Shown: positions 1-64,000 of the stretch, piece by piece
How the letters are laid out: each line of letters begins with the position of its first letter
Position numbering within the stretch: position 1 is the stretch's first letter
NCBI GenBank assembly: GCA_965279375.1
Contig: OZ257156.1
Span: 1,504,001 to 1,568,000, forward strand
Direction: 5' to 3'
Length of the DNA: 64,000 nt
Source: Gemmatimonas sp.
Lineage (GTDB): Bacteria > Gemmatimonadota > Gemmatimonadetes > Gemmatimonadales > Gemmatimonadaceae
Translations under genes and position numbers: made by a program
The notes under the pieces: model-generated
Seen by the model: the letters and a program-made list of their open reading frames with translations, nothing else
Told to the model about the DNA's origin: nothing
The model's database searches: none

Positions 1-1
1 G

Positions 2-529
2 ATTCCGCTACGGCCGTTCTTCGGCAGTCTTGGTGTCGCGCCTCCAGTGGAGAAGGGGCGCATCAACAGCGCGCCACCAGGGATGCATGCGGGCAATCTC
101 GACAACAAGGAGCTCACCGCGGGCACGATTCTCTACATCCCCGTCAACGTGCCTGGTGCGCTGGTGCACATCGGCGACGGCCATGCGGCGCAGGGCGACG
201 GCGAGGTGGACATCACGGCACTCGAGACGTCGCTGCGCGGTGTGCTGCAGCTCATCGTGCGCAAGGACATGAAGCTCACGTGGCCGCGTGGCGAGACGCG
301 TACGCACTGGATCGCGATGGGCGCGGACAGTAATCTGACCATCGCGGCGAAGATTGCTGTACGCGAGGCCATCACACTGCTGGGTGACGTGAAGAAGCTC
401 TCGCGTGAAGATGCATACCAGTTGGTGAGCACGGCGTGCGATGTGCGCATCACGCAGCTGGTGGATGGGACGATGGGTGTGCACGTGATGATTCCCAAGT
501 CGCTTTTCACCGCGGCAGTTCGGCGTTAG
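2..529 (+). CDS. Acetamidase/formamidase family protein, 5'-truncated by the window edge
   Basis: Frame is open from nt 2 (IPLRPFFGSLGVAPP...). Motifs GNLD, IGDGHAAQGDGE, ALETSL and the C-terminal DAYQLVS..DVRITQLVD. Confidence 0.9.
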   Translation: MPLRPFFGSLGVAPPVEKGRINSAPPGMHAGNLDNKELTAGTILYIPVNVPGALVHIGDGHAAQGDGEVDITALETSLRGVLQLIVRKDMKLTWPRGETRTHWIAMGADSNLTIAAKIAVREAITLLGDVKKLSREDAYQLVSTACDVRITQLVDGTMGVHVMIPKSLFTAAVRR

Positions 530-572
530 AGCACGGCTGTGCGGCATGCCCGCGTACCAGGAGGGATATTCG

Positions 573-1097
573 ATGCACTTTGAACTCGAGCATGCACGTC
601 AAGTGCTGCAGCGCACGCCGGCAACCCTGCACTCGCTCTTGAGCGGCCTTGGCGACGCGTGGGTGACGGGAACCGAAGGGCCGGAGACCTGGTCGCCGTA
701 CGACATTGTGGGACACATGCTGCACGGCGAGAAGACCGACTGGATTGCTCGCGCGCAGATCATTCTCGCGCGCGGAGACGACCGGCGTTTCGCGCCGTAT
801 GATCGCTTCGCCCAGTTTCGCGAGAGTCAGGGGCGCACACTCGAGGAGTTGCTCGCAGACTTCGCGGCACACCGCCATCGCAATCTCGATACGCTTGCGC
901 GTTGGTCGCTGACCGAGGAGCAACTCGACTGGGAAGGTGAGCACCCAGCGTTTGGTGCCGTCACCTTGCGTCAGCTCCTCTCGACGTGGGTGGCGCACGA
1001 TCTTGGACATCTCGCGCAGGTCACGCGCGTCATGGCCAAACAGTACCGCGAAGCGGTTGGGCCGTGGCGCGCGTATCTGCCGGTGATGGATCGCTGA
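573..1097 (+). CDS. DinB/YfiT-like metal-binding protein
   Basis: WSPYDIVGHMLHGE...WVAHDLGHLAQ His pattern. GGAGGG RBS lies just upstream of ATG 573. Confidence 0.85.
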   Translation: MHFELEHARQVLQRTPATLHSLLSGLGDAWVTGTEGPETWSPYDIVGHMLHGEKTDWIARAQIILARGDDRRFAPYDRFAQFRESQGRTLEELLADFAAHRHRNLDTLARWSLTEEQLDWEGEHPAFGAVTLRQLLSTWVAHDLGHLAQVTRVMAKQYREAVGPWRAYLPVMDR

Positions 1098-1368
1098 CGA
1101 TGAAGGCGCGCTACGGTGCGGCGTGCGTCCTCTGCCTCTCTCCGGCAGAGATCGCCCGCCATCACGGTTGCTGAACAGGATCTCCAGCGATCGTCCCGCG
1201 GGACAGTAGGCCGTCTGCATCCGAAGCGGACACGCTGACGAATACCGATCGTGCGGTCGCGCACTCCTCGCGCGCCAACCTTGCTCTCGCGCATCGTTCG
1301 GAACCCATTGATCTCTCCATATGAGTCTTGCTCCTCTCCGTGCGCACGTTGCTGTGTGTCGCTCCCTG

Positions 1369-2658
1369 ATGCGTCGGTGCGTTCTAGGTGTGGTCGCGGT
1401 GCTTGGCATCGCCCCCGCGCAGCTCGCGGCACAGACCTCGACGTCCGACCGCATTGCCGGCGAGTGGGTGTTTCAAATGGACGGCGACGATCAGCCGCAG
1501 CGCGTCGTGCTCTCGGTCGAACGAGACAGTCTCCGCGGCCAGGTGTACGGGCAGGCACTCGTGGGAGCGTTGCGCGGATCGCGCGTAGAGTTCCGCGTGG
1601 GCGATTTCCGGTGGCGTGCCACGCTTCGAGGCGATAGCCTCACCGGATGGCTGGGCGTCGGAGCGGATTCATCGGCGTGGAGCGGGCAGCGGTTCCGTCC
1701 ACGGGCGACAGGGCGCGCGTTCAATCTCGAACCGAGCACCTTCCATCGCGGCCTCAGCGCAACGGTGACACCAGCGCTGCGGATCTATTCGGGTGACACC
1801 GTACGCACGACCACGCTCGATGCGGGCGGCTGGGGACGCGGAGCCTTCGGCGACCGGACCAACAAGCGATCGGTGGGAGGGAACCCCCTAACCGGCCCTT
1901 TCTTCGTAGAAGGGGCGGTACCCGGCGATGTGCTCGTGGTGCGTCTGCATCGCGTGCGGCTCAGTCGTGACTGGGCGTTCAGCGGGACGCAGCTCATCGA
2001 CAATGCCATCGATGCGCGCTATGCGGTTGAACGCAAGTCGGTGGACGTCGACAACAAGTGGACGCTGGACACACTCGCGCAAACGGCGCGCCTCACCAAG
2101 CCGACGCCGGGTCTCGCAGACTTCCGCGTGCCGCTGCGTCCATTTCTTGGCGTGGTCGCCGTCGCACCGGGCGGTTCGTTCATGCCAACCTCGCGCGACT
2201 CCGGGCCCTACGGTGGCAACATGGAGTACGCGCAGCTGCGTGAAGGCACGACGCTCTACCTGCCCGTCTCCACCACGGGCGCATACCTCTACCTCGGCGA
2301 TGGGCACGCAGCACAAGGCGACGGTGAGCTCACCGGCGATGCGATGGAGACGGCGCTCGACGTGACGTTCTCCGTGGAGATCAAACGGTGGGGCTTTGCG
2401 GCGATGCCACGCGCGGAGACCGCAGAGCACATCATGTCGATCGGCACCGCTGGTTCGCTGGACGAGGCGATGCGGCGCGCCACGACGGACATGGCGCGAT
2501 GGATCGAGGCCGACTACGACGTCACCGCAACCGATGTGGCCCTCATCATGGGCTTCGCGCTGATCTACGACATCCCGGACCTGGTCCCGCCGACCGTCGG
2601 CGTGTCGGCACGGATCCCCAAGTCCGCGCTCGCGACCCTCAGGCGGCGCCAGCGCTAA
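1369..2658 (+). CDS. Secreted acetamidase/formamidase family protein with an extra N-terminal beta domain
   Basis: Signal-peptide-like MRRCVLGVVAVLGIAPAQLAAQ, then NPLTGP, PLRPFLG, GGNME, GDGHAAQGDGE and AMET. The start could be 1321. Confidence 0.85.
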   Translation: MRRCVLGVVAVLGIAPAQLAAQTSTSDRIAGEWVFQMDGDDQPQRVVLSVERDSLRGQVYGQALVGALRGSRVEFRVGDFRWRATLRGDSLTGWLGVGADSSAWSGQRFRPRATGRAFNLEPSTFHRGLSATVTPALRIYSGDTVRTTTLDAGGWGRGAFGDRTNKRSVGGNPLTGPFFVEGAVPGDVLVVRLHRVRLSRDWAFSGTQLIDNAIDARYAVERKSVDVDNKWTLDTLAQTARLTKPTPGLADFRVPLRPFLGVVAVAPGGSFMPTSRDSGPYGGNMEYAQLREGTTLYLPVSTTGAYLYLGDGHAAQGDGELTGDAMETALDVTFSVEIKRWGFAAMPRAETAEHIMSIGTAGSLDEAMRRATTDMARWIEADYDVTATDVALIMGFALIYDIPDLVPPTVGVSARIPKSALATLRRRQR

Positions 2659-2720
2659 CCCGCCAGTCGCTGGCCGACCGCACGCCAATCGACCGGATGC
2701 CTCTCCGGCCCGGGCGGTCG

Positions 2721-2726
2721 TAGAAT
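2721..2726 (+). promoter_or_regulatory. Putative -10 element (TAGAAT) of a leaderless transcript
   Basis: TAGAAT ends 5 nt before ATG 2732 and there is no Shine-Dalgarno sequence. Confidence 0.45.
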
Positions 2727-2731
2727 ACGGC

Positions 2732-3178
2732 ATGCGCAAACACATACTCCTGTATGGTCTGCTCGCCGGCGTCTGCATCGCCGGCCTGAAAGCCATCGAG
2801 TACCGGTGGCTCGTGGTCGAACACTCGATCGAGATCTACGGCGGTCTGGTCGCGGTCATCTTCGCCGCGATCGGACTCTGGCTGGGACTCAAGCTCACCC
2901 GCCCCGCGCCCGAGGCCATCGTGCGCGAAGTGCTTGTCGAGGCTCCGCGCGAGTTCGTCCGCGATCAAGGTGCGCTGGAGTCCCTGGGGGTGACGCCGCG
3001 CGAGCTCGAAATTCTCGAGCTCATCGCCTCAGGGCTGAGCAACAAGGAGATCGCCGAGCGTGTTTTCGTCAGCGAGAATACGGTGAAGACGCACTCCAGC
3101 CGTGTCTTCGACAAGCTGGGCGCCAAGCGGCGGACACAGGCGGTCCAGTTTGCTCGCGAGCGCCGCCTGATTCAGTAG
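2732..3178 (+). CDS. LuxR-type HTH regulator with N-terminal hydrophobic segments
   Basis: C-terminal TPRELEILELIASGLSNKEIAERVFVSENTVKTH...KLGAKRRTQAV. Two N-terminal hydrophobic stretches and no receiver domain. Confidence 0.88.
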   Translation: MRKHILLYGLLAGVCIAGLKAIEYRWLVVEHSIEIYGGLVAVIFAAIGLWLGLKLTRPAPEAIVREVLVEAPREFVRDQGALESLGVTPRELEILELIASGLSNKEIAERVFVSENTVKTHSSRVFDKLGAKRRTQAVQFARERRLIQ

Positions 3179-3339
3179 CCATGTAGCCTGTCGAAGCGGT
3201 CGAAGTGACCGCTTTGCGGCTAAGCGTCTACCTCTTTCTGGTGATTTCAGGCCCCAACGCGGAAAATCATCCCTTTGGGTGACGCAATCGGATGGCTGGG
3301 CGGCCTAGAATCGGCGCTCCTCAACCCCTTGGAGCAGTC

Positions 3340-3891
3340 ATGAAGAAGATCAGCCTCACATTCGGTCTCATTGCCGGCGGCATCATGTCGGCGATGCTGT
3401 TGCTGGCCCTCCCGTTTCAGGATCAGCTAGGGTTCGACCGCGGCGCCATCCTCGGCTACACGACGATGGTGGTCGCCTTTCTGATGGTATACTTCGGCGT
3501 TCGTTCCTATCGGGATACGGTCGGCGAAGGGCGCATCACCTTTGGCCGTGCGTTCACCGTGGGGCTGATGATCACGCTGGTGGCGACGGTTTGCTACGTC
3601 ACCACCTGGGAGTTCATCTACTTCAATCTGGCGCCGGATTTCGGTGACAAGATGGCCGCGGCCGCGATCGCCAAGGCAAAGGCGTCCGGCGCCACCGAGG
3701 CCCAGGTCGCTGCGCAGGCGAAGGCGATGGCCGAGTTCGCGGAGTCCTACAAGAACCCGCTGGTGAACATCGCGTACACCTTCCTCGAGCCGCTGCCGGT
3801 TGGCCTGCTGTTCACGCTCGTCACTGCCGGCTTGCTCAGCCGAAAGCGCGGGCAAAGCGCGGCGCCCGCTTTCACGTCACAGACCACCTGA
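3340..3891 (+). CDS. DUF4199-like membrane protein
   Basis: Four hydrophobic helices and VYFGVRSYRD..G.ITFGRAFTVG. GGAG RBS before ATG 3340. Confidence 0.75.
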   Translation: MKKISLTFGLIAGGIMSAMLLLALPFQDQLGFDRGAILGYTTMVVAFLMVYFGVRSYRDTVGEGRITFGRAFTVGLMITLVATVCYVTTWEFIYFNLAPDFGDKMAAAAIAKAKASGATEAQVAAQAKAMAEFAESYKNPLVNIAYTFLEPLPVGLLFTLVTAGLLSRKRGQSAAPAFTSQTT

Positions 3892-3894
3892 GCA

Positions 3895-4380
3895 TTGGCT
3901 ACACACGTCGTTCTCGTGCATCCGGAAATTCACTGGAATACCGGCAATGCCGGACGCACTTGTCTGGCAACCGGTGCCACGTTGCACCTGATCGAACCAC
4001 TCGGGTTTTCGCTGGGCGAGCGAGAAGTGAAGCGCGCGGGGCTCGACTACTGGGAGCATGTGGATGTGCGCGTGTGGCCGGACTGGGATACGTTCGAGCG
4101 CGCACTTCCCACACTCGGCGAGCCCTTCTTCTTCTCTACGAAGGCGACGCAGCTGTTCTGGGATGCGCCACTCGGCGCAACATCGGACGTCGTGCTGATA
4201 TTTGGACGCGAGACCGGTGGCCTCCCCGAGGGATTGCATGCGACGTACGCTGAGCGCTTTGTTGCGATGCCGATTCATTCACCGCGCGTGCGATCGCTGA
4301 ACCTGTCGACCAGCGTTGCGATTGCGGTGTACGAAGTGCTGCGCCAACAGCGGAGTATTTCTCATGCCGAAGGACCGTAA
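3895..4380 (+). CDS. trmL: tRNA (cytidine(34)-2'-O)-methyltransferase, SpoU family
   Basis: VVLVHPEIHWNTGNAGRTC, KRAGLDYW, FGRETGGLP and RSLNLS motifs. TTG start. Confidence 0.92.
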   Translation: MATHVVLVHPEIHWNTGNAGRTCLATGATLHLIEPLGFSLGEREVKRAGLDYWEHVDVRVWPDWDTFERALPTLGEPFFFSTKATQLFWDAPLGATSDVVLIFGRETGGLPEGLHATYAERFVAMPIHSPRVRSLNLSTSVAIAVYEVLRQQRSISHAEGP

Positions 4381-4999
4381 AGACCGCGACTATTTCCGGT
4401 GGGCGACGAGCGTCGCCATTGTCAGCGTCTCCCTGCTCTGTGCTGCACATGTCGATGCGCAACCTGCGCCGCTCGACGAGATCATTCGACGAAAGCTTCC
4501 CGTCGACAGCGTGTACAACGGCATTCCCTGTGCGCGCTCCGACCGCGCGCCGGCCGAGTTTCATCGCAACGAACGTATCGCCAGCTGTGCGCTCTCTCGC
4601 GACTTCGATGCGGGGCGACATCGCTTCACCGCAGGGACGTGGCTCGACTACAACGCGGCCGGCGTGCTGTGGGGCGCATGGCTCGATCGTCACACTTCGC
4701 TCGACGGGCATCGCTGTCGCGGTGAAGGCTACAAGGCGTGGAGTGTGCGCTTCTACCCCAGCGGCGCGCTGTCTGGATGCTATCTCGCTGCCGACACCGT
4801 GGAGAGCGGCGTGCCGTGCATGCGCGGTACGTTCCTGCGTGAACTGCGCGGCGGCGGCAAAACCGCATTGCAGCTCTACCCCGACGGCCGATTCAAGCGT
4901 TGCATGGCGGCGCGAGATACCACGGTTGACGGGCGTGGCATCAAGAAGTGGCAGCTCGTGGAGCGAGACAGTGTGACGGCGCAGCTACGCGTGCGCTAA
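4364..4999 (+). CDS. Hypothetical exported protein with Cys-containing internal repeats
   Basis: Hydrophobic leader ending AHVDAQ, followed by repeated G-x-x-C...F(Y/H)xxG...C-x-L-x-x-D units. Confidence 0.6.
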   Translation: MPKDRKDRDYFRWATSVAIVSVSLLCAAHVDAQPAPLDEIIRRKLPVDSVYNGIPCARSDRAPAEFHRNERIASCALSRDFDAGRHRFTAGTWLDYNAAGVLWGAWLDRHTSLDGHRCRGEGYKAWSVRFYPSGALSGCYLAADTVESGVPCMRGTFLRELRGGGKTALQLYPDGRFKRCMAARDTTVDGRGIKKWQLVERDSVTAQLRVR

Positions 5000-5055
5000 C
5001 TGTGAGGAGACTCTGGCGCGAGAACTCCGGATTCGCGACCGGGCGATCACGCGCG

Positions 5056-5964
5056 TCACTCGTTCGACAACAGCTCCGCGTAGTGCGTTTCTGCGCACGT
5101 CGGGCAGACGCCGTGTGAGAGTTTCGACGGCGAGCGCTGCGAAGCGAAGCGTTCGAGCGGTTGCCATGAGTTGCTATCGTCTCGAACGGCTTTGCAGTGC
5201 ATACAGACGCTGACGAACTCGCCGAGTGCCAAGGTGAGGCGTTGCTCCACAGCTGCCCGTGCGGTCAGTTCGTTGTTGTGTGACAAACGAAAGAACGAGG
5301 CGAAGAGGCCGAAGCACACGAACAGCTGCATCGCCAGCGATCCCATGAACGTTACCGTGAACAGCGCCGAGCCGCTTGGCATCAGCGGCGAGGAGGTGGA
5401 GAAGATCGCGTACATCCCCAACGCGCCCGCGGTGGGAATGCGCTCCAGGCGCGGAAGGGTTTCGGTGCGGCACAGCTCCCAGACTGCGAGCGCGAGCAGG
5501 ACGGCCATCGTGCTCACTTCGATCTGTGCGGAGAGCACCCGCGATTCGATCCACGCCGCGAGCAGATGCGCCGCAACGGTCACCGAAACCGCCAGCGTGA
5601 GTATGAACGTAGGCGCCAGCCGTCGTCCGCGAATCGCATACGCGCCGGCGAGCACCGTTCCTGCGAAGGCGACGCGAAGGGCGCCAACGAGCAGCATGCT
5701 CCATTCCGGTGGCTCCACGCCCGGCGCGCGGAGAAAGATCGTGCTGACCGAGTACCGCGCGAGCAGCAGCGTCCACGCGATGGCCCAATAGCGCGCCAGT
5801 CGCTCGCGACGGAGCACCGCGAGATACAGCAACACGCTGATGCACACGCTTGCCACCAGAATCGGCAAGCCGGAGCGGAAGAGGCTTTCGCGAAACACTA
5901 GCGGATGGATGCCGCGACGGAGAGGCGACGCAGAGGGCTGGGCGAAGAGAGCACGCGCAAACAA
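5056..5964 (-). CDS. Multi-TM membrane protein with a C-terminal CxxC...SHGxCPxC domain
   Basis: About 7 hydrophobic segments, then VCMHCKAVRDDSNSWQPLERF...SHGVCPTC. Start uncertain. Confidence 0.7.
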   Translation of the reverse strand: MFARALFAQPSASPLRRGIHPLVFRESLFRSGLPILVASVCISVLLYLAVLRRERLARYWAIAWTLLLARYSVSTIFLRAPGVEPPEWSMLLVGALRVAFAGTVLAGAYAIRGRRLAPTFILTLAVSVTVAAHLLAAWIESRVLSAQIEVSTMAVLLALAVWELCRTETLPRLERIPTAGALGMYAIFSTSSPLMPSGSALFTVTFMGSLAMQLFVCFGLFASFFRLSHNNELTARAAVEQRLTLALGEFVSVCMHCKAVRDDSNSWQPLERFASQRSPSKLSHGVCPTCAETHYAELLSNE

Positions 5965-6153
5965 TACGCCCGAAGCGGCCCGGCTGCATGCGCGCGATAC
6001 CAGCAGTGAACGTGGACCGGACGGGATAAGGACTGGCGGATCGTCGGAGATACGGCGTATGTCTGCCGGGCAACGACTTGGCCCTGATTTGCCACGGCGG
6101 TATCGCGCTCTCGATCGCCCATCTCCCCAACGCCGACGCGGTCGCGCTGCTCC

Positions 6154-8028
6154 ATGAATATCGTCCGACCCCTATCGCTGTCTGCCGTTCTGCTAACCGG
6201 CGCACTCTCGTTCGGTGGACGGACCGTGGGACCGCACGACCGGGAGCCCTCCGGCGCCCACCGCGCCGATGGTAGAACCGTGCTGCCGATTGCGGCCGCC
6301 AACGACAATCGGCGCCCCGCGGGCAGGATGCGTGGCGACACGCTGTCGGTTGCGCTCGAGGTTCGCGTCGCGCGTTGGTACCCCGAGGCGGAGGACGGGC
6401 CGTTCGTCGACGCGCCGATGCTCGCCGAAGTTGGGCGCTCGCCGCAGGTGCCAGGGCCGCTGATTCGTGTGCGCGAGGGTACGGTCATCGCGGCGACGCT
6501 GCACAATGCACTCGTCGATTCGACAGTCACCTGGATCGGCCTCGCCAGCAAGCCGGGTACGGATACCGTGCGAGTCCCGCCGGGCGCGACGGCGACGATT
6601 CGCTTTGTCGCTGGACAACCCGGCAGCTATCTGTACGCCGTGCGCGCGGGAGATGTCGATCACCGTGCACGAGAGCGCGAGCAGCTGACCGCCGCGTTCG
6701 TGATCGATGCGAGAGGGGCGCGCACCGATGATCGGATCTTCGTCATGAACATCTGGGGAGAGCCACTCGATTCGGTCACATACCGCAACGCCCTGACGAT
6801 CAACGGCAAGGCGTGGCCGTTCACCGAACGGATCACTGCCACGGAGGGCGATACGCTTCGATGGCGCGTGGTGAACGGCACGGACCGGATACATCCCATG
6901 CATCTGCATGGATTCTTCTACCGCATCTCCGCGCGCGGCGACGGCGCGCGCGACACGCTGCTCAATCGGCAGCGACAGGAAGATGTGGTCACGCAGTTGA
7001 TGGAGCCCTACAGCACCATGCAGATGTCGTATGTCGCGGCGCGAGAAGGCAATTGGCTCTTCCACTGCCATCTCTCGTTTCATGTGAGTGCAGACGCGCG
7101 ATTCACCGACGGCGTCGCGCACGCTGATCATGTTTCCGGCGACGCGATGCGACATATGGCAGGGCTGGTGCTGGGCCTCAACGTCAAGCCGCGGCCTGGA
7201 GTCTTGCACCCCGCACGGCGCACCGCGCGGCAGCTGCGTTTGCGCGTGGAGGAAGGGACTCCGCGCCATCGCGCGCCGCGGCTCATGAGCGCGGTGCTGC
7301 AGGACGCTGCTCGGCCAACCGCGGACTCTGTGCGCCTGCCCGGGACGACGCTGTTCCTCACGCGAGGTGAGCCGACGGACATCAGTGTGGTCAACGCGCT
7401 GAACGAACCGACCGCGATCCACTGGCACGGCATCGAACTCGAGAGCTACTCCGACGGCGTGGCCGGCTGGAGTGGTGCGATGAATCGGCTGGCGCCAATG
7501 ATTGCGCCGCGAGACTCGTTCGTCGCGCGGCTCACGCTACCGCGCGCGGGAACGTTCATCTATCACACGCACCTGAACGATGTGGAGCAACTCACGTCGG
7601 GACTGTACGGTGGTATCGTGGTACTCGAGCCGGGTACGCGCTTCGATGCCTCGCGAGATCATCTGTTTGTGGTCGGATGGGACGGACCCGCTGACCCGCC
7701 GCACCTGCTGGTGAACGGCGATTCGCTGCCCGCTCCGAAGGAGCTGGCCTTCGGAGTGCATCATCGGCTGCGCTTCGTCTTTATCGGGGCTGTTGGCGGG
7801 GAATCGTTCGCGCTGCGATCGGCTTCGGGCGTGGTGCGCTGGCGAACGCTGGCGCGCGACGGCTTTGAACTCGCGCCGTCGAAGCAGCGTGAACTCCCCG
7901 CCGAGATCACCGGGTGGGCCGGACAAACGTACGACTTCGACTTTCTGCCCTCCGCACGCGGTCGCTACGAACTGATCATCGGCGATCCCAAGTCCCCATC
8001 GTGGACGCAGGTGTACTGGGTGCGCTGA
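6154..8028 (+). CDS. Multicopper oxidase domain protein (cupredoxin repeats), exported
   Basis: PGPLIRVREG, HPMHLHG, WLFHCHLSFH, IHWHG and FIYHTH motifs, with an N-terminal signal-like segment. Confidence 0.88.
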   Translation: MNIVRPLSLSAVLLTGALSFGGRTVGPHDREPSGAHRADGRTVLPIAAANDNRRPAGRMRGDTLSVALEVRVARWYPEAEDGPFVDAPMLAEVGRSPQVPGPLIRVREGTVIAATLHNALVDSTVTWIGLASKPGTDTVRVPPGATATIRFVAGQPGSYLYAVRAGDVDHRAREREQLTAAFVIDARGARTDDRIFVMNIWGEPLDSVTYRNALTINGKAWPFTERITATEGDTLRWRVVNGTDRIHPMHLHGFFYRISARGDGARDTLLNRQRQEDVVTQLMEPYSTMQMSYVAAREGNWLFHCHLSFHVSADARFTDGVAHADHVSGDAMRHMAGLVLGLNVKPRPGVLHPARRTARQLRLRVEEGTPRHRAPRLMSAVLQDAARPTADSVRLPGTTLFLTRGEPTDISVVNALNEPTAIHWHGIELESYSDGVAGWSGAMNRLAPMIAPRDSFVARLTLPRAGTFIYHTHLNDVEQLTSGLYGGIVVLEPGTRFDASRDHLFVVGWDGPADPPHLLVNGDSLPAPKELAFGVHHRLRFVFIGAVGGESFALRSASGVVRWRTLARDGFELAPSKQRELPAEITGWAGQTYDFDFLPSARGRYELIIGDPKSPSWTQVYWVR

Positions 8029-8115
8029 CACCATGCGGGTTGATGAGGGAACCGTTCGGCGGCGTGATGGCTAGCTGCACAGGAACTCATTCCTGTCCCT
8101 CGACGGAGCGAAGCG

Positions 8116-8709
8116 ATGCGCTGGATGCTGATCACGAGTGTGTTGGCCACGCTCTCCATGGCGGTCGTTGCCGAATCGCGCGCGCCGCTGCGGCCGATTC
8201 CGACTCTCAATGGGAGGCGAGCCTCGTCGGCTGCTGAACCTGCTGCCGAACCCTCTGCAGCGCCTGCCTGGAAGAACGCGTCATGGCTCAACGCCGCGGC
8301 GCCGATCAGCCTCGCGTCCCTCAAGGGACGCGTGGTCTTGCTCAACTTCTGGGTATTCACCTGTTACAACTGCACGAACACCGTACCATCGCTCGTTCGC
8401 TTCGATGAGCAGTTTCGTGCGCGCGGATTGAGCATCATCGGCATTCATACGCCCGAGTTCCCGCCCTATGCTGGAGAACACGACAAAGCCAACGTCGCGA
8501 AAGCCCTCGCCAAGTATGATATTCGCTACCCGATCGCACAGGACAACGATCGCGCGACGTGGAATTTGTACCACATCGCGTATTGGCCGAGCTTCGTGTT
8601 GATCGACAAGCAGGGGCGCATTCGGCACGAAGGCTACGGCGAGTTTCACATCGGAGATCAATGGCATCGGCAGTGGGAACAGCGAATCGAAGCGCTTCTG
8701 GCCGAGTGA
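8116..8709 (+). CDS. Exported thioredoxin-fold redoxin (TlpA/DipZ-like)
   Basis: Signal peptide. LKGRVVLLNFWVFTCYNC (CxxC), GIHTPEF and YWPSFVLIDKQGRIR. Confidence 0.88.
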   Translation: MRWMLITSVLATLSMAVVAESRAPLRPIPTLNGRRASSAAEPAAEPSAAPAWKNASWLNAAAPISLASLKGRVVLLNFWVFTCYNCTNTVPSLVRFDEQFRARGLSIIGIHTPEFPPYAGEHDKANVAKALAKYDIRYPIAQDNDRATWNLYHIAYWPSFVLIDKQGRIRHEGYGEFHIGDQWHRQWEQRIEALLAE

Positions 8710-9077
8710 GGACGACTCGACTTGCGTTGCTCTTGCTGCTGACGACGGGTTGCGCGGCAACGCGCGACGGCGTGGTTGCGCGCGACGACTTGGTGTCGAT
8801 GGTGTTGGAGCACGCGAATGGCGTCGAGCAGTTACGACTCGTGCCAGAACCCGGCGTGAAGATCAGCGCGCAGTTCAAGCCAACGATTCAAACGGACCGC
8901 GGCGCGCTCGTCGAATTCGATGCGCCCGGTCGAACGGCCGACAGTGTGTACTTCGTGGTGCCGCCAACCGCGCCGATGACCGGTCGCCGTCCACTGCGCG
9001 GCACGCTGCGCGCGAGCGCCTGTCCTCAGGGCAAACGAGTCTGTCTCTCGGTCGAGTTGCCGATCGACGTGCGGTAG
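8706..9077 (+). CDS. Small putative lipoprotein with a C-terminal Cys pair
   Basis: GTG overlaps the upstream TGA (GTGA). Leader RTTRLALLLLLTTGC is lipobox-like. Contains ACPQGKRVC. Confidence 0.6.
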   Translation: MRTTRLALLLLLTTGCAATRDGVVARDDLVSMVLEHANGVEQLRLVPEPGVKISAQFKPTIQTDRGALVEFDAPGRTADSVYFVVPPTAPMTGRRPLRGTLRASACPQGKRVCLSVELPIDVR

Positions 9078-9092
9078 CGAAGAGAGAGCGGA

Positions 9093-10286
9093 TTACTTCG
9101 CGACGACCGCCTTGGCCAAACGCTCCATTGCTTTGCGGAACGGGAGCGACGGTTTGCCCGGCAGGATGTTCCACGCGTTGAACACCACCACGAGATCCCG
9201 ATCGGGGAAAGTCATCGGGAACTGTCCGCCAAAGCCTGAGCCGGTCCAGATGAATTTCTTGGCGTCGGTCGGGTCGGGATAGAGCCACCACTTGAAGCCA
9301 TACTGCGCGGAGTTGGGTGAGCTCCCGGTTGCGATGGACGGTGTGATGGATGCCTTGATCCAGTCAGCTGAAATCACGCGCTTGCCCTGCCAGAGGCCGC
9401 CCTGCCCGAAGAGATACCAGACGCGCGCGAGGTCCTGCGCGTCGAGATAGAGTCCGCCTTCGGTGTCGAGTGAGCCGGAGGGCGTGCGCTTCCAGAACCA
9501 CTGGGTGATGCCGATCGGCGCGAACAGATACTTGGCACCGTACTCCTCGAGATCGTAGCCGGTCGCCTGACGAAAGACGTGCGCGATGAGTGCGCTCTCG
9601 CCACTGCTGTAGTTGAACTTGGTGCCGGGCTCCCGCATCATCGGGCGGTCGATCGTGAACTTCACCCAGTCGGCGCTCTGTTCGAGTCCGCTCGCAGTGT
9701 TGTTCGGATCGATGTACGGCAAGCTCTCGTTCCAGTCGAAGCCACCGGTCATCGTCAGCAGATGCCGAATGGTGATGCGCCGCTTGCGATCGTCGATGTT
9801 GGCGACTTTGGTGGTGTCGAAGTAGCGCAGGATCGGCGTGTCGAGACTCGGAAACTCGCCGCGTGTGACCGCCGCGCCGATGATCACGGAGGCGACGGTT
9901 TTGGTGACCGATTGCAGCGTGTGCAGCGTGCCACGCCGATAGAACGGATGCCACCACGGGTTGAAGTAGTTGAACGGCCCGGTCAGATCGTGCGCGTTCA
10001 GCGCGTTCGTCACCTTCGCGGAGTCGCCGTAGGCCGCGTCGTAGTCGTGCGGGTACTTCGCATCGAACGCGATCTTGCCGTGCCGAATCACGAGAAACCG
10101 GTCCACGTTGCCGTAGGTGCCTGCCTTGATCTCGCGATCGATCGAGTCGAGCACGGCGACGTTCAGGCCGAGTGACGACGCCGAGGACACAGGCCACGCC
10201 TGCGCGCGCACGACGGACGGCGAGCCCGCGACGAAGAGCGTCGCAGCGAGCAGCAACAGGCGATCCTTCACAAGGACTCCAGGCAC
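9093..10286 (-). CDS. Serine hydrolase, beta-lactamase class C/AmpC-like family
   Basis: SxxK (QSVTK), ITIRHLLTMT, FNYSS and GxGFGGQ motifs, plus a signal peptide. Confidence 0.88.
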   Translation of the reverse strand: MPGVLVKDRLLLLAATLFVAGSPSVVRAQAWPVSSASSLGLNVAVLDSIDREIKAGTYGNVDRFLVIRHGKIAFDAKYPHDYDAAYGDSAKVTNALNAHDLTGPFNYFNPWWHPFYRRGTLHTLQSVTKTVASVIIGAAVTRGEFPSLDTPILRYFDTTKVANIDDRKRRITIRHLLTMTGGFDWNESLPYIDPNNTASGLEQSADWVKFTIDRPMMREPGTKFNYSSGESALIAHVFRQATGYDLEEYGAKYLFAPIGITQWFWKRTPSGSLDTEGGLYLDAQDLARVWYLFGQGGLWQGKRVISADWIKASITPSIATGSSPNSAQYGFKWWLYPDPTDAKKFIWTGSGFGGQFPMTFPDRDLVVVFNAWNILPGKPSLPFRKAMERLAKAVVAK

Positions 10287-10328
10287 GAGAGGTTGGGCCC
10301 ACGACTGCCCAAGATTCTCGCGGTTTCG

Positions 10329-10919
10329 CTACGTCATCGCAACTCGCCGAAAGAACAGCGTCGTATCGCAGTAGCCACCGTGCGGCAGCAGCGCATAGTC
10401 TGGAATCACTCCGGCGCGAATCCACCCCAGCCGCGCGTACAACCGCTCCGCGTCGTCACTCGCGGTATCGAGCACGAGCAGTGATTTCCCGCAGTCGCGC
10501 GCCGTCTCCTCGGCCGCACGCAGCAACGCTTCGCCTACACCAAGGCGACGCATGCGGCGATGCACGAGCATCTTGGAGAGATCAGCGCGATGCGGTTGGT
10601 TCTCCGGCTGGCCGAGAATGAGCTGGACCGTGCCGCATACACCCGTCGCGTCCGTAGCGATGAGCAACGCACGGTCGCCAGCCGCGGTACCGCGCGCCAC
10701 CTCCGTCCAGAACGCGACTGCGCGCTCGCGCGACAGCGGATGCATGAAACTCACCGACGCGCCCCCCTCCACGCAGTCGATGAGTACGTCAGCGAGATCC
10801 GACAACGTCGCCTCATCCAGCTCCGTCACGCGTCGGACACTGTACGTCGCGCTCGACACGGGCTCGCCGGTGGCGCTTTCATCTGAAGCACTGCTGGAGT
10901 CATTACCGAGTGCGTGCAT
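10329..10919 (-). CDS. GNAT family N-acetyltransferase
   Basis: DCVEGGASVSFM, NQPHRADLSKMLVHRRMRRLGVG, LLVLDTA and LYARLGW. GAGGG RBS upstream of ATG 10919. Confidence 0.88.
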   Translation of the reverse strand: MHALGNDSSSASDESATGEPVSSATYSVRRVTELDEATLSDLADVLIDCVEGGASVSFMHPLSRERAVAFWTEVARGTAAGDRALLIATDATGVCGTVQLILGQPENQPHRADLSKMLVHRRMRRLGVGEALLRAAEETARDCGKSLLVLDTASDDAERLYARLGWIRAGVIPDYALLPHGGYCDTTLFFRRVAMT

Positions 10920-10926
10920 GAATCCC

Positions 10927-11535
10927 TCAGCGCGACATGGACGCCGACGCCAGCACGACGGCGTAGCGCGCAGCCGACCGGGTCGGATTGTGAAACATCG
11001 TGGGCTGATCGAGTTGCATCGCCAAGCAGTCGCCTTCGCGCAGTTGATGGCGTTCGTTGCCGATGGTGATGTCCATCGAGCCCGACAACATCCACACCTG
11101 CTGATAGACGCGCACGTCGCGCGCCCCCGTTTCGAACGCCACCCGCGCGCCCGGCGGGAAGTGCACCTCCACGATCTGCATCGGCTGCGAGGTGCCGGTC
11201 GGCGACACGTTGCGGCGGCGATAGCCCGACGCCGGATCGGTCCACTCCGACTGCGACTCGCGCCGTGCGATCGGCCCGCTCTCCGCTTCCATCGCCGATG
11301 ACGGCGCATCAAAGAGTGATGCCAACGCCACACCGAGCGCGGTGGCCAGCTTCTCCAGCACCACAGCGGTTGGACTGCTCTCCCCGCGCTCGATGAGCGA
11401 GATCATCGATCGACTGACCCCGCTGCTCCCCGCCAGCGCATCGAGCGACAGCCCCTGCGCCGCGCGAAGTTCGCGCACGCGCTCGGCGATGCGTCTGTTG
11501 AGGTCGGTTGGCAGAGTCGCCGGGGAGTCTGTCAT
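10927..11535 (-). CDS. XRE-family HTH plus cupin transcriptional regulator
   Basis: LSLDALAGSSGVSRSMISLIERGESSPT HTH followed by a C-terminal cupin (LREGDCLAM...FHNP). The start may be TTG 11553. Confidence 0.88.
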   Translation of the reverse strand: MTDSPATLPTDLNRRIAERVRELRAAQGLSLDALAGSSGVSRSMISLIERGESSPTAVVLEKLATALGVALASLFDAPSSAMEAESGPIARRESQSEWTDPASGYRRRNVSPTGTSQPMQIVEVHFPPGARVAFETGARDVRVYQQVWMLSGSMDITIGNERHQLREGDCLAMQLDQPTMFHNPTRSAARYAVVLASASMSR

Positions 11536-11548
11536 GGTGGACACAATA

Positions 11549-11562
11549 TCCAATATGCTGGA
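11549..11562. promoter_or_regulatory. Imperfect palindrome TCCAATATGCTGGA, candidate XRE auto-operator
   Basis: TCCA-N6-TGGA immediately upstream of the XRE gene. Confidence 0.5.
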
Positions 11563-11746
11563 CGAAACGTCAATCCGCGTTCGACAGAGGGCCTCGGGGG
11601 AGCTCGGGAGGAAGGTTACCGCCTGAATCCGTCATTGCCGAACCCCTGCGGCGACCCCAACATCGACCGGAAGCTCGACCACGACACGGCAGGCCGCACG
11701 GCACGCTGCCTCGACTCGCACACCGGACCGCCTCTCGCTCTCAATC

Positions 11747-12127
11747 ATGACCACCATCGACGAGTACATCGCCGGATTCCCCGCCGAGGTGCAGCAGATC
11801 CTGACGCGCATTCGTGCGACGATTCGCAAAGCGGCGCCGGATGCTGAAGAAGTCATCAGCTATCGCATGCCTGCCTTCAAGCAGGGTGGGATCCTGGTCT
11901 ACATTGGAGCGTTCAAATCGCATATCGGCCTGTATCCGCCGGTCAGCGACCCGGCGCTCCAGCGCGAAACGGCGCGCTACGCTGGTGAAAAGGGGAACCT
12001 GCGATTTCCCTACGATGAGCCCATGCCGTACGACCTGATTGGCCGCATCGTGCGGCAACGAGTCCAAGCACAGCTGTCCAAGGCCGCGAGCAAGCGCCCG
12101 CGCAAGAAACCCAACACCACCAAATGA
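11747..12127 (+). CDS. DUF1801/YdhG-like protein
   Basis: TIDEYIAGFP...IRKAAPDAEEVISYRMPAF...HIGLYP...KGNLRFP..EPMPYDLI. Confidence 0.85.
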   Translation: MTTIDEYIAGFPAEVQQILTRIRATIRKAAPDAEEVISYRMPAFKQGGILVYIGAFKSHIGLYPPVSDPALQRETARYAGEKGNLRFPYDEPMPYDLIGRIVRQRVQAQLSKAASKRPRKKPNTTK

Positions 12128-15087
12128 CCGACAGTTTTCGCGACGGAATTCAGCAGGCGTTGGGTACGCAGTTCGTTCTGGGGCGAGAGCTGGGCGGCGG
12201 TGGCATGAGTCGAGTCTTTCTCGCGCGGGATGTGCAGTTGGGGCGCGAGGTCGTCGTGAAGGTGTTGTCGCCGGAGTTGGCGCAGGAGCTCTCCGTCGAG
12301 CGCTTTGGCCGAGAGATCGGCTTGGCGGCCGCGTTGCAGCACGCCAACATCGTTCCGGTACTCTCGGCGGGCATTTCGGCCGACGGCATCCCGTACTACC
12401 TGATGCCGTTCGTGGAAGGCGCGTCGTTGCGCGATCTGGTTGGTGGTGGCAAGACGCTGCCGATGGCCGACGTGCTGCTCGTGCTCAATGACGTGGCGCG
12501 CGCGCTGGCGTATGCGCACGGGCGTGGCGTCGTCCATCGCGACATCAAGCCGGACAACGTGATGCTCTCGGGCGGCGCCGCCCTCGTCACCGACTTCGGC
12601 ATCGCCAAGGCGATGAGCTCCGCGCGCGAGACCAAGCCCGAGAACACGCTCACGCGCATGGGCACTTCCATCGGCACGCCGTCGTACATGGCGCCCGAGC
12701 AGGGTGCCGGCGACCCGGATACCGATCATCGCGCCGACATCTATGCATATGGCGCGATGGCGTTTGAACTGCTCACCGGCGCGCCACCGTTCGGCGATCG
12801 GCCACCACATGCGCAGCTCATCGCGCATCTCTCCGAAGCGCCCAAGCCTGTGGCGTCGCTGCGCACCGACACGCCGGAGCCGCTCGCGCAGCTCGTGATG
12901 CGTTGTCTCGAGAAGGATCCAGCGCATCGCCCGCAGAATGCCGGTGAGCTGCTGGAGAGTTTGGCCGACGCCAGCAGCGCGCTGCGCACCGGCACCACGG
13001 GACAGTTCGGCGCACGTCCCACGACGGGGAGCAACCGTGCCACGCCTGCCAACGCAGGCCCTAACGCGTCGCGCTCGAAGGCAGGCCTGCTGGTCGGTGC
13101 GGTGGTGCTGATCGCGGCGGCCGCCGGTGGATGGTATGCCTTCGGACGCGGGAAGACCGCGAGCGGCCCTGATGCGAACTCGCTCGCGGTCATGCCGTTC
13201 ACCGTGCGCGATGCCTCGCTGCAAGTGTGGCGCGAAGGGTTGGTCGACATTCTCTCGCGCAGCCTCGACGGCGCGGGCGACATTCACACCGTCGCTCCAT
13301 CGGCCAGTATCGCTGACGCGCCCGCACGTGCGGACGCTGCGACGGCGACCGCGCGCGGCCAGGCGCTCGGCGCTGGACTGGTGCTGTTCGGCGACTTGAA
13401 CGCGGTCGGCTCGGACTCGGTGCGAGTGCGTGCGGCGGTGGTCGATGTCGCGACGGGAAAGGTGCGACACGATGTGGACGTCAGTGGCGAAGTCTCACGC
13501 ATGGACGCGCTCGCGGACTCGCTCTCGATTCGTGTCATTCGTGCGTTAGGTGCTGGTGGTGCACTCGGCGGCAATGCCCGTGGCGCGTCGATCGGCACCT
13601 CGTCGCTCGCTGCGCTCAAGGCGTATCTGCAAGGCACACAGTACTACCGCCGTGGTGTCACCGATTCGTCGCTGCTCGCATTCCAGAGCGCAGTCGCTGC
13701 CGACTCCATGTTTGCACTCGGGTGGCGCGGTGTCGCCTCCATCTACGTGCGCACCGGGCGCGAAGCCGAGCCGGAGGCGAAGATCGCACTTGACCGCGCC
13801 ATCCGGTACAAGTCGGGACTCGCTCCGCGCGACAGCCTGCTGCTGCATGGCGATTCGCTGCGTATGTCGGCGGCGTTGCGCACGCAGGTGGCCAACGATG
13901 CCACGGCGGACATTCCTGAACTGAACGCGCTCTTCACCACGCTGCGCGAAGCAACGAAGCGTTATCCGGGCGATGCGGAGCTGTGGTTTGAACTCGGCGA
14001 TGCGGGTTTTCATTTTGGCGCGCTCGCTGGCGTGCACGACTCGATTGCTCTGTCGGACTTCACGCGCGCGATCGCGCTGGATTCCAGTCTGCTCGTGTCG
14101 TACGTGCACGCGCAGACGCTGTCGATGCGGGCGAACAAGTACCGTGACGCCGCCGCCTACTCGCGCGGCCTGATGCGATTGATGCCAGCTGCCGCACGTG
14201 ACTACTATCGCCTGCAGGCGCTGCTGCTCGATTCGTTGCCGGCGATCAACAGTGTCGCGCGCGAGTTGATGGATTCGCTTCCCGTTGCGTACGGCGGCTC
14301 GGTGCTGTCCGAACTCATGCGTGTGCCGGAGGCCGCGCCGTTCACGATGGCATTGGCGCAGACCCAGTCCGAGCGGCTCGCAGCGAATCCTGGACTGAAA
14401 GACTCGGCGGCGCTCGCCACCGCCCTGCGATTTATGCGCGCCTGGGGCGGTATGCTCGATGCCGCGACCGTCGCGGGGCTCCGTCCGGGCGATCGCTCAC
14501 AACTGGCGGTGGTTGGCGTGCTGCCGAGCGCGCCCGTGCTGGCCGAAGCGCTGGACCTGCTCAAGCGCGAGCCGGCCTCGATGTCGTCCATGCTGCCTCT
14601 GCTCGCGGCGGCACACGACACGACGGCGATCGCGCGACTGGCGGCGGTGTTCGACAGTCTGGATCGCGCGGGAGGGCCCGGCGCCGCTGGCCGTTCGACG
14701 CATCTGCGCGACTATGCGCGCGCCATGGGCGCGCTCGCGCGTGGTGACAGTGCGGCGGCGCTGCGCGGACTGCTGGCGCTGCCGATCACCAAGTGCGACG
14801 GCGCGCCGTGCGGCGGCTACATGCTCTCGCAGCTCCTGGCGCGCGCAGGCCGCGACGCCGAGGCGGCGCGCGTGCTCGATCGCTGGCTGCCGCTGGCCTC
14901 TCCGCAGATGATCGGTCCGGGCGCGATGCGCCTGCGGGCGCAGGTCGCGGAACGCCTCGGGGACAAGGCGACCGCGAGCGTCTGGTACCGCCGGGTCGCG
15001 GCCCGCTGGGGTGGAGGCAACGAAGCCGTCCGGGCGATCGTGACCGAGGCGCAGGACGGGCTCAAGCGGACGTCGGGCGGGCGCTGA
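12124..15087 (+). CDS. Hanks-type Ser/Thr protein kinase with one TM segment, a TolB-N-like domain and a TPR-like C-terminus
   Basis: LGGGGMSRVF, VVVK, HRDIKPDN, DFG, GTPSYMAPE and DIYAYG. TM segment GLLVGAVVLIAAAAGGWY. LAVMPF, then helical repeats. Confidence 0.92.
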   Translation: MTDSFRDGIQQALGTQFVLGRELGGGGMSRVFLARDVQLGREVVVKVLSPELAQELSVERFGREIGLAAALQHANIVPVLSAGISADGIPYYLMPFVEGASLRDLVGGGKTLPMADVLLVLNDVARALAYAHGRGVVHRDIKPDNVMLSGGAALVTDFGIAKAMSSARETKPENTLTRMGTSIGTPSYMAPEQGAGDPDTDHRADIYAYGAMAFELLTGAPPFGDRPPHAQLIAHLSEAPKPVASLRTDTPEPLAQLVMRCLEKDPAHRPQNAGELLESLADASSALRTGTTGQFGARPTTGSNRATPANAGPNASRSKAGLLVGAVVLIAAAAGGWYAFGRGKTASGPDANSLAVMPFTVRDASLQVWREGLVDILSRSLDGAGDIHTVAPSASIADAPARADAATATARGQALGAGLVLFGDLNAVGSDSVRVRAAVVDVATGKVRHDVDVSGEVSRMDALADSLSIRVIRALGAGGALGGNARGASIGTSSLAALKAYLQGTQYYRRGVTDSSLLAFQSAVAADSMFALGWRGVASIYVRTGREAEPEAKIALDRAIRYKSGLAPRDSLLLHGDSLRMSAALRTQVANDATADIPELNALFTTLREATKRYPGDAELWFELGDAGFHFGALAGVHDSIALSDFTRAIALDSSLLVSYVHAQTLSMRANKYRDAAAYSRGLMRLMPAAARDYYRLQALLLDSLPAINSVARELMDSLPVAYGGSVLSELMRVPEAAPFTMALAQTQSERLAANPGLKDSAALATALRFMRAWGGMLDAATVAGLRPGDRSQLAVVGVLPSAPVLAEALDLLKREPASMSSMLPLLAAAHDTTAIARLAAVFDSLDRAGGPGAAGRSTHLRDYARAMGALARGDSAAALRGLLALPITKCDGAPCGGYMLSQLLARAGRDAEAARVLDRWLPLASPQMIGPGAMRLRAQVAERLGDKATASVWYRRVAARWGGGNEAVRAIVTEAQDGLKRTSGGR

Positions 15088-15385
15088 CCGGCCGCCGCAT
15101 TCTGCTATAAGGGATGTATTTCCAGTATACCGGATGGTCGTTCGAATGATGAACATCACGAAATCGGCGACGAGCTAACGGGCGACGGGAACTGATGCGA
15201 CTTTATTCCCGCTCGGTTCTATGGACGGCACGCCGCATGCGACGCTACTTATAGAACACACGCTCGTCCTGCTTGTCAGATGACCGACTCGTCGGCTGGG
15301 TCTGCAGTCCAGCCATCGATGTAGTTCCCGCCCTATCTGCATGAGCGATCGCGGCGTCGAAGACACGTCGCGGAGGTCAACCCGT

Positions 15386-17890
15386 TTGAAGAAGCTCGCA
15401 TTTGCGACGGTCGCGGCTGTTACGGCCGCCGTCTCGTTCAAAGTCGGAGCGGCCGTTGGCGCAGAAGCGCCCGCGTGGCGCAACCGCGCGCCTTCCGTGC
15501 CCGCTGCAGCGCCCGTCGCCCTCAAACCGTTGCGTCGCGTGCTTGGCGCGCCGAGTGCGGTGGTGGGCGCGCGCGGCATCTCGATCGACGCGATGAACGA
15601 CGTGGTCGCGAAGTATTGCACCGAGTGTCACAACGACGTCGAGAAGACGGGCAATCAGTCGTTCGACGCATTCGATCTCTCCAAGTCGGATCAGAACGTC
15701 GCGCAGGCGGAGAAGATGATCCGCAAGCTGCGCGCGGAGATGATGCCGCCGCCGGGTCAACCTCGCCCCAAGGGCGACACGTTGCTGGCGCTCGTGGAAA
15801 CAATGGAAGCGACGATCGACAAGGCGGCGGGCAAGCCTAACCCCGGGTCTCGTCCGTTCCAGCGTCTCAATCGCCCCGAGTACGAGCGCACCATCAAGGA
15901 CCTGCTCGGCCTCGATGTGAACGCGGCCGATTATCTGCCGCTCGATACCAAGAGCGCGAACTTCGACAACATCGCCGACGTGCAGGGGCTCTCTCCCACG
16001 CTGCTCGAGGCGTATCTGAATGCGGCGGCCTCGGTGAGCCGCATGGCGATCGGCGACAAGACCGCGGCGCTGTCACAGAACACCTACGTCGTCTCGCCGT
16101 TCGGGTCGCAGCATCCGTGGGATCATGTGGAGGGCACGCCGTACGGCACGCGCGGCGGCATCGTTGCGACGCACACGTTCCCTGCAGATGGCATGTACCA
16201 GCTGCGCATGAACGTGGAAGGCGGCGTCGGCTTCGAGATGCAGGACATCGACATCTCTATCGATGGTGAGCGCAAGGCACTGCTCAAGTACGAGCGTGGT
16301 GTCGAAAGCACTAACGCGTCTGCCGACACACCGCTCGGCGTCGACATCATCCGCTCCGAGCCGTTCATGGTGAAGGCGGGTCAGCAGAAGCTGACGGCGG
16401 CGTTCGTGAATCGCGGCGACGGCCCGTACGAAGACCTGGTCAAGCCGCACGGCTGGTCGCTCGCGTCGCACGGCACCGCCAGCGCTGGCAGCACCACGCC
16501 GCCGCATCTGATGGACATCACCATCGTCGGCCCGATCAAGACGATGGGCGTGTCGGAAACACCGTCGCGCAAGGCGATCTTCACTTGCCGCCCGGCGAGC
16601 AAGTCGGCGATCGCCGAACGTGCGTGCGCGCAGCAGATCGTGACGCGCATCGGCACGCGCGCATATCGCCGTCCGTTGACCGCGCGCGATGTGAACGGGC
16701 TGATGTCGTTCTACACTGCCAGCGCAGCCAAGGGCGGCTTCGAGGCCGGCGTGCAGAATGCGCTGCAGGCCATCCTCGCCAGCCCGCACTTCGTGTTCCG
16801 CATCGAGGGCGCGCCGGCCAACATCGCGGCCGGTGAAGACTATCAGATCAGCGACATCGATCTCGCGTCGCGGCTGTCGTTCTTCCTCTGGGGTAGCATT
16901 CCCGACAATCAGCTGCTCACGCTCGCGCAGACCAAGCAGCTGTCGAATGCCAAGGTGCTCGATGCGCAGGTGAAGCGGATGCTCGCCGATCCGCGCGCCG
17001 AAGCGCTCTCGTCGCGCTTTGCAGCGCAGTGGCTCCGCCTGCAGGACGTGGACAAGGTGCGCCCGGATGCCTTCTGGTTCCCCGACTACGACCAGCAGCT
17101 CTCGGACGCGATGCAGACCGAGACGAAGCTGTTCTTCGACCACATCGTCAAGGAAGATCGCAGCGTCCTCGAGCTCTTCTCGGCGGACTACACGTTCGTC
17201 AACGAGCGACTGGCACAGCACTACGGCATGACTGGCGTGGCGGGCAAGGAATTCCGTCGCGTGGCGTATCCCGACACCACGCGACGTGGCCTGTTGGGTC
17301 ATGGCAGCGTGCTGGTGCAGACGTCGCTCGCCAATCGCACGTCGCCGGTGTTGCGCGGCAAGTGGGTGATGGAAGTGCTCATCGGCATGCCGCCTCCACC
17401 GCCGCCGCCGAACGTTCCTACGCTCGACGAAACCGCGGATGGCAAGGACGGTCGTCAGCTCACCACGCGCGAGCGCGTCGAGATGCACCGCAAGAATCCG
17501 GTGTGCTCGAGCTGCCACCAGTACATGGATCCGATCGGCCTGTCGCTCGACAACTTCGACGTGACCGGCAAGTACCGCTTCCGCGAGAACGCGATGTTGC
17601 TGGATACACGCGGCAACCTGTACGACGGCACGCCCGTCGGCAGCGAGTCGGAGTTGGTGCGCGCGCTGCTCAAGCGCCCGATTCCGTTGGTGCGGAACTT
17701 CACCGAGAACCTGATGGCCTACGCGTTGGGCCGTCGTGTGGAAGACTACGATCAGCCGGCCATCCGGACGATCGTGCGTGATGCACAAGCGAAGGGCTTC
17801 AAGATGTCGTCGTTCATTACGTCGATCGTTCACAGCAGCGCCTTCCGCAGCAAGCGGGCGGATGCTGTCGCTGCCACAGACACGAAGTAA
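15386..17890 (+). CDS. DUF1592/DUF1588/DUF1585/DUF1587/DUF1595 (PSD/PSCyt) family c-type cytochrome-like protein
   Basis: CTECH and CSSCH haem motifs, MMPPP, RLNRPEYERTIKDLLG, LASRLSFFLWGSIPD and TSPVLRGKWV. GGAGG RBS before TTG 15386 (the ORF track starts at 15341). Confidence 0.9.
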   Translation: MKKLAFATVAAVTAAVSFKVGAAVGAEAPAWRNRAPSVPAAAPVALKPLRRVLGAPSAVVGARGISIDAMNDVVAKYCTECHNDVEKTGNQSFDAFDLSKSDQNVAQAEKMIRKLRAEMMPPPGQPRPKGDTLLALVETMEATIDKAAGKPNPGSRPFQRLNRPEYERTIKDLLGLDVNAADYLPLDTKSANFDNIADVQGLSPTLLEAYLNAAASVSRMAIGDKTAALSQNTYVVSPFGSQHPWDHVEGTPYGTRGGIVATHTFPADGMYQLRMNVEGGVGFEMQDIDISIDGERKALLKYERGVESTNASADTPLGVDIIRSEPFMVKAGQQKLTAAFVNRGDGPYEDLVKPHGWSLASHGTASAGSTTPPHLMDITIVGPIKTMGVSETPSRKAIFTCRPASKSAIAERACAQQIVTRIGTRAYRRPLTARDVNGLMSFYTASAAKGGFEAGVQNALQAILASPHFVFRIEGAPANIAAGEDYQISDIDLASRLSFFLWGSIPDNQLLTLAQTKQLSNAKVLDAQVKRMLADPRAEALSSRFAAQWLRLQDVDKVRPDAFWFPDYDQQLSDAMQTETKLFFDHIVKEDRSVLELFSADYTFVNERLAQHYGMTGVAGKEFRRVAYPDTTRRGLLGHGSVLVQTSLANRTSPVLRGKWVMEVLIGMPPPPPPPNVPTLDETADGKDGRQLTTRERVEMHRKNPVCSSCHQYMDPIGLSLDNFDVTGKYRFRENAMLLDTRGNLYDGTPVGSESELVRALLKRPIPLVRNFTENLMAYALGRRVEDYDQPAIRTIVRDAQAKGFKMSSFITSIVHSSAFRSKRADAVAATDTK

Positions 17891-17934
17891 CGCACTTACC
17901 GTCGCGCACTCACCGCGAGTCGAGGAGACCGCTC

Positions 17935-19341
17935 ATGCATTTCCGTCCAGGACAGCCGCTGCCGCGCCGCACCTTCCTCAAGGGCATGGGCGCTGTCGTC
18001 GCCCTGCCGTATCTCGACGCGATGGAACCATCAATGCGTTCGGTGGCGAGACGCGGCGTGGACGCGGCGGTGCGCGATAAGACGCGGTTCGTCGCGATCG
18101 AGTCGGTGCATGGCGCCGCAGGCTCCAACGTGTGGGGCGCGTCCAAGAATCTCTGGGCGCCGGCCGGTGTCGGTCGCGACTTCACGCTCACGCCTGAGAG
18201 CGCGCTGTCGCCGCTCGAGCCATGGCGCAACTATCTCACGATCGTCAGCAACACCGACGTGCGGATGGCCGAAGCGTTCGATGCGCCGGAAATCGGCGGC
18301 GATCACTTCCGCTCCAGTGCGGTGTTCCTCACGCAGGCGCACCCCAAGCAGACGCAGGGATCCGACCTGTACGTCGGCACGTCGATGGACCAGCTCATCG
18401 CCAAGAAGCTGGGTGCCGATACGGCGATTCCTTCGATGCAGCTCTGCATCGAGAATCTCGACCAGGCCGGAGGTTGCTACTACAACTACGCCTGCGCGTA
18501 CACGGACACGATCAGCTGGGCCAGCCCGAGCGAGCCGCTGCCGATGATCCGCAATCCGCGCATCGCGTTCGACCTGCTCTTTGGCGCCGGCAACAACAAC
18601 GCCGATCGCGTGTCGCGTCGTGCGGCCAATCGCAGCATCCTCGATTGGATCATGGGTGAGACGGCGTCGCTCAAGAAGGAACTCGGCGCTGCCGACAAGC
18701 AGCGTCTCGACAAGTATCTCGAGGATATCCGCGAACTCGAGCGTCGCATTCAGGCCGTGGAAGCGAAGAACTCCAGCGGCGATCCGCGCGAGCTGCCCGA
18801 AGCGCCCGTGGGCGTGCCGGACTCGTTCGCGGAGCACATGAAGCTGATGTTCGACTTCCAGGTGCTCGCGTTCCAGTCGGACATGACGCGCGTCTTCTCG
18901 TTCAAGACCGGTCGCGATGCCTCGAGTCGTGCGTACCCGGAAAGCGGCACCGACAAGGGCTTCCACCCGGCGTCGCACCATGGTGGACGCGAAGCGGCCA
19001 TCCTGGATTTCAACAAGATCAATCAGTACCACATGGCGATGTTGCCGTACTTCCTCGACAAGTTGAAGAACACGATGGAAGGCGACACGAACCTGCTCGA
19101 GAAGACGACGATCCTGTACGGGTCGCCGATGGGCGATGCGAATCTGCACAACCATCGCCGCTGCCCGCTCATTCTCTTGGGCAAGGGCAACGGACAGCTC
19201 GCGGGCAACGTGCATCTCAAGGCACCGGACGGCACGCCGATGGCGAACGTCATGCTTTCGCTGCTGCATCAGATGGGGCGCGACGACGTGCGGTCCTTCG
19301 GCGACAGCACGGGCGAATTCGCACTCTCGGTTCACGCGTAA
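17935..19341 (+). CDS. DUF1552 (HXXSHH) family protein
   Basis: Tat-like RRTFLKG...LPYLDAM leader, SMDQ, CYYNYAC, ISW, HPASHH and GSPMGD.NLH. GAGGAG RBS. Confidence 0.9.
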   Translation: MHFRPGQPLPRRTFLKGMGAVVALPYLDAMEPSMRSVARRGVDAAVRDKTRFVAIESVHGAAGSNVWGASKNLWAPAGVGRDFTLTPESALSPLEPWRNYLTIVSNTDVRMAEAFDAPEIGGDHFRSSAVFLTQAHPKQTQGSDLYVGTSMDQLIAKKLGADTAIPSMQLCIENLDQAGGCYYNYACAYTDTISWASPSEPLPMIRNPRIAFDLLFGAGNNNADRVSRRAANRSILDWIMGETASLKKELGAADKQRLDKYLEDIRELERRIQAVEAKNSSGDPRELPEAPVGVPDSFAEHMKLMFDFQVLAFQSDMTRVFSFKTGRDASSRAYPESGTDKGFHPASHHGGREAAILDFNKINQYHMAMLPYFLDKLKNTMEGDTNLLEKTTILYGSPMGDANLHNHRRCPLILLGKGNGQLAGNVHLKAPDGTPMANVMLSLLHQMGRDDVRSFGDSTGEFALSVHA

Positions 19342-19352
19342 CCGCACCGATC

Positions 19353-21383
19353 ATGTCTCGCTTCAAGGCTCTGATGTCCGACCACACGCTGCGCCGCAAC
19401 ATCGATCGACGTATCGCTGCGACGACGGCGCTGTTGATGCTGGCGTCTGGTGCGATGGCGTCCGCATTGCACGCGCAGGCACCGCGCGGTGCCGTTGTCG
19501 CCAAGGATGCACGCGTTCCGGCCACAGTGGTCAAAGGCGCGGTGAGCCGATCGTTCGTGGATGCCGCGATGCGCGGCGACACGGAGATGGCACTCAAGCT
19601 GTTGCGCGAAGGCGCGGACGTGAACGCGGCGCAGGGCGACGGCATGACGGCGTTGCACTGGGCTGCCGAGCGTGGTGATACCAAACTGGCGAAGGCATTG
19701 TTGGCGGCCAAGCCGAACGTGAAGGCGGTCACGCGCATCGGGTCGTACACGCCGCTGCACATTGCGGCCAAGTCCGGCAACGCCGATGTGATTGCTGCAC
19801 TCGTTGCTGCTGGCAGCGATGTGAAGGCCGCCACGTCGAGTGGCGCGACGGCGCTGCACTTCGCAGCAAAGGCAGGCAATCCGATCGCGATCGGCACACT
19901 CCTCGATGCCGGCGCCGACGTCAACTCGCGCGAAGGTGTGTGGGGCCAGACCCCGCTGATCTTTGCCGCCGAGTATGATCGAGTGGATGCGATTCGCACA
20001 CTGCTCAAGCGCGGCGCCGATGCCTCGATCGTGACGCGCACGCAGAGCGTGACCGATGATGCCGCGCGCGAACAGGCTGCGACCAAGCGTCGCAACGAAG
20101 TGCTGATCTCCTTCGATCCACCGAAGGCGATGCCCGATTCGGCAGAGCTCAAGAAGATTCTCGCCGAGAAGGGTCCGACCGCTGCAGCGGCCGCGGGCAA
20201 GCGTGTGCCAATCGGACCGTTCACGCCGGCGCAGATGCAGGCGGCGATCGATTCCGGGCGCGCCGCCATGATGCGCATGGAGCGCCCCAAGGGACCCGTT
20301 GCCGAAGTCGTCGACTCCATCAACGGCGGTGTGGCAGGCTACCTCGGCTCCGTTGGTGCGGTCGGCGGACTGTCCGCACTGCATCACGCGGTGAGACAGG
20401 GCAACACCACGGCCGTGATCGCGCTGCTCGACGGCGGCGCCAAGATCAACGACACGACCAGCGTCGATCGGACTACGCCGCTCCTGATGGCCGCGATCAA
20501 CGGTCAGTTCGACGTCGCGCTCGCGCTGATTGAACGCAAGGCCGATCCGAATCTGGCGAGCACCGCCAACATGACGCCGCTGTATGCGGTGCTCAACACG
20601 CAGTGGGCGCCCAAGTCGCGCTACCCGCAGCCGCAGGCGTTGCAGGCGCAGAAGGCGCCGTACCTGCAGGTGATGGAAGCGCTGCTCAAGGCCGGCGCCA
20701 AGCCCAACGTGCGTCTCACGACGCATCCGTGGTACTTCGCGTTCAACAACTGCGGCAACGCCAACTGCGGTCTCGAGAATCTCGAGGGCACGACGCCGTT
20801 CTGGCGCGCGGCGTACTCGGTGGACGTCGATGCGATGAAGCTGCTCGCTAAGTACGGTGCGGACGTAAACCTGCCGTCACAGCGTACGCCGGCTTCACTC
20901 GCGGCTGCGGGACGCGGACGCGCCGGACGCGGTGGCGCGGATGGCTTCGCACCGCCGGCGATGCGCAATCTTCCCGAAATCGATTCGCTGGCGAAGATCG
21001 CGCCCGTTGGCCCGGGCGTATTCCCCATCATCGCAGCGGCGGGTGTCGGCTACGGCAACGGCTTCGCGGGCAACTCGCACCGCCACGCGCCCGACGGCTG
21101 GATGCCCGCGATGCGCTACCTGGTGGAAGAGCTCAAGATGGACGTGAACGCGCGTGACCAGCAGGGGATGACGCCGTTGCACCACGCTGCCTCGCGCGGT
21201 GACAACGACATGATCCTCTACCTGGTCAAGCACGGGGCGAATGTGAAGGCGGTCTCGCGCAACGGACGCACGGTCGTCGACATGGCCAACGGCCCGGTGC
21301 AGCGCGTGCGCCCGTTCCCTGAAACGATCGCGCTGCTCGAAAAGCTGGGCGCGGTCAACCAGCATCACTGCGTCAGCTGCTGA
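19353..21383 (+). CDS. Exported ankyrin-repeat protein
   Basis: Many G-x-T-(A/P)-L-H/TPL repeats (GMTALHWAA, YTPLHIAA, GATALHFAA, GQTPLIFAA, GMTPLHHAA) and a signal-like N-terminus. Confidence 0.9.
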   Translation: MSRFKALMSDHTLRRNIDRRIAATTALLMLASGAMASALHAQAPRGAVVAKDARVPATVVKGAVSRSFVDAAMRGDTEMALKLLREGADVNAAQGDGMTALHWAAERGDTKLAKALLAAKPNVKAVTRIGSYTPLHIAAKSGNADVIAALVAAGSDVKAATSSGATALHFAAKAGNPIAIGTLLDAGADVNSREGVWGQTPLIFAAEYDRVDAIRTLLKRGADASIVTRTQSVTDDAAREQAATKRRNEVLISFDPPKAMPDSAELKKILAEKGPTAAAAAGKRVPIGPFTPAQMQAAIDSGRAAMMRMERPKGPVAEVVDSINGGVAGYLGSVGAVGGLSALHHAVRQGNTTAVIALLDGGAKINDTTSVDRTTPLLMAAINGQFDVALALIERKADPNLASTANMTPLYAVLNTQWAPKSRYPQPQALQAQKAPYLQVMEALLKAGAKPNVRLTTHPWYFAFNNCGNANCGLENLEGTTPFWRAAYSVDVDAMKLLAKYGADVNLPSQRTPASLAAAGRGRAGRGGADGFAPPAMRNLPEIDSLAKIAPVGPGVFPIIAAAGVGYGNGFAGNSHRHAPDGWMPAMRYLVEELKMDVNARDQQGMTPLHHAASRGDNDMILYLVKHGANVKAVSRNGRTVVDMANGPVQRVRPFPETIALLEKLGAVNQHHCVSC

Positions 21384-21978
21384 GTCGCTGTTGAGTTGAT
21401 GGATGTGAAACGCCGCCGCGCATGTCGTGGCGGCGTTCTGCTATCGGTGCGGGCGCGTTCGCATAGCGACGATACCGTCCGAGCAGATGCCCGAGCGCCA
21501 CGATGATCGGGAAGAGCAGGCGCTGCACCGGCCCAGGAATCTCCAGGATCGTGAACTCCGAGCGATAGCGCGTGAGGAGAAACGCCGCGTCGAAGAGCCC
21601 AACTCGTGGCGCACCGGCGCGCTGCTGCGCCGCAAAGATCTCGCCCAGGAAGTATTCGATGTTCTCGATGGGCTCGATGATGCCCGTGCAGCGCAGCGGT
21701 GTGTCACCCGCATTCCAGAAACGGTGTGCATCACCCGCCTCGAACGCCACGGTCTCTCCCGGTCCGGCAAAGTGCGAGACGCCGTCCAGCCGCTGATAGC
21801 CGATGCGCCCTTCCTCCACCGTCAGCACTTCCCGTTGCCGATGATGCACATGCATCGGCGGTCCGGAGCCCGGTGCGACGACGTTCTCGACGTCCAGGCG
21901 ATCACCGGTGCGGCGGAGAAAGGTCAAACGCTCGCCGTGGCCGTTGTCGATGGTGTGCGGATAGCGAAATTCAGGCAT
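21373..21978 (-). CDS. Cupin domain protein
   Basis: GPPMHVHHRQREVLTVEEG...GPGE...AHRFWNAG. GAGGAG RBS upstream. Confidence 0.82.
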   Translation of the reverse strand: MPEFRYPHTIDNGHGERLTFLRRTGDRLDVENVVAPGSGPPMHVHHRQREVLTVEEGRIGYQRLDGVSHFAGPGETVAFEAGDAHRFWNAGDTPLRCTGIIEPIENIEYFLGEIFAAQQRAGAPRVGLFDAAFLLTRYRSEFTILEIPGPVQRLLFPIIVALGHLLGRYRRYANAPAPIAERRHDMRGGVSHPSTQQRLSS

Positions 21979-22052
21979 ACGAGTCTCCTCGGACTTTCCA
22001 ATGAATTGGCGAGATCGCCGCGCTCCGATCCCGGAGGCACGCTGACGGTCTC

Positions 22053-22071
22053 ACTTTACAGGCTGTAAAGT
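22053..22071. promoter_or_regulatory. Perfect palindrome ACTTTACAG-G-CTGTAAAGT, candidate TetR operator
   Basis: 9-1-9 inverted repeat between the divergent cupin and TetR genes. A related copy, TTACAGGGTGTCAA, lies at 22097-22110. Confidence 0.75.
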
Positions 22072-22103
22072 TCCTACGCACGATCATCGTCGGAGGTTAC
22101 AGG

Positions 22104-22751
22104 GTGTCAAGCGAGCAGGGAGAGCGGTCCGGGACGCAGGTGCGGATTCTCGAGGCGGTGTTGGCTTCGATGACCGCGGGGGACCCGGAGGTGCTCAACG
22201 TCGGAGCCATCGCCAAGCGCGCGGGCGTATCGAGGCAGGCGGTCTATCTGCACTTCCCCAGTCGCGGCACGCTCGCGGTCGAGGCGGCGCGGTGGCTCGA
22301 TGAGCGCGAGAATCTCACGCAGGCGCTCGCGCCGGTCATCAACGCCACATCGGTGGACCAGATGCTCGCGTTCTACGCGCGGTTCTGGGCCGACTTCAAT
22401 CCGCGCATCGCTCCGGTCGCCCGCATGCTGCTGCATCTGCGCGCGATCCCGGCGCTCAACGACGCGTGGCTCGACCGGCTGGCGGCGCGCCAGGGTGGCT
22501 CACGCATGCTTGCGCAGCGGATCAAGAACGCCAAGCGGCTGCATGAATCGTTCACCGTCGCATCGGCGGGCGATTGGATCGCGGCCGTCGGCTCCTACGC
22601 CGTCTGGGAAGAGCTTACGCAGGACCTCGGCTGGTCCACGGCGCGCTACGTCGAACACATGACCGTCATGTTGCAGCGCACACTGCTGACGCCCGTGCCG
22701 CGCACGACAAAGCAGGCCAAACCAAAGAAAGCCAAGCCGAAGCGAGCGTGA
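22104..22751 (+). CDS. TetR/AcrR family regulator
   Basis: RILEA...IAKRAGVSRQAVYLHFPSR HTH. Confidence 0.9.
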   Translation: MSSEQGERSGTQVRILEAVLASMTAGDPEVLNVGAIAKRAGVSRQAVYLHFPSRGTLAVEAARWLDERENLTQALAPVINATSVDQMLAFYARFWADFNPRIAPVARMLLHLRAIPALNDAWLDRLAARQGGSRMLAQRIKNAKRLHESFTVASAGDWIAAVGSYAVWEELTQDLGWSTARYVEHMTVMLQRTLLTPVPRTTKQAKPKKAKPKRA

Positions 22752-22755
22752 GCCG

Positions 22756-23532
22756 CTAGCTCGATCGGTGCCGACCGGGTGTGGAGCCCAGAACTGATTT
22801 GAACGCCGTCACGAAGGCGCTGGTGTTGGAGTAGCCGACAGCCAGAGCCGTTTGCGTCACGCTCGCGCCGTCCGCAAGCAACTCGAGCGCATGCTGAATC
22901 CGCGCTCGCTGGCGCCAGGCACCGAAGGGGAGACCGGTTTCGTCGCGAAAGAGCCGCTCCAGCGTGCGCACACTGGCCCCTGCCTCACGCGCGAGACGCA
23001 GCGCGTCATGCGACGCGAGTACGTCACGCCGCACCAGTTCCGCGGCCCGCAGGGCGCGCGCGTCGCGTGGTGACGGCAACGCCACGGAGTCGGCTGGCGC
23101 GGCGGTGAGTTCATCGACAAAAACATCGAGTAGCCGGCGCTCACGCACGCGTCGCTGATCGAGCGTGCCGGAGTGGAAGATGCGCGTGAGCAGCGCTCGA
23201 AGCAGTGGCGTCTGTTGCACCACCACGGTGTCACGGGGCATGCGCTGACATGGCGCGCCGCGAAGATAGACGCGACGCAGCGTCCCCTTTCCAGACAACG
23301 AGACCGCGCTCGTGCGATGTGGCGGAAGCCAGAGCGCCTGCGCACTTGGCACCACCCAACGCCCCTCCTCGGTCTCCACCGACAGCGTCCCGCGTGACGT
23401 GCTCAGGAGCTGACCCCACGACACGCCGGAGCTTCGCCACTCGTAGCCAGGACTGAACCCGACGGCCACGGAGCGCAGGTGTGGTTCACCTCGACCGGAC
23501 GTCATGTCGACTGGTTGGCGGATATTCGACAT
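22756..23532 (-). CDS. AraC family regulator with an N-terminal cupin
   Basis: LAREAGASVRTLERLFRDETG..F..WRQ...VTQTALAVGYSNTSAFVTAFKSVLG.TP. Confidence 0.9.
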   Translation of the reverse strand: MSNIRQPVDMTSGRGEPHLRSVAVGFSPGYEWRSSGVSWGQLLSTSRGTLSVETEEGRWVVPSAQALWLPPHRTSAVSLSGKGTLRRVYLRGAPCQRMPRDTVVVQQTPLLRALLTRIFHSGTLDQRRVRERRLLDVFVDELTAAPADSVALPSPRDARALRAAELVRRDVLASHDALRLAREAGASVRTLERLFRDETGLPFGAWRQRARIQHALELLADGASVTQTALAVGYSNTSAFVTAFKSVLGSTPGRHRSS

Positions 23533-23622
23533 AGAGCGTCAAAATACAGAAAGCCAGACAGTACGGCGAACTGTATGTTCTGGCCGTGCAGCCGACCTTC
23601 CAATGCCACCGTCGAGGATCCC

Positions 23623-24033
23623 ATGACACGCTCGCGGCAACCGCAGTCCCCCGTGCGCCACTTCGCCATCAACGCGGATGATCTGCCGCGAGCACGCCAG
23701 TTCTATGAGGGCGTCTTCGGCTGGCGCTTCAACGCCTGGGGCCCGCCGGGTTTCTTCATGATCGAGACGGGCGCCGCGGACACTCCGGCCGTGATGGGAT
23801 CGCTGCAGCAGCGTCGTGACATCGTTCCCGGCGAGCGCATCAATGGCTTCGAGTGCACGATCGCCGTCCCGGACATCGCCGAGGCGGAGGCGGCTATCCT
23901 CGCACACGGCGGCACGATCCTGATGCCCCGCGCGACGATTCCGACCGTCGGGCATCTCATCTGGTTCCGCGATCCTGAGGGCAACGTCGCCGGCGCGATG
24001 CAGCCGGATCCCAAGGCCATGGTGGAGTACTGA
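23623..24033 (+). CDS. VOC/glyoxalase family protein
   Basis: HFAINADDLPRARQFYEGVFGW...GG.I.MP...IPTVG...FRDPEGN. GAGGA RBS. Confidence 0.88.
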   Translation: MTRSRQPQSPVRHFAINADDLPRARQFYEGVFGWRFNAWGPPGFFMIETGAADTPAVMGSLQQRRDIVPGERINGFECTIAVPDIAEAEAAILAHGGTILMPRATIPTVGHLIWFRDPEGNVAGAMQPDPKAMVEY

Positions 24034-24082
24034 CGGCGCAGCGACATTTGCGCGGGGAGCATCTCACTTCGGTCCACCTGCC

Positions 24083-24529
24083 ATGCCAGCCATTCAAGAC
24101 GCTGCTGCTCGCTCAGCGATCTCCGCGCGCATCGATCGACTCACCGCGCAGTCCACTCCCGCGTGGGGCAAGATGAACGTGTCGCAGATGCTCACGCATC
24201 TGAGCGATGCGTTACGCATGACCTTCGGCGAGCTGCCCGTACGCGAGCGACACATGCCATTGCTGCGCTCGTTTCCGATGAAGCAGCTCGTGCTCTACGT
24301 GCTTCCGTTCCCGAAAGGCGCGCCCACGGCGCCGGAGCTACTGTCGCGCGTCCCCGATTCGTTCGACGCTGAGCGTGCGCAGTGCAAAGCACTGCTCGAA
24401 CTTTTCGGGGATACCAGCGGCTCGCTGCGGTTCGCGCCGCATCCGATTTTTGGTCCACTCACGCCGTCGCAGATGGGCACGCTGGTGCACAAGCATATCG
24501 ATCACCATCTGCGGCAGTTCGGCGTGTAG
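24083..24529 (+). CDS. DUF1569/DinB-like protein
   Basis: WGKMNVSQMLTHL...HPIFGPLT...HKHIDHHLRQFGV. Confidence 0.85.
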   Translation: MPAIQDAAARSAISARIDRLTAQSTPAWGKMNVSQMLTHLSDALRMTFGELPVRERHMPLLRSFPMKQLVLYVLPFPKGAPTAPELLSRVPDSFDAERAQCKALLELFGDTSGSLRFAPHPIFGPLTPSQMGTLVHKHIDHHLRQFGV

Positions 24530-24546
24530 CGTCGCGCGAGGCGACG

Positions 24547-25635
24547 TCAGGGCTTCTTCGCTTCGCCCGCGAGCAGGAGATTCACATGCTCCTGCGCCTG
24601 CTGTAGCCCGCCCTCGGCTTCCTGCCAGCCGATCTTTCCGTCGCCGTTGGCATCGACGCCCGCAGTCAGCTGCGCCGTGAGTGACGCCAGTTGGCTGGTG
24701 AGCGCGGCCGCATCGCTCGCGCTGGTAGCCGCCTGGATCTGCTTGGCCAGTGCGATCGCCTGATCGGCGCGCGCCGCTGCGGCGCGCGCAGCCGTCGCCA
24801 CATGCGCGGCATGCATCGTCACGTTGGGTGATGCGCCCTGCGACTTGGCGGCGAGCTCGATGTGCGCGGCCACGCCGTTCGCCGCCTTCTTGAGACCATA
24901 GCCAAGTCCGGGGCCAGCCGCGACGATCGTGGGGTCAATCGCGTTGATGACGTGACCGGCGTGCATCTTCATCGCGTCGAGATTCGTCGGCGTGCGCATG
25001 GACAGTGCCGCGTGCTGTGCGGCGGTCGCCGCTTCCTTCAACGCCGCAGGGAGCAGTCCCATGTTCATCGGCGTGTCGAAGAAGCTGTTGACCACGTGAC
25101 CAACATGCGTGCCGACTGGGCCATCGGGCACCTTGATCGCTGCGACCGTTGCCGGTGCGGGAGCTGCGATCACTTGTCCGGGCGTTGGAACGCCGGTCTC
25201 CTTGGCGATCACTGCATCGAAGATGCTGCGTGCGCCGGCATTGGTGGCCACGAGATACGTCTTGCGCTGATACTCCGCCTCCGTGGTGCCCGCTCGCTGA
25301 ATGAGATCGGCGATCTGTGCCGAGAGCTTGTCGCGCAGCTGTTGCTGAATGGCCGGCGTCTTGTTCCGAGCCAGAGAGAGCTGGAATTGCGTGGAGTCGC
25401 GTGCCACCGAGATTGCGATCTCGAGCTTGGCGAAGGCCGTGAGCTCCTCGCGTGTCATCCCCGCGGCACCGGCGGTCGCGGCGGGCGGCTGCGCGGCGGC
25501 CGGTGGCGCTGATTGCGCAGCGAGTGGCGCCGTGCGTGCGGGAGCAACGGCGGCGATCGCGAGCGCGGCGAGGAGAGAGGTCGTCGCGCGGGCGCGCGTG
25601 AGGAAGGCGGGGCAAGGCGGGACGCGCAACATCAT
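24547..25635 (-). CDS. Hypothetical exported Ala-rich helical protein
   Basis: Signal-like leader, HVGHV and HAGHV motifs, and a DANGDGKI loop. GGAG RBS. Confidence 0.7.
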   Translation of the reverse strand: MMLRVPPCPAFLTRARATTSLLAALAIAAVAPARTAPLAAQSAPPAAAQPPAATAGAAGMTREELTAFAKLEIAISVARDSTQFQLSLARNKTPAIQQQLRDKLSAQIADLIQRAGTTEAEYQRKTYLVATNAGARSIFDAVIAKETGVPTPGQVIAAPAPATVAAIKVPDGPVGTHVGHVVNSFFDTPMNMGLLPAALKEAATAAQHAALSMRTPTNLDAMKMHAGHVINAIDPTIVAAGPGLGYGLKKAANGVAAHIELAAKSQGASPNVTMHAAHVATAARAAAARADQAIALAKQIQAATSASDAAALTSQLASLTAQLTAGVDANGDGKIGWQEAEGGLQQAQEHVNLLLAGEAKKP

Positions 25636-25716
25636 GTGCTCCGGAGGTGAGTCGGGCAGAAGCTACGAACTCACCGCTGGCTGCGGAAGACGAGTGCGCG
25701 CGTCCGCCGCTGATTG

Positions 25717-26169
25717 CTACTTCTTGGCGTCGAGCATCGCCTGCATGCGCTTGCGGAAGCGATCCGCCGTCGCACGCCCGTTCTCCGTCTGCGTTGCCGC
25801 CCACTCGGCGTTCCGGAAGCCGATCGGACTGATCTTCTCGCGGTACTCAGCCAGCCAGGGCTCGATTCGCGAATACAGCAGCAGCCCTTCGCCGTTGCTC
25901 TCCATCATGAACTCGGCGTGGATCGTGCCGTGGCGTGCCATGCCGTACGTCATCTCCCAGAAGGTCGCGCACTGACGAAACGCCGCGTTCAGCGGATGAT
26001 CGCCCTTGGTGATCGCGACCACATCGTCGAAGCTGGTGGGAAGAAAGGTGGCGTTGAGCAGACCGCGCGATTCGCGCATGACCGGCTCGCGGCGCAGTTC
26101 GTACAGCTTGAGCACCAGTTCGGCGTCGTGGTGATCCGGAATGTCCTTGACGTTCTTGAAGATCTGCAT
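25717..26169 (-). CDS. Conserved hypothetical protein (DUF4760-like)
   Basis: DAELVLKLYELRREPVMRESR...FWEM pattern with typical codon usage. Family call is tentative. Confidence 0.6.
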   Translation of the reverse strand: MQIFKNVKDIPDHHDAELVLKLYELRREPVMRESRGLLNATFLPTSFDDVVAITKGDHPLNAAFRQCATFWEMTYGMARHGTIHAEFMMESNGEGLLLYSRIEPWLAEYREKISPIGFRNAEWAATQTENGRATADRFRKRMQAMLDAKK

Positions 26170-26404
26170 CGTGGCGACGTGACAGGGGATGAAGTGTCGA
26201 TCCAGCTCGTGACATGGGAGTATCCCGACGCGGGGCCGGTCGTGCAAGTCGCGGTGGCTTGCGCCGCTCTGCTGCAGGGCGCAGCGTAGGGAACGAAACA
26301 ACCCGCCCCGCATCCCCTCACGTTGTTCACGCACGGAGCGATGTATGCGTTACCAGCAGGCGCGCCTGTCCGATTCCATATCCCAGCGTGCGCGCACCCT
26401 CTTC

Positions 26405-27478
26405 ATGACACCTCGCTTCGCGCTGGCGGCCGCGCTGATCGTCGCGCCCATGGCCACTGCGTCCGCGCAGGGTCGCTGCGGTGGCGAGCGCGCCGGCACG
26501 CCCGCGTGCGACACGACACCGGCCAAGGCGCCCTTTGCGCCAACGGGATGGAAGACTGTCGCGCTCGATCACTTCTCGATGCAGGCGACGGACTACAAGC
26601 GCGAAGCCGCCTACTACGCCACGCTGATGAACTGGACGCTGCGCAGCGACGATGGTACGCAGGCGGTGCTCGACATTGGGGATGTCGGCAGCATGGTCAT
26701 TCGAGGCGGCTTTCAGGCGCCGCCGCCGCCTCCGCCTCCATCCGCGGCGGATAGTGCGGCCGCAGCCGGTCGCGGTGGTCGCGGTGGTGGAGGTGCGCGC
26801 GCGCCGCGCAAAGTGGTGTGGGATTCGTTCTGCTGGGTGATCGCGCCGTGGGATGCGAAGAAGGTGGAAGCCGAGTTGATCAAGCGCGGTCTCAAGCCTG
26901 TCGCGGACAACGATGGCAAAGGCTTCGAGAGCTTCCATGTGAAGGATCCCGATGGCTTCGACGTCCAGATCAGCAACGACGCGCATGTGAAGGCACGGAA
27001 GGCGCGCGCGCAGACGGCCGGATTGCCTGTGACCGCTCCCTTTGCCGCGACCGACTGGAAGACGGTATGGCTCGATCACATCTCCTTTGAAGTATCCAAC
27101 TACAAGGAGAGCACGGCGTTCTACACGACGCTGCTGGGATGGAAGGCCACGGGTGACGAAGGCAGTCAGAACGAAGTGGAGATCGGAGATGTCGGCAACA
27201 TCCTGATTCGCGGCGGAAACCCCAACGCGGCTCCGTCAGCTCCGCCAGCGCCACGTCGTGCGGCAATGGGTCATGTGTCCTTTGGTATCACGCGGTTCGA
27301 CGCCGACCAGACGAAGGCTGGGCTCGTGTCGCGTTCGCTGACGAGCCGAGAGGATACGGGCGGCAAAGGTGACATCCACGACCCGGCGGCCAAGTACAAG
27401 AGCTACCACACCACCACGCCTGACGGTTACGATCTACAGATCAGCAACGCCAGCAAGGCCAATCGTACCGTGCGGTAA
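26405..27478 (+). CDS. Exported protein with tandem VOC/glyoxalase domains
   Basis: Signal peptide (ATASAQ). Internal duplication APFA.T.WKTV.LDH.S...Y.TL..W...IGDVG...IRGG...PDG(F/Y)D.QISN. Confidence 0.82.
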   Translation: MTPRFALAAALIVAPMATASAQGRCGGERAGTPACDTTPAKAPFAPTGWKTVALDHFSMQATDYKREAAYYATLMNWTLRSDDGTQAVLDIGDVGSMVIRGGFQAPPPPPPPSAADSAAAAGRGGRGGGGARAPRKVVWDSFCWVIAPWDAKKVEAELIKRGLKPVADNDGKGFESFHVKDPDGFDVQISNDAHVKARKARAQTAGLPVTAPFAATDWKTVWLDHISFEVSNYKESTAFYTTLLGWKATGDEGSQNEVEIGDVGNILIRGGNPNAAPSAPPAPRRAAMGHVSFGITRFDADQTKAGLVSRSLTSREDTGGKGDIHDPAAKYKSYHTTTPDGYDLQISNASKANRTVR

Positions 27479-27511
27479 CGACCGCAACTTCTCTTCTCGC
27501 GACGAACTCCC

Positions 27512-27715
27512 ATGCAATGGTCCATTGTCGGCCTCAACATGCTGTATGCCGTGCTGGGCGTGGTACTCATGTTCGTCGCGTATCGCGTGATCGACCTGCT
27601 GACGCCGCAGGTCGATTTCGCGGAGGAGCTCAAGAAGGGCAACATCGCCGTCGGCCTGTTCATTGCCGCCATCTTCATCGCGGTGGCCATCGTGATTGGT
27701 GGCGCGCTCAACTGA
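27512..27715 (+). CDS. DUF350 small membrane protein
   Basis: YRVIDLLTPQVDFAEELKKGNIAVG between two TM helices. Confidence 0.82.
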   Translation: MQWSIVGLNMLYAVLGVVLMFVAYRVIDLLTPQVDFAEELKKGNIAVGLFIAAIFIAVAIVIGGALN

Positions 27716-27742
27716 CGCGTGACTGACCCGACGCGCAGCGAC

Positions 27743-28411
27743 ATGTCGTTTGCCACTCGCAGTATGCGGAACCTGCTGGTGCTGCTGACGGCGTTGCTAT
27801 GCGTCGGAATTGCCACCTCACGCCCGTTGCTCGCGCAGGGGCGCGCGCCGGCCGATCGCTACGACGACGACTTTCGCAAATACTCCAAGCGCACCTTCGG
27901 CCCCGCCTTCGACTGGCGCATCTTCAAGGCGCAGGGCATGGCTGAGAGCAATCTCGACTCGGCGGCGAAAAGCTGGGTGGGTGCGCGCGGCGTCATGCAG
28001 CTGATGCCCGACACGTTTCGCGAGATTGCGTCGAAAAATCCGGAGCTCGAGCGCATCGACGATCCGGAGATGAACATCGCCGCCGGCATCGCGTACGATC
28101 GTCGACTCTGGTTGCGGTGGGAAAGCGATTCGGTGATGTCCGATCGCGAACGTTTCATGTTTGCCAGCTACAACGCCGGTCGCACGACGCTGCTGAATGC
28201 GCAGCGCGTTGCACGCACGGCCTCTCTCGATCCCCGTATGTGGTCAAATATCGAAACGGTTGCACCGAAGGTCCCGCGCTGGCGTCATGCGGAAACGCTC
28301 AACTATGTGCGACGCATCTCCGACTTCGTCGCGCAGCTGGATGATCGTGGGCGCGTGATCGCCGGCAGCACCACGGCGCGCGGAATGGCCGCACACGGAG
28401 CACGGCGATGA
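27743..28411 (+). CDS. Lytic transglycosylase (SLT domain), exported
   Basis: AES, GARGVMQLMP, ASYNAG and ETLNYV motifs. Start lies between 27719 and 27764. Confidence 0.88.
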   Translation: MSFATRSMRNLLVLLTALLCVGIATSRPLLAQGRAPADRYDDDFRKYSKRTFGPAFDWRIFKAQGMAESNLDSAAKSWVGARGVMQLMPDTFREIASKNPELERIDDPEMNIAAGIAYDRRLWLRWESDSVMSDRERFMFASYNAGRTTLLNAQRVARTASLDPRMWSNIETVAPKVPRWRHAETLNYVRRISDFVAQLDDRGRVIAGSTTARGMAAHGARR

Positions 28412-29406
28412 GCGACTTCCCGAGCATCGAGGCCATTCGCGCCAACCGCGCGCGTTTGGGTGACCTCGTTGTCACGACGCCCGTGCGGCAGTTGGTGGAC
28501 GACGCCGTCGCACGCGCCGTCGGCGCCACCACCGAAGTCTGGCTCAAGGAAGAACTCTTTCAGCGCACCGGCAGCTTCAAACCGCGCGGCGCGCTCTCCG
28601 TGATGCTCGATCTCGACGCCGATGCGCTCGCACGCGGCGTCACTGGCGTCTCCGCAGGCAACCACGCCATCTCGCTCGCCTACTCGGCGCGGGTGCTTGG
28701 CACCACGGCGAAAGTGGTGATGCCCAAGACCGCCAATGCGTTTCGCGTGCAGGTGTGCCGAGAGCTTGGGGCGACCGTGGAGCTGGTGGAGAATGTGCAT
28801 GCAGCGTTTGCGCGCGTGCACGAGATCGAGGCGGCTGAAGGACGCACATTCGTGCATCCGTACGAGGGGCCCAAGACGGCGATGGGGACCGCGTCCGTGG
28901 GGATGGAGTTCATGGATCAGATGCAGCAGTATGGCCGCGCACTCGATGCGGTGATCGTGGCGGCGGGCGGCGGTGGACTCACGGGCGGGGTCGCTTGCGC
29001 GATCAAGCAGATGCGTCCGGAGACGGCGGTGTACGTGGTGGAACCGGAAGGTGCCGACACCATGCGGCGCAGCTTCCTGGCCGGCGCACCGCAGGCCATC
29101 GATGCGGTGCGCACTATCGCCGATTCATTGGGCGCGCCACGCTGCGAGCCGTACTCATATGCGCTCAATCGTCGCTTTGCTGACGAAGTCGTGCTCGTCT
29201 CCGACGATCAGATTCGCGACGCGATGCGACTGACATTCCGTGCGGCCAAGCTGGCGGTTGAGCCCGCAGGCGCTGCCGCACTGGCCGCGCTGATGTACCC
29301 GCTGCGCGCGCGACTCGAGGGTAAGCGGGTCGGCCTGGTTGTATGTGGCGCCAACATCGACATGGCCACCTTCACCACGCAGCTCCTGCAGATGCCGGCC
29401 GCCTGA
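28408..29406 (+). CDS. PLP-dependent threonine/serine dehydratase family protein
   Basis: KEELFQRTGSFKPRGA, SAGNHA, GGGGL, EPAGA and CGANID. ATGA overlap with the upstream gene. Confidence 0.9.
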   Translation: MSDFPSIEAIRANRARLGDLVVTTPVRQLVDDAVARAVGATTEVWLKEELFQRTGSFKPRGALSVMLDLDADALARGVTGVSAGNHAISLAYSARVLGTTAKVVMPKTANAFRVQVCRELGATVELVENVHAAFARVHEIEAAEGRTFVHPYEGPKTAMGTASVGMEFMDQMQQYGRALDAVIVAAGGGGLTGGVACAIKQMRPETAVYVVEPEGADTMRRSFLAGAPQAIDAVRTIADSLGAPRCEPYSYALNRRFADEVVLVSDDQIRDAMRLTFRAAKLAVEPAGAAALAALMYPLRARLEGKRVGLVVCGANIDMATFTTQLLQMPAA

Positions 29407-29448
29407 CACGCACAGTGCGTGTCAGGCGGAGTGCACGCTCACACGACG

Positions 29449-32052
29449 CTACTGGATGCGTACGAGCGCGACGCGAATCCCGGGTCCGTTGGTGCGCAGG
29501 TCCAGCAGTTGTGCACCCGACTGCGTGCCGCCCAGTTCGTAGAGCGAGAACGCGCCGCCGGGCAGAGAGACCGTAACGTCGAACGCGCCAAAGCTGAGCG
29601 GCGCGGCCACCACCGGATACGGCTTGTTGTAGAACTGCGGGAAGTCGCTGTTCATTCCCGCGAAGATGTCGCGCAGGTTCCAGCTCAGGAATGACAGCCG
29701 CGGGTTGCGTGGGGTGAATCCCGGCAGATCGTCGAGGAGCATTGCCAGTGTGAACTCGCCGAACGACTCCTCCCACGCCCGTCCTGTCCGCTCCGAGAAC
29801 TGCGAGACGCCGATCAGTCGCGGCGCCTGCGTCATCGCCGAGAGAAATGACGCGTCGGATGTAGTGAAGTGGTCCATTGCCCAGCGCACCAGCGCCCAGT
29901 TGCTGCCGTAGAAGCTGCCGTCGTCCGGTGCATTGAACGGACGCCCCAGCACACTCAGCTGCTCTGGATGTACCAGATATCCATACAGTGCATCGAAGTG
30001 ATAGTACGTGACGAAGGGCGTACCGCCGCACTGCGGGTTGAGCGTCGATGAGGGACGCACTTCGCAGAAGAGCGTGTTGGCATAACGCGCATTCGTCCGT
30101 GACGCGAGTCGTTGATAGGAGACTTCGCGTGCGAAGAGTTCCTCGGCGTGAAGCGCGGTGCCTTCCTCGAATGCGTACTGCTCTGGCAGTCCGTCGCCGC
30201 GAATGCGCTCGGCGAACGACGTGATGTGCTTCGCTTCGTGAATGACTGTGCTGCGCATGAAGCGATACCAGAGTTCGCGCGTTCCCTCGCCGCCGCCGCT
30301 GGCGGTCGACGTGGGAACGTACGCGTAAAACATCTCCGCTTCATTGCTTGATGGATACTGCACGGCGGCGAAGAAATCGCAGGCCGCGATGAAGCCGAAC
30401 ACGCTCGTCTGAAACTGGTTCACGCGCGGCGAGAAGAGCATGATGATCTTCCCGTTGTTGTCGAGCAGATCATCCATCTTGAGCGGGTTACCGAAATTCG
30501 TCGTGAGGATCGGGAACGACACACTGTCGAATTCCTGGCCCAGACGCTGGTACAGGGTATCCATCTGGCCCGTGTTGATGCGCGTGCCATTGAACAGTGA
30601 TGCGGTGTCTTCCACGATAATGGCGCGAGTACCGCTGTAGACCGTGCGCGCCTGAATCGGAAAGTTGTTGCGGCAGAACGCCGCGCCGGTGGTGGCGTCG
30701 AGATCGGGAATGCGAAAGCGATTGATGCTGCCCAACGTGCCGACATCGGCGAGTGCGCCGGCTCGCGTCGCGCGCGGGCGCGGCGTGCGGAACGCCGTCG
30801 CGCCCGATTGCAGCAACGCAATGTTGCGCTCGACCACGCGCGCGTGTTGTTGCTGCTGCATTCGCTGCATCATCCCGAGCGCGTTCGCGCCACGGCCCGC
30901 TGCGGTGTTCGCACCGGACGCGCGAGCTGCGGGGAACGCACCCGTCGCGAGCGGTGCGGCGGCAGGTATCGGCGTGGTCGTCAGTGCAGTCGAGGCCGCG
31001 CCACGCAACTGATAGTCGCTGTTGGCGCCGGAGTTGATCGTCGTATTGAAGACGCTGACCACGTAGCGACCGCCCGTTTGCGTCAATTCGTTGCAACGCG
31101 ACTCGGCAGCGTCGGTGAGTACGATCGATTGTCCGACAGTCAGCGCGCGTGGCGTCGCCGTTTGCAGTGGATACGAGCGAATGCCCGCCTCGAGTCCCAC
31201 CTGCACGATGATCTGTCCGCCGTGCGTGGCTTCGCAGGCAAAGCCCGTGGCCGGGATCGTGACCGAGAGCGACGTTGCGGTGGACGCGGTCACCGTCGCA
31301 TTCACACCATCGATGCGCACGAGGTTGCCGGACGCCGTTGGCGAAAAATTGGTCCCGGTGAAGATGACCGAGGCGCCGGGAGTGAGCACTGGTGCGGAGA
31401 TCGACGTGATCGTGGGCGACAGCGCCGTTACGCGCGGTCGGACCGCCACGCGCACGGAGGCAAAGCGCCCCTCCACCGTTGCGAGCACATCTGCATCGCC
31501 AATGGAGACGCCGGTCACCAGCCCACTGCTGCTCACCGTCGCGATGCTCGCGTTGGTGGAGGACCACGCGATGGTTCGATCGGGCAGCGGGTTGCCGGCC
31601 GCATCTCGCAAGACGGGTGTGAGCTGGAGCGTGGCGCCGAGGTTAACCGTTGCGGTGTCGCGCCCAAGCGAGACACTGGCGACTGGAGGCGCCTGCACGG
31701 TGAGTGTCGCCGATCCCGAGATGCCATTCGCGGCTGTCGCCACGATGGTGGTCGTGCCGGAGGCGATGGCGGTGACCAGTCCCGCGCCGGACACCGAGGC
31801 CACGGTTGTCGGCGAGGCGGACCAGGTGACCGACTGACTGAACATCTCGCGGTTGCTCTGATCGAACACGCGCACCGACGCTTGCGATGTCGCGGCGATT
31901 GCGATGCTCGTCGCGGAGAGCGACACGTCGAGTCGGGTGACCGTCGCCACGGGCGTTGGCGGGGCCGTGCTGCCCCCGTCTCCACCGCCCCCTCCACACG
32001 CAGCGGCGACCATGAGCAGGCAGGATGCGAACAGCGGGCTACGCTTCGTCAT
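29449..32052 (-). CDS. Lipoprotein with two Ig-like (Big_2) domains, an IPT/TIG domain and a zinc metallopeptidase domain
   Basis: Lipobox-like VAAAC-GGG, two W(S/A)S..VA.VS..GLVT repeats, PTITSIS...GTNFS, and HEAKH...FEEG. Confidence 0.8.
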   Translation of the reverse strand: MTKRSPLFASCLLMVAAACGGGGGDGGSTAPPTPVATVTRLDVSLSATSIAIAATSQASVRVFDQSNREMFSQSVTWSASPTTVASVSGAGLVTAIASGTTTIVATAANGISGSATLTVQAPPVASVSLGRDTATVNLGATLQLTPVLRDAAGNPLPDRTIAWSSTNASIATVSSSGLVTGVSIGDADVLATVEGRFASVRVAVRPRVTALSPTITSISAPVLTPGASVIFTGTNFSPTASGNLVRIDGVNATVTASTATSLSVTIPATGFACEATHGGQIIVQVGLEAGIRSYPLQTATPRALTVGQSIVLTDAAESRCNELTQTGGRYVVSVFNTTINSGANSDYQLRGAASTALTTTPIPAAAPLATGAFPAARASGANTAAGRGANALGMMQRMQQQQHARVVERNIALLQSGATAFRTPRPRATRAGALADVGTLGSINRFRIPDLDATTGAAFCRNNFPIQARTVYSGTRAIIVEDTASLFNGTRINTGQMDTLYQRLGQEFDSVSFPILTTNFGNPLKMDDLLDNNGKIIMLFSPRVNQFQTSVFGFIAACDFFAAVQYPSSNEAEMFYAYVPTSTASGGGEGTRELWYRFMRSTVIHEAKHITSFAERIRGDGLPEQYAFEEGTALHAEELFAREVSYQRLASRTNARYANTLFCEVRPSSTLNPQCGGTPFVTYYHFDALYGYLVHPEQLSVLGRPFNAPDDGSFYGSNWALVRWAMDHFTTSDASFLSAMTQAPRLIGVSQFSERTGRAWEESFGEFTLAMLLDDLPGFTPRNPRLSFLSWNLRDIFAGMNSDFPQFYNKPYPVVAAPLSFGAFDVTVSLPGGAFSLYELGGTQSGAQLLDLRTNGPGIRVALVRIQ

Positions 32053-32171
32053 TTCACACCGTCCGACATCGAGGATAGGTTCGTGTGTTGCTGGTCGCGC
32101 TCGATACGAAAGCGCCGGAGCACGCAGTGCGCTACTCGGCCGCGATGCCGAGCACGAGTTCGTCCAACTTT

Positions 32172-32204
32172 CGCGCATCTCTTGCACATCTCTCGCACAT
32201 CCGA
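32172..32204. repeat. Three imperfect 11-bp direct repeats
   Basis: CGCGCATCTCT / TGCACATCTCT / CGCACATCCGA. Confidence 0.65.
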
Positions 32205-32207
32205 ATC

Positions 32208-33518
32208 GTGACTGCGCCTGCACCGCTCAACCATACGTCGTGGTCGCTCCCGACGCGCGTCGCATTTCGCTTCGCGTTCGTGTACCTGATGCTGCAGATC
32301 GCGCCGTGGACGTGGTTCGGGAATATTCCCGGACTTGGCGTCGTCCTCGCGCCGTACGATCAGTTGGTGGATTGGGCGGTCGGTATCGCGAATGCGCGAG
32401 TCTTTCATGTGCGCGATACGCTGGTGCAGCCCAACGGCAGTGGCGATGCGTCGTGGGCGTGGGCGCAGCTCTGGCTGTATCTCGCGCTGGCCGCACTCGC
32501 GACCACCATATGGAGCGTGGTCGATCGTCGACGCGCGGCGTATCCACGAGCGGCCTATTGGCTGCGCACGGTGGCACGCTACTACGTCGCGAGCGCAGCG
32601 CTGAGCTACGGCATCATCAAGGTGTTCGCTCTGCAGATGGTCTTCCCGACGTACAGCAACCTCGCCACGTCGCTGGGTGACCTGCTGCCGATGCGGCTTT
32701 CGTGGCTCTTCATCGGATACTCCACGCCGTATCAGGTCTATTCCGGCATCATGGAGATGATCGCCGGCATGCTGATGCTGTGGCGTCGTACGATGACGCT
32801 CGGCCTCATTGTCGCCACCGCCGCGTTCGTGAACGTCGCGATGATCAACTACGCGTACGACGTGCCGGTGAAGCTGTACGCTACGCATCTATTGCTGGCG
32901 TGCGTCTTCCTGCTGCTGCAGGATGCCAAGCGTCTGACGGCGATGCTGGTGCTCAATCAGAGCGCGGGGCCGACGACGCTCTACGATCCACCGCCGGCTG
33001 GCGTGCGCTTCACGTGGGCGCGACGTGTTGTGAAGGGCGCAATGGTCGTGATGTTCCTGGTGATGCCCACGATCAGCTCGTGGCAACGTGCGAACGTCAA
33101 GCCGGCCGTCGCATCGCCGCTCGCCGCCGGAGTGTACGATGTGACGCGCTTTGTGGTGCGCGGCGACACGCTCCCAGCCATCGTATCGGACACGGTGCGG
33201 TGGCGCGACTTCATCATCGACAACGCATCGCAAGGCAGCGTCGGCTCCACCGACACGCTGTTCTGGCAGCGCTATCGGCGCGGCTACTTCCGGTACAAGG
33301 CCGACACGGCGCGTCGTCAGATTGCCGTTTGGCGTACGTCGTTTCGTCAGGACAGCATCCCCGTCTTTACTGCCCGCTACGAGATCGTCGACGGCGGCAA
33401 GGCGCGCTTGTGGACCGCGCTGCGCGGTGATTCCGTATACGTGGAGCTCACACGTAGCGAGCGCCACTTCCAACTCGCCGAACGCCAGTTCCACTGGATC
33501 TCGGAATACAACCGCTGA
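32208..33518 (+). CDS. DoxX-like integral membrane protein with a C-terminal soluble domain
   Basis: YGIIKVFALQM, LGDLLPMRLSWLFIGYS, NYAYDVPVKL and the end RQFHWISE. The start could be 32145. Confidence 0.7.
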   Translation: MTAPAPLNHTSWSLPTRVAFRFAFVYLMLQIAPWTWFGNIPGLGVVLAPYDQLVDWAVGIANARVFHVRDTLVQPNGSGDASWAWAQLWLYLALAALATTIWSVVDRRRAAYPRAAYWLRTVARYYVASAALSYGIIKVFALQMVFPTYSNLATSLGDLLPMRLSWLFIGYSTPYQVYSGIMEMIAGMLMLWRRTMTLGLIVATAAFVNVAMINYAYDVPVKLYATHLLLACVFLLLQDAKRLTAMLVLNQSAGPTTLYDPPPAGVRFTWARRVVKGAMVVMFLVMPTISSWQRANVKPAVASPLAAGVYDVTRFVVRGDTLPAIVSDTVRWRDFIIDNASQGSVGSTDTLFWQRYRRGYFRYKADTARRQIAVWRTSFRQDSIPVFTARYEIVDGGKARLWTALRGDSVYVELTRSERHFQLAERQFHWISEYNR

Positions 33519-33530
33519 CGGAGCGTATCA

Positions 33531-33965
33531 ATGCAGATCTTTGCACGGCCATCGGAAGCGACAACGAAAGCCCTGCTGACCGCGGCGCACTTGCCCACCG
33601 ATGACCTGACGCCCGCGCACTTCGAGCATTTCCTTGGCGGCGGCTCGCCGGAGCATCCTTTGGGTGTCGTCGGTCTCGAGCTCTACGGCGAGACGGCGCT
33701 CTTGCGATCGCTGGTCGTGGCGGACTCGGCGCGTGGCACAGGATGCGGCAAGGCGTTGGTGGCGGCCGCCGAGTCGCACGCGCAGGCGCATGGTGTGCGC
33801 GACGTCTATCTGATCACCACGACCGCTGAGCCGTTCTTTGCGACGCTGGGCTATCAGCGGGCGGATCGTGCCGTGGTACCCGAGTCCATCCGACAGACGG
33901 CGCAGTTCGCCGGACTGTGCCCGGCGAGTGCTGCGGTGATGGCCAAATCGGTGTCGATGGAGTAG
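33531..33965 (+). CDS. ArsN2-like GNAT N-acetyltransferase
   Basis: LPTDDL, GLELYG..ALLRSLVV...RGTGCG, YLITTTA..FF and QFAGLCPASA. Confidence 0.8.
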   Translation: MQIFARPSEATTKALLTAAHLPTDDLTPAHFEHFLGGGSPEHPLGVVGLELYGETALLRSLVVADSARGTGCGKALVAAAESHAQAHGVRDVYLITTTAEPFFATLGYQRADRAVVPESIRQTAQFAGLCPASAAVMAKSVSME

Positions 33966-34009
33966 CTGCTGTCGCGCCGAGCCCGGCTTGGCGGTTTCTT
34001 TCGGGCGAC

Positions 34010-35356
34010 ATGGTGCACACGATCATCCGCTGGATTGGCCAGCGCGCGCTGCGGTGGTTCTATAGAGAGCGCCGCTTTATCGGGGGGGAGCGCATCCCCG
34101 CGTCCGGTCCCGTCCTGTTCATCGGCAACCACCGGAACGACATCCCCGACGTCCTGTGCGGCTTCATGATGACGCCGAGGCGACTGCGGTACGTGGGGAC
34201 GATCTCGGCGGCGACGTCGGCGCCGGCCAAGGCGGCGTACAGCGGGCTGGGGGTGATCCCCGTGGCGCGCGCCCGGGATGCCCGGAAGTTGCGCCAGCAG
34301 CAGATCGACGGATCGGCGCTGAACCTGGAGGCGTTTCAGCGTGTCGGCGACGCGCTCGCTGCGGGCGACATCGTCGGCATCTTCCCGGAGGGCGGTGTTC
34401 ACGATGGACCTTCGCTGGGTGTTTTTCGTTCAGGTGTCGCTAAGATGGCGCTTGATGGTATCGTAAGTGGCGCGATAAATAGACTGACAGTCATTGCGTT
34501 CGGCGTGCAGTACGATGCCCCCAGGACGCCGCGAAGCGACCTGTCCGTGCTGGTTGGTGAGCCATTCGTCGTGGATACGGACTCGCCGGCGGTCCTTCGC
34601 GAACGCATGCGCGACGCGCTGTTGGCGGTCACCCGCAACGCGCCCAGCTGGGAAGTGGCGCTCGAACGCGACCGCATCGTGGCTGCCATCGCCGCCTCCA
34701 TCACCGGCCCTGGCGACCTGCGGCTGACCGCCTGCGAAATCCAGCAACGCTGCTCCGCCATCGCCGAAGCCGCGCCCACCAATATCGGCGCGCTGGCAGC
34801 TGATCTCTCGGCGACCGTTGATCGGGCCGGCGGGATGCCTGTCTCACCGCGCGACTGCGCCCGCGTGATTGCCACCGCGGAGGAGGGCGAGGCTGATGGC
34901 GTACGCGCGAGTGCGGCCGCCGAGTGGCCCTCGTGGTTGGCGGTGGTCGCCGCCACGCCATTTGCAGTGCTCGGGTGGATCACGCACGGACCGATTTTTT
35001 CGTTCATCTGGCGTCGTGCGAGCGCGACGAAGGACCCAACCGAAATCGCGGCCCGCGCCATGATCCCGGGGCTCTACCTTATCTTTGGCTGGTACGTGCT
35101 GCTGGGCGCACTCTTCATGGTTGGGCTCGGTGCCACGGCGCATGCGGTCTGGTGGGGAGTGCCAGCCGTCATGCTTCTCCCGCGCCTCGGCGATGTGGCC
35201 GTCTGGTGGCGCGACGCGGTGCGGGCGATGCGCCTGCGTGGGCGCGTGAGGCGCTGGCCGGAACAGGAGCGCGCCGCCGTTCGTACCACCGCACGCGCCC
35301 TTCGCGCGGCGTGGCATTCCCATCTCTCGAGTGTTGCTGTGAAGGCTTTGACATGA
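34010..35356 (+). CDS. PlsC-like glycerolipid acyltransferase with C-terminal TM helices
   Basis: NHRNDIPD (HX4D-like), IFPEGG and FRSGVA motifs. Confidence 0.8.
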   Translation: MVHTIIRWIGQRALRWFYRERRFIGGERIPASGPVLFIGNHRNDIPDVLCGFMMTPRRLRYVGTISAATSAPAKAAYSGLGVIPVARARDARKLRQQQIDGSALNLEAFQRVGDALAAGDIVGIFPEGGVHDGPSLGVFRSGVAKMALDGIVSGAINRLTVIAFGVQYDAPRTPRSDLSVLVGEPFVVDTDSPAVLRERMRDALLAVTRNAPSWEVALERDRIVAAIAASITGPGDLRLTACEIQQRCSAIAEAAPTNIGALAADLSATVDRAGGMPVSPRDCARVIATAEEGEADGVRASAAAEWPSWLAVVAATPFAVLGWITHGPIFSFIWRRASATKDPTEIAARAMIPGLYLIFGWYVLLGALFMVGLGATAHAVWWGVPAVMLLPRLGDVAVWWRDAVRAMRLRGRVRRWPEQERAAVRTTARALRAAWHSHLSSVAVKALT

Positions 35357-37404
35357 CGTTGCTCGCCGTTGGCAACGCCGGCGTGGAGTTTGGCGCGACG
35401 GAAATTTTCCGCGACATCACGTTCACTATTGGTGAACGCGATCGCTGGGCCGTCGTGGGACGCAACGGCACCGGCAAGACCACGCTGATCAAGCTGATCA
35501 CCGGACAGCTCACGCCGTCCAAGGGCACCATCACACGGCAGCCCGGCCTGCGCATCGCGCTGATGGATCAGCATCGCAAGTTCCCCGAAGACATGTCGCT
35601 CTGGGAGATCGTCGCGGGCGCCTTTGGCGAACTGCGCGACCTCGAGCACTCGCTCGCGGAGCAGTCGGCCAATCTAGAGCACGATCACGGCGAAGCGGCG
35701 ATGGCCAAGTACGGCCGCGATCTCGAGCGCTTCGAGCGCGAGGGTGGCTATCAGATGGCGGCCAAGGTGGACTCAGTGCTGATGGGCGTCGGCTTCGATC
35801 CCGAGGCAGCCAAGGTAACGCGCATCGGGACGTTGAGCGGTGGGGAGCGCGGACGTGTCGCACTCGCGCGTCAGCTCGCGACGCCCGCCGACATCCTGCT
35901 GCTCGACGAACCAACGAATCACCTCGATCTCGAAACGACGGCGTGGCTCGAGAACTATCTGCGCGAAACCGATCGCACGGTGCTGTGCATCAGCCACGAT
36001 CGTGCGTTTCTGGCGGAGATGGCGGACCACGTGTTGCACTTCGAAGGCGGCACCGCGTTCGCGTACACGGGTGGCTATGCGTCGTTCATTGCGCAGCGCG
36101 AAGAGCGTCGGCTCACGCAGCTCCGCCAGTTCGAGCAGCAGTCGAAGAAGATCGCGTCGGAAGAGCAATACATCGCGCGCAATCTCGCCGGACAGAACAC
36201 GCGTCAGGCGAAGGGTCGTCGCAAGCTGCTCGCACGCATGCCACGCCTCTCTGCGCCGATCGGTGCTGATTCAGTCATGGCGTTGCGTCTTGATTCGGGC
36301 GCGCGCAGCGGCGATCGCGTCATCGAGGCCGAGCATGTGGTGGTGGGTGTGGAAGGCGCCGAAGGACGGCGCGAGCTCATTCGCGACGTGAATGTCGTAC
36401 TCGAACGCGGCGAAGTGATCGCGTTGCTCGGCCCAAATGGCGCGGGCAAGAGCACGCTGATCAAGACGCTGCTCGAAGAGCATCCGGTGTTTGCGGGCCG
36501 TGTGAAGCGGGGGCCGTCCACCACCGTCGCGTACTACCGACAGGATCTCGCGCACCTGCCACTCGATGTGCCGATCTACGACGTCATCGCTGATCTGCGT
36601 CCGCTCTGGGAACGACGTCAGGTGCAGGGACATCTCGGACGATTTGGCTTCAGTGGCGACGAAGTGCAGCGCACCGTGGGCACGCTCTCGGGCGGCGAAC
36701 GTGCGCGTGTCGCGCTCGCGCTGCTGACACTCGAGTCGTCCAACCTGCTCATCCTCGACGAGCCGACGAATCATCTCGACGTCGAATCGATCGAAGCGAT
36801 GGAAGATGCCATCGAGGGCTACGAGGGGAGCATGGTGGTGGTCAGCCACGATCGTGCGGTGCTCCGCGGTGTTGCCACGCAGGTGTGGGAGCTGCGCGAT
36901 CGCAAGCTGCTCGTCTTCCCGGGCAGCTTTGTGGAGTGGGAAGCAGTGCGTGCGGAAGCGAAGGCCAAGGCCGAGCGAGACGCGCGCGAAGTGTCGGCGC
37001 GGGAAAGTGAGCGCAATGCGAAGGTACGTGCCGCCGCGAACGCGCAGGCAAACGCGGCGTCGCGCGCCAGCAAGGCCGACGCGAAGTCGCCGTCGGGGGG
37101 GAAGGGTCATGCAGCATCGCATACCTCCTCCGCCAAGATGCCCGCCGGCGAGGCGCGCAAGGCAGCACGGCAGGCCGAGAAGGAGCTGCATGACGCGGAG
37201 CTGCGCGTGAGTGTGCTGGAAGGACGTATCGCTGAACTCACGCGGACCCTCGAGGACACGACGCTGTATGACACGCCGGCCGGAACGCAGCGTGCGTATA
37301 CGCTCGGGCGCGAGCTCGACGATGCCAAGGACGAACTCGATGAGGCGGTCCACGACTGGAGCGCGGCCGCCGAGCGCGTGCAAGCCTTGAGTAGCGCACG
37401 GTAA
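35353..37404 (+). CDS. ABC-F family ATPase (Uup-like) with a C-terminal coiled coil
   Basis: Two NBDs (GRNGTGKT and GPNGAGKS, LSGGER twice, LDEPTNHLD twice) and no TM segment. ATGA overlap. Confidence 0.93.
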   Translation: MTLLAVGNAGVEFGATEIFRDITFTIGERDRWAVVGRNGTGKTTLIKLITGQLTPSKGTITRQPGLRIALMDQHRKFPEDMSLWEIVAGAFGELRDLEHSLAEQSANLEHDHGEAAMAKYGRDLERFEREGGYQMAAKVDSVLMGVGFDPEAAKVTRIGTLSGGERGRVALARQLATPADILLLDEPTNHLDLETTAWLENYLRETDRTVLCISHDRAFLAEMADHVLHFEGGTAFAYTGGYASFIAQREERRLTQLRQFEQQSKKIASEEQYIARNLAGQNTRQAKGRRKLLARMPRLSAPIGADSVMALRLDSGARSGDRVIEAEHVVVGVEGAEGRRELIRDVNVVLERGEVIALLGPNGAGKSTLIKTLLEEHPVFAGRVKRGPSTTVAYYRQDLAHLPLDVPIYDVIADLRPLWERRQVQGHLGRFGFSGDEVQRTVGTLSGGERARVALALLTLESSNLLILDEPTNHLDVESIEAMEDAIEGYEGSMVVVSHDRAVLRGVATQVWELRDRKLLVFPGSFVEWEAVRAEAKAKAERDAREVSARESERNAKVRAAANAQANAASRASKADAKSPSGGKGHAASHTSSAKMPAGEARKAARQAEKELHDAELRVSVLEGRIAELTRTLEDTTLYDTPAGTQRAYTLGRELDDAKDELDEAVHDWSAAAERVQALSSAR

Positions 37405-37537
37405 CGACTGCGGAACGGCCACCGTTCCGCTGCAACTCGTCCCTGTTGTCCCGCGTAGGATGTCGCGTACGGCGGCACAATGCGCATCGCCCGCCCGACG
37501 ATGTGTGTGTCCGCTTCGACTACTTTGCCCGCCCGCA

Positions 37538-39832
37538 ATGCATTCTTCCGCTCGCACGAACTCCGCGCTGCTGTGCGCACTGTTGACCGCGGCCGTCGCC
37601 GCTCCGCTGCAGGCGCAAACGATCCCGGTCGCAACGGCCGACAGCGCGCGCACTGTGCCTCATCGTGCGTTGCAAGAGCTCCTCGACGATGCGAGTCGGC
37701 GCAACGTGCTTCCGAGCTCGCTGATTTCGTACAAGTCGCAGGTGCAGACGGAGATTGCCGTGCTGCTGCGCCGCGAAGAGGGCACTGAGGCGGTGACGTT
37801 GGTGGAGCAGGTGGCCAGCGCACTCCGATGGACGCGGAGCGGCTACTACGATCAGCATGTGGTGGGCTATCGTGCACAACAGACGGGCGGCACGTTCTCG
37901 ATGCTGTCGGTCTTTCAGACGGGTTGGCTGCAGCCGGCGCTCTATGGCAATCGACTGCGCGTGACGCGGCGAACATCACCCGCGAGAACGGCCCGCGAAT
38001 CCGCGCGCGATGCGATGCGTTCGGCGTCGAGCGGTGGTTCGCAGAGCAGTCCGCAGGCCGTGTCGACTCGCGCCGACGGCGCGGACACGTTGCCCGCCGT
38101 GCATCCGCTGGCAACTGATCGCGCCACGTACTACCGCTACACTGGCGGCGATACGGTGGTCACCATGCAGGTCGGCGACCGACGCATTCCGATCGTGCAC
38201 GTGCGCGTGCAGCCGCGAGAGGATGTACGCAACCGCGTGCTGTTGTTCGATGGTGAGCTCGATCTCGATGCATCGCGCGGCGCGTTGGTGCGCATGCGCG
38301 GCAACTTCGTGCGGTTGAATGGTCCTCGCGGTCCGTTGGGGGGCAATCTCGTGGAAGCCGTCGCGTTCATCGAATACGAGAACGCCGAGCGACTCGGTGA
38401 ATACTGGCTCCCCGCCAAGCAACGCATCGAGCTGCAGGTCTCTTCACCCGTACTTGGTGATCAGCGCGCGGTGATTCGCATCGTGTCGCGCTTTGCACAG
38501 ATGGACGTGAATGACACGACGCTGAGTGCGGCGACATTGGCCACAGCTGACTCGACACGCTATGTCGGACGACGCAAGCTCAGCTTCGCCGCAGACGATT
38601 CGCTCAATCGCTTTGGCGACTGGCGCGGTGGCATCGGCGATCTGACGCAGGGCATGCACGCCGACGATTTCAACGACGTCGGACCGGATCGTTGGCGCAC
38701 CACGGGTGCACCGCGGCTCGACTACACTCTGCCGCGCGCCTCGGATGGCTTCCACTTCAATCGCGTGGAAGGCGTGTACACAGGCTTTGGAGTGAAAGCG
38801 TCGTTGCGCGATCTCGCGCCCGGCGTAGTGGTACGCGCGAACGCGGGTTGGGCGTGGGCCGAAGGCACAGCACGTGGTCGCCTGTCGGTGGAGCGTACGC
38901 GTGGTCCATGGACGATCGAAGCTCGGGGCGGCCGCTCGCTGGACAATACGAACGATTTCCGTGTCCCGTTCGACTCTGGTAGTACGTTCGGTGCGCTCTT
39001 CGGTTCGCAGGATCCGTACGACTACGTGGACCGCTCGAGCGCAACGCTGGCCGCGGTGCGCCGCATCGGCGCACGCAAGATGCTGGTACGCGCCGAGGCT
39101 GGCCTAGCCGACGATCGCTATCGTGCGTCGCAGTATGTGCGAGGTCCATTTGGTGGCGCGGCGTATCGCCCCAATCGCGGTATCGATGCTGGCAGTTATG
39201 TGCGTACCGCCGCCACCGTCGAGTGGCATCCGGACATCAGCGCTGAGTTCGTGCGGCCTGGATTGGGTGCGCGTCTGTACTACGAGCGTGGCGATGGAAC
39301 GCTGGCGTTTCAGCGCATCGAAGCGCGCATCGTCGGTCGTCGTCCGATCGGGCCGTTTGTCGCGGTCGCGCGAGGTGACGTAGGCACGGTGCTCGGTGAT
39401 CGCATTCCGGCGCAGCAACTCTTCGAACTCGGCAACCAACAGAATCTGCCCGGCTACGAAGACAAGGAGTTTGCCGGCACGCGTGCCGCGGTGTTGCGTG
39501 GTCAGTTGATGTACAACACCAAGTATCTGCAGCAGCCAATTCGACTCGGGCGCTTCTTCCTGCCGGCAGTTGCACCGAGTCTGAGCGTTGGTCTGCAGGG
39601 CGGTTGGACGGAGCTGCCAAACGCAGCGGCGCGGGCGGCCGCGCTTCGGCTCGGCGTGCAGCGTGATTCAGCCGGCGTGTTGCGCCCCGTCTCGCGCGCC
39701 ACGGACGGTGGACGCGCGAGTGTGTCTGCTGGCATGCGCTTCTTTGGCAGCGCGCTCTTTGTTGGAGCGACGCGCCCCGTGGATCATCCGGCCAAGTGGA
39801 AGGCGCAGGTGACGTTCGGTCAGCCCTGGTAA
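37538..39832 (+). CDS. Putative outer-membrane beta-barrel protein (DUF5686-like)
   Basis: Signal peptide (PLQAQ), FNRVEGVYTG, amphipathic beta-strands and an aromatic C-terminus (QVTFGQPW). Confidence 0.6.
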   Translation: MHSSARTNSALLCALLTAAVAAPLQAQTIPVATADSARTVPHRALQELLDDASRRNVLPSSLISYKSQVQTEIAVLLRREEGTEAVTLVEQVASALRWTRSGYYDQHVVGYRAQQTGGTFSMLSVFQTGWLQPALYGNRLRVTRRTSPARTARESARDAMRSASSGGSQSSPQAVSTRADGADTLPAVHPLATDRATYYRYTGGDTVVTMQVGDRRIPIVHVRVQPREDVRNRVLLFDGELDLDASRGALVRMRGNFVRLNGPRGPLGGNLVEAVAFIEYENAERLGEYWLPAKQRIELQVSSPVLGDQRAVIRIVSRFAQMDVNDTTLSAATLATADSTRYVGRRKLSFAADDSLNRFGDWRGGIGDLTQGMHADDFNDVGPDRWRTTGAPRLDYTLPRASDGFHFNRVEGVYTGFGVKASLRDLAPGVVVRANAGWAWAEGTARGRLSVERTRGPWTIEARGGRSLDNTNDFRVPFDSGSTFGALFGSQDPYDYVDRSSATLAAVRRIGARKMLVRAEAGLADDRYRASQYVRGPFGGAAYRPNRGIDAGSYVRTAATVEWHPDISAEFVRPGLGARLYYERGDGTLAFQRIEARIVGRRPIGPFVAVARGDVGTVLGDRIPAQQLFELGNQQNLPGYEDKEFAGTRAAVLRGQLMYNTKYLQQPIRLGRFFLPAVAPSLSVGLQGGWTELPNAAARAAALRLGVQRDSAGVLRPVSRATDGGRASVSAGMRFFGSALFVGATRPVDHPAKWKAQVTFGQPW

Positions 39833-42096
39833 ACGCGGACGCGCGTGCGAGAGCGGATATCGGCAGATGACGCGCCGAACTCGAACTCCACCGTGTCCGC
39901 CTCCAGCGACCAGGCGTGTGTCTCGCTGTTCCAGTACCGCAGCAACGACGCAGGCACCACGAAGCGCACGACACGCTGCTGACCCGGCTCGAGTGTGATG
40001 CGACGGAAGCCGCGCAGATCCTTGATCGAGCGCGTGACCTTGGACCCCACATGACGTGCGTAGAGCTGCACCACTTCATCACCGCGCCGCGTGCCCGTGT
40101 TCTTCACGGTGACGCTGACGGTCACACTATCGCTGCGGCGCAGCGACGTGCGATTGACCGTCGGCGAGGCGTATGAGAACGATGTGTAGCTGAGTCCATG
40201 GCCGAACGGATAGAGCGGCGTACCGCGAAAGAATCGATACGTGCGTCCTTCCATGTCGTAATTGTCGAACGCGGGAATGTCATTGACGCTCTTGTAGAAC
40301 GTCACCGGTAGGCGACCTGCCGGATTGTACGTGCCGAAGAGCACGTCCGCGATGGCGGTGCCGCCAGCCTGCCCCGGATACCACGCATCGACGATCGCCG
40401 GCACGTGATCCTGCGCCCAGTTGACCGCCAGCGCACTGCCGTTGAGCAGCACGAGCACCGTCGGCTTGCCCAACGCCGCCACCTTCTCGAGCAGATGCTG
40501 CTGCGCGGGCGGGAGGTCGATCGTGGTGCGATCACCGCCGCGAAATCCATCGATCTGCACCGGCATCTCTTCGCCTTCGAGACGCGGCGTCAAGCCGAGG
40601 AACAGCACGACTGCATCCGCGGCCTGCGCCACGCGCACCGCTTCGGCTTCGAGTGAATCGGCCGATGCGGTCGGCGCCACCGGCGTGCCATTCCTTCTCG
40701 CGAGCTGCGCGGTGGAATCGAACGGCGGGAATCCCTGCGCCAGATCGGAGCCGCGCGCGTGCAGCACGCGCGTGGTGCTGCCCACGGCGGCGCGAATGCC
40801 CTGCAGTGGCGTGACCGGATGCGAGGGCTCGCCGTTGTAGTTACCAAGTAGCATCCGTGGCTCGTCCGCGTTGGGGCCGATGACGGCAATGGTGCCCAGC
40901 GTCTTTCGCAGCGGAAGCACGTTGCCGCTGTTCTTGAGCAGCACGATCGATTCGCGCGCTGCCTGCAGCGCGAGCTCCTGATGCGGCTTCGAGTCGAGGA
41001 TGCTGAATGGGGTGCTGCTCCACTTCACGCGCGACGGTGCATCGAACATGCCCAGCTTCATGCGCGCGAGGAACAGCCGCGTGAGCGATGTGTCGATGGT
41101 CGCTTCGCTGATGAGCCCCTGCGCCACCGACTGCACGAGATTCGGATACACGCGACCGCAGTCGAGATCAGTGCCGCTCTTGACCGCGCTCGCCGCGGCC
41201 GCCGCCGCGGTCGGTTCGGTCTTGTGGCGCAGATAAATGTCATCGATCGCGCCGCAGTCCGATACGATGTAGCCGTTGAACTTCCACTCGCTGCGAAGGA
41301 TGTCGCGGAGCATCGGATCGCTGGCGCAGGCCGCCTTGCCGTCGATGCGATTGTAGGCGCACATGAGCGAGTACGCGCGCGCCTCACGAATGCCCATCTC
41401 GAAGTGCGGCAGATAGGTCTCGCGCATGTCACGCTCGCTCACACGCGCATCGAACGCATGACGTTCGGGCTCAGGGCCGCTGTGAACTGCAAAGTGTTTG
41501 ACGGTCGCGATCGTCTTGAAGTACTTCGGATCGTTGCCCTGCAAGCCGCGGATGAACTGCACGCCGAGTCGACCGGTGAGATACGGATCTTCACCGTACG
41601 TCTCCTGCCCGCGCCCCCAGCGTGGATCGCGGAAGATGTTGATGTTGGGTGACCAGAACGTCAGTCCCTGATAGCGCGCGTGGGAGTTGTTGCGAATGTA
41701 CTCGTGATACTTGGCGCGTCCTTCGTCGGAGATCACCGTCGCGACGCGAAACATCAGTGCCTCGTCCCACGTGGCGGCCATGCCGATCGCCTGCGGAAAC
41801 ACCGTGGCCAGCCCCGAGCGCGCGACACCGTGCAACGCTTCGTTCCACCAGTTGTAGGCGGGGATGCCAAGGCGCTCGATGGCCGGTGCGACATCCTTCA
41901 TCTGCAGCACCTTCTCCTCGAGCGTCAGTCGACCCACGATATCGCGCGCCCGTGCTTCGAATGACAGCGACTCATCACGCCACGGCTCGCGCGCCGTTGC
42001 CTGCGCGTTCGCGGAGGCGCGGGGGATGAGCAACGCACCGCTCAGCAGACCGACAGCGACGACGACTCGCGCCGCACCACGCTCGAGGTATTGCAT
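39820..42096 (-). CDS. GH3 beta-xylosidase/beta-glucosidase, exported, with an Fn3-like C-terminus
   Basis: WWNEALHG, RDPRWGRGQETYGEDP, KHFAVHSGPE, YIVSDCGAI, LEGEEM and DEVVQLY. Confidence 0.93.
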   Translation of the reverse strand: MQYLERGAARVVVAVGLLSGALLIPRASANAQATAREPWRDESLSFEARARDIVGRLTLEEKVLQMKDVAPAIERLGIPAYNWWNEALHGVARSGLATVFPQAIGMAATWDEALMFRVATVISDEGRAKYHEYIRNNSHARYQGLTFWSPNINIFRDPRWGRGQETYGEDPYLTGRLGVQFIRGLQGNDPKYFKTIATVKHFAVHSGPEPERHAFDARVSERDMRETYLPHFEMGIREARAYSLMCAYNRIDGKAACASDPMLRDILRSEWKFNGYIVSDCGAIDDIYLRHKTEPTAAAAAASAVKSGTDLDCGRVYPNLVQSVAQGLISEATIDTSLTRLFLARMKLGMFDAPSRVKWSSTPFSILDSKPHQELALQAARESIVLLKNSGNVLPLRKTLGTIAVIGPNADEPRMLLGNYNGEPSHPVTPLQGIRAAVGSTTRVLHARGSDLAQGFPPFDSTAQLARRNGTPVAPTASADSLEAEAVRVAQAADAVVLFLGLTPRLEGEEMPVQIDGFRGGDRTTIDLPPAQQHLLEKVAALGKPTVLVLLNGSALAVNWAQDHVPAIVDAWYPGQAGGTAIADVLFGTYNPAGRLPVTFYKSVNDIPAFDNYDMEGRTYRFFRGTPLYPFGHGLSYTSFSYASPTVNRTSLRRSDSVTVSVTVKNTGTRRGDEVVQLYARHVGSKVTRSIKDLRGFRRITLEPGQQRVVRFVVPASLLRYWNSETHAWSLEADTVEFEFGASSADIRSRTRVRVYQG

Positions 42097-43169
42097 CACT
42101 CCCCCACGGATTGAAGACAGGCACGCATGTACCCCAGTGCAAACGCCATCCCTGCGTGCCACGGTGCGGCGCAGGTCATCTCCGGCGTGTGATCTGGAAT
42201 GAGAACGCCGTCGTAGTGCGCACTCTTCAGGATCCGCACGATGCGCAGCATGTCGAGATCGCCTTCGTCGACGAACACTTCCTGATAGTGCGGCACTTTG
42301 CCTCGTACGTTGCGAAAGTGCACGTAGCCGATGCGTCCCGCGCGTGCGTAGCGATCCACGGCCGCATACACATCACCCTCGGGCATCTCCTGCAGCGAGC
42401 CCAGACAGCACTCCAGCGCGCTCGCACTGCTCGGCACGAGATCGATCATGCGCTGATATTTGTCCGGATGATTCACCAGTCGCGCGGCGCCACGCAGCGC
42501 GGTCGTTGGCGGATCGTCGGGGTGCAGTGCCATGCGCACGCCGCATTCCTCGGCGACTGGAAGGATCTGCGACAGGAACCACGCGTAGCGCTCCCACAAC
42601 TCCGACTCGGAGATCGGCGCGACGAAGCCCGGCGGTGCATCGGGATCGTAGACCATGTTCCACACCATGCCGTTGCGCATCGGCAGCTGCGGATCGATCT
42701 GCGATTCATCGTACACGAGTGCACGCGCACCGCCACGTCCAAGTGGGCCTTTGGTCCAGCCCCACACGCCGGCGATGCTGAAGTTGTAGCCCATGATCGG
42801 AATGCCCGCCTTGCCGACCGCCTGAATGGTGCGCTTGAGTGCTTCCATCTGCGTCGCCTTGTTCGGTCCATCCAGCAACACGTCATACCAGTGCGACGGA
42901 TCGAAATTCTCGATCGCTTCCCACACGAGGCCAGCGTCCTCGATCTGTCGCTTAATCGAGATCATCTCATCGTACGTCCACGGCTTGTCCTGATTGCGCG
43001 TCACGCCCCATCCAAGCGATGGCGGGCCCGAATCGAGAACGGGTGACGCGCCGGCGAAGTAGTCCACGAGATGCACGACGAGATGCGTCGCGCCCGCTTG
43101 CTTGGCGAACGCGAGATTGTCCGGCGTGAGCAGACTGCGATAGAGGCCGAGTCCCAGCTTCATTGCCAT
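42096..43169 (-). CDS. uxuA: Mannonate dehydratase family protein
   Basis: AIEN, YNFS, PVAEECGVRMALHPDDPP, HFRNVRG, EGDLDM, PDHTP and ALGYMRA. TGATG coupling to the GH3 gene. Confidence 0.85.
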   Translation of the reverse strand: MAMKLGLGLYRSLLTPDNLAFAKQAGATHLVVHLVDYFAGASPVLDSGPPSLGWGVTRNQDKPWTYDEMISIKRQIEDAGLVWEAIENFDPSHWYDVLLDGPNKATQMEALKRTIQAVGKAGIPIMGYNFSIAGVWGWTKGPLGRGGARALVYDESQIDPQLPMRNGMVWNMVYDPDAPPGFVAPISESELWERYAWFLSQILPVAEECGVRMALHPDDPPTTALRGAARLVNHPDKYQRMIDLVPSSASALECCLGSLQEMPEGDVYAAVDRYARAGRIGYVHFRNVRGKVPHYQEVFVDEGDLDMLRIVRILKSAHYDGVLIPDHTPEMTCAAPWHAGMAFALGYMRACLQSVGE

Positions 43170-43221
43170 GTGGAGAGGTACCGGATCGCGCGAAGGGTGA
43201 AAGCAGCTTGTTGGGGAGGCA

Positions 43222-45897
43222 CTACCAGCGGTCCGTGCGGAACGGTGCGGCGGGCAGTCCGGTTCTGTCGAAGAGCGATGCACGATTCGGGCTGTCCGAC
43301 CAGGCGTAGCGCACCGCGATGGGGGAGCGCACCTTGTCGCTCCACACCAGTAGATGCGACCCACGTACGCGCGACTTCGCCCAGACGAACTGCCGGTCAG
43401 CGCCGGCGATGGCGATACTCGACGTGCTGTCAGCGTCTGCGCGCTTCACGAGCGGGCCGCCCGTCACGACGAACTCGAGATCGACCGTATCGCCGCGCAC
43501 CGTGGAGCGTCGCAGCGTTGGCCCCGCATCGTGCACAACGCGACCGTACGCGACACGCTCCGCGACCAGCGCGAGACGCTGACCAACGTCGCGCTTGTTG
43601 CGTGGGTGAATGTCGCCCGCCTCACCAACGTCGATGGCGATCGCACGACCGGTCTTGGGCAGCGTCAACGCCGCCTCCATCGATTCACGCTGGGTCGCCC
43701 AGCCGCTGCTCGGCTGTGGCGTGCTCCATGGTTTGCCGTAGTTGGGGAGCTGCACCCACAGGAATGGCAGCGTGTCCGCGGACGGGCTCCACTGTTGGCG
43801 CCAGCTATTGATCAACAGCCCGAACTGGTCACGATATGCCGCTGCCTGCGCCACGTTGTTCGCGTTCGATTCGCCCTGATACCAGATGAAACCCTTCACC
43901 GGAAAACGCAGGATCGGGTGCACCATGCGGTTGTACAACACGCTCGGCACCTTGTTGATCACCTGACCGTCTTCGGCGAAGGAGAGCTGCTCGACCGAGA
44001 ACTTCCAGCTGCCGGCGAGTGATGTGCTCGATCCGTTGGCGAGGCGCAGTGCGATGTTGCCGTTGATGCCACCGCCGCCTCCGCCATCACTCACGCGAAT
44101 CGCCAGCACGTTGCGGCCCGAGCGCAGCGCAGCGGGTGCGATGCGATAGCTGCGCTCGACGTTGTAGCCAACCGTGCGACCGATCTCTGTGTCGTTCACC
44201 CACGCGACATCATCGTCGTCGATGGCAGAGATCTGGAGTGTTACGCCCGCTGCGGCATCGGCGGCCGAGAGTTCGAAGCTGGTGCGATACCACGCCACAC
44301 CGTCCATGCCATCGTAGCCGTTGGGTTCCCAATAGGCGGGCACCGGCATCGTGCGCCATGCCGAGTCGTCGAACGATGCGGACGACCAGCTGGACATCAG
44401 GGCGGCGCGCGGTGCCGTCGGAAGCGTGCCCACGCGTTCACGCAACGTCGCGCGCGTCTGCTCAGCGCGACGCGCGTTCGCCTGAAGCTCGGCACTCCAC
44501 GCGCTGTCGGAGATCCCCTGCGCCGGCCGACTGATCCACGTCTCGATATTGCTGCCGCCCCACGTGGTGTTGATGATCCCGATGGGAATCTTCTCGCGCT
44601 CACGCAGCGCCTTGGCGAAGTAGTAGCCGACCGCGGAGAACGCGCCTGCGTGCGCTGGATCAGCGGCCGACCATGCCCCGCCGGCCAACTCTGCAGCCGG
44701 TTCGTTCGACCACGACGTGGGAATCTTGAAGTGGCGAAGCAGGGGATCGTTCGCGCTGGCGATCGCACTCTTCGCGTCGAGTGACTGCTGGAGCATGAAC
44801 TCCATGTTGGACTGCCCGGACGCCACCCACACGTCGCCGATGGCCACGTTGGTGAATGTCAATCGCTCCGTGCCGCTGGCGATGGACAGCGTATGCGATG
44901 TTCCCGCCGCACGAGCGGGCAGCGAGACACTCCACTCGCCGCCGGGTGCAGCGGTCGTCGAGGTTTGTTGCGCATCGAGCGCGACGGTGATCGCTGCATT
45001 GGGTTTGGCCCAACCCCACACTACGATCGGCTTGTTGCGCTGCAGCACCATGCCGTTCGCGAAGAGCGGCGGAACGCGGAGTGCGGACGCTTGCGCAGTA
45101 GCGGAGGTGGGTGGCTTCGCACTGGGATCGCCGGTCGGCGGAGGCGCCTGATCCGTTGCGGCCGGCGGACCGAGTAGTTCAGTGAGCAGCGGCTTCAGGG
45201 CGTCTGCCCAGAGCTGATATCCTTTGACGGTTGGGTGCAACTTGTCCACCATCATGCCGTCGAACAGCACGCCATCCGCGTTGGCCAGCTTTTCGTTGAT
45301 GTTGATGTAGCGAATGGAGCTGCCATTGGCGAACCGCGCGAGATTGGCATTGATGCGATTGATCTCCGGCACCACCGCAATGTTGTCGTTGCGTGGGAAG
45401 ATGCCGGTGAGAATGATCGTCGCCTTCGGTGCCTTTGCTCGGCAGAGATCGATCAGCGCCTTGAGCCCGCGCGTGATGTCAGCGACCTTCGCGTCGTCGC
45501 CCACCGTGGTGCCCACGTTGTTGGTGCCAGCGAGCAACACGATCACCTTGGGGTTCACGCCATCGAGCTCACCGTTCTCTATGCGCCACAAAATGTGCTC
45601 GATTCTGTCCGCGCCCCAGCCAAAGTCGGCCGCATTCCACCCAAAGAAGTTCGACTTCCAGTTGGCCAGAAACTCCGGATAGTCCGTCGCGCCCCAACGG
45701 CGCGTGATGGAGTTGCCGAGGAAGTACAGATCGATCTTTCCCTTGGTGCGCTTCTCGAGCAGTTGCTCGTGCGCGAGCATGGAGTTGCGATCGGTGCGCG
45801 GTGTGGCGCGATCGGCGGGCCATTGCGCTGATACTGGCCGCGTAGCGACCGCGGAAAGCATCAGCGCCAGCAGCGCGCATCGAGCTCGAGTGGACAT
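43222..45897 (-). CDS. Double esterase: GDSL/SGNH domain fused to a sialate O-acetylesterase (SASA/CE20-like) domain
   Basis: N-terminal GNSIT, FGWGAD, AGTNN and DKLHP. Pro-rich linker. Then GQSNME, WGGS, WYQGESN and DIHP, with an inserted beta-sandwich (GVAWYRTSF). Confidence 0.85.
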   Translation of the reverse strand: MSTRARCALLALMLSAVATRPVSAQWPADRATPRTDRNSMLAHEQLLEKRTKGKIDLYFLGNSITRRWGATDYPEFLANWKSNFFGWNAADFGWGADRIEHILWRIENGELDGVNPKVIVLLAGTNNVGTTVGDDAKVADITRGLKALIDLCRAKAPKATIILTGIFPRNDNIAVVPEINRINANLARFANGSSIRYININEKLANADGVLFDGMMVDKLHPTVKGYQLWADALKPLLTELLGPPAATDQAPPPTGDPSAKPPTSATAQASALRVPPLFANGMVLQRNKPIVVWGWAKPNAAITVALDAQQTSTTAAPGGEWSVSLPARAAGTSHTLSIASGTERLTFTNVAIGDVWVASGQSNMEFMLQQSLDAKSAIASANDPLLRHFKIPTSWSNEPAAELAGGAWSAADPAHAGAFSAVGYYFAKALREREKIPIGIINTTWGGSNIETWISRPAQGISDSAWSAELQANARRAEQTRATLRERVGTLPTAPRAALMSSWSSASFDDSAWRTMPVPAYWEPNGYDGMDGVAWYRTSFELSAADAAAGVTLQISAIDDDDVAWVNDTEIGRTVGYNVERSYRIAPAALRSGRNVLAIRVSDGGGGGGINGNIALRLANGSSTSLAGSWKFSVEQLSFAEDGQVINKVPSVLYNRMVHPILRFPVKGFIWYQGESNANNVAQAAAYRDQFGLLINSWRQQWSPSADTLPFLWVQLPNYGKPWSTPQPSSGWATQRESMEAALTLPKTGRAIAIDVGEAGDIHPRNKRDVGQRLALVAERVAYGRVVHDAGPTLRRSTVRGDTVDLEFVVTGGPLVKRADADSTSSIAIAGADRQFVWAKSRVRGSHLLVWSDKVRSPIAVRYAWSDSPNRASLFDRTGLPAAPFRTDRW

Positions 45898-45917
45898 GTC
45901 GCGCTCAGGGAAGAAGG

Positions 45918-47420
45918 TCAGGCCATCTGCATGAGAGGACGCAGCGCACCGTAGGCGGCACGAAAGCGCGCGTATGCTGCGTCGTAGCGCTGATGCGCGC
46001 CATCGGCGGGTGCTTCGAACGGAGCGCGTGCGACCGTCGCGCGCGCCGCGGTTGCGACATCGGGGAACGCTCCGGCACCGACTGCAGCAAGCAGCGCCGC
46101 GCCGTACGCCGGACCTTCCTCGCGATTCACCGTGGTCACGGGCATGCCGTACACTTCGGCCTGCAGGCGCCGCAGCAACGGACTGCGCGCACCGCCACCG
46201 GTGAGCAGCAGCGACGCTGGCGACAGTCCGAGATCCTGCAGGATGGTCAAAGAATCACGCATCGCGAAGCAGACACCCTCGATCGCCGCGCGTGTCATGT
46301 GCGCACGCGAATGCGCGAGACTCAAGCCAAGGAACGCGCCGCGCGCGCTCGCATCGCGATGTGGCGTGCGCTCGCCCTGCAGGTACGGGAGAAAAGTCAC
46401 GCCATCTGCACCCGGTGCGATGGCCGCTGCCTCTGCATCGAGCTGAGCGTCTACGTTGGAAAAGCCGCGCAGCTCTGCGGCCAGCTGCTCGCGAAACCAC
46501 GCGAACGCTCCTCCCGCGGACAACACCACGCCCATCACATACCACACATTTGGCGCCACGTGACAGAAGGTGTGTGCGCGCAGCATCGGATCTACCACGG
46601 GTGACGATGTGGGCGCGAGCACCGTTCCTGATGTGCCCCAGCTTGCAACCGCGTCGCCTGGCGTAAGCACACCAACGCCTGCCGCGCCGCACGCGTTGTC
46701 CGCACCGCCACCGACGACGGGCGTGCCAATCGGTAGCCCTGTCGCGGCGGCCGCCGATACTGACACGCGACCCAGCACCTCCGCGGATCCACCAACGTCC
46801 GGCAACATCGTGCGCGGCACCTGCACGGCGTTCAGTAGTGAGTCACTCCACCGCATCGCGGATGGATCGAACATCAGCGTGCCCGATGCATCCGAGGGCT
46901 CCGATGCCATCACACCCGTGAGACGGAAGCGAATGAAGTCCTTGGCCAACAGCACCGTCGCCAGTCGAGCGTACGCTTTGGGTTCGTGGTTGCGTAGCCA
47001 CAGGATCTTGGGAAGCGTGAAGCCCTCGAGCGCAGGGTTACGCACCATGTCGCGCAGCGCCTGCTCACCGCCCGCCGCGTGCGTGATCTCCACGCATTCA
47101 GCCGTGGTGCGCCCGTCGCACCAGAGCAACGCCGGCCGAATCACCGACGCGCTTGCGTCGAGGAACACCGACGAATGCATCTGCCCGGAGATACCGATCG
47201 AGACGACCTGTGCATCAGGGCGCTGCGCGAGCAACGAGCGCACCGACAGCGTGGTGGCACTCCACCACGCCTCCGGATCCTGCTCCGCCCAACCCGGCTG
47301 CGGCGTGGAGAGCGTGAGTGGCGTCGTCGCCGATGCGTCCACCGTGCCATCCTCGCTGACGAGAATGGCCTTCACGCCGCTCGTGCCTACGTCGATGCCA
47401 AGAAATCGGGCGGTGCTCAC
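45918..47420 (-). CDS. xylB: Xylulokinase
   Basis: LGIDVGTSGVK, SGQMH, WCDGRT, GGADN, PYLQGERTPH and TGGG. Directly downstream of xylA. Confidence 0.93.
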   Translation of the reverse strand: MSTARFLGIDVGTSGVKAILVSEDGTVDASATTPLTLSTPQPGWAEQDPEAWWSATTLSVRSLLAQRPDAQVVSIGISGQMHSSVFLDASASVIRPALLWCDGRTTAECVEITHAAGGEQALRDMVRNPALEGFTLPKILWLRNHEPKAYARLATVLLAKDFIRFRLTGVMASEPSDASGTLMFDPSAMRWSDSLLNAVQVPRTMLPDVGGSAEVLGRVSVSAAAATGLPIGTPVVGGGADNACGAAGVGVLTPGDAVASWGTSGTVLAPTSSPVVDPMLRAHTFCHVAPNVWYVMGVVLSAGGAFAWFREQLAAELRGFSNVDAQLDAEAAAIAPGADGVTFLPYLQGERTPHRDASARGAFLGLSLAHSRAHMTRAAIEGVCFAMRDSLTILQDLGLSPASLLLTGGGARSPLLRRLQAEVYGMPVTTVNREEGPAYGAALLAAVGAGAFPDVATAARATVARAPFEAPADGAHQRYDAAYARFRAAYGALRPLMQMA

Positions 47421-47421
47421 G

Positions 47422-48603
47422 TCAGCGCACTCCGAGCAGCAGTTCGATCGTAAGCTGGTCCAGCCGCTCGTAACCAAATCCTTCGCCGCGAATCGCCGGC
47501 AAGTCGAACACGCGCGCCTTCATCGCGGCAGCGTTGGCATCGCTGAAGCGCAGCGGCTCTTCGGCACCACCGCCGCGAGCGCGAAGCTCGGCCAGGCACG
47601 CCTGAATCTCCGCATCTGCATTGAACTGCGCCGCCTTCTCGCGAAGGATGAGATACGAACGCATGCTGCCGGCCGCGAAGTCCCACACGCCTGCATCGTC
47701 TTCCGTACGATAGGCGTGACTGTCGAAGTGCTTCATGCCGGAATACTTCGCGTCTTCGAGCAGCTTGACCAGGAAGAACGAGCCCTTGAGGTCCTCGCTG
47801 CCAAAGCGATGATCCTGGTCGTAGCGTCCCGGCTTCTGCGCGTTGAGATCGATGTGAAAGAGCTTGCCCGCGTCGATCGCCTGCGCGACACCGTGCGTGA
47901 AGTCCAGCCCGGCGATGGTGTCGTGCGCGACTTCCGGATTCACCCCAACCATGTCGGGATAGGCGAGCGAGTGAATGAACGCGAGCGCGTGCCCGATGGT
48001 TGGGAGAAAGATGTCGCCGCGCGGTTCGTTGGGCTTGGGCTCGAGTGCGAACTTGAAGTTGTAGCCCTGCGAGATGTTGTACGCGCACAGAAAGTCGAGT
48101 GCTTCGCGAAACCAGCCGAGTGCCGTGCGCGCGTCTTTAGCTGCATTGGTCTCCACGCCTTCACGTCCGCCCCAGAACACATACGTCTCCGCACCCAACT
48201 CGGCGCCGAGATCCATCGAGCGCATCGTCTTCTGCATGGCGTAGGCACGAACGCGTGGATCGTTGCTGGTGAACGCGCCATCGCGGAACGCAGGATCACT
48301 GAAGAGATTCGTCGTCGCCATCGGCACCTTCATGCCCGTGTCGGCCAACGCTGCCTTGAACTCCTTGACGATGCGATCGCGCTCGACGGCGGTCGCATCG
48401 CGCGGCACGAGATCTTCGTCGTGCAAGTTGACACCGTATGCGCCCAGTTCAGCCAGCTTCTGCACGATGCGTGGCGCGCTGAGTGGCGCGCGCACGGCAT
48501 CACCGAACGGATCGCGGCCGACGTTGCCGACCGTCCAGAGGCCAAAGGTGAAGTGGTCGCTGGGAACTGGAGTGTACGCGTCGCGAGATGCGGCTGCGGT
48601 CAT
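47422..48603 (-). CDS. xylA: Xylose isomerase (short, class I type)
   Basis: [42 protein letters not shown] and HFD. 393 aa. Confidence 0.95.
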
Positions 48604-48655
48604 GAGAAACGCCTTGTACGAAGGGTGAAAACTCGAACCGTGATGGGCCGGGCGT

Positions 48656-48695
48656 AGAACTCGAAAGAACTTGAAAGAGCTCGAGAGAACTCAGG
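48656..48695. repeat. Four imperfect 10-bp direct repeats upstream of xylA
   Basis: AGAACTCGAA / AGAACTTGAA / AGAGCTCGAG / AGAACTCAGG. Confidence 0.75.
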
Positions 48696-48726
48696 GGAGT
48701 GGGCGAGGTGCGTCGGCGTAGCAGCG

Positions 48727-50982
48727 TTACTGAATGGCGGGACAGCGAGGCTTGTCGCGATCGATTGGACAGCGCAGGCCGATGTAGAAGGCGAGCGGAT
48801 GCAGCGGCGCGGCGTAACCGGCCGGGATTGGTTTACGCGAGAACGTCTGGAAGTACTGCACGGCGGCGTCGCGCCACCACCGCGCTTCGTGCTCCTGAAT
48901 CTCGAGCATGCTGCGGATTTCTTCGAAGCGCGCCGCGTCGACGTGCCCTTCAACTGTCGCCCATGCGCGCCGCATCGCGGAGACGGAATCGACGCCCGCG
49001 TAGTAGCGATACACGAGTTCGTTCCAGAGCGAGCGCCCCGACGCCATCCGATCATCCCAGCGCACATGATGAAAGAAGAGCAGTAGCGAATCGGGCACGG
49101 TGCGTCGATTCGCGAGTCGCGCGCGCACGGCGGGGAAATACTGATCGACCGCGTTGCTGCCCGTTGCAGTACGGTCGAAGCCGATGCCGAGCGAATCGGC
49201 GCGATGATAGTAGACCGGCGTCCAGTCGGGGCGACCGGTGTTCACCCATGGTCCGGGGCCATAGTGGTGATTCGTGGCCATGATGTGCGCGAGCCCCAGC
49301 GGCGTCATGTAGTTCACGACCGCTTCGCGCGACGTGAGCATCATGCGGCGAATCGTGTTGACGACTCTGGGCTCGGTGCTGAGCGTTGCGCGGATCCACT
49401 CGTCGGCAATCGCTGACGACGAAAGCATGGGATCCCACGCGAGACGACCGTAGGCATACCAGTTCGCTTGATTGAACTGCGAACCCGTCCAGTTGCGGTC
49501 CATGCCGATGTTGGCCACGCCGGCGATGCCGCTGCGCGCATACCCGTGCAGCGATCCATCGATGACCTTGGCGATCGTGGAGCCTTTGCCCTTCGCGTAC
49601 GTGTCGGCGCGCAGCACTTCTTCAAAGAGCGGCCCGAGATACGCCAGATGCGTGTCTTGGCCCAGATACTCCTTGGTGATCTGGAACTCCAGCATCAACG
49701 GCGTCCTGGGCATCGCGCCAAAGAGCGGATGAAAGGGCTCGCGCGGCTGAAAATCGAGCGGCCCGTTCTTCACCTGCACGATGACGTTCGACTTGAACGC
49801 GCCATCGAGTGGCTTGAACTCATCGTACGCTTGCCGAATGCGATCCACCGGCACCGTGTTGCTGTACACGAACGCGCGCCACATCACGATGCCGCTGTGC
49901 GGGGCGAGCGCGTCGGCGAGCATGTTCGCGCCGTCGGCGTGCGACCGCTTGTAGTCCTGCGGGCCGGGCTGTCCTTCGGAATTGGCCTTCACGACAAAGC
50001 CGCCGAAGTCGGGAATCGCGCGATAGATCTCGTCGCACTTGGCGGCCCACCATGCGCGTACCGCAGGATCGAGCGGATCGGCGGTGGCCAACTTGCCCAG
50101 CTCGATGGGAGCGCTGAAGCGTGCGGTGAGATAGACGCGAATGCCGTATGGTCGGAAGATGTCGGCGAGCGCCGCGACCTTGGCGAGATACGCTGGCGAC
50201 AGCACCGTCGCGTCGGCGTTCACGTTGGTGAGCACCGTCCCGTTGATGCCGAGCGATGCGTTGGCGCGGGCGTAGTCCACGTAGCGCTGCCGCATCGAGT
50301 CGGGGAGGGCATTGGGGAGCGCCTTCCAGTCCCAGAGCGACCGGCCGGCGTACCCGCGCTCGACGCTTCGGTCGAGGTTGTCCCAGTGATCGAGGAGGCG
50401 CAGCCGGATCTTGGGGGCGCTGCTGACGGCAAAGGCGTCGATCGGCCGGTGGGCCTGTAGTTCCCGCAAAAATCGGAACGTTCCATAAAGCAGTCCGACC
50501 TCGCGGTTGGCGGCGATCACGAGGGTCGGCCGGCCGCCAACGGACGCGGAGCGGATCAGGTATCCCTCGTCCCCGAGGGGTGCGAGCGATGCGCCCAGTC
50601 CGAGGGCGGCGATCTGCGGGGAGGTGGCTGGCGTGCCGATCAGGAGCGCGCCGGCTTTGGACACCGTCGCCACGCTGGGCGGCGCCGCGCCGAGCATTCC
50701 GGTCAGGGCGCGCGCGATCTCCTGTTGGACCAGGCGGGCCGTCGGCGAGTCGCCGCCGACGGCGACTTCACTGAGGCGCGCGCGGTAGGTGCGGACGAGT
50801 GCGGCGTCGGCGACCGCTGGATAGCGCAGCCAGAGGTCGTGGCCGTCTTCCGGCGCGGGGGCTGCAGTCGGCGCCGCGCCGAGGAGCAGCAGGAAGCCGA
50901 GCGGAGCGAGTCGGAAGCGCTGCAGGAGGGAGCGTCGCAAGCGAGAGCCTAGCTCGTCAGTGATTGCTGTGCCGTTCTTCAT
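48727..50982 (-). CDS. GH67 alpha-glucuronidase, exported
   Basis: EDGHDLWLRY, HWDNLDRSVERGYAG, VKANSEGQPGP, WRAFVY, KNGPLDFQPREP and EFQITKEYLGQ. Confidence 0.95.
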   Translation of the reverse strand: MKNGTAITDELGSRLRRSLLQRFRLAPLGFLLLLGAAPTAAPAPEDGHDLWLRYPAVADAALVRTYRARLSEVAVGGDSPTARLVQQEIARALTGMLGAAPPSVATVSKAGALLIGTPATSPQIAALGLGASLAPLGDEGYLIRSASVGGRPTLVIAANREVGLLYGTFRFLRELQAHRPIDAFAVSSAPKIRLRLLDHWDNLDRSVERGYAGRSLWDWKALPNALPDSMRQRYVDYARANASLGINGTVLTNVNADATVLSPAYLAKVAALADIFRPYGIRVYLTARFSAPIELGKLATADPLDPAVRAWWAAKCDEIYRAIPDFGGFVVKANSEGQPGPQDYKRSHADGANMLADALAPHSGIVMWRAFVYSNTVPVDRIRQAYDEFKPLDGAFKSNVIVQVKNGPLDFQPREPFHPLFGAMPRTPLMLEFQITKEYLGQDTHLAYLGPLFEEVLRADTYAKGKGSTIAKVIDGSLHGYARSGIAGVANIGMDRNWTGSQFNQANWYAYGRLAWDPMLSSSAIADEWIRATLSTEPRVVNTIRRMMLTSREAVVNYMTPLGLAHIMATNHHYGPGPWVNTGRPDWTPVYYHRADSLGIGFDRTATGSNAVDQYFPAVRARLANRRTVPDSLLLFFHHVRWDDRMASGRSLWNELVYRYYAGVDSVSAMRRAWATVEGHVDAARFEEIRSMLEIQEHEARWWRDAAVQYFQTFSRKPIPAGYAAPLHPLAFYIGLRCPIDRDKPRCPAIQ
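50472..50486. promoter_or_regulatory. Intragenic copy of the LacI-type operator
   Basis: The minus strand reads ATGGAACGTTCCGAT, matching ATGGAACGTTCCAAT at 52184-52198 in 14 of 15 positions. Confidence 0.55.
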
Positions 50983-52025
50983 GCGGCGGAGCCCTGGGCA
51001 CCGGGGTCGGCGTGCCGATTGCGAGAGGTAGTGCCGCGAACGACGAGTCGCGGGGGCATCAGCACGTGGCGGGCGGTGTCGCGCCGTCCGGCGAAGCGTT
51101 CGAGCAACAAGCGGACCGCAGTCCGCCCCATATCCGGGCGAGGCTGATCCACCGTGGTCAGGTTGATCTGCTGGACGGCGGCGAGCGCGGTATTGTCGTA
51201 GCCGACGACCGACACGTCCTCCGGCACGCGGAGACCACGTTCGGCGAGCGCGCTCATGGCGCCCAAGGCGGCGAGGTCGTTGGCGACGAAAAGCGCGGTG
51301 GGTGCGAGTCCTTCGTCGAAGAGCTGGGCCACGCCATGGCGGCCACCTTCATCGCTGTAGGCACCCGGGGCGATGCGCGTGAACGCCTCCAGTCCGCGCT
51401 TCTGCATGGCGCGTTCGTAGCCCTTGGAGCGTTCTGCGGCGCCGGCGCCACCACCGCCGTCGATGTGCGCAATGCGTTCGTGCCCCAGTTCGGCCAGATG
51501 CTCGACGACGAGCCGTGCGCCGGTGGGGTCGTCGTTGGCAACGCTGTCGATGCGGCTCATACGCGAGCGGCGTGCGACGAGGACCACGGGCACCTCGGCG
51601 GAGGCGGCGCTGATCGCATGCACATCGAGCATCGGCGAGGCGAGGATCAGGCCATCGACGCGGAGCTCGAGCAGCGTGTCGAGGGCGCGGCGCTCGTCGA
51701 GGGTGCGGTGATCGACGACGCTCATGATGGTGTTGTAGCCACGGGCGCCGGCCTCCTCCTGCACGCCGTCGATGACTTCGGCGAAGAAGGGATTGTGCAG
51801 GTCAGAGAGAACGATGCCGAACAGATTCGACCGTCGTTGCACCAGGCTTCGCGCGGCGCCGTTGGGTCGATAGCCCAGCTGCGCTGCCGCTTCGAGCACG
51901 AGCTGCCGCTTCTCGTCGCTGACGCTGCTGGCGCCACGCATGACGAGAGAAACGAGGGATTTCGAGACGCCGGCAGAGGCGGCGACGTCGATGATCGTGG
52001 GTCGGCTGGTGTTGCGATGGGACAC
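50979..52025 (-). CDS. LacI family transcriptional regulator
   Basis: [45 protein letters not shown] and [12 protein letters not shown]. Confidence 0.95.
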
Positions 52026-52146
52026 GGCGAGGCCGAAGGCGGGCTGGGACTAGACGCGGAGAATCGGGAGTATCCGTCTATATACGCTGCCGCGAAACGT
52101 GCTGCTTGGCGGGAGGGCGGCAAAGGTGGGATCTGGCAGGTGACAG

Positions 52147-52175
52147 TTGACACGTTCCCGGCGGCATCACAATAT
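52147..52175 (+). promoter_or_regulatory. Putative sigma70 promoter of the susC operon
   Basis: Consensus TTGACA at 52147-52152, a 17-bp spacer, then CAATAT at 52170-52175. Confidence 0.6.
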
Positions 52176-52184
52176 GTCCGCCGA

Positions 52185-52196
52185 TGGAACGTTCCA
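52185..52196. promoter_or_regulatory. LacI-type operator TGGAACGTTCCA
   Basis: Perfect 12-bp palindrome with a central CG, just downstream of the putative -10 and between the divergent lacI and susC genes. Confidence 0.8.
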
Positions 52197-52515
52197 ATAG
52201 CCGGAGGTAGTGTAGTGCAATCCGGCCGAAAGCGCATCTGGCACGTTTCGACGCCCGTTCGCTGACCCGCATCACGGCTCGACCGCAGCACCGCTCCGCC
52301 CGCTCGCCCTACCCGCTGCCCCGCTGTTCCCGCCCGCAGTGCCCGTCGTGACTCGCGCCCTCCCCGGGGCACATCCCACCGTCGCGATGGTCCCCCGCTC
52401 TTCCCGGTTCCGACGCTCGTCACGCCTGCTCCCGCGACCGACTCCCTGGGTCCGCGTGGCGCATCCCAACACCTACCACGCGGTACCCATGCCAAGCCTG
52501 CCGGAGGGTCCATTG

Positions 52516-55500
52516 ATGCGACGCTGGAAACTCGCTCTCACTCTCATGTTGCTGACCCCGCTCCAGCTCTTCGCCCAGAGTGTCGGGCGGATCGTCGGAA
52601 CGGTCACCATCGAGGGGGGACGCCCACTACCGAACGCGACGGTCAACGTCGTCGGTACTGCGCTCGGCGCGACCACGGGTGCGGACGGCAAGTACGTCAT
52701 CGCCAACGTTCCCACCGGTTCGCAGTCGGTGCGCGCCAAGCTGCTTGGCTACACGCCCATCACGAGCGTGGTGTCGGTCGCGAATGGCCAGACGGCCACG
52801 CTCAACTTTTCGCTGATCACGGCGCCGCTCAACCTCGAAGGCATCGTCGTTGTCGGCTACGGCTCGCAGGAGAAGCGCAACGTCACCGGCGCGCTGACCA
52901 CGATCACCGCCGACAAGATGAAAGACATTCCCACCAGCGATCCGATGAAGGCGCTGCAGGGACGTGTCTCCGGCGTGGAAATCGTCACGAATAGCAACGA
53001 ACCCGGTGCCTCGATGCAGGTGCGCATTCGCGGCGTGCGTTCGATGGCGAGCGATCGCAACGAGCCCCTCTACGTTGTGGACGGCATTCCGATCAACGGC
53101 GGCATCGGCGACTTCAATCCGGCGATCATCGAGAACATCACCGTACTCAAGGACGCTTCGGCGACGGCGATCTACGGAAGCCGCGGCGCGAACGGCGTCA
53201 TTCTCGTGACGACCAAGAAGGGCGCGTCGGATGGTCGCATTCAGACGTCGTACAGCGTCGACAGCTACTACGGTGCGCAGACGCCAGTGCAGATCGTGCC
53301 GATGATGAACATGCGCGACTTCACCAAGTACCTGCAGGACGCGGCGTTCTACAACGGGCAGGATAGCTCACTCGCGAAAGTGCTCGCCGGCCAGACGTTC
53401 GTGCCCGGCTCCACGACCTCCAAGCGACTGTACGCATATCAGAACGGCATCGAGACCGACTGGCAGCGCGCCGTGCTGCGCGACGGACTGCAGAAGAACT
53501 TCCAGGGCAGCATCACCGGGTCGGCGGCGGGCACGCGCTTCACGCTTTCCGGCAACTACTTCAATCAGCAGGGCGTGATTCCCGGTCAGGGAAGCACACG
53601 CGGCAACGCCTTCGCGACGGTCGATCATCAGGGCAAGTTCTTCCGCGCCGGTGCAACGTTCTCGCTTTCCCGTTCACTGCAGGAGCTGGGCATCGGCCAG
53701 GGTGCGTTTGGTTACGCGACCGCGATGGCACCGTTCGGCTCGCCGTTCAACTACACCACCAAGGACTCGGCCGGTCTCTACGATCCGCGTCCCGATGACG
53801 ATCCGCTGAACATCAATCCGCTTCTCGAAGCGCTGTCGATGACGCGCGAGCAGACCACCACGCGTGCCTTCTCGTCAGTGTATGCCGAGTTGCAGCTGCG
53901 GCCGTGGTTGAGCTATCGCGCGAACTTTGGTCCGGACTACTCGAACAGCTCGCTCGGTTGCTACAACGACCCATGGACGCACGGTTCCTGCGCGAGCCCG
54001 GGCAACTTCAGCTCCAATCAGGGGCAGCCGCCGCAGGCGATGCTGCGCAACTCGACGGATTTTGCGTACACCGTCGACAACCTGCTGCAGCTCAACAAGG
54101 ACTTCGGTGTGCACCACATCGAGGGCACGGCGCTCTACAGTATTCAGAAGGATCGTTTCACGCGTGACTCGCTGTATTCGTCGCAGCTCCCGTACAACAC
54201 GCAGCTCTGGTACGACCTGGGCTCCGGCGTGGCCGGCAACAGCCTGAGCTCCATCTCCGAGTGGGCGCTGCAGTCGTACATGGGACGCATCAACTACACG
54301 CTGCTCGATCGCTATACGCTGTCGGCGACGGGTCGCTCAGACGGATCGAGCCGACTCGCACCGGGCAACAAGTGGGCGTTCTTCCCGTCGTTCTCGGCAG
54401 CGTGGCAGCTGGGCGACGAGTCGTTCATCAAGAACCGCGGCTGGTTCGATCAGCTCAAGTTGCGCGCGAGCTATGGCACGACGGGCAACACATCGATCGC
54501 GCCGTATCAGACGCAGGGCACGCTGTCGTCCAAGCTGTACACGTTCGGCAGCACACGCGTGCGCGGCTATCGTCCGGGAAGCATTCCCAATCCCGACCTG
54601 ACTTGGGAGAAGACGGCGTCCACCAACTACGGCCTCGACTTCGGTGTGCTGAGCAATCGCATCAGCGGCTCCATCGATGCGTACTCGCAGAACACGACTG
54701 ACCTGCTGCTGACGCGCCTGCTGCCGGTGACGTCAGGCTTCACGTCCACGCTGCAGAACGTCGGCTCCACGAACAACAGTGGCATCGATATCAGCTTCTC
54801 CACGATCAACGTGCAGAACTGGCACGGCATCACGTGGACGAGCGACATGAACTGGTCGCGCAACAAGAACAAGATCACGGCGCTGCAGACCGGGTCGCAG
54901 TCGGACGTGAACAACGTCTGGTTCGTCGGCCAGCCGATCAACCTGTTCAACCAGACCACAGGGGCAGGGGATGGGCAGCGCCGCGTCTTCTATGACTGGA
55001 AGTGGCAGGGTGTGTGGCAGTACGCCGACTCGCTGGCGATGAAGGCGTTCAACGCGAACGGCTCGACGTTCAAGGCCGGTGATCCGCGCGTGGCTGACAT
55101 CAACGGCGACGGCAGGATCAACGCCGATGACCGCACGATCGTGGGCACGAGCTATCCGAAGTGGACCGGCAGCTTGTACAACCGCATCGCGTGGAAGGGC
55201 TTCGACATCTCCGGGCTCGTGTCGTGGAAGCAGGGCTACACGTTCATCGACGGCACGCCGCGCAGCTACACCGGACGTCAGGGCGTGATCGCGGACATGG
55301 ACTACTGGACGCCGACGAACCCGACGAACAAGAACCCGTTGCCGAACATCGGCCAGGTGGAGCGGTTGTACGCAACGACGCGCCTGTACACCGACGGATC
55401 ACACTGGCGCATTCGCAACCTCACGCTGGGCTACACGATGAGCCAGCGTCTGGTGAACCGTATCGGCGCGCAGAGCATCCGCTTCTACGGCACGGCGCAG

Positions 55501-55602
55501 GACCCGTATATCCACACGAGCTACCTCGGCGCGGATCCGGAAGTGGCAGGTGCCGCACCGACCCTGCGCACGATTCTGTTCGGCAGCAACATCACCTGGT
55601 AG
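52516..55602 (+). CDS. SusC/RagA-like TonB-dependent outer-membrane transporter
   Basis: GGAGGG RBS, signal peptide, carboxypeptidase-regulatory-like N-domain, VVVGYG, PLYVVDG, VLKDASATAIYGSRGANGVILVTTKKG, RSDGSSR, LKLRASYG and NPDLTWEKT. Confidence 0.95.
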   Translation: MRRWKLALTLMLLTPLQLFAQSVGRIVGTVTIEGGRPLPNATVNVVGTALGATTGADGKYVIANVPTGSQSVRAKLLGYTPITSVVSVANGQTATLNFSLITAPLNLEGIVVVGYGSQEKRNVTGALTTITADKMKDIPTSDPMKALQGRVSGVEIVTNSNEPGASMQVRIRGVRSMASDRNEPLYVVDGIPINGGIGDFNPAIIENITVLKDASATAIYGSRGANGVILVTTKKGASDGRIQTSYSVDSYYGAQTPVQIVPMMNMRDFTKYLQDAAFYNGQDSSLAKVLAGQTFVPGSTTSKRLYAYQNGIETDWQRAVLRDGLQKNFQGSITGSAAGTRFTLSGNYFNQQGVIPGQGSTRGNAFATVDHQGKFFRAGATFSLSRSLQELGIGQGAFGYATAMAPFGSPFNYTTKDSAGLYDPRPDDDPLNINPLLEALSMTREQTTTRAFSSVYAELQLRPWLSYRANFGPDYSNSSLGCYNDPWTHGSCASPGNFSSNQGQPPQAMLRNSTDFAYTVDNLLQLNKDFGVHHIEGTALYSIQKDRFTRDSLYSSQLPYNTQLWYDLGSGVAGNSLSSISEWALQSYMGRINYTLLDRYTLSATGRSDGSSRLAPGNKWAFFPSFSAAWQLGDESFIKNRGWFDQLKLRASYGTTGNTSIAPYQTQGTLSSKLYTFGSTRVRGYRPGSIPNPDLTWEKTASTNYGLDFGVLSNRISGSIDAYSQNTTDLLLTRLLPVTSGFTSTLQNVGSTNNSGIDISFSTINVQNWHGITWTSDMNWSRNKNKITALQTGSQSDVNNVWFVGQPINLFNQTTGAGDGQRRVFYDWKWQGVWQYADSLAMKAFNANGSTFKAGDPRVADINGDGRINADDRTIVGTSYPKWTGSLYNRIAWKGFDISGLVSWKQGYTFIDGTPRSYTGRQGVIADMDYWTPTNPTNKNPLPNIGQVERLYATTRLYTDGSHWRIRNLTLGYTMSQRLVNRIGAQSIRFYGTAQDPYIHTSYLGADPEVAGAAPTLRTILFGSNITW

Positions 55603-55631
55603 CGAGACCAAATCCGATGACGAGAATTCAT

Positions 55632-57446
55632 ATGAAGCGCGGACTTCTTTGCACCGTGACGTTGGCGCTCGCCGCAGTCGCCGGTTGCACGGACCTCGAC
55701 GAGAAACTCATTACGGGCGTGAGCAGCGAGTACTACTCCACGCCTGATGGCCTGAACGCCGCCGTGATTGCCAGCTACAGTCAGCTGCGCAACTACTACG
55801 GCCGTGAGCAGCTGATCTCGCTGGCGCAGGCCGGTACGGATACGTGGTCAGATGCCGACCAGTCGGCGTCGAACAATCGCGAGTTCGGTGGCTACACCGG
55901 TGGTTTGAACAGCACCGTCGCGCCGCTGGCGAACACGTGGAACCCCGCGTACCAGATGATCAACACGCTGAATGCGGCGTTGGAGCGCGGGCCGAACACC
56001 ACTGGCATCACCACGGCGACGAAGAACTCACTGCTGGGCGAGGCGCACTTCCTCCGCGCCTTCGAGTACTTCATGCTGGTGCAGACGTTCGGCAGCGTGA
56101 CGTTGTCGATGAAGGAGAACAAGGGGTTGGTGGAGACGGCGGTGCGTGATACGGCATCCGCAGTGTACACCGCCATTCTCGCCGATCTCGACAGCGCGAT
56201 CACGCTGCTGCCTGTGACGCAGGCCGAGCGCGGTCGTGCCACGCGTGGTGCAGCGCGCGCGCTGCGATCCAAGGTGTACCTCACGCGCGCGTATCGTGCG
56301 TACTCACCCAGCAGGCAGGCCGACTTTCAGGCTGCGCTCGATGACGCGAAGGCCGTGATTGCGTCGGGCACATACTCGCTCACCCCCAACTACGCCGACC
56401 TGTGGTGCGTGGCGCGCGCGGCCGATCCGGGTCGTCAGGGCTACTGCGAGAACACCGGCTACAACCAGGCACAGAGCGAATTCATCTTCACCGTGCAGTT
56501 CTCGTACGACCAGACGCACTACGACGGTGGGGATCAGTACAACTATCTGCACCTCGTGTACCTGAGCCAGTACGACAACAATGCGTTTGGCGTAGGTGTG
56601 GCGCGTGACCTCAACAACGGGCGCCCGTTCCGTCGTCTGATGCCGACGCAGTACGGTCTCAAGGTGTTCGACAATCGCTGGGCCGGCACACCAGGCGCGA
56701 GCGACATCATGGATACGCGCTTCGATGGTTCGTACCAGACCGTGTGGATCGCGACAGCTGGTGGCCAGCGCAACCCGACGACGAACTGCCCGTTCTGCTC
56801 GAGCGGCGAGGTGGTCAACATCGGCGACACGACCGGTGTGTATCTGCCGCATCCCGTGACGACGGCGTTCCGTCAGAGCAAGAAGTACATGATTCGCACC
56901 ATCTGCCCCGCCGGCTACGCCGACCCGAGCGTGTACTGCGGCGATCGCTCGGGCGCGAGCGATGGCTACATCAGCTGGGACCGCTATCCGTCGCTCAAGA
57001 AGTTCCAGGACAACCTGCGAGCGAACCTGACGGCGCAGGAAGGCGGCAAAGTGCAGGTGCTGCTGCGTCTTGGCGAGATCTACCTGATTGCAGCCGAAGC
57101 GGCGCTTGGCTTGGGCAACACGGCCGAAGCGGCGGCCAACATCAATGTGCTGCGTGTGCGGGCCGCGACACCGGCGTACAAGAACGATCCTCGGCAGCTC
57201 GTGACGGCGGGACAGATCAACCTCGACTTCATCATGGATGAGCGCGAGCGCGAACTGGCCGGTGAGTTCACGCGCTGGTACGATCTGGTGCGCCCGGGCG
57301 CGCAGTTCTTCGTTGATCGCGTGAAGAAGTACAACCCGCACGGCGGCGTGAACGTGCAGCTCAAGCATGCCCTGCGTCCGATTCCGCAGTCGCAGATCGA
57401 CGGCGTTGTGGTGGGTCCCAAGTATCCGCAGAATCCCGGCTACTGA
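55632..57446 (+). CDS. SusD/RagB-like surface lipoprotein
   Basis: Lipobox VAGC, GEAHFLRAFEYF.LVQTFG, LRLGEIYLIAAEA and DERERELAGEFTRWYDLVR, ending QNPGY. Confidence 0.93.
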   Translation: MKRGLLCTVTLALAAVAGCTDLDEKLITGVSSEYYSTPDGLNAAVIASYSQLRNYYGREQLISLAQAGTDTWSDADQSASNNREFGGYTGGLNSTVAPLANTWNPAYQMINTLNAALERGPNTTGITTATKNSLLGEAHFLRAFEYFMLVQTFGSVTLSMKENKGLVETAVRDTASAVYTAILADLDSAITLLPVTQAERGRATRGAARALRSKVYLTRAYRAYSPSRQADFQAALDDAKAVIASGTYSLTPNYADLWCVARAADPGRQGYCENTGYNQAQSEFIFTVQFSYDQTHYDGGDQYNYLHLVYLSQYDNNAFGVGVARDLNNGRPFRRLMPTQYGLKVFDNRWAGTPGASDIMDTRFDGSYQTVWIATAGGQRNPTTNCPFCSSGEVVNIGDTTGVYLPHPVTTAFRQSKKYMIRTICPAGYADPSVYCGDRSGASDGYISWDRYPSLKKFQDNLRANLTAQEGGKVQVLLRLGEIYLIAAEAALGLGNTAEAAANINVLRVRAATPAYKNDPRQLVTAGQINLDFIMDERERELAGEFTRWYDLVRPGAQFFVDRVKKYNPHGGVNVQLKHALRPIPQSQIDGVVVGPKYPQNPGY

Positions 57447-57483
57447 TTCGCAACTGCATCGCAACAGCTTCGAAGGAGCCTGG

Positions 57484-59787
57484 ATGTTGCCGTACAAGAA
57501 TGCTGCGCTTTCCGCCGCGGCCCGCGCGGCGGACCTGCTGTCTCGGATGACAGTGGAGGAGAAGGCGGCGCAGATGATGTGTGTCTGGCAGGACAAGCGC
57601 ACGACGCTGCTGGGTGCGGATGGAAACTTCGACGTGAACGTCGCGCGGCGGGCGTTCGCGTCGGGGCATGGTCTTGGGCAGGTGGGACGTCCAAGCGATG
57701 CAGGCAGTACGCCCACCACGCCTGCCGACGGCAAGACGGCGCGTGGGCAAGCCGAGCTGACCAACGCGATTCAGCGGTTCTTCATCGAGGAAAGTCGGCT
57801 TGGCATTCCGGTCGTCTTTCACGAGGAATGTCTGCACGGTCAGGCGGCGGTGGGCGCGACGAGTTTCCCGCAGCCGATCGGGCTGGCGGCGACGTTTAAC
57901 CCGGCGCTGGTCGAGTCGTTGTACGCGATGACCGCGGAGGAGGCGCGTTCGCGAGGGACGCATCTCGCGCTCACGCCCGTGGTGGACATCGCGCGTGACC
58001 CGCGCTGGGGACGCGTGGAAGAGACGTTCGGCGAGGATCCACATCTCGTCACGCGCATGGGCATTGCTGCCGTGCGCGGCTTTCAGGGCGATGCGACGTT
58101 CCGCGACAAGACGCGCGTGATGGCGACGCTCAAGCACTTCGTTGCGCATGGGCAGCCGGAGGGCGGACAGAACTGCGCGCCCACGAACGTGTCGCAGCGC
58201 GAGCTGTACGAAGTGTTCCTGCCGCCGTTCAAGGCGGCGGTGCAGGAAGCCGGTGCGATCAGCGTCATGGCGTCATACAACGAAGTGGATGGTGTGCCAT
58301 CGCATGCGAACCGTTGGCTGCTGCGCGATATGCTGCGGAATGCGTGGGGCTTCACCGGCTTCGTGGTCAGCGACTACTACGCGATCTGGGAGTTGCACTA
58401 TCGCCCGGATACGCACGGGCACTTTGTCGCGCACGACAAGCGCGAGGCATGCGCTCTGGCCGTGCAGGCCGGCGTGAACATCGAGCTCCCCGAGCCCGAC
58501 TGCTACACGCATCTCACGGCACTCGTCGCCGACGGCACGCTCGCGGAATCGCAGCTGGATGAGCTGGTGGCGCCGATGCTGCGCTGGAAGTTCGCGATGG
58601 GGCTCTTCGACGATCCGTATGTCGATCCCGCCGTCGCGGAACGGGTGGTTGGATCAGCGGCGAACGCGTCGCTGGCGCGCAAGGCAGCGCAGGAAGCGAT
58701 CACGCTGCTGAAGAACGAGGGTGCTCTGCTGCCGCTATCGCTCGATACACTACGAACGATCGCGGTGGTGGGGCCCAACGCCAATGTGCCACTCCTTGGC
58801 GGCTACAGCGGTGTGCCGGAGCATCCAGTCACGGTGCTCGAGGGGATCACGGCGCGTGTTGCTGGCGCAGCAAAGGTGGTTCACGCCGAAGGGTGCCGCA
58901 TCACCATCGGCGGGTCGTGGCAGGAGGACGCGGTGGTGCCGAGCGATCCGGCAGAGGATCGCCGCATGATCGCCGAGGCTGTCGAGGCGGTGCGTGATGC
59001 GGATGTGATCGTTCTGGCGATCGGTGACAATGCGCAGACGTCGCGCGAGGCATGGTCGTTGGTGCACATGGGCGATCGTACGGCGCTGGACCTTATCGGG
59101 CAGCAGAACGAGCTGGTGGCCGCGATGGTCGCAACTGGGAAGCCTGTGGTCGCGTTGCTGTTCAACGGTCGGCCAATCTCGGCCACGTATGTTGCGGAGC
59201 AGGTGCCCGCGGTACTCGAGTGCTGGTATCTCGGGCAGGAAGCGGGACATGCCGTCGCCGACGTGCTCTTTGGCGACGTGAATCCTGGCGGGAAGCTGCC
59301 GATCTCGGTGCCGCGCTCAGTGGGGCACATTCCGGCGTTCTACAATCACAAGCCATCGGCGCGTCGCGGCTACCTGTTCGATGACGTGTCGCCGCTGTAC
59401 GCGTTCGGGTATGGGTTGAGCTATACCACCTTCGCGCTTTCGAATGTGCGGCTCGAGCACGACACAATAGCGCGTGACGGCCGCACGCGTGTGCACGTGG
59501 ATGTCACCAATACGGGATCGCGCGCGGGCACCGAGGTGGTGCAGCTGTACGTGCGCGATCTCGTGAGCACGGTGACGCGCCCGGTGAAGGAGCTCAAGGC
59601 CTTTGCGAAGGTGGCGCTCGAGGCTGGCGCAACGACTACGGTGGTGCTCGACATCACGCCCGAGTCGCTCGCCTTCTACGACTACCAGATGCAGTACGTC
59701 GTCGAGCCGGGGGAGTTCGCCATCATGGTTGGGACCTCTTCGCGCGACACCGATCTGACGACTCTGACGCTCCGCGTCAGCTCCTGA
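57484..59787 (+). CDS. GH3 beta-xylosidase/beta-glucosidase with no signal peptide
   Basis: HEECLHG, RDPRWGRVEETFGEDP, KHF, VVSDYYAI and GYGLSYTTF. AAGGAG RBS. Confidence 0.93.
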   Translation: MLPYKNAALSAAARAADLLSRMTVEEKAAQMMCVWQDKRTTLLGADGNFDVNVARRAFASGHGLGQVGRPSDAGSTPTTPADGKTARGQAELTNAIQRFFIEESRLGIPVVFHEECLHGQAAVGATSFPQPIGLAATFNPALVESLYAMTAEEARSRGTHLALTPVVDIARDPRWGRVEETFGEDPHLVTRMGIAAVRGFQGDATFRDKTRVMATLKHFVAHGQPEGGQNCAPTNVSQRELYEVFLPPFKAAVQEAGAISVMASYNEVDGVPSHANRWLLRDMLRNAWGFTGFVVSDYYAIWELHYRPDTHGHFVAHDKREACALAVQAGVNIELPEPDCYTHLTALVADGTLAESQLDELVAPMLRWKFAMGLFDDPYVDPAVAERVVGSAANASLARKAAQEAITLLKNEGALLPLSLDTLRTIAVVGPNANVPLLGGYSGVPEHPVTVLEGITARVAGAAKVVHAEGCRITIGGSWQEDAVVPSDPAEDRRMIAEAVEAVRDADVIVLAIGDNAQTSREAWSLVHMGDRTALDLIGQQNELVAAMVATGKPVVALLFNGRPISATYVAEQVPAVLECWYLGQEAGHAVADVLFGDVNPGGKLPISVPRSVGHIPAFYNHKPSARRGYLFDDVSPLYAFGYGLSYTTFALSNVRLEHDTIARDGRTRVHVDVTNTGSRAGTEVVQLYVRDLVSTVTRPVKELKAFAKVALEAGATTTVVLDITPESLAFYDYQMQYVVEPGEFAIMVGTSSRDTDLTTLTLRVSS

Positions 59788-59809
59788 CCGTTCCCGCATC
59801 CCGTTCGAC

Positions 59810-61189
59810 ATGTCACAGGACTCAGAGAAGCTGTCGGTGAAGGAGAAGATTGGCTACGGCATCGGTGATGCTGCAGCCAACTTCATCTTTCAGACGATGA
59901 TCATCTTCCAGCTCGCCTTCTATACCGACACGTTCGGTATCACGGCGGCGGCGGCTGGAACGCTGTTCCTCGTCGTTCGGGTGTTCGATGCGGTCTTCGA
60001 TCCGTTGATGGGCATCGTTGCTGATCGCACGAACACGCGATGGGGAAAGTTCCGTCCATGGATTCTCTGGACTGCGGTGCCGTTTGGCGTCATGGGGTGG
60101 CTCACCTTCAGCACGCCGGACCTGAGCGCCAGCGGCAAGCTGATGTACGCCTACATCACGTACATCGTGCTCATGATGGTGTACTCGGCGAACAACCTGC
60201 CGTACTCTGCGTTGAGCGGCGTGATGACGGGCAACATCGGCGAGCGCACGAGCCTGTCGTCGTATCGCTTTGTCTGCGCAATGTTGGCGCAGTTGGTCAT
60301 CCAGGGCGCTGCGTTGCCGATGGTGCACTACTTCGGACAGGGTAACGACGCCAAGGGGTATCAGGCCACCATCGGCGTGTTCTCGGTGCTGGCGGTGATC
60401 TTCTTCGTGATCACGTTCTTCACGACAAAGGAGCGCATTCTTCCTCCGCCCGATCAGAAGTCCTCGATCGCGCAGGACTTTGGCGACTTGCTCAAGAATG
60501 GCCCGTGGATCGCGATGTTTGCGCTCACGGTTGTGCTGTTCGTGACGCTGGCGCTGCGTGGTGGTGTGATGCTCTACTACTTCAAGTACTATCTCGTTCG
60601 CGAAGATCTGTTCAGCCTCTTCAACGTGCTGGGCACCGGCGCGACCATCGTTGGCGTGTTGCTCTCCAAGCCGATGTCGCTGCGCTTCGGCAAGCGGAAT
60701 CTGTTCATCGCCGGATTGCTGGCGACGGTGGTATTCACGGCGGCGTTCGCGTTGCTGCCGCCCGCGTCCATCTCACTGATTGTGGCGACCGAGATGCTGC
60801 GTCAGTTCGCCTATGGCTTCACCATTCCGCTTCTGTGGGCGATGATGGCGGACGTGGCTGACTTCTCCGAGTGGAAGACACGCCGCCGCGCGACGGGCGT
60901 GGTGTTCTCGGCGATCGTGTTCGGACTCAAGGCGGGACTGGGCGTCGGCGGCGCGATTGGCGGCTACGTGCTCTCGGCGTACGGCTACGTGCCCAACGTT
61001 GCGCAGAGCGCATCGGCGCTGGATGGTATTCGGCTGAGCGCGAGTCTCTTCCCCGCAATCGGCTTCCTGTTGTGCGTGGTGTGTCTCTACTTCTATCGCA
61101 TCGATCGATCGATGGAAGTGCAAATCACCGAAGAGCTGACCGAACGCCGCAAGGGCTTTGGCGATACGCTCGTCGCGGCGGGCGCATGA
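59810..61189 (+). CDS. GPH-family (glycoside-pentoside-hexuronide) MFS cation symporter
   Basis: EKIGYGIGD, DAVFDPLMGIVADRT.TRWGKFRPW, NLPYSAL and ERT, with about 12 TM helices. Confidence 0.92.
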   Translation: MSQDSEKLSVKEKIGYGIGDAAANFIFQTMIIFQLAFYTDTFGITAAAAGTLFLVVRVFDAVFDPLMGIVADRTNTRWGKFRPWILWTAVPFGVMGWLTFSTPDLSASGKLMYAYITYIVLMMVYSANNLPYSALSGVMTGNIGERTSLSSYRFVCAMLAQLVIQGAALPMVHYFGQGNDAKGYQATIGVFSVLAVIFFVITFFTTKERILPPPDQKSSIAQDFGDLLKNGPWIAMFALTVVLFVTLALRGGVMLYYFKYYLVREDLFSLFNVLGTGATIVGVLLSKPMSLRFGKRNLFIAGLLATVVFTAAFALLPPASISLIVATEMLRQFAYGFTIPLLWAMMADVADFSEWKTRRRATGVVFSAIVFGLKAGLGVGGAIGGYVLSAYGYVPNVAQSASALDGIRLSASLFPAIGFLLCVVCLYFYRIDRSMEVQITEELTERRKGFGDTLVAAGA

Positions 61190-62427
61190 GCACCTGCACC
61201 TCGAATGCCGCGAGCTCGCGCATCAACTCGCGTATCAACTCACGCAGCAACTCGCGCGTGACGGCGAGTGGCATTGCATTGACCTGCCTCGCGGCTCTTG
61301 GTGCGTGCGCTGGCTCGAGCGCTGTTGTGCCGGCGGCGGCTCCGACACCCATCCCCGCGCGCGCGGCGGCCAACGTTCCCCGGTTGGCTGATGTCTTCAA
61401 GGATCAGTTCAAGATCGGTGCGGCGATCAACGCGACACAGATCATGGAGCGCGATCCGGCCGGTAACGCGCTGGTCGAAGCGCAGTACAACACCATCTCG
61501 CCGGAGAACATCCTCAAGTGGGAAGTCGTGCACCCCAAGCCGGGGCAATACGACTTCACGTTGGCCGACAAGTTCGTGGCGTATGGCGAAGCAAAGAGGA
61601 TGTTCATCGTCGGGCATACGCTCGTCTGGCACAGCCAGACGCCGAGCTGGGTGTTTCAGGACTCGAGTGGTGCCGCGCTGACTCGCGACGCGCTCATCGA
61701 GCGGATGCGTGATCACATCCACACCGTTGTCGGTCGATACAAGGGGCGCATCAACGGGTGGGATGTGGCGAATGAAGTGCTCGAGGAAGACGGCACCATG
61801 CGCAAGTCGTCTTGGCTGCGAATCATCGGCGACGACTTTGTGGAAGTGGCCTTCGGGTTCGCGCGTGAGGCCGATCCGAACGTTGAGCTGTACTACAACG
61901 ACTATTCGCTGGAGAATCCGGCAAAGCGCGCTGGAGCGGTAGCGCTGATCAAGCGATTGCAGGCGAAGGGGATTCCCGTCAAGGCGATCGGCATGCAGGC
62001 GCATTTCAAGATGGATTGGCCGTCGGTGGGGCTCGAAGATTCCACGATCGCCATGTTCGCTGCGCTGGGTGTGAAGGTGAACATGACGGAGCTCGACATC
62101 GATGTGCTTCCGCAGGCCGTTCGATCAAATGGTGCCGACGTTGCCACGCGCGGCCGCAACAGTGCGGCGATGAATCCGTACGTGCGCGGACTGCCTGCCG
62201 ACAAGCAGGAAGCGCTCGCGCGACGCTATCGCGAGATGTTCGAAGTGTTCCTCAAGCATCAGGACGTCATCGATCGCGTGACATTCTGGGGCGTTGCTGA
62301 TGGTGACTCCTGGCTGAACAACTGGCCCGTGCGAGGCCGCACCGCGTATCCGTTGCTGTTCGATCGCTCGCACGAGGCCAAGCGCGCCTTCGATGCGGTG
62401 ATCTCGACGATGCGTCGCGTTCCATGA
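61186..62427 (+). CDS. GH10 endo-1,4-beta-xylanase, lipoprotein
   Basis: LGAC lipobox, PENILKW, GHTLVWHSQ, WDVANE, YYNDY and TELD. ATGA overlap. Confidence 0.94.
   Translation: MSTCTSNAASSRINSRINSRSNSRVTASGIALTCLAALGACAGSSAVVPAAAPTPIPARAAANVPRLADVFKDQFKIGAAINATQIMERDPAGNALVEAQYNTISPENILKWEVVHPKPGQYDFTLADKFVAYGEAKRMFIVGHTLVWHSQTPSWVFQDSSGAALTRDALIERMRDHIHTVVGRYKGRINGWDVANEVLEEDGTMRKSSWLRIIGDDFVEVAFGFAREADPNVELYYNDYSLENPAKRAGAVALIKRLQAKGIPVKAIGMQAHFKMDWPSVGLEDSTIAMFAALGVKVNMTELDIDVLPQAVRSNGADVATRGRNSAAMNPYVRGLPADKQEALARRYREMFEVFLKHQDVIDRVTFWGVADGDSWLNNWPVRGRTAYPLLFDRSHEAKRAFDAVISTMRRVP
61213..61260 (+). repeat. Four imperfect 12-bp tandem repeats in the GH10 leader
   Basis: AGCTCGCGCATC / AACTCGCGTATC / AACTCACGCAGC / AACTCGCGCGTG, encoding SSRI-NSRI-NSRS-NSRV. 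Confidence 0.8.
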
Positions 62428-63551
62428 TGCGGACACGACCGCACGCAATGCGCGGCGCCTTCTGCGTAGCCCTGAGCGCGACTCTGTTGGCCGCTGCGTG
62501 CGGTGGCGGCGCTGATGGTCCAACGTTGCCGCCCACGCCGGTGATACCCGTAACGCCTCCCGCGCCGGCGGTGGTGACCCCACTGCGTACGCTCGCCGAA
62601 ACGCGTGGCTTGCGTATTCGAATCGGCGCCGCGGCCGGATCGCTCTTCAACACTACGGACGCAACGGGGCAGCAGTTCATGAAGACGTTGGCGGACGAGT
62701 TCAACGCGCTCACGCCAGAGAACGAAATGAAGTTTGGCGCGTTGCAGCCGAGTCGCGGGGTGTTTCGGTATACGCGCCCGGACTCGATGGTGGCGTTTGC
62801 AAAGGCGAACAACATGCAAGTGCGCGGGCACACGCTCGCCTGGCACAGTCAGCTGCCGTCGTGGATCACCAGCGGCACGTGGACTGCGACTGAGGCAAAG
62901 CAGTTGCTCGATGCACACATCGGCGCTGTCGTGTCTCACTACAAGGGACAGTTGGCCGCATGGGATGTGGTGAACGAGGCGTGGACCGATGGCGCGCCGA
63001 CACTGCGCCCGGGCTTCTGGTCTGACCGGTTGGGGCGCGGATACGTGGAGCAGGCGTTTCGCACGGCGTACGCGGCGGACTCCACGACGCCTCTGTACTA
63101 CAACGACTACAACATCGAGCCGGTCAACGCGAAGTCCGACAGTGTCTATGCAATGCTGTCCGATCTGAAGCGTCGTGGTGTGCCGGTGCACGGCGTTGGC
63201 ATGCAGATGCATCTCATTGCTGGATCGCTGCCGTCGATTGCGTCAGTGGCGGAGAACTTTGCTCGCTTCGCCGCGCTGGGGCTCAAGATCCAGATCACGG
63301 AAATGGACATTCGACTTCAGACGCCCTCCACGCCGACAACGCTGGCCACACAGGCGCAGAACTATCGCGACATCCTCAACGTCTGTCTGCAACAGTCCGC
63401 GTGCAACATGGTGGTCACGTGGGGCGTCAGCGACCGCGCGTCATGGATTCCGGGCACCTTTGCCGGCTTTGGTGAGGCGCTGCTGTTCGACAACGCTTTC
63501 GCGCGCAAACCGGCGTATACCGCCGTGAACGATCTGCTGGCAGGCAAATAG
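62424..63551 (+). CDS. Second GH10 endo-1,4-beta-xylanase, lipoprotein
   Basis: LAAAC-GGG lipobox, Pro/Thr linker, PENEMK, GHTLAWHSQ, WDVVNE, YYNDY and ITEMD. Confidence 0.94.
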   Translation: MMRTRPHAMRGAFCVALSATLLAAACGGGADGPTLPPTPVIPVTPPAPAVVTPLRTLAETRGLRIRIGAAAGSLFNTTDATGQQFMKTLADEFNALTPENEMKFGALQPSRGVFRYTRPDSMVAFAKANNMQVRGHTLAWHSQLPSWITSGTWTATEAKQLLDAHIGAVVSHYKGQLAAWDVVNEAWTDGAPTLRPGFWSDRLGRGYVEQAFRTAYAADSTTPLYYNDYNIEPVNAKSDSVYAMLSDLKRRGVPVHGVGMQMHLIAGSLPSIASVAENFARFAALGLKIQITEMDIRLQTPSTPTTLATQAQNYRDILNVCLQQSACNMVVTWGVSDRASWIPGTFAGFGEALLFDNAFARKPAYTAVNDLLAGK

Positions 63552-63599
63552 CGCCGGCGTTGCCCGTTCGCTTGCGCTCATCCTTTGCGGTACTGACCC

Positions 63600-64000
63600 A
63601 TGCTTCGACGAGTGAAGTTCCCGCACGCTGTCATCGCCGCCGTCGCTCTGCTGGCGTGCGCGCCATCGGCGCGTCGTCCGGGGAGTGCGCGTCCCGATCG
63701 GCAGTTGCTCTCGTCGGCGGACTTGCTCAAGGGCAACTTCATCAACGTGTACGACGCCATCGCGTCATTGCGATCGAGCTGGCTGGTCGTGCGCGGCGCT
63801 GACAGTTTCAGCAATCCGAGCGAAGTGGTGGTGTATCAGGATGCGATCAGGCTTGGCAATGCGGAGACGTTGCGTCGAGTTCCTATCCGCGATGCGAAGT
63901 ACATCCGTCACTACGACGGCGTGGCGGCCACGGCGCGCTACGGGATGGGCCATTCTGCGGGCGTGATTCTCATTTCGCTGTTCTCGAGTCCACCACCGCC
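63600..64000 (+). CDS. Small lipoprotein resembling a stand-alone TonB-receptor plug domain, 3'-truncated
   Basis: Absent from the ORF track because there is no stop in the window. Manual translation: MLRRVKFPHAVIAAVALLAC...NVYDAIASLRSSWL...VVVYQDAIRLG..ETLRRVP...ATARYGMGHSAGVILIS. Confidence 0.7.
   Translation, partial: MLRRVKFPHAVIAAVALLACAPSARRPGSARPDRQLLSSADLLKGNFINVYDAIASLRSSWLVVRGADSFSNPSEVVVYQDAIRLGNAETLRRVPIRDAKYIRHYDGVAATARYGMGHSAGVILISLFSSPPP

Follow-up and report, generated by a model that had tools for sequence, protein, structure and literature searches.

A cluster of 16 genes around a tandem susC-susD pair in a Gemmatimonas genome very probably serves the uptake and digestion of acetylated 4-O-methylglucuronoxylan, with predicted repression by a LacI-family protein at the palindrome TGGAACGTTCCA and a spare dehydratase (U1) that is likely for methylated glucuronate. 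Members of the Gemmatimonadota are difficult to grow in culture, and little is known of what they use as carbon sources. The locus makes hardwood glucuronoxylan a concrete candidate substrate for this Gemmatimonas and TGGAACGTTCCA a testable predicted operator, and touches on a larger question: by what means bacteria get rid of the methyl ether in 4-O-methylglucuronate, a sugar that plants contain in abundance.

Gene content and organization of the locus

The source genome (G000) consists of one 5.31-Mb contig (completeness, 99.95%; contamination, 0.95%; GC, 65.4%), and the GC content at the xylan locus is close to that of the genome, with no shift. The original prediction had guessed a Gemmatimonadota host, and the genome was indeed assigned to Gemmatimonas, within the Gemmatimonadaceae, with no placement in the Bacteroidota. 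In the window (the whole 64,000-nucleotide stretch of DNA that was analysed), profile searches recovered all 13 genes that had been listed, in two divergent runs; as the full extent of the cluster, however, 13 was too few, and a GH115, a GH43, and an aldose 1-epimerase beyond the list bring the total to 16.

The leftward run (minus strand) comprises a LacI-family regulator (50979..52025; PF00356 and PF13377), a GH67 alpha-glucuronidase with a signal peptide (48727..50982; three GH67 Pfam domains), the start of which overlaps the lacI stop, an Arthrobacter-type xylose isomerase, XylA (47422..48603; TIGR02631, 565.6 > 447; below the cut-offs of TIGR02630, 123 < 533, and PRK12465, 89 < 888), the xylulokinase XylB (45918..47420; TIGR01312, 543.6 > 380), a secreted double esterase (43222..45897), U1 (42096..43169; PF03786, E = 1.9e-52), and, as the last gene, the beta-xylosidase-like GH3a (39820..42096; PF00933, PF01915, and Fn3), which has a signal peptide and a best NCBIfam match, Xyl3A, that is under cut-off (904 < 1250). 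The double esterase has GDSL and SASA domains, with an N-terminal GDSL/SGNH domain followed by a CE20-like acetylesterase; residues 275–891 align end to end with 7KMM (XacXaeA, the founding CE20 member; E = 4.8e-166), including the split SGNH core and inserted domain, and the GQSN and HP motifs (Ser/His) are kept. Two long opposite-strand ORFs (46570–48657 and 50964–52265) were rejected as genes, as neither contains a Pfam family.

On the plus strand, a SusC-type TonB-dependent transporter (52516..55602; TIGR04056, 716.8 > 368; TIGR04057, 66.9 > 46.2) is followed by a SusD lipoprotein (55632..57446; PF07980, E = 5.5e-32; PF14322; lipobox), GH3b (57484..59787), which from its profile match and an N-terminus devoid of a signal peptide is likely a cytoplasmic beta-xylosidase, a GPH-family inner-membrane symporter (59810..61189; TIGR00792, 412.6 > 231), and two GH10 xylanases, each with a lipobox-like Cys (GH10a, 61186..62427, best PDB matches 4K68, 1UQY, and 4PMV; GH10b, 62424..63551, best PDB matches 1XYZ and 1VBR). 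Both GH10 proteins cover nearly the whole PF00331 profile and each possesses both catalytic glutamate motifs. The GH115 alpha-glucuronidase (1145 aa, with an N-terminal lipoprotein plug-like module) occupies 63600..64000 of the window on the same strand and extends to genome position 1571037; past the window, GH43 (1571034–1572797) follows directly and the aldose 1-epimerase (1572794–1573918) comes after it.

The arrangement is that of a PUL as outlined in the PULDB report (PMC5753385), with a tandem susC-susD pair accompanied by CAZymes, a regulator, and an inner-membrane transporter: susC and susD are adjacent on one strand, with TIGR04056 and PF07980 over cut-off, and two GH10, two GH3, GH43, GH67, GH115, an esterase, and LacI are co-located. 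A search of the 16 genes and of the seven ORFs that follow downstream turned up no hybrid two-component regulator. The proposal that a Gemmatimonadota genome here carries a susC-susD locus directed at acetylated glucuronoxylan, and that the cluster includes LacI but no hybrid two-component gene, was upheld. Of the catabolism ascribed to the locus, xylose catabolism is encoded within it and uronate catabolism is not, save for one atypical gene (U1); uxaC, uxuB, uxuA, kdgK, and eda are all located elsewhere in the genome.

Predicted path from polymer to pentose

In the proposed scheme, the lipoprotein GH10 enzymes, possibly at the cell surface, would cleave xylan and the SusD/SusC pair would import the oligomers. 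In the periplasm, acetyl groups would be removed by the double esterase and (methyl)glucuronate by GH67 and GH115, with GH43 and GH3a shortening the chains. The GPH symporter would then import short xylosides, from which GH3b, the epimerase, XylA, and XylB would deliver xylose to the pentose phosphate pathway, and glucuronate would follow the route encoded outside the locus (UxaC, UxuB, UxuA, KdgK, and Eda). It is also conceivable, if rather unlikely, that the xylo-oligosaccharides come from other microbes and are scavenged by way of this locus, with the lipoprotein GH10s facing the periplasm and the polymer not attacked. Consistent with scavenging, both GH10s are single-domain proteins in which a carbohydrate-binding module was not found, a SusE/F-like gene is absent among the 16 genes, and the solved sequence nearest to the SusD (7NEK; residues 23–374 only, E = 1.2e-35; next, 1.2e-22) belongs to a xylo-oligosaccharide (XOS) PUL and binds no glycan by itself. 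The origin of this SusD match in a XOS PUL also agrees with the main scheme. Lipobox-like Cys motifs on the two endo-xylanases, GH43, and GH115 argue against it, and GH115 together with the CE20/CE15-type esterases of related loci fits a long, substituted substrate.

Distribution and origin

The presence of susCD outside the Bacteroidota had been regarded as a surprise, a view that the phylum-wide searches do not sustain. PULDB (2018) extends susC-susD PUL prediction to the Gemmatimonadetes (PMC5753385), SusC exceeded its cut-off in 163 of 201 Gemmatimonadota genomes, and G000 itself holds 16 SusD places and 23 SusC over cut-off. No glucuronoxylan PUL of the Gemmatimonadota was found in the literature searched, though the PULDB genome tables may list one; in PMC4891872 the Gemmatimonadetes are named in the references only.

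The xylan locus recurs in 25 other genomes (SusD identity, 59–87%), with susC adjoining susD in 24 and GH10a in 19; these and the other cross-genome counts cover related, non-independent genomes, many of them incomplete. A SusD ortholog occurs in only five of 36 same-genus genomes, and related loci occur in another family and another order of the phylum. From these comparisons, the locus is rare but native in the Gemmatimonadota.

A recent transfer from the Bacteroidota, or an assembly chimera, would account for the few same-genus carriers, and the ESM Atlas SusD clusters listed are all mostly Bacteroidota. Such an origin is nonetheless highly improbable: the genome is one contig with little contamination and a locus GC like its own, the 25 syntenic loci are far closer in SusD than the best Bacteroidota match (34–39% identity), and the related loci reach beyond the family and order. 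Recent transfer is therefore largely refuted. A native locus may still be of ancient origin, common with or taken from the Bacteroidota.

Comparison with known xylan systems

The xylan PULs of Bacteroides ovatus and Prevotella bryantii contain SusC/SusD, GH10, GH3, GH43, GH67, GH115, an esterase, and a GPH symporter, a gene set common to the Gemmatimonas locus. They are run by hybrid two-component regulators (PMC12125979), whereas the loci described here have LacI or GntR and no hybrid two-component system. The Gemmatimonas locus further differs in its host phylum, in its single-domain GH10s, in having an Arthrobacter-type XylA and a XylB within the cluster, and in a SusD only distantly related to those of the Bacteroidota.

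The xylan CUT system of Xanthomonas campestris, which Dejean et al. are said to have described in 2013, reportedly combines a LacI regulator (XylR) with GH10, GH67, GH3, a GPH symporter, and an acetylesterase. All of these have counterparts in the Gemmatimonas locus (for the regulator, at the family level), and the Xanthomonas XacXaeA is the best PDB match of the double esterase. Unlike the CUT systems of Xanthomonas and Caulobacter, in which the TonB receptor occurs without SusD, the Gemmatimonas locus has SusD and a TIGR04056-class transporter; it also differs from the Xanthomonas system in keeping its uronate pathway genes outside the locus and in its class of xylose isomerase.

Predicted operator and promoter

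Known LacI sites are even palindromes with a central CG (PMC4052901), and TGGAACGTTCCA (52185..52196, no strand), a perfect palindrome predicted to be the LacI operator, shares both features. It is the sole exact copy in the 5.31 Mb of G000 (0.23 expected). The sequence is invariant in the aligned regions, with three copies in L013/L014/L021, and travels with rearranged genes, with three sites in L025. It was present in all six other genomes with a LacI ortholog and in none of 19 SusD loci lacking one. One-mismatch copies were also detected in two of four Bacteroidota loci, at three other places in G000, and in the Gemmatirosa locus L172; no match to the operator sequence was found in the literature searched.

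A one-mismatch copy within GH67 (50474..50485, no strand) has the second-best weight-matrix score of the genome and is a candidate auxiliary or roadblock site. Operator copies inside GH67 were found in four of five lacI-GH67 genomes (in two registers), compared to none of 13 non-LacI GH67 genes covering the spot. A candidate susC promoter, TTGACA-17-CAATAT (52147..52175, plus strand), has an invariant TTGACA and conserved spacing in 4/4 aligned regions; a generic promoter and terminator scan returned zero sites, with this candidate falling under its threshold. LacI likely represses the locus at the predicted operator, and a xylan-derived sugar would free it from the site behind the susC promoter and from the second site in GH67.

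LacI orthologs (75–81% identity) occur in six of the 25 other locus-bearing genomes, so that the LacI version of the locus forms one sub-clade of seven genomes, and a GntR gene is found at the locus instead in 13. LacI had been interpreted as the mark of a hybrid between Bacteroides and Xanthomonas designs; these counts run against that interpretation, as does a Bacteroidota susCD locus (L040) that has a divergent LacI of its own.

Sequence, fold, and distribution of U1

The 'UxuA' call for U1 held insofar as the protein is ManD-type. It diverges from canonical UxuA: U1 scores below the NCBIfam cut-offs (PRK03906, 150 < 191; TIGR00695, 111 < 199.6), and identity to UxuA/ManD proteins is about 30% (31% to the canonical uxuA of G000, located 440 kb from the locus and scoring 377 for TIGR00695 and 464 for PRK03906). 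U1 has the ManD fold (Foldseek E = 1e-21, TM 0.73; PDB 3BAN, 4EAC, and 1TZ9) and keeps the metal-site residues His216, Cys255, His284, Asp326, and His327. It departs in the N-terminal RW motif, which is replaced, and in His338, at the position where canonical enzymes have the Tyr of their GYG motif (residue 345 in the 3BAN chain), a Tyr with a catalytic role. The position is His in 98% of 92 U1 sequences and Tyr in 96% of 24 canonical sequences. The U1 family numbers 7,815 proteins (E ≤ 1e-60), now annotated 'mannonate dehydratase'; among ESM Atlas matches to the locus, the only names were 'SusD' and 'mannonate dehydratase'.

Some relatives have, in place of U1, an unrelated enolase-family dehydratase (MR). 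Among the 26 locus-bearing genomes, U1 occurs in 12, MR in 13, both in none, and neither in one. On the SusD tree, which leaves out L034 and L037 (short or frameshifted matches) along with L040, L041, L007, L010, and L011, the label switches at least four times. Canonical UxuA is co-present in 21 of the 25 U1-or-MR genomes; the mutual exclusivity of U1 and MR points to a requirement left unfilled by canonical UxuA. A separate draw of 201 genomes from the phylum had U1 or MR in 6/7 GH67 carriers and 5/5 GH115 carriers, compared to 0/194 GH67-negative genomes, of which 24 have canonical UxuA. The sole GH67 carrier without either (G216) also lacks UxaC and UxuA. U1 comes after a uxuB-like gene in eight of 12 genomes and before canonical uxuA in seven; MR is immediately upstream of GH67 in ten. 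This conserved gene before GH67 was at one point guessed to be a ROK regulator, a candidate rejected on its identification as an enolase-family dehydratase.

Fate of the 4-O-methyl group

The carbon mapping from 4-O-methylglucuronate to mannonate is established chemistry. UxaC and UxuB would convert 4-O-methylglucuronate to 3-O-methyl-mannonate, the methoxy group of which would occupy the carbon that loses water in the mannonate dehydratase reaction. Because the 4-O-methyl group sits where these dehydratases eliminate, a methanol-releasing step is the best guess: U1 would eliminate methanol from 3-O-methyl-mannonate to give 2-keto-3-deoxygluconate, and MR would perform the same step in relatives without U1, a reading put forward with somewhat less than even confidence. 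The step is proposed as a cofactor-free beta-elimination, as opposed to corrinoid-dependent O-demethylation. The fuller claim, that a native Gemmatimonadota family of glucuronoxylan PULs employs the 'second uxuA' and the interchangeable MR as two cofactor-free methanol lyases that arose by convergence and strip off the 4-O-methyl group, is more tentative still. No enzyme demethylating or eliminating 4-O-methylglucuronate was described in the literature searched. If true, the large 'mannonate dehydratase' family would supply the step so far lacking in 4-O-methylglucuronate catabolism and require re-annotation, a route from hemicellulose to methanol would exist in soils and waters, and there would be a bearing on full xylan use in fermentation. 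With U1 and MR as two purifiable candidates for one predicted reaction, the question is directly testable. As for the use of any methanol so released, no PQQ alcohol dehydrogenase over cut-off was found in G000.

U1 may instead be an ordinary second mannonate dehydratase, a xylan-controlled isozyme for flux, with the methyl group removed by another enzyme or not at all. This is improbable, though the shared fold and metal site agree with it, as do the public names of the U1 homologues seen (all 'mannonate dehydratase') and three loci (L096, L102, and L103) in which U1 lies inside a full hexuronate operon and a second uxuA was not seen. A B12 methyltransferase, which could demethylate first, is present in five of the 25 U1/MR genomes and adjoins U1 in 6/80 metagenome loci and in Gemmatirosa, and a URO-D/corrinoid/RACo set adjoins U1 in some loci. 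Against an isozyme, no B12 methyltransferase match was obtained in the other 20 genomes, among them G000, the conserved Tyr has given way to another residue, and exclusivity with the unrelated MR suggests a need beyond canonical UxuA; furthermore, in seven genomes U1 and canonical uxuA are in tandem in one operon, where no new regulation is gained. Against the methanol-releasing step, metagenome U1 loci had neither a glucuronidase nor a B12 gene in 55/80 cases (25/42 for loci ≥8 kb), counts that cover U1 loci alone and no matched canonical-uxuA loci.

Less probable again than an isozyme is action of U1 and MR on another sugar acid (D-xylonate from oxidised xylose, L-arabinonate, gluconate, or gulonate), or direct elimination of methanol from 4-O-methylglucuronate to a 5-keto-4-deoxyuronate for KduI/KduD. 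The U1/MR neighbours are uxuB, uxuA, uxaC, or GH67 and not pentose genes, XylA/XylB are already in the locus, and U1 also occurs in GH2-type loci devoid of xylan genes (Gemmatirosa L172), all of which weigh against such substrates. In their favour, proteobacterial plasmids carry homologues of U1 and MR in non-xylan sugar-acid clusters, where the neighbours are lactonases, SDRs, and epimerases from oxidative pathways, L072 and L223 have a Gfo oxidoreductase close to U1, and the solved sequences nearest to MR are glucarate-dehydratase-related proteins of uncertain substrate. For the direct elimination, G000 has KduI over cut-off and KduD just under it.

Gene content of the xylan locus

Pfam and NCBIfam profile searches recovered all 13 genes of the original prediction at their predicted positions, and the rightward run extends beyond the window through GH115, a GH43 that also carries a C2 domain, and an aldose 1-epimerase before opposite-strand genes begin, for a total of 16 genes. 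From the divergent gap, the leftward run consists of lacI, GH67, xylA, xylB, a GDSL+SASA esterase, a uxuA-like gene (U1; 42096–43169, minus strand), and GH3a, and the rightward run starts with susC, susD, GH3b, a GPH symporter, and two GH10. Because intergenic gaps span 0–123 bases and several stop codons overlap the next start, the locus likely comprises two operons. Judged from its genes, it is a polysaccharide utilisation locus (PUL) under the PULDB definition.

Both GH10 have their two glutamate motifs intact, lipobox-like cysteines occur in SusD, both GH10, GH43, and GH115, and GH3b lacks a signal peptide. Among solved structures, SusD is closest to 7NEK, which comes from a xylo-oligosaccharide PUL. 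The C-terminal 617 residues of the esterase can be aligned from end to end with XacXaeA, the enzyme on which family CE20 was founded. Esterase modules are shuffled; the GDSL domain shares 79% identity with one that relatives carry fused to a glucuronoyl-esterase (CE15-like) domain (L029:4094–6361; also L032, L072, L091, L216). The xylose isomerase (47422–48603), in this locus as in those of relatives, is of the Arthrobacter type, unlike the class found in Bacteroides and Xanthomonas. A secreted 764-aa protein (37538–39832, plus strand) converges on GH3a and had no Pfam or NCBIfam match; as it has no counterpart in the related xylan loci examined, it is probably not part of the locus proper.

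The locus is predicted to work in the same way as the xylan systems of Bacteroides, Prevotella, and Xanthomonas (PMC12125979). It belongs to neither sub-kind, because it lacks the hybrid two-component system of the Bacteroides/Prevotella PULs and, in contrast to the Xanthomonas system, has a SusD.

Host and distribution

The host is a Gemmatimonas-level member of the Gemmatimonadota, the phylum originally guessed (contig of 5,309,734 bases, 99.95% complete, 65.4% GC), with a SusD ortholog in 5 of 36 same-genus genomes (79–87% identity). The GC content of the locus genes is 60–67%. A species-genome scan with SusD returned 29 loci, 25 at 59–87% identity (23 labelled as Gemmatimonadota taxa, two as ‘bacterium’) and four from Bacteroidota at 34–39%. 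Among the 25, susC adjoins susD in 24 and GH10a lies downstream in 19, the remainder being cut by contig ends. In a separate, even draw of 201 genomes from the phylum, GH67 occurred in seven and GH115 in five, with carriers in three families and two orders. On these distributions, the locus is rare yet native to the Gemmatimonadota; a literature search found no paper on such a xylan locus in the phylum.

The susC-susD pair had been considered surprising outside Bacteroidota, which it is not: PULDB had already extended its PUL predictions to Gemmatimonadetes (PMC5753385), and SusC exceeded the cut-off in 163 of the 201 genomes. The host genome (G000) holds 16 SusD places and 23 SusC over cut-off, and two Gemmatirosa plasmids gave 16 matches. 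The 201-genome count for SusC, and those for GH67, GH115, UxuA, and the dehydratases U1/MR below, include one genome flagged as unpublished (G225), positive for SusC and for none of the others. The headline of the original prediction was largely known already; the locus itself, a novel variant, is of value in that it suggests a substrate to test for a phylum about which little is known.

Regulation

LacI had been read as the mark of a Bacteroides/Xanthomonas hybrid, but an ortholog (75–81% identity) occurs in only 6 of the 25 other locus-bearing genomes; in the SusD tree these six and G000 group together in a single starred clade. In 13 of the 25, a GntR gene close to GH10a takes its place, and a Bacteroidota susCD locus (L040) has its own divergent LacI; LacI control is therefore a local regulator swap and not a hybrid design.

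In an alignment of the lacI–susC gap from four genomes, two short stretches are invariant: TTGACA and TGGAACGTTCC, of which TGGAACGTTCC is present three times in the relatives. A sharply defined predicted operator is offered by a 12-base palindrome at 52185, the sole exact copy in G000 (0.23 expected), which occurs in all six other LacI genomes compared to 0 of 19 loci without a LacI ortholog and, in L025, ahead of three rearranged units. A one-mismatch copy inside GH67 (50474) recurs in four of five genomes with lacI directly before GH67, in two registers nine bases apart, and in 0 of 13 non-LacI GH67 genes. We infer that it is a second operator, blocking read-through from lacI or looping DNA. 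Against this regulatory reading, one-mismatch copies also occur in two of four Bacteroidota loci, three other places in G000, and a Gemmatirosa plasmid (L172), and the candidate susC promoter was not picked up by a generic promoter scan.

A monosaccharide ABC transporter is found inside the locus of GntR-type relatives (L017, L018, L019, L027, L029, L033, L035) and in G000 at 1469565–1473087, ~70 kb from the xylan locus.

A spare dehydratase and the 4-O-methyl group

The gene predicted as uxuA is indeed uxuA-like, but U1 scores below the curated UxuA cut-offs. Away from the locus, a GntR operon of G000 holds canonical uxuB and uxuA, kdgK and eda lie near that operon, and uxaC is found among galacturonate genes (uxaC, uxuB, uxuA, and eda all over cut-offs), so that U1 is a spare dehydratase. 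Its predicted model has a ManD fold (pLDDT 82; Foldseek E 1e-21, TM 0.73). Metal-site residues are common to U1 (n = 92) and canonical (n = 24) sequences, while the canonical GYG-motif Tyr, which has a catalytic role, is His338 in U1. In 8 of 12 genomes U1 comes after a uxuB-like gene, and in seven it comes before canonical uxuA, an arrangement that would provide one reductase and two dehydratases.

Relatives without U1 carry an unrelated enolase-superfamily gene (MR) directly before GH67. Across the 26 locus-bearing genomes, 12 have U1, 13 MR, none both, and one neither; canonical UxuA is additionally present in 21 of the 25 with U1 or MR, and the U1/MR label requires at least four changes on the SusD tree. 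In the phylum draw, the four genomes with MR coincide exactly with the four other carriers of GH115, and U1 occurred in two genomes, both GH67 carriers. U1 or MR was found in 0 of 194 GH67-negative genomes (canonical UxuA, 24 of 201), and the sole GH67 carrier without U1 and MR also lacks UxaC and UxuA. G068 (L020/L234) has two tandem susC-susD pairs and a B12 methyltransferase, with U1, MR, and UxuA-family matches all absent in the assembly searched.

UxaC and UxuB convert C4 of glucuronate to C3 of mannonate, where the dehydratase eliminates, and the glucuronate of xylan is mostly 4-O-methylated. By this route 4-O-methylglucuronate would yield 3-O-methyl-mannonate, from which elimination at C3 by U1 would free methanol. 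Two unrelated, mutually replacing eliminase folds that track alpha-glucuronidases would fit a need for this step, making U1 and MR a pair of candidate enzymes for removing the 4-O-methyl group as methanol, a role we propose tentatively and rate as somewhat short of an even chance. Metagenome neighbourhoods seem to agree in part: among 80 U1 loci, 13 have GH115 or GH67, 10 GH2-type genes, and six a B12 methyltransferase set, which the Gemmatirosa locus L172 carries too. Against methanol elimination, 55 of the 80, in counts that cover U1 loci only, show none of these genes; Proteobacteria plasmid homologues of U1/MR sit in other sugar-acid clusters; and the B12 methyltransferase also occurs in 5 of 25 U1/MR genomes (6 of 32 genomes searched). 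A literature search, mostly of open-access journals, found no paper on a methanol-eliminating enzyme for 4-O-methylglucuronate.

Genes for a URO-D methyltransferase, corrinoid protein, RACo activator, and homocysteine methyltransferase adjoin U1 or occur in locus-bearing genomes (L172:21165–27349; L134, L137, L147, L167, L168, L169; L236–L241); the set had no match in G000. Upstream of uxuB-U1, several Gemmatimonadota loci have a GH2-malectin gene and, after it, a gene for a protein of ~1000 aa whose sole match, a weak one, is to the GH2 barrel (E 6e-7); the two may form a glucuronidase pair not described before (L092:526–6209, L094–L096, L099–L104, L172:13319–19080).

A plug-like module on GH115

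The GH115 N-terminus (window 63600–64000) bears a lipoprotein module of ~100 residues that resembles a TonB plug. The module is fused to GH115 in nine genomes (also L014, L016, L029, L030, L034, L084, L223, L234), and in 14 others it is encoded by a small gene of its own, within the locus or next to it. Its match to Pfam Plug fell below the cut-off (E 0.0032), and a profile of the module matched the plug regions of eight SusC-size G000 ORFs and 0 reversed ORFs.
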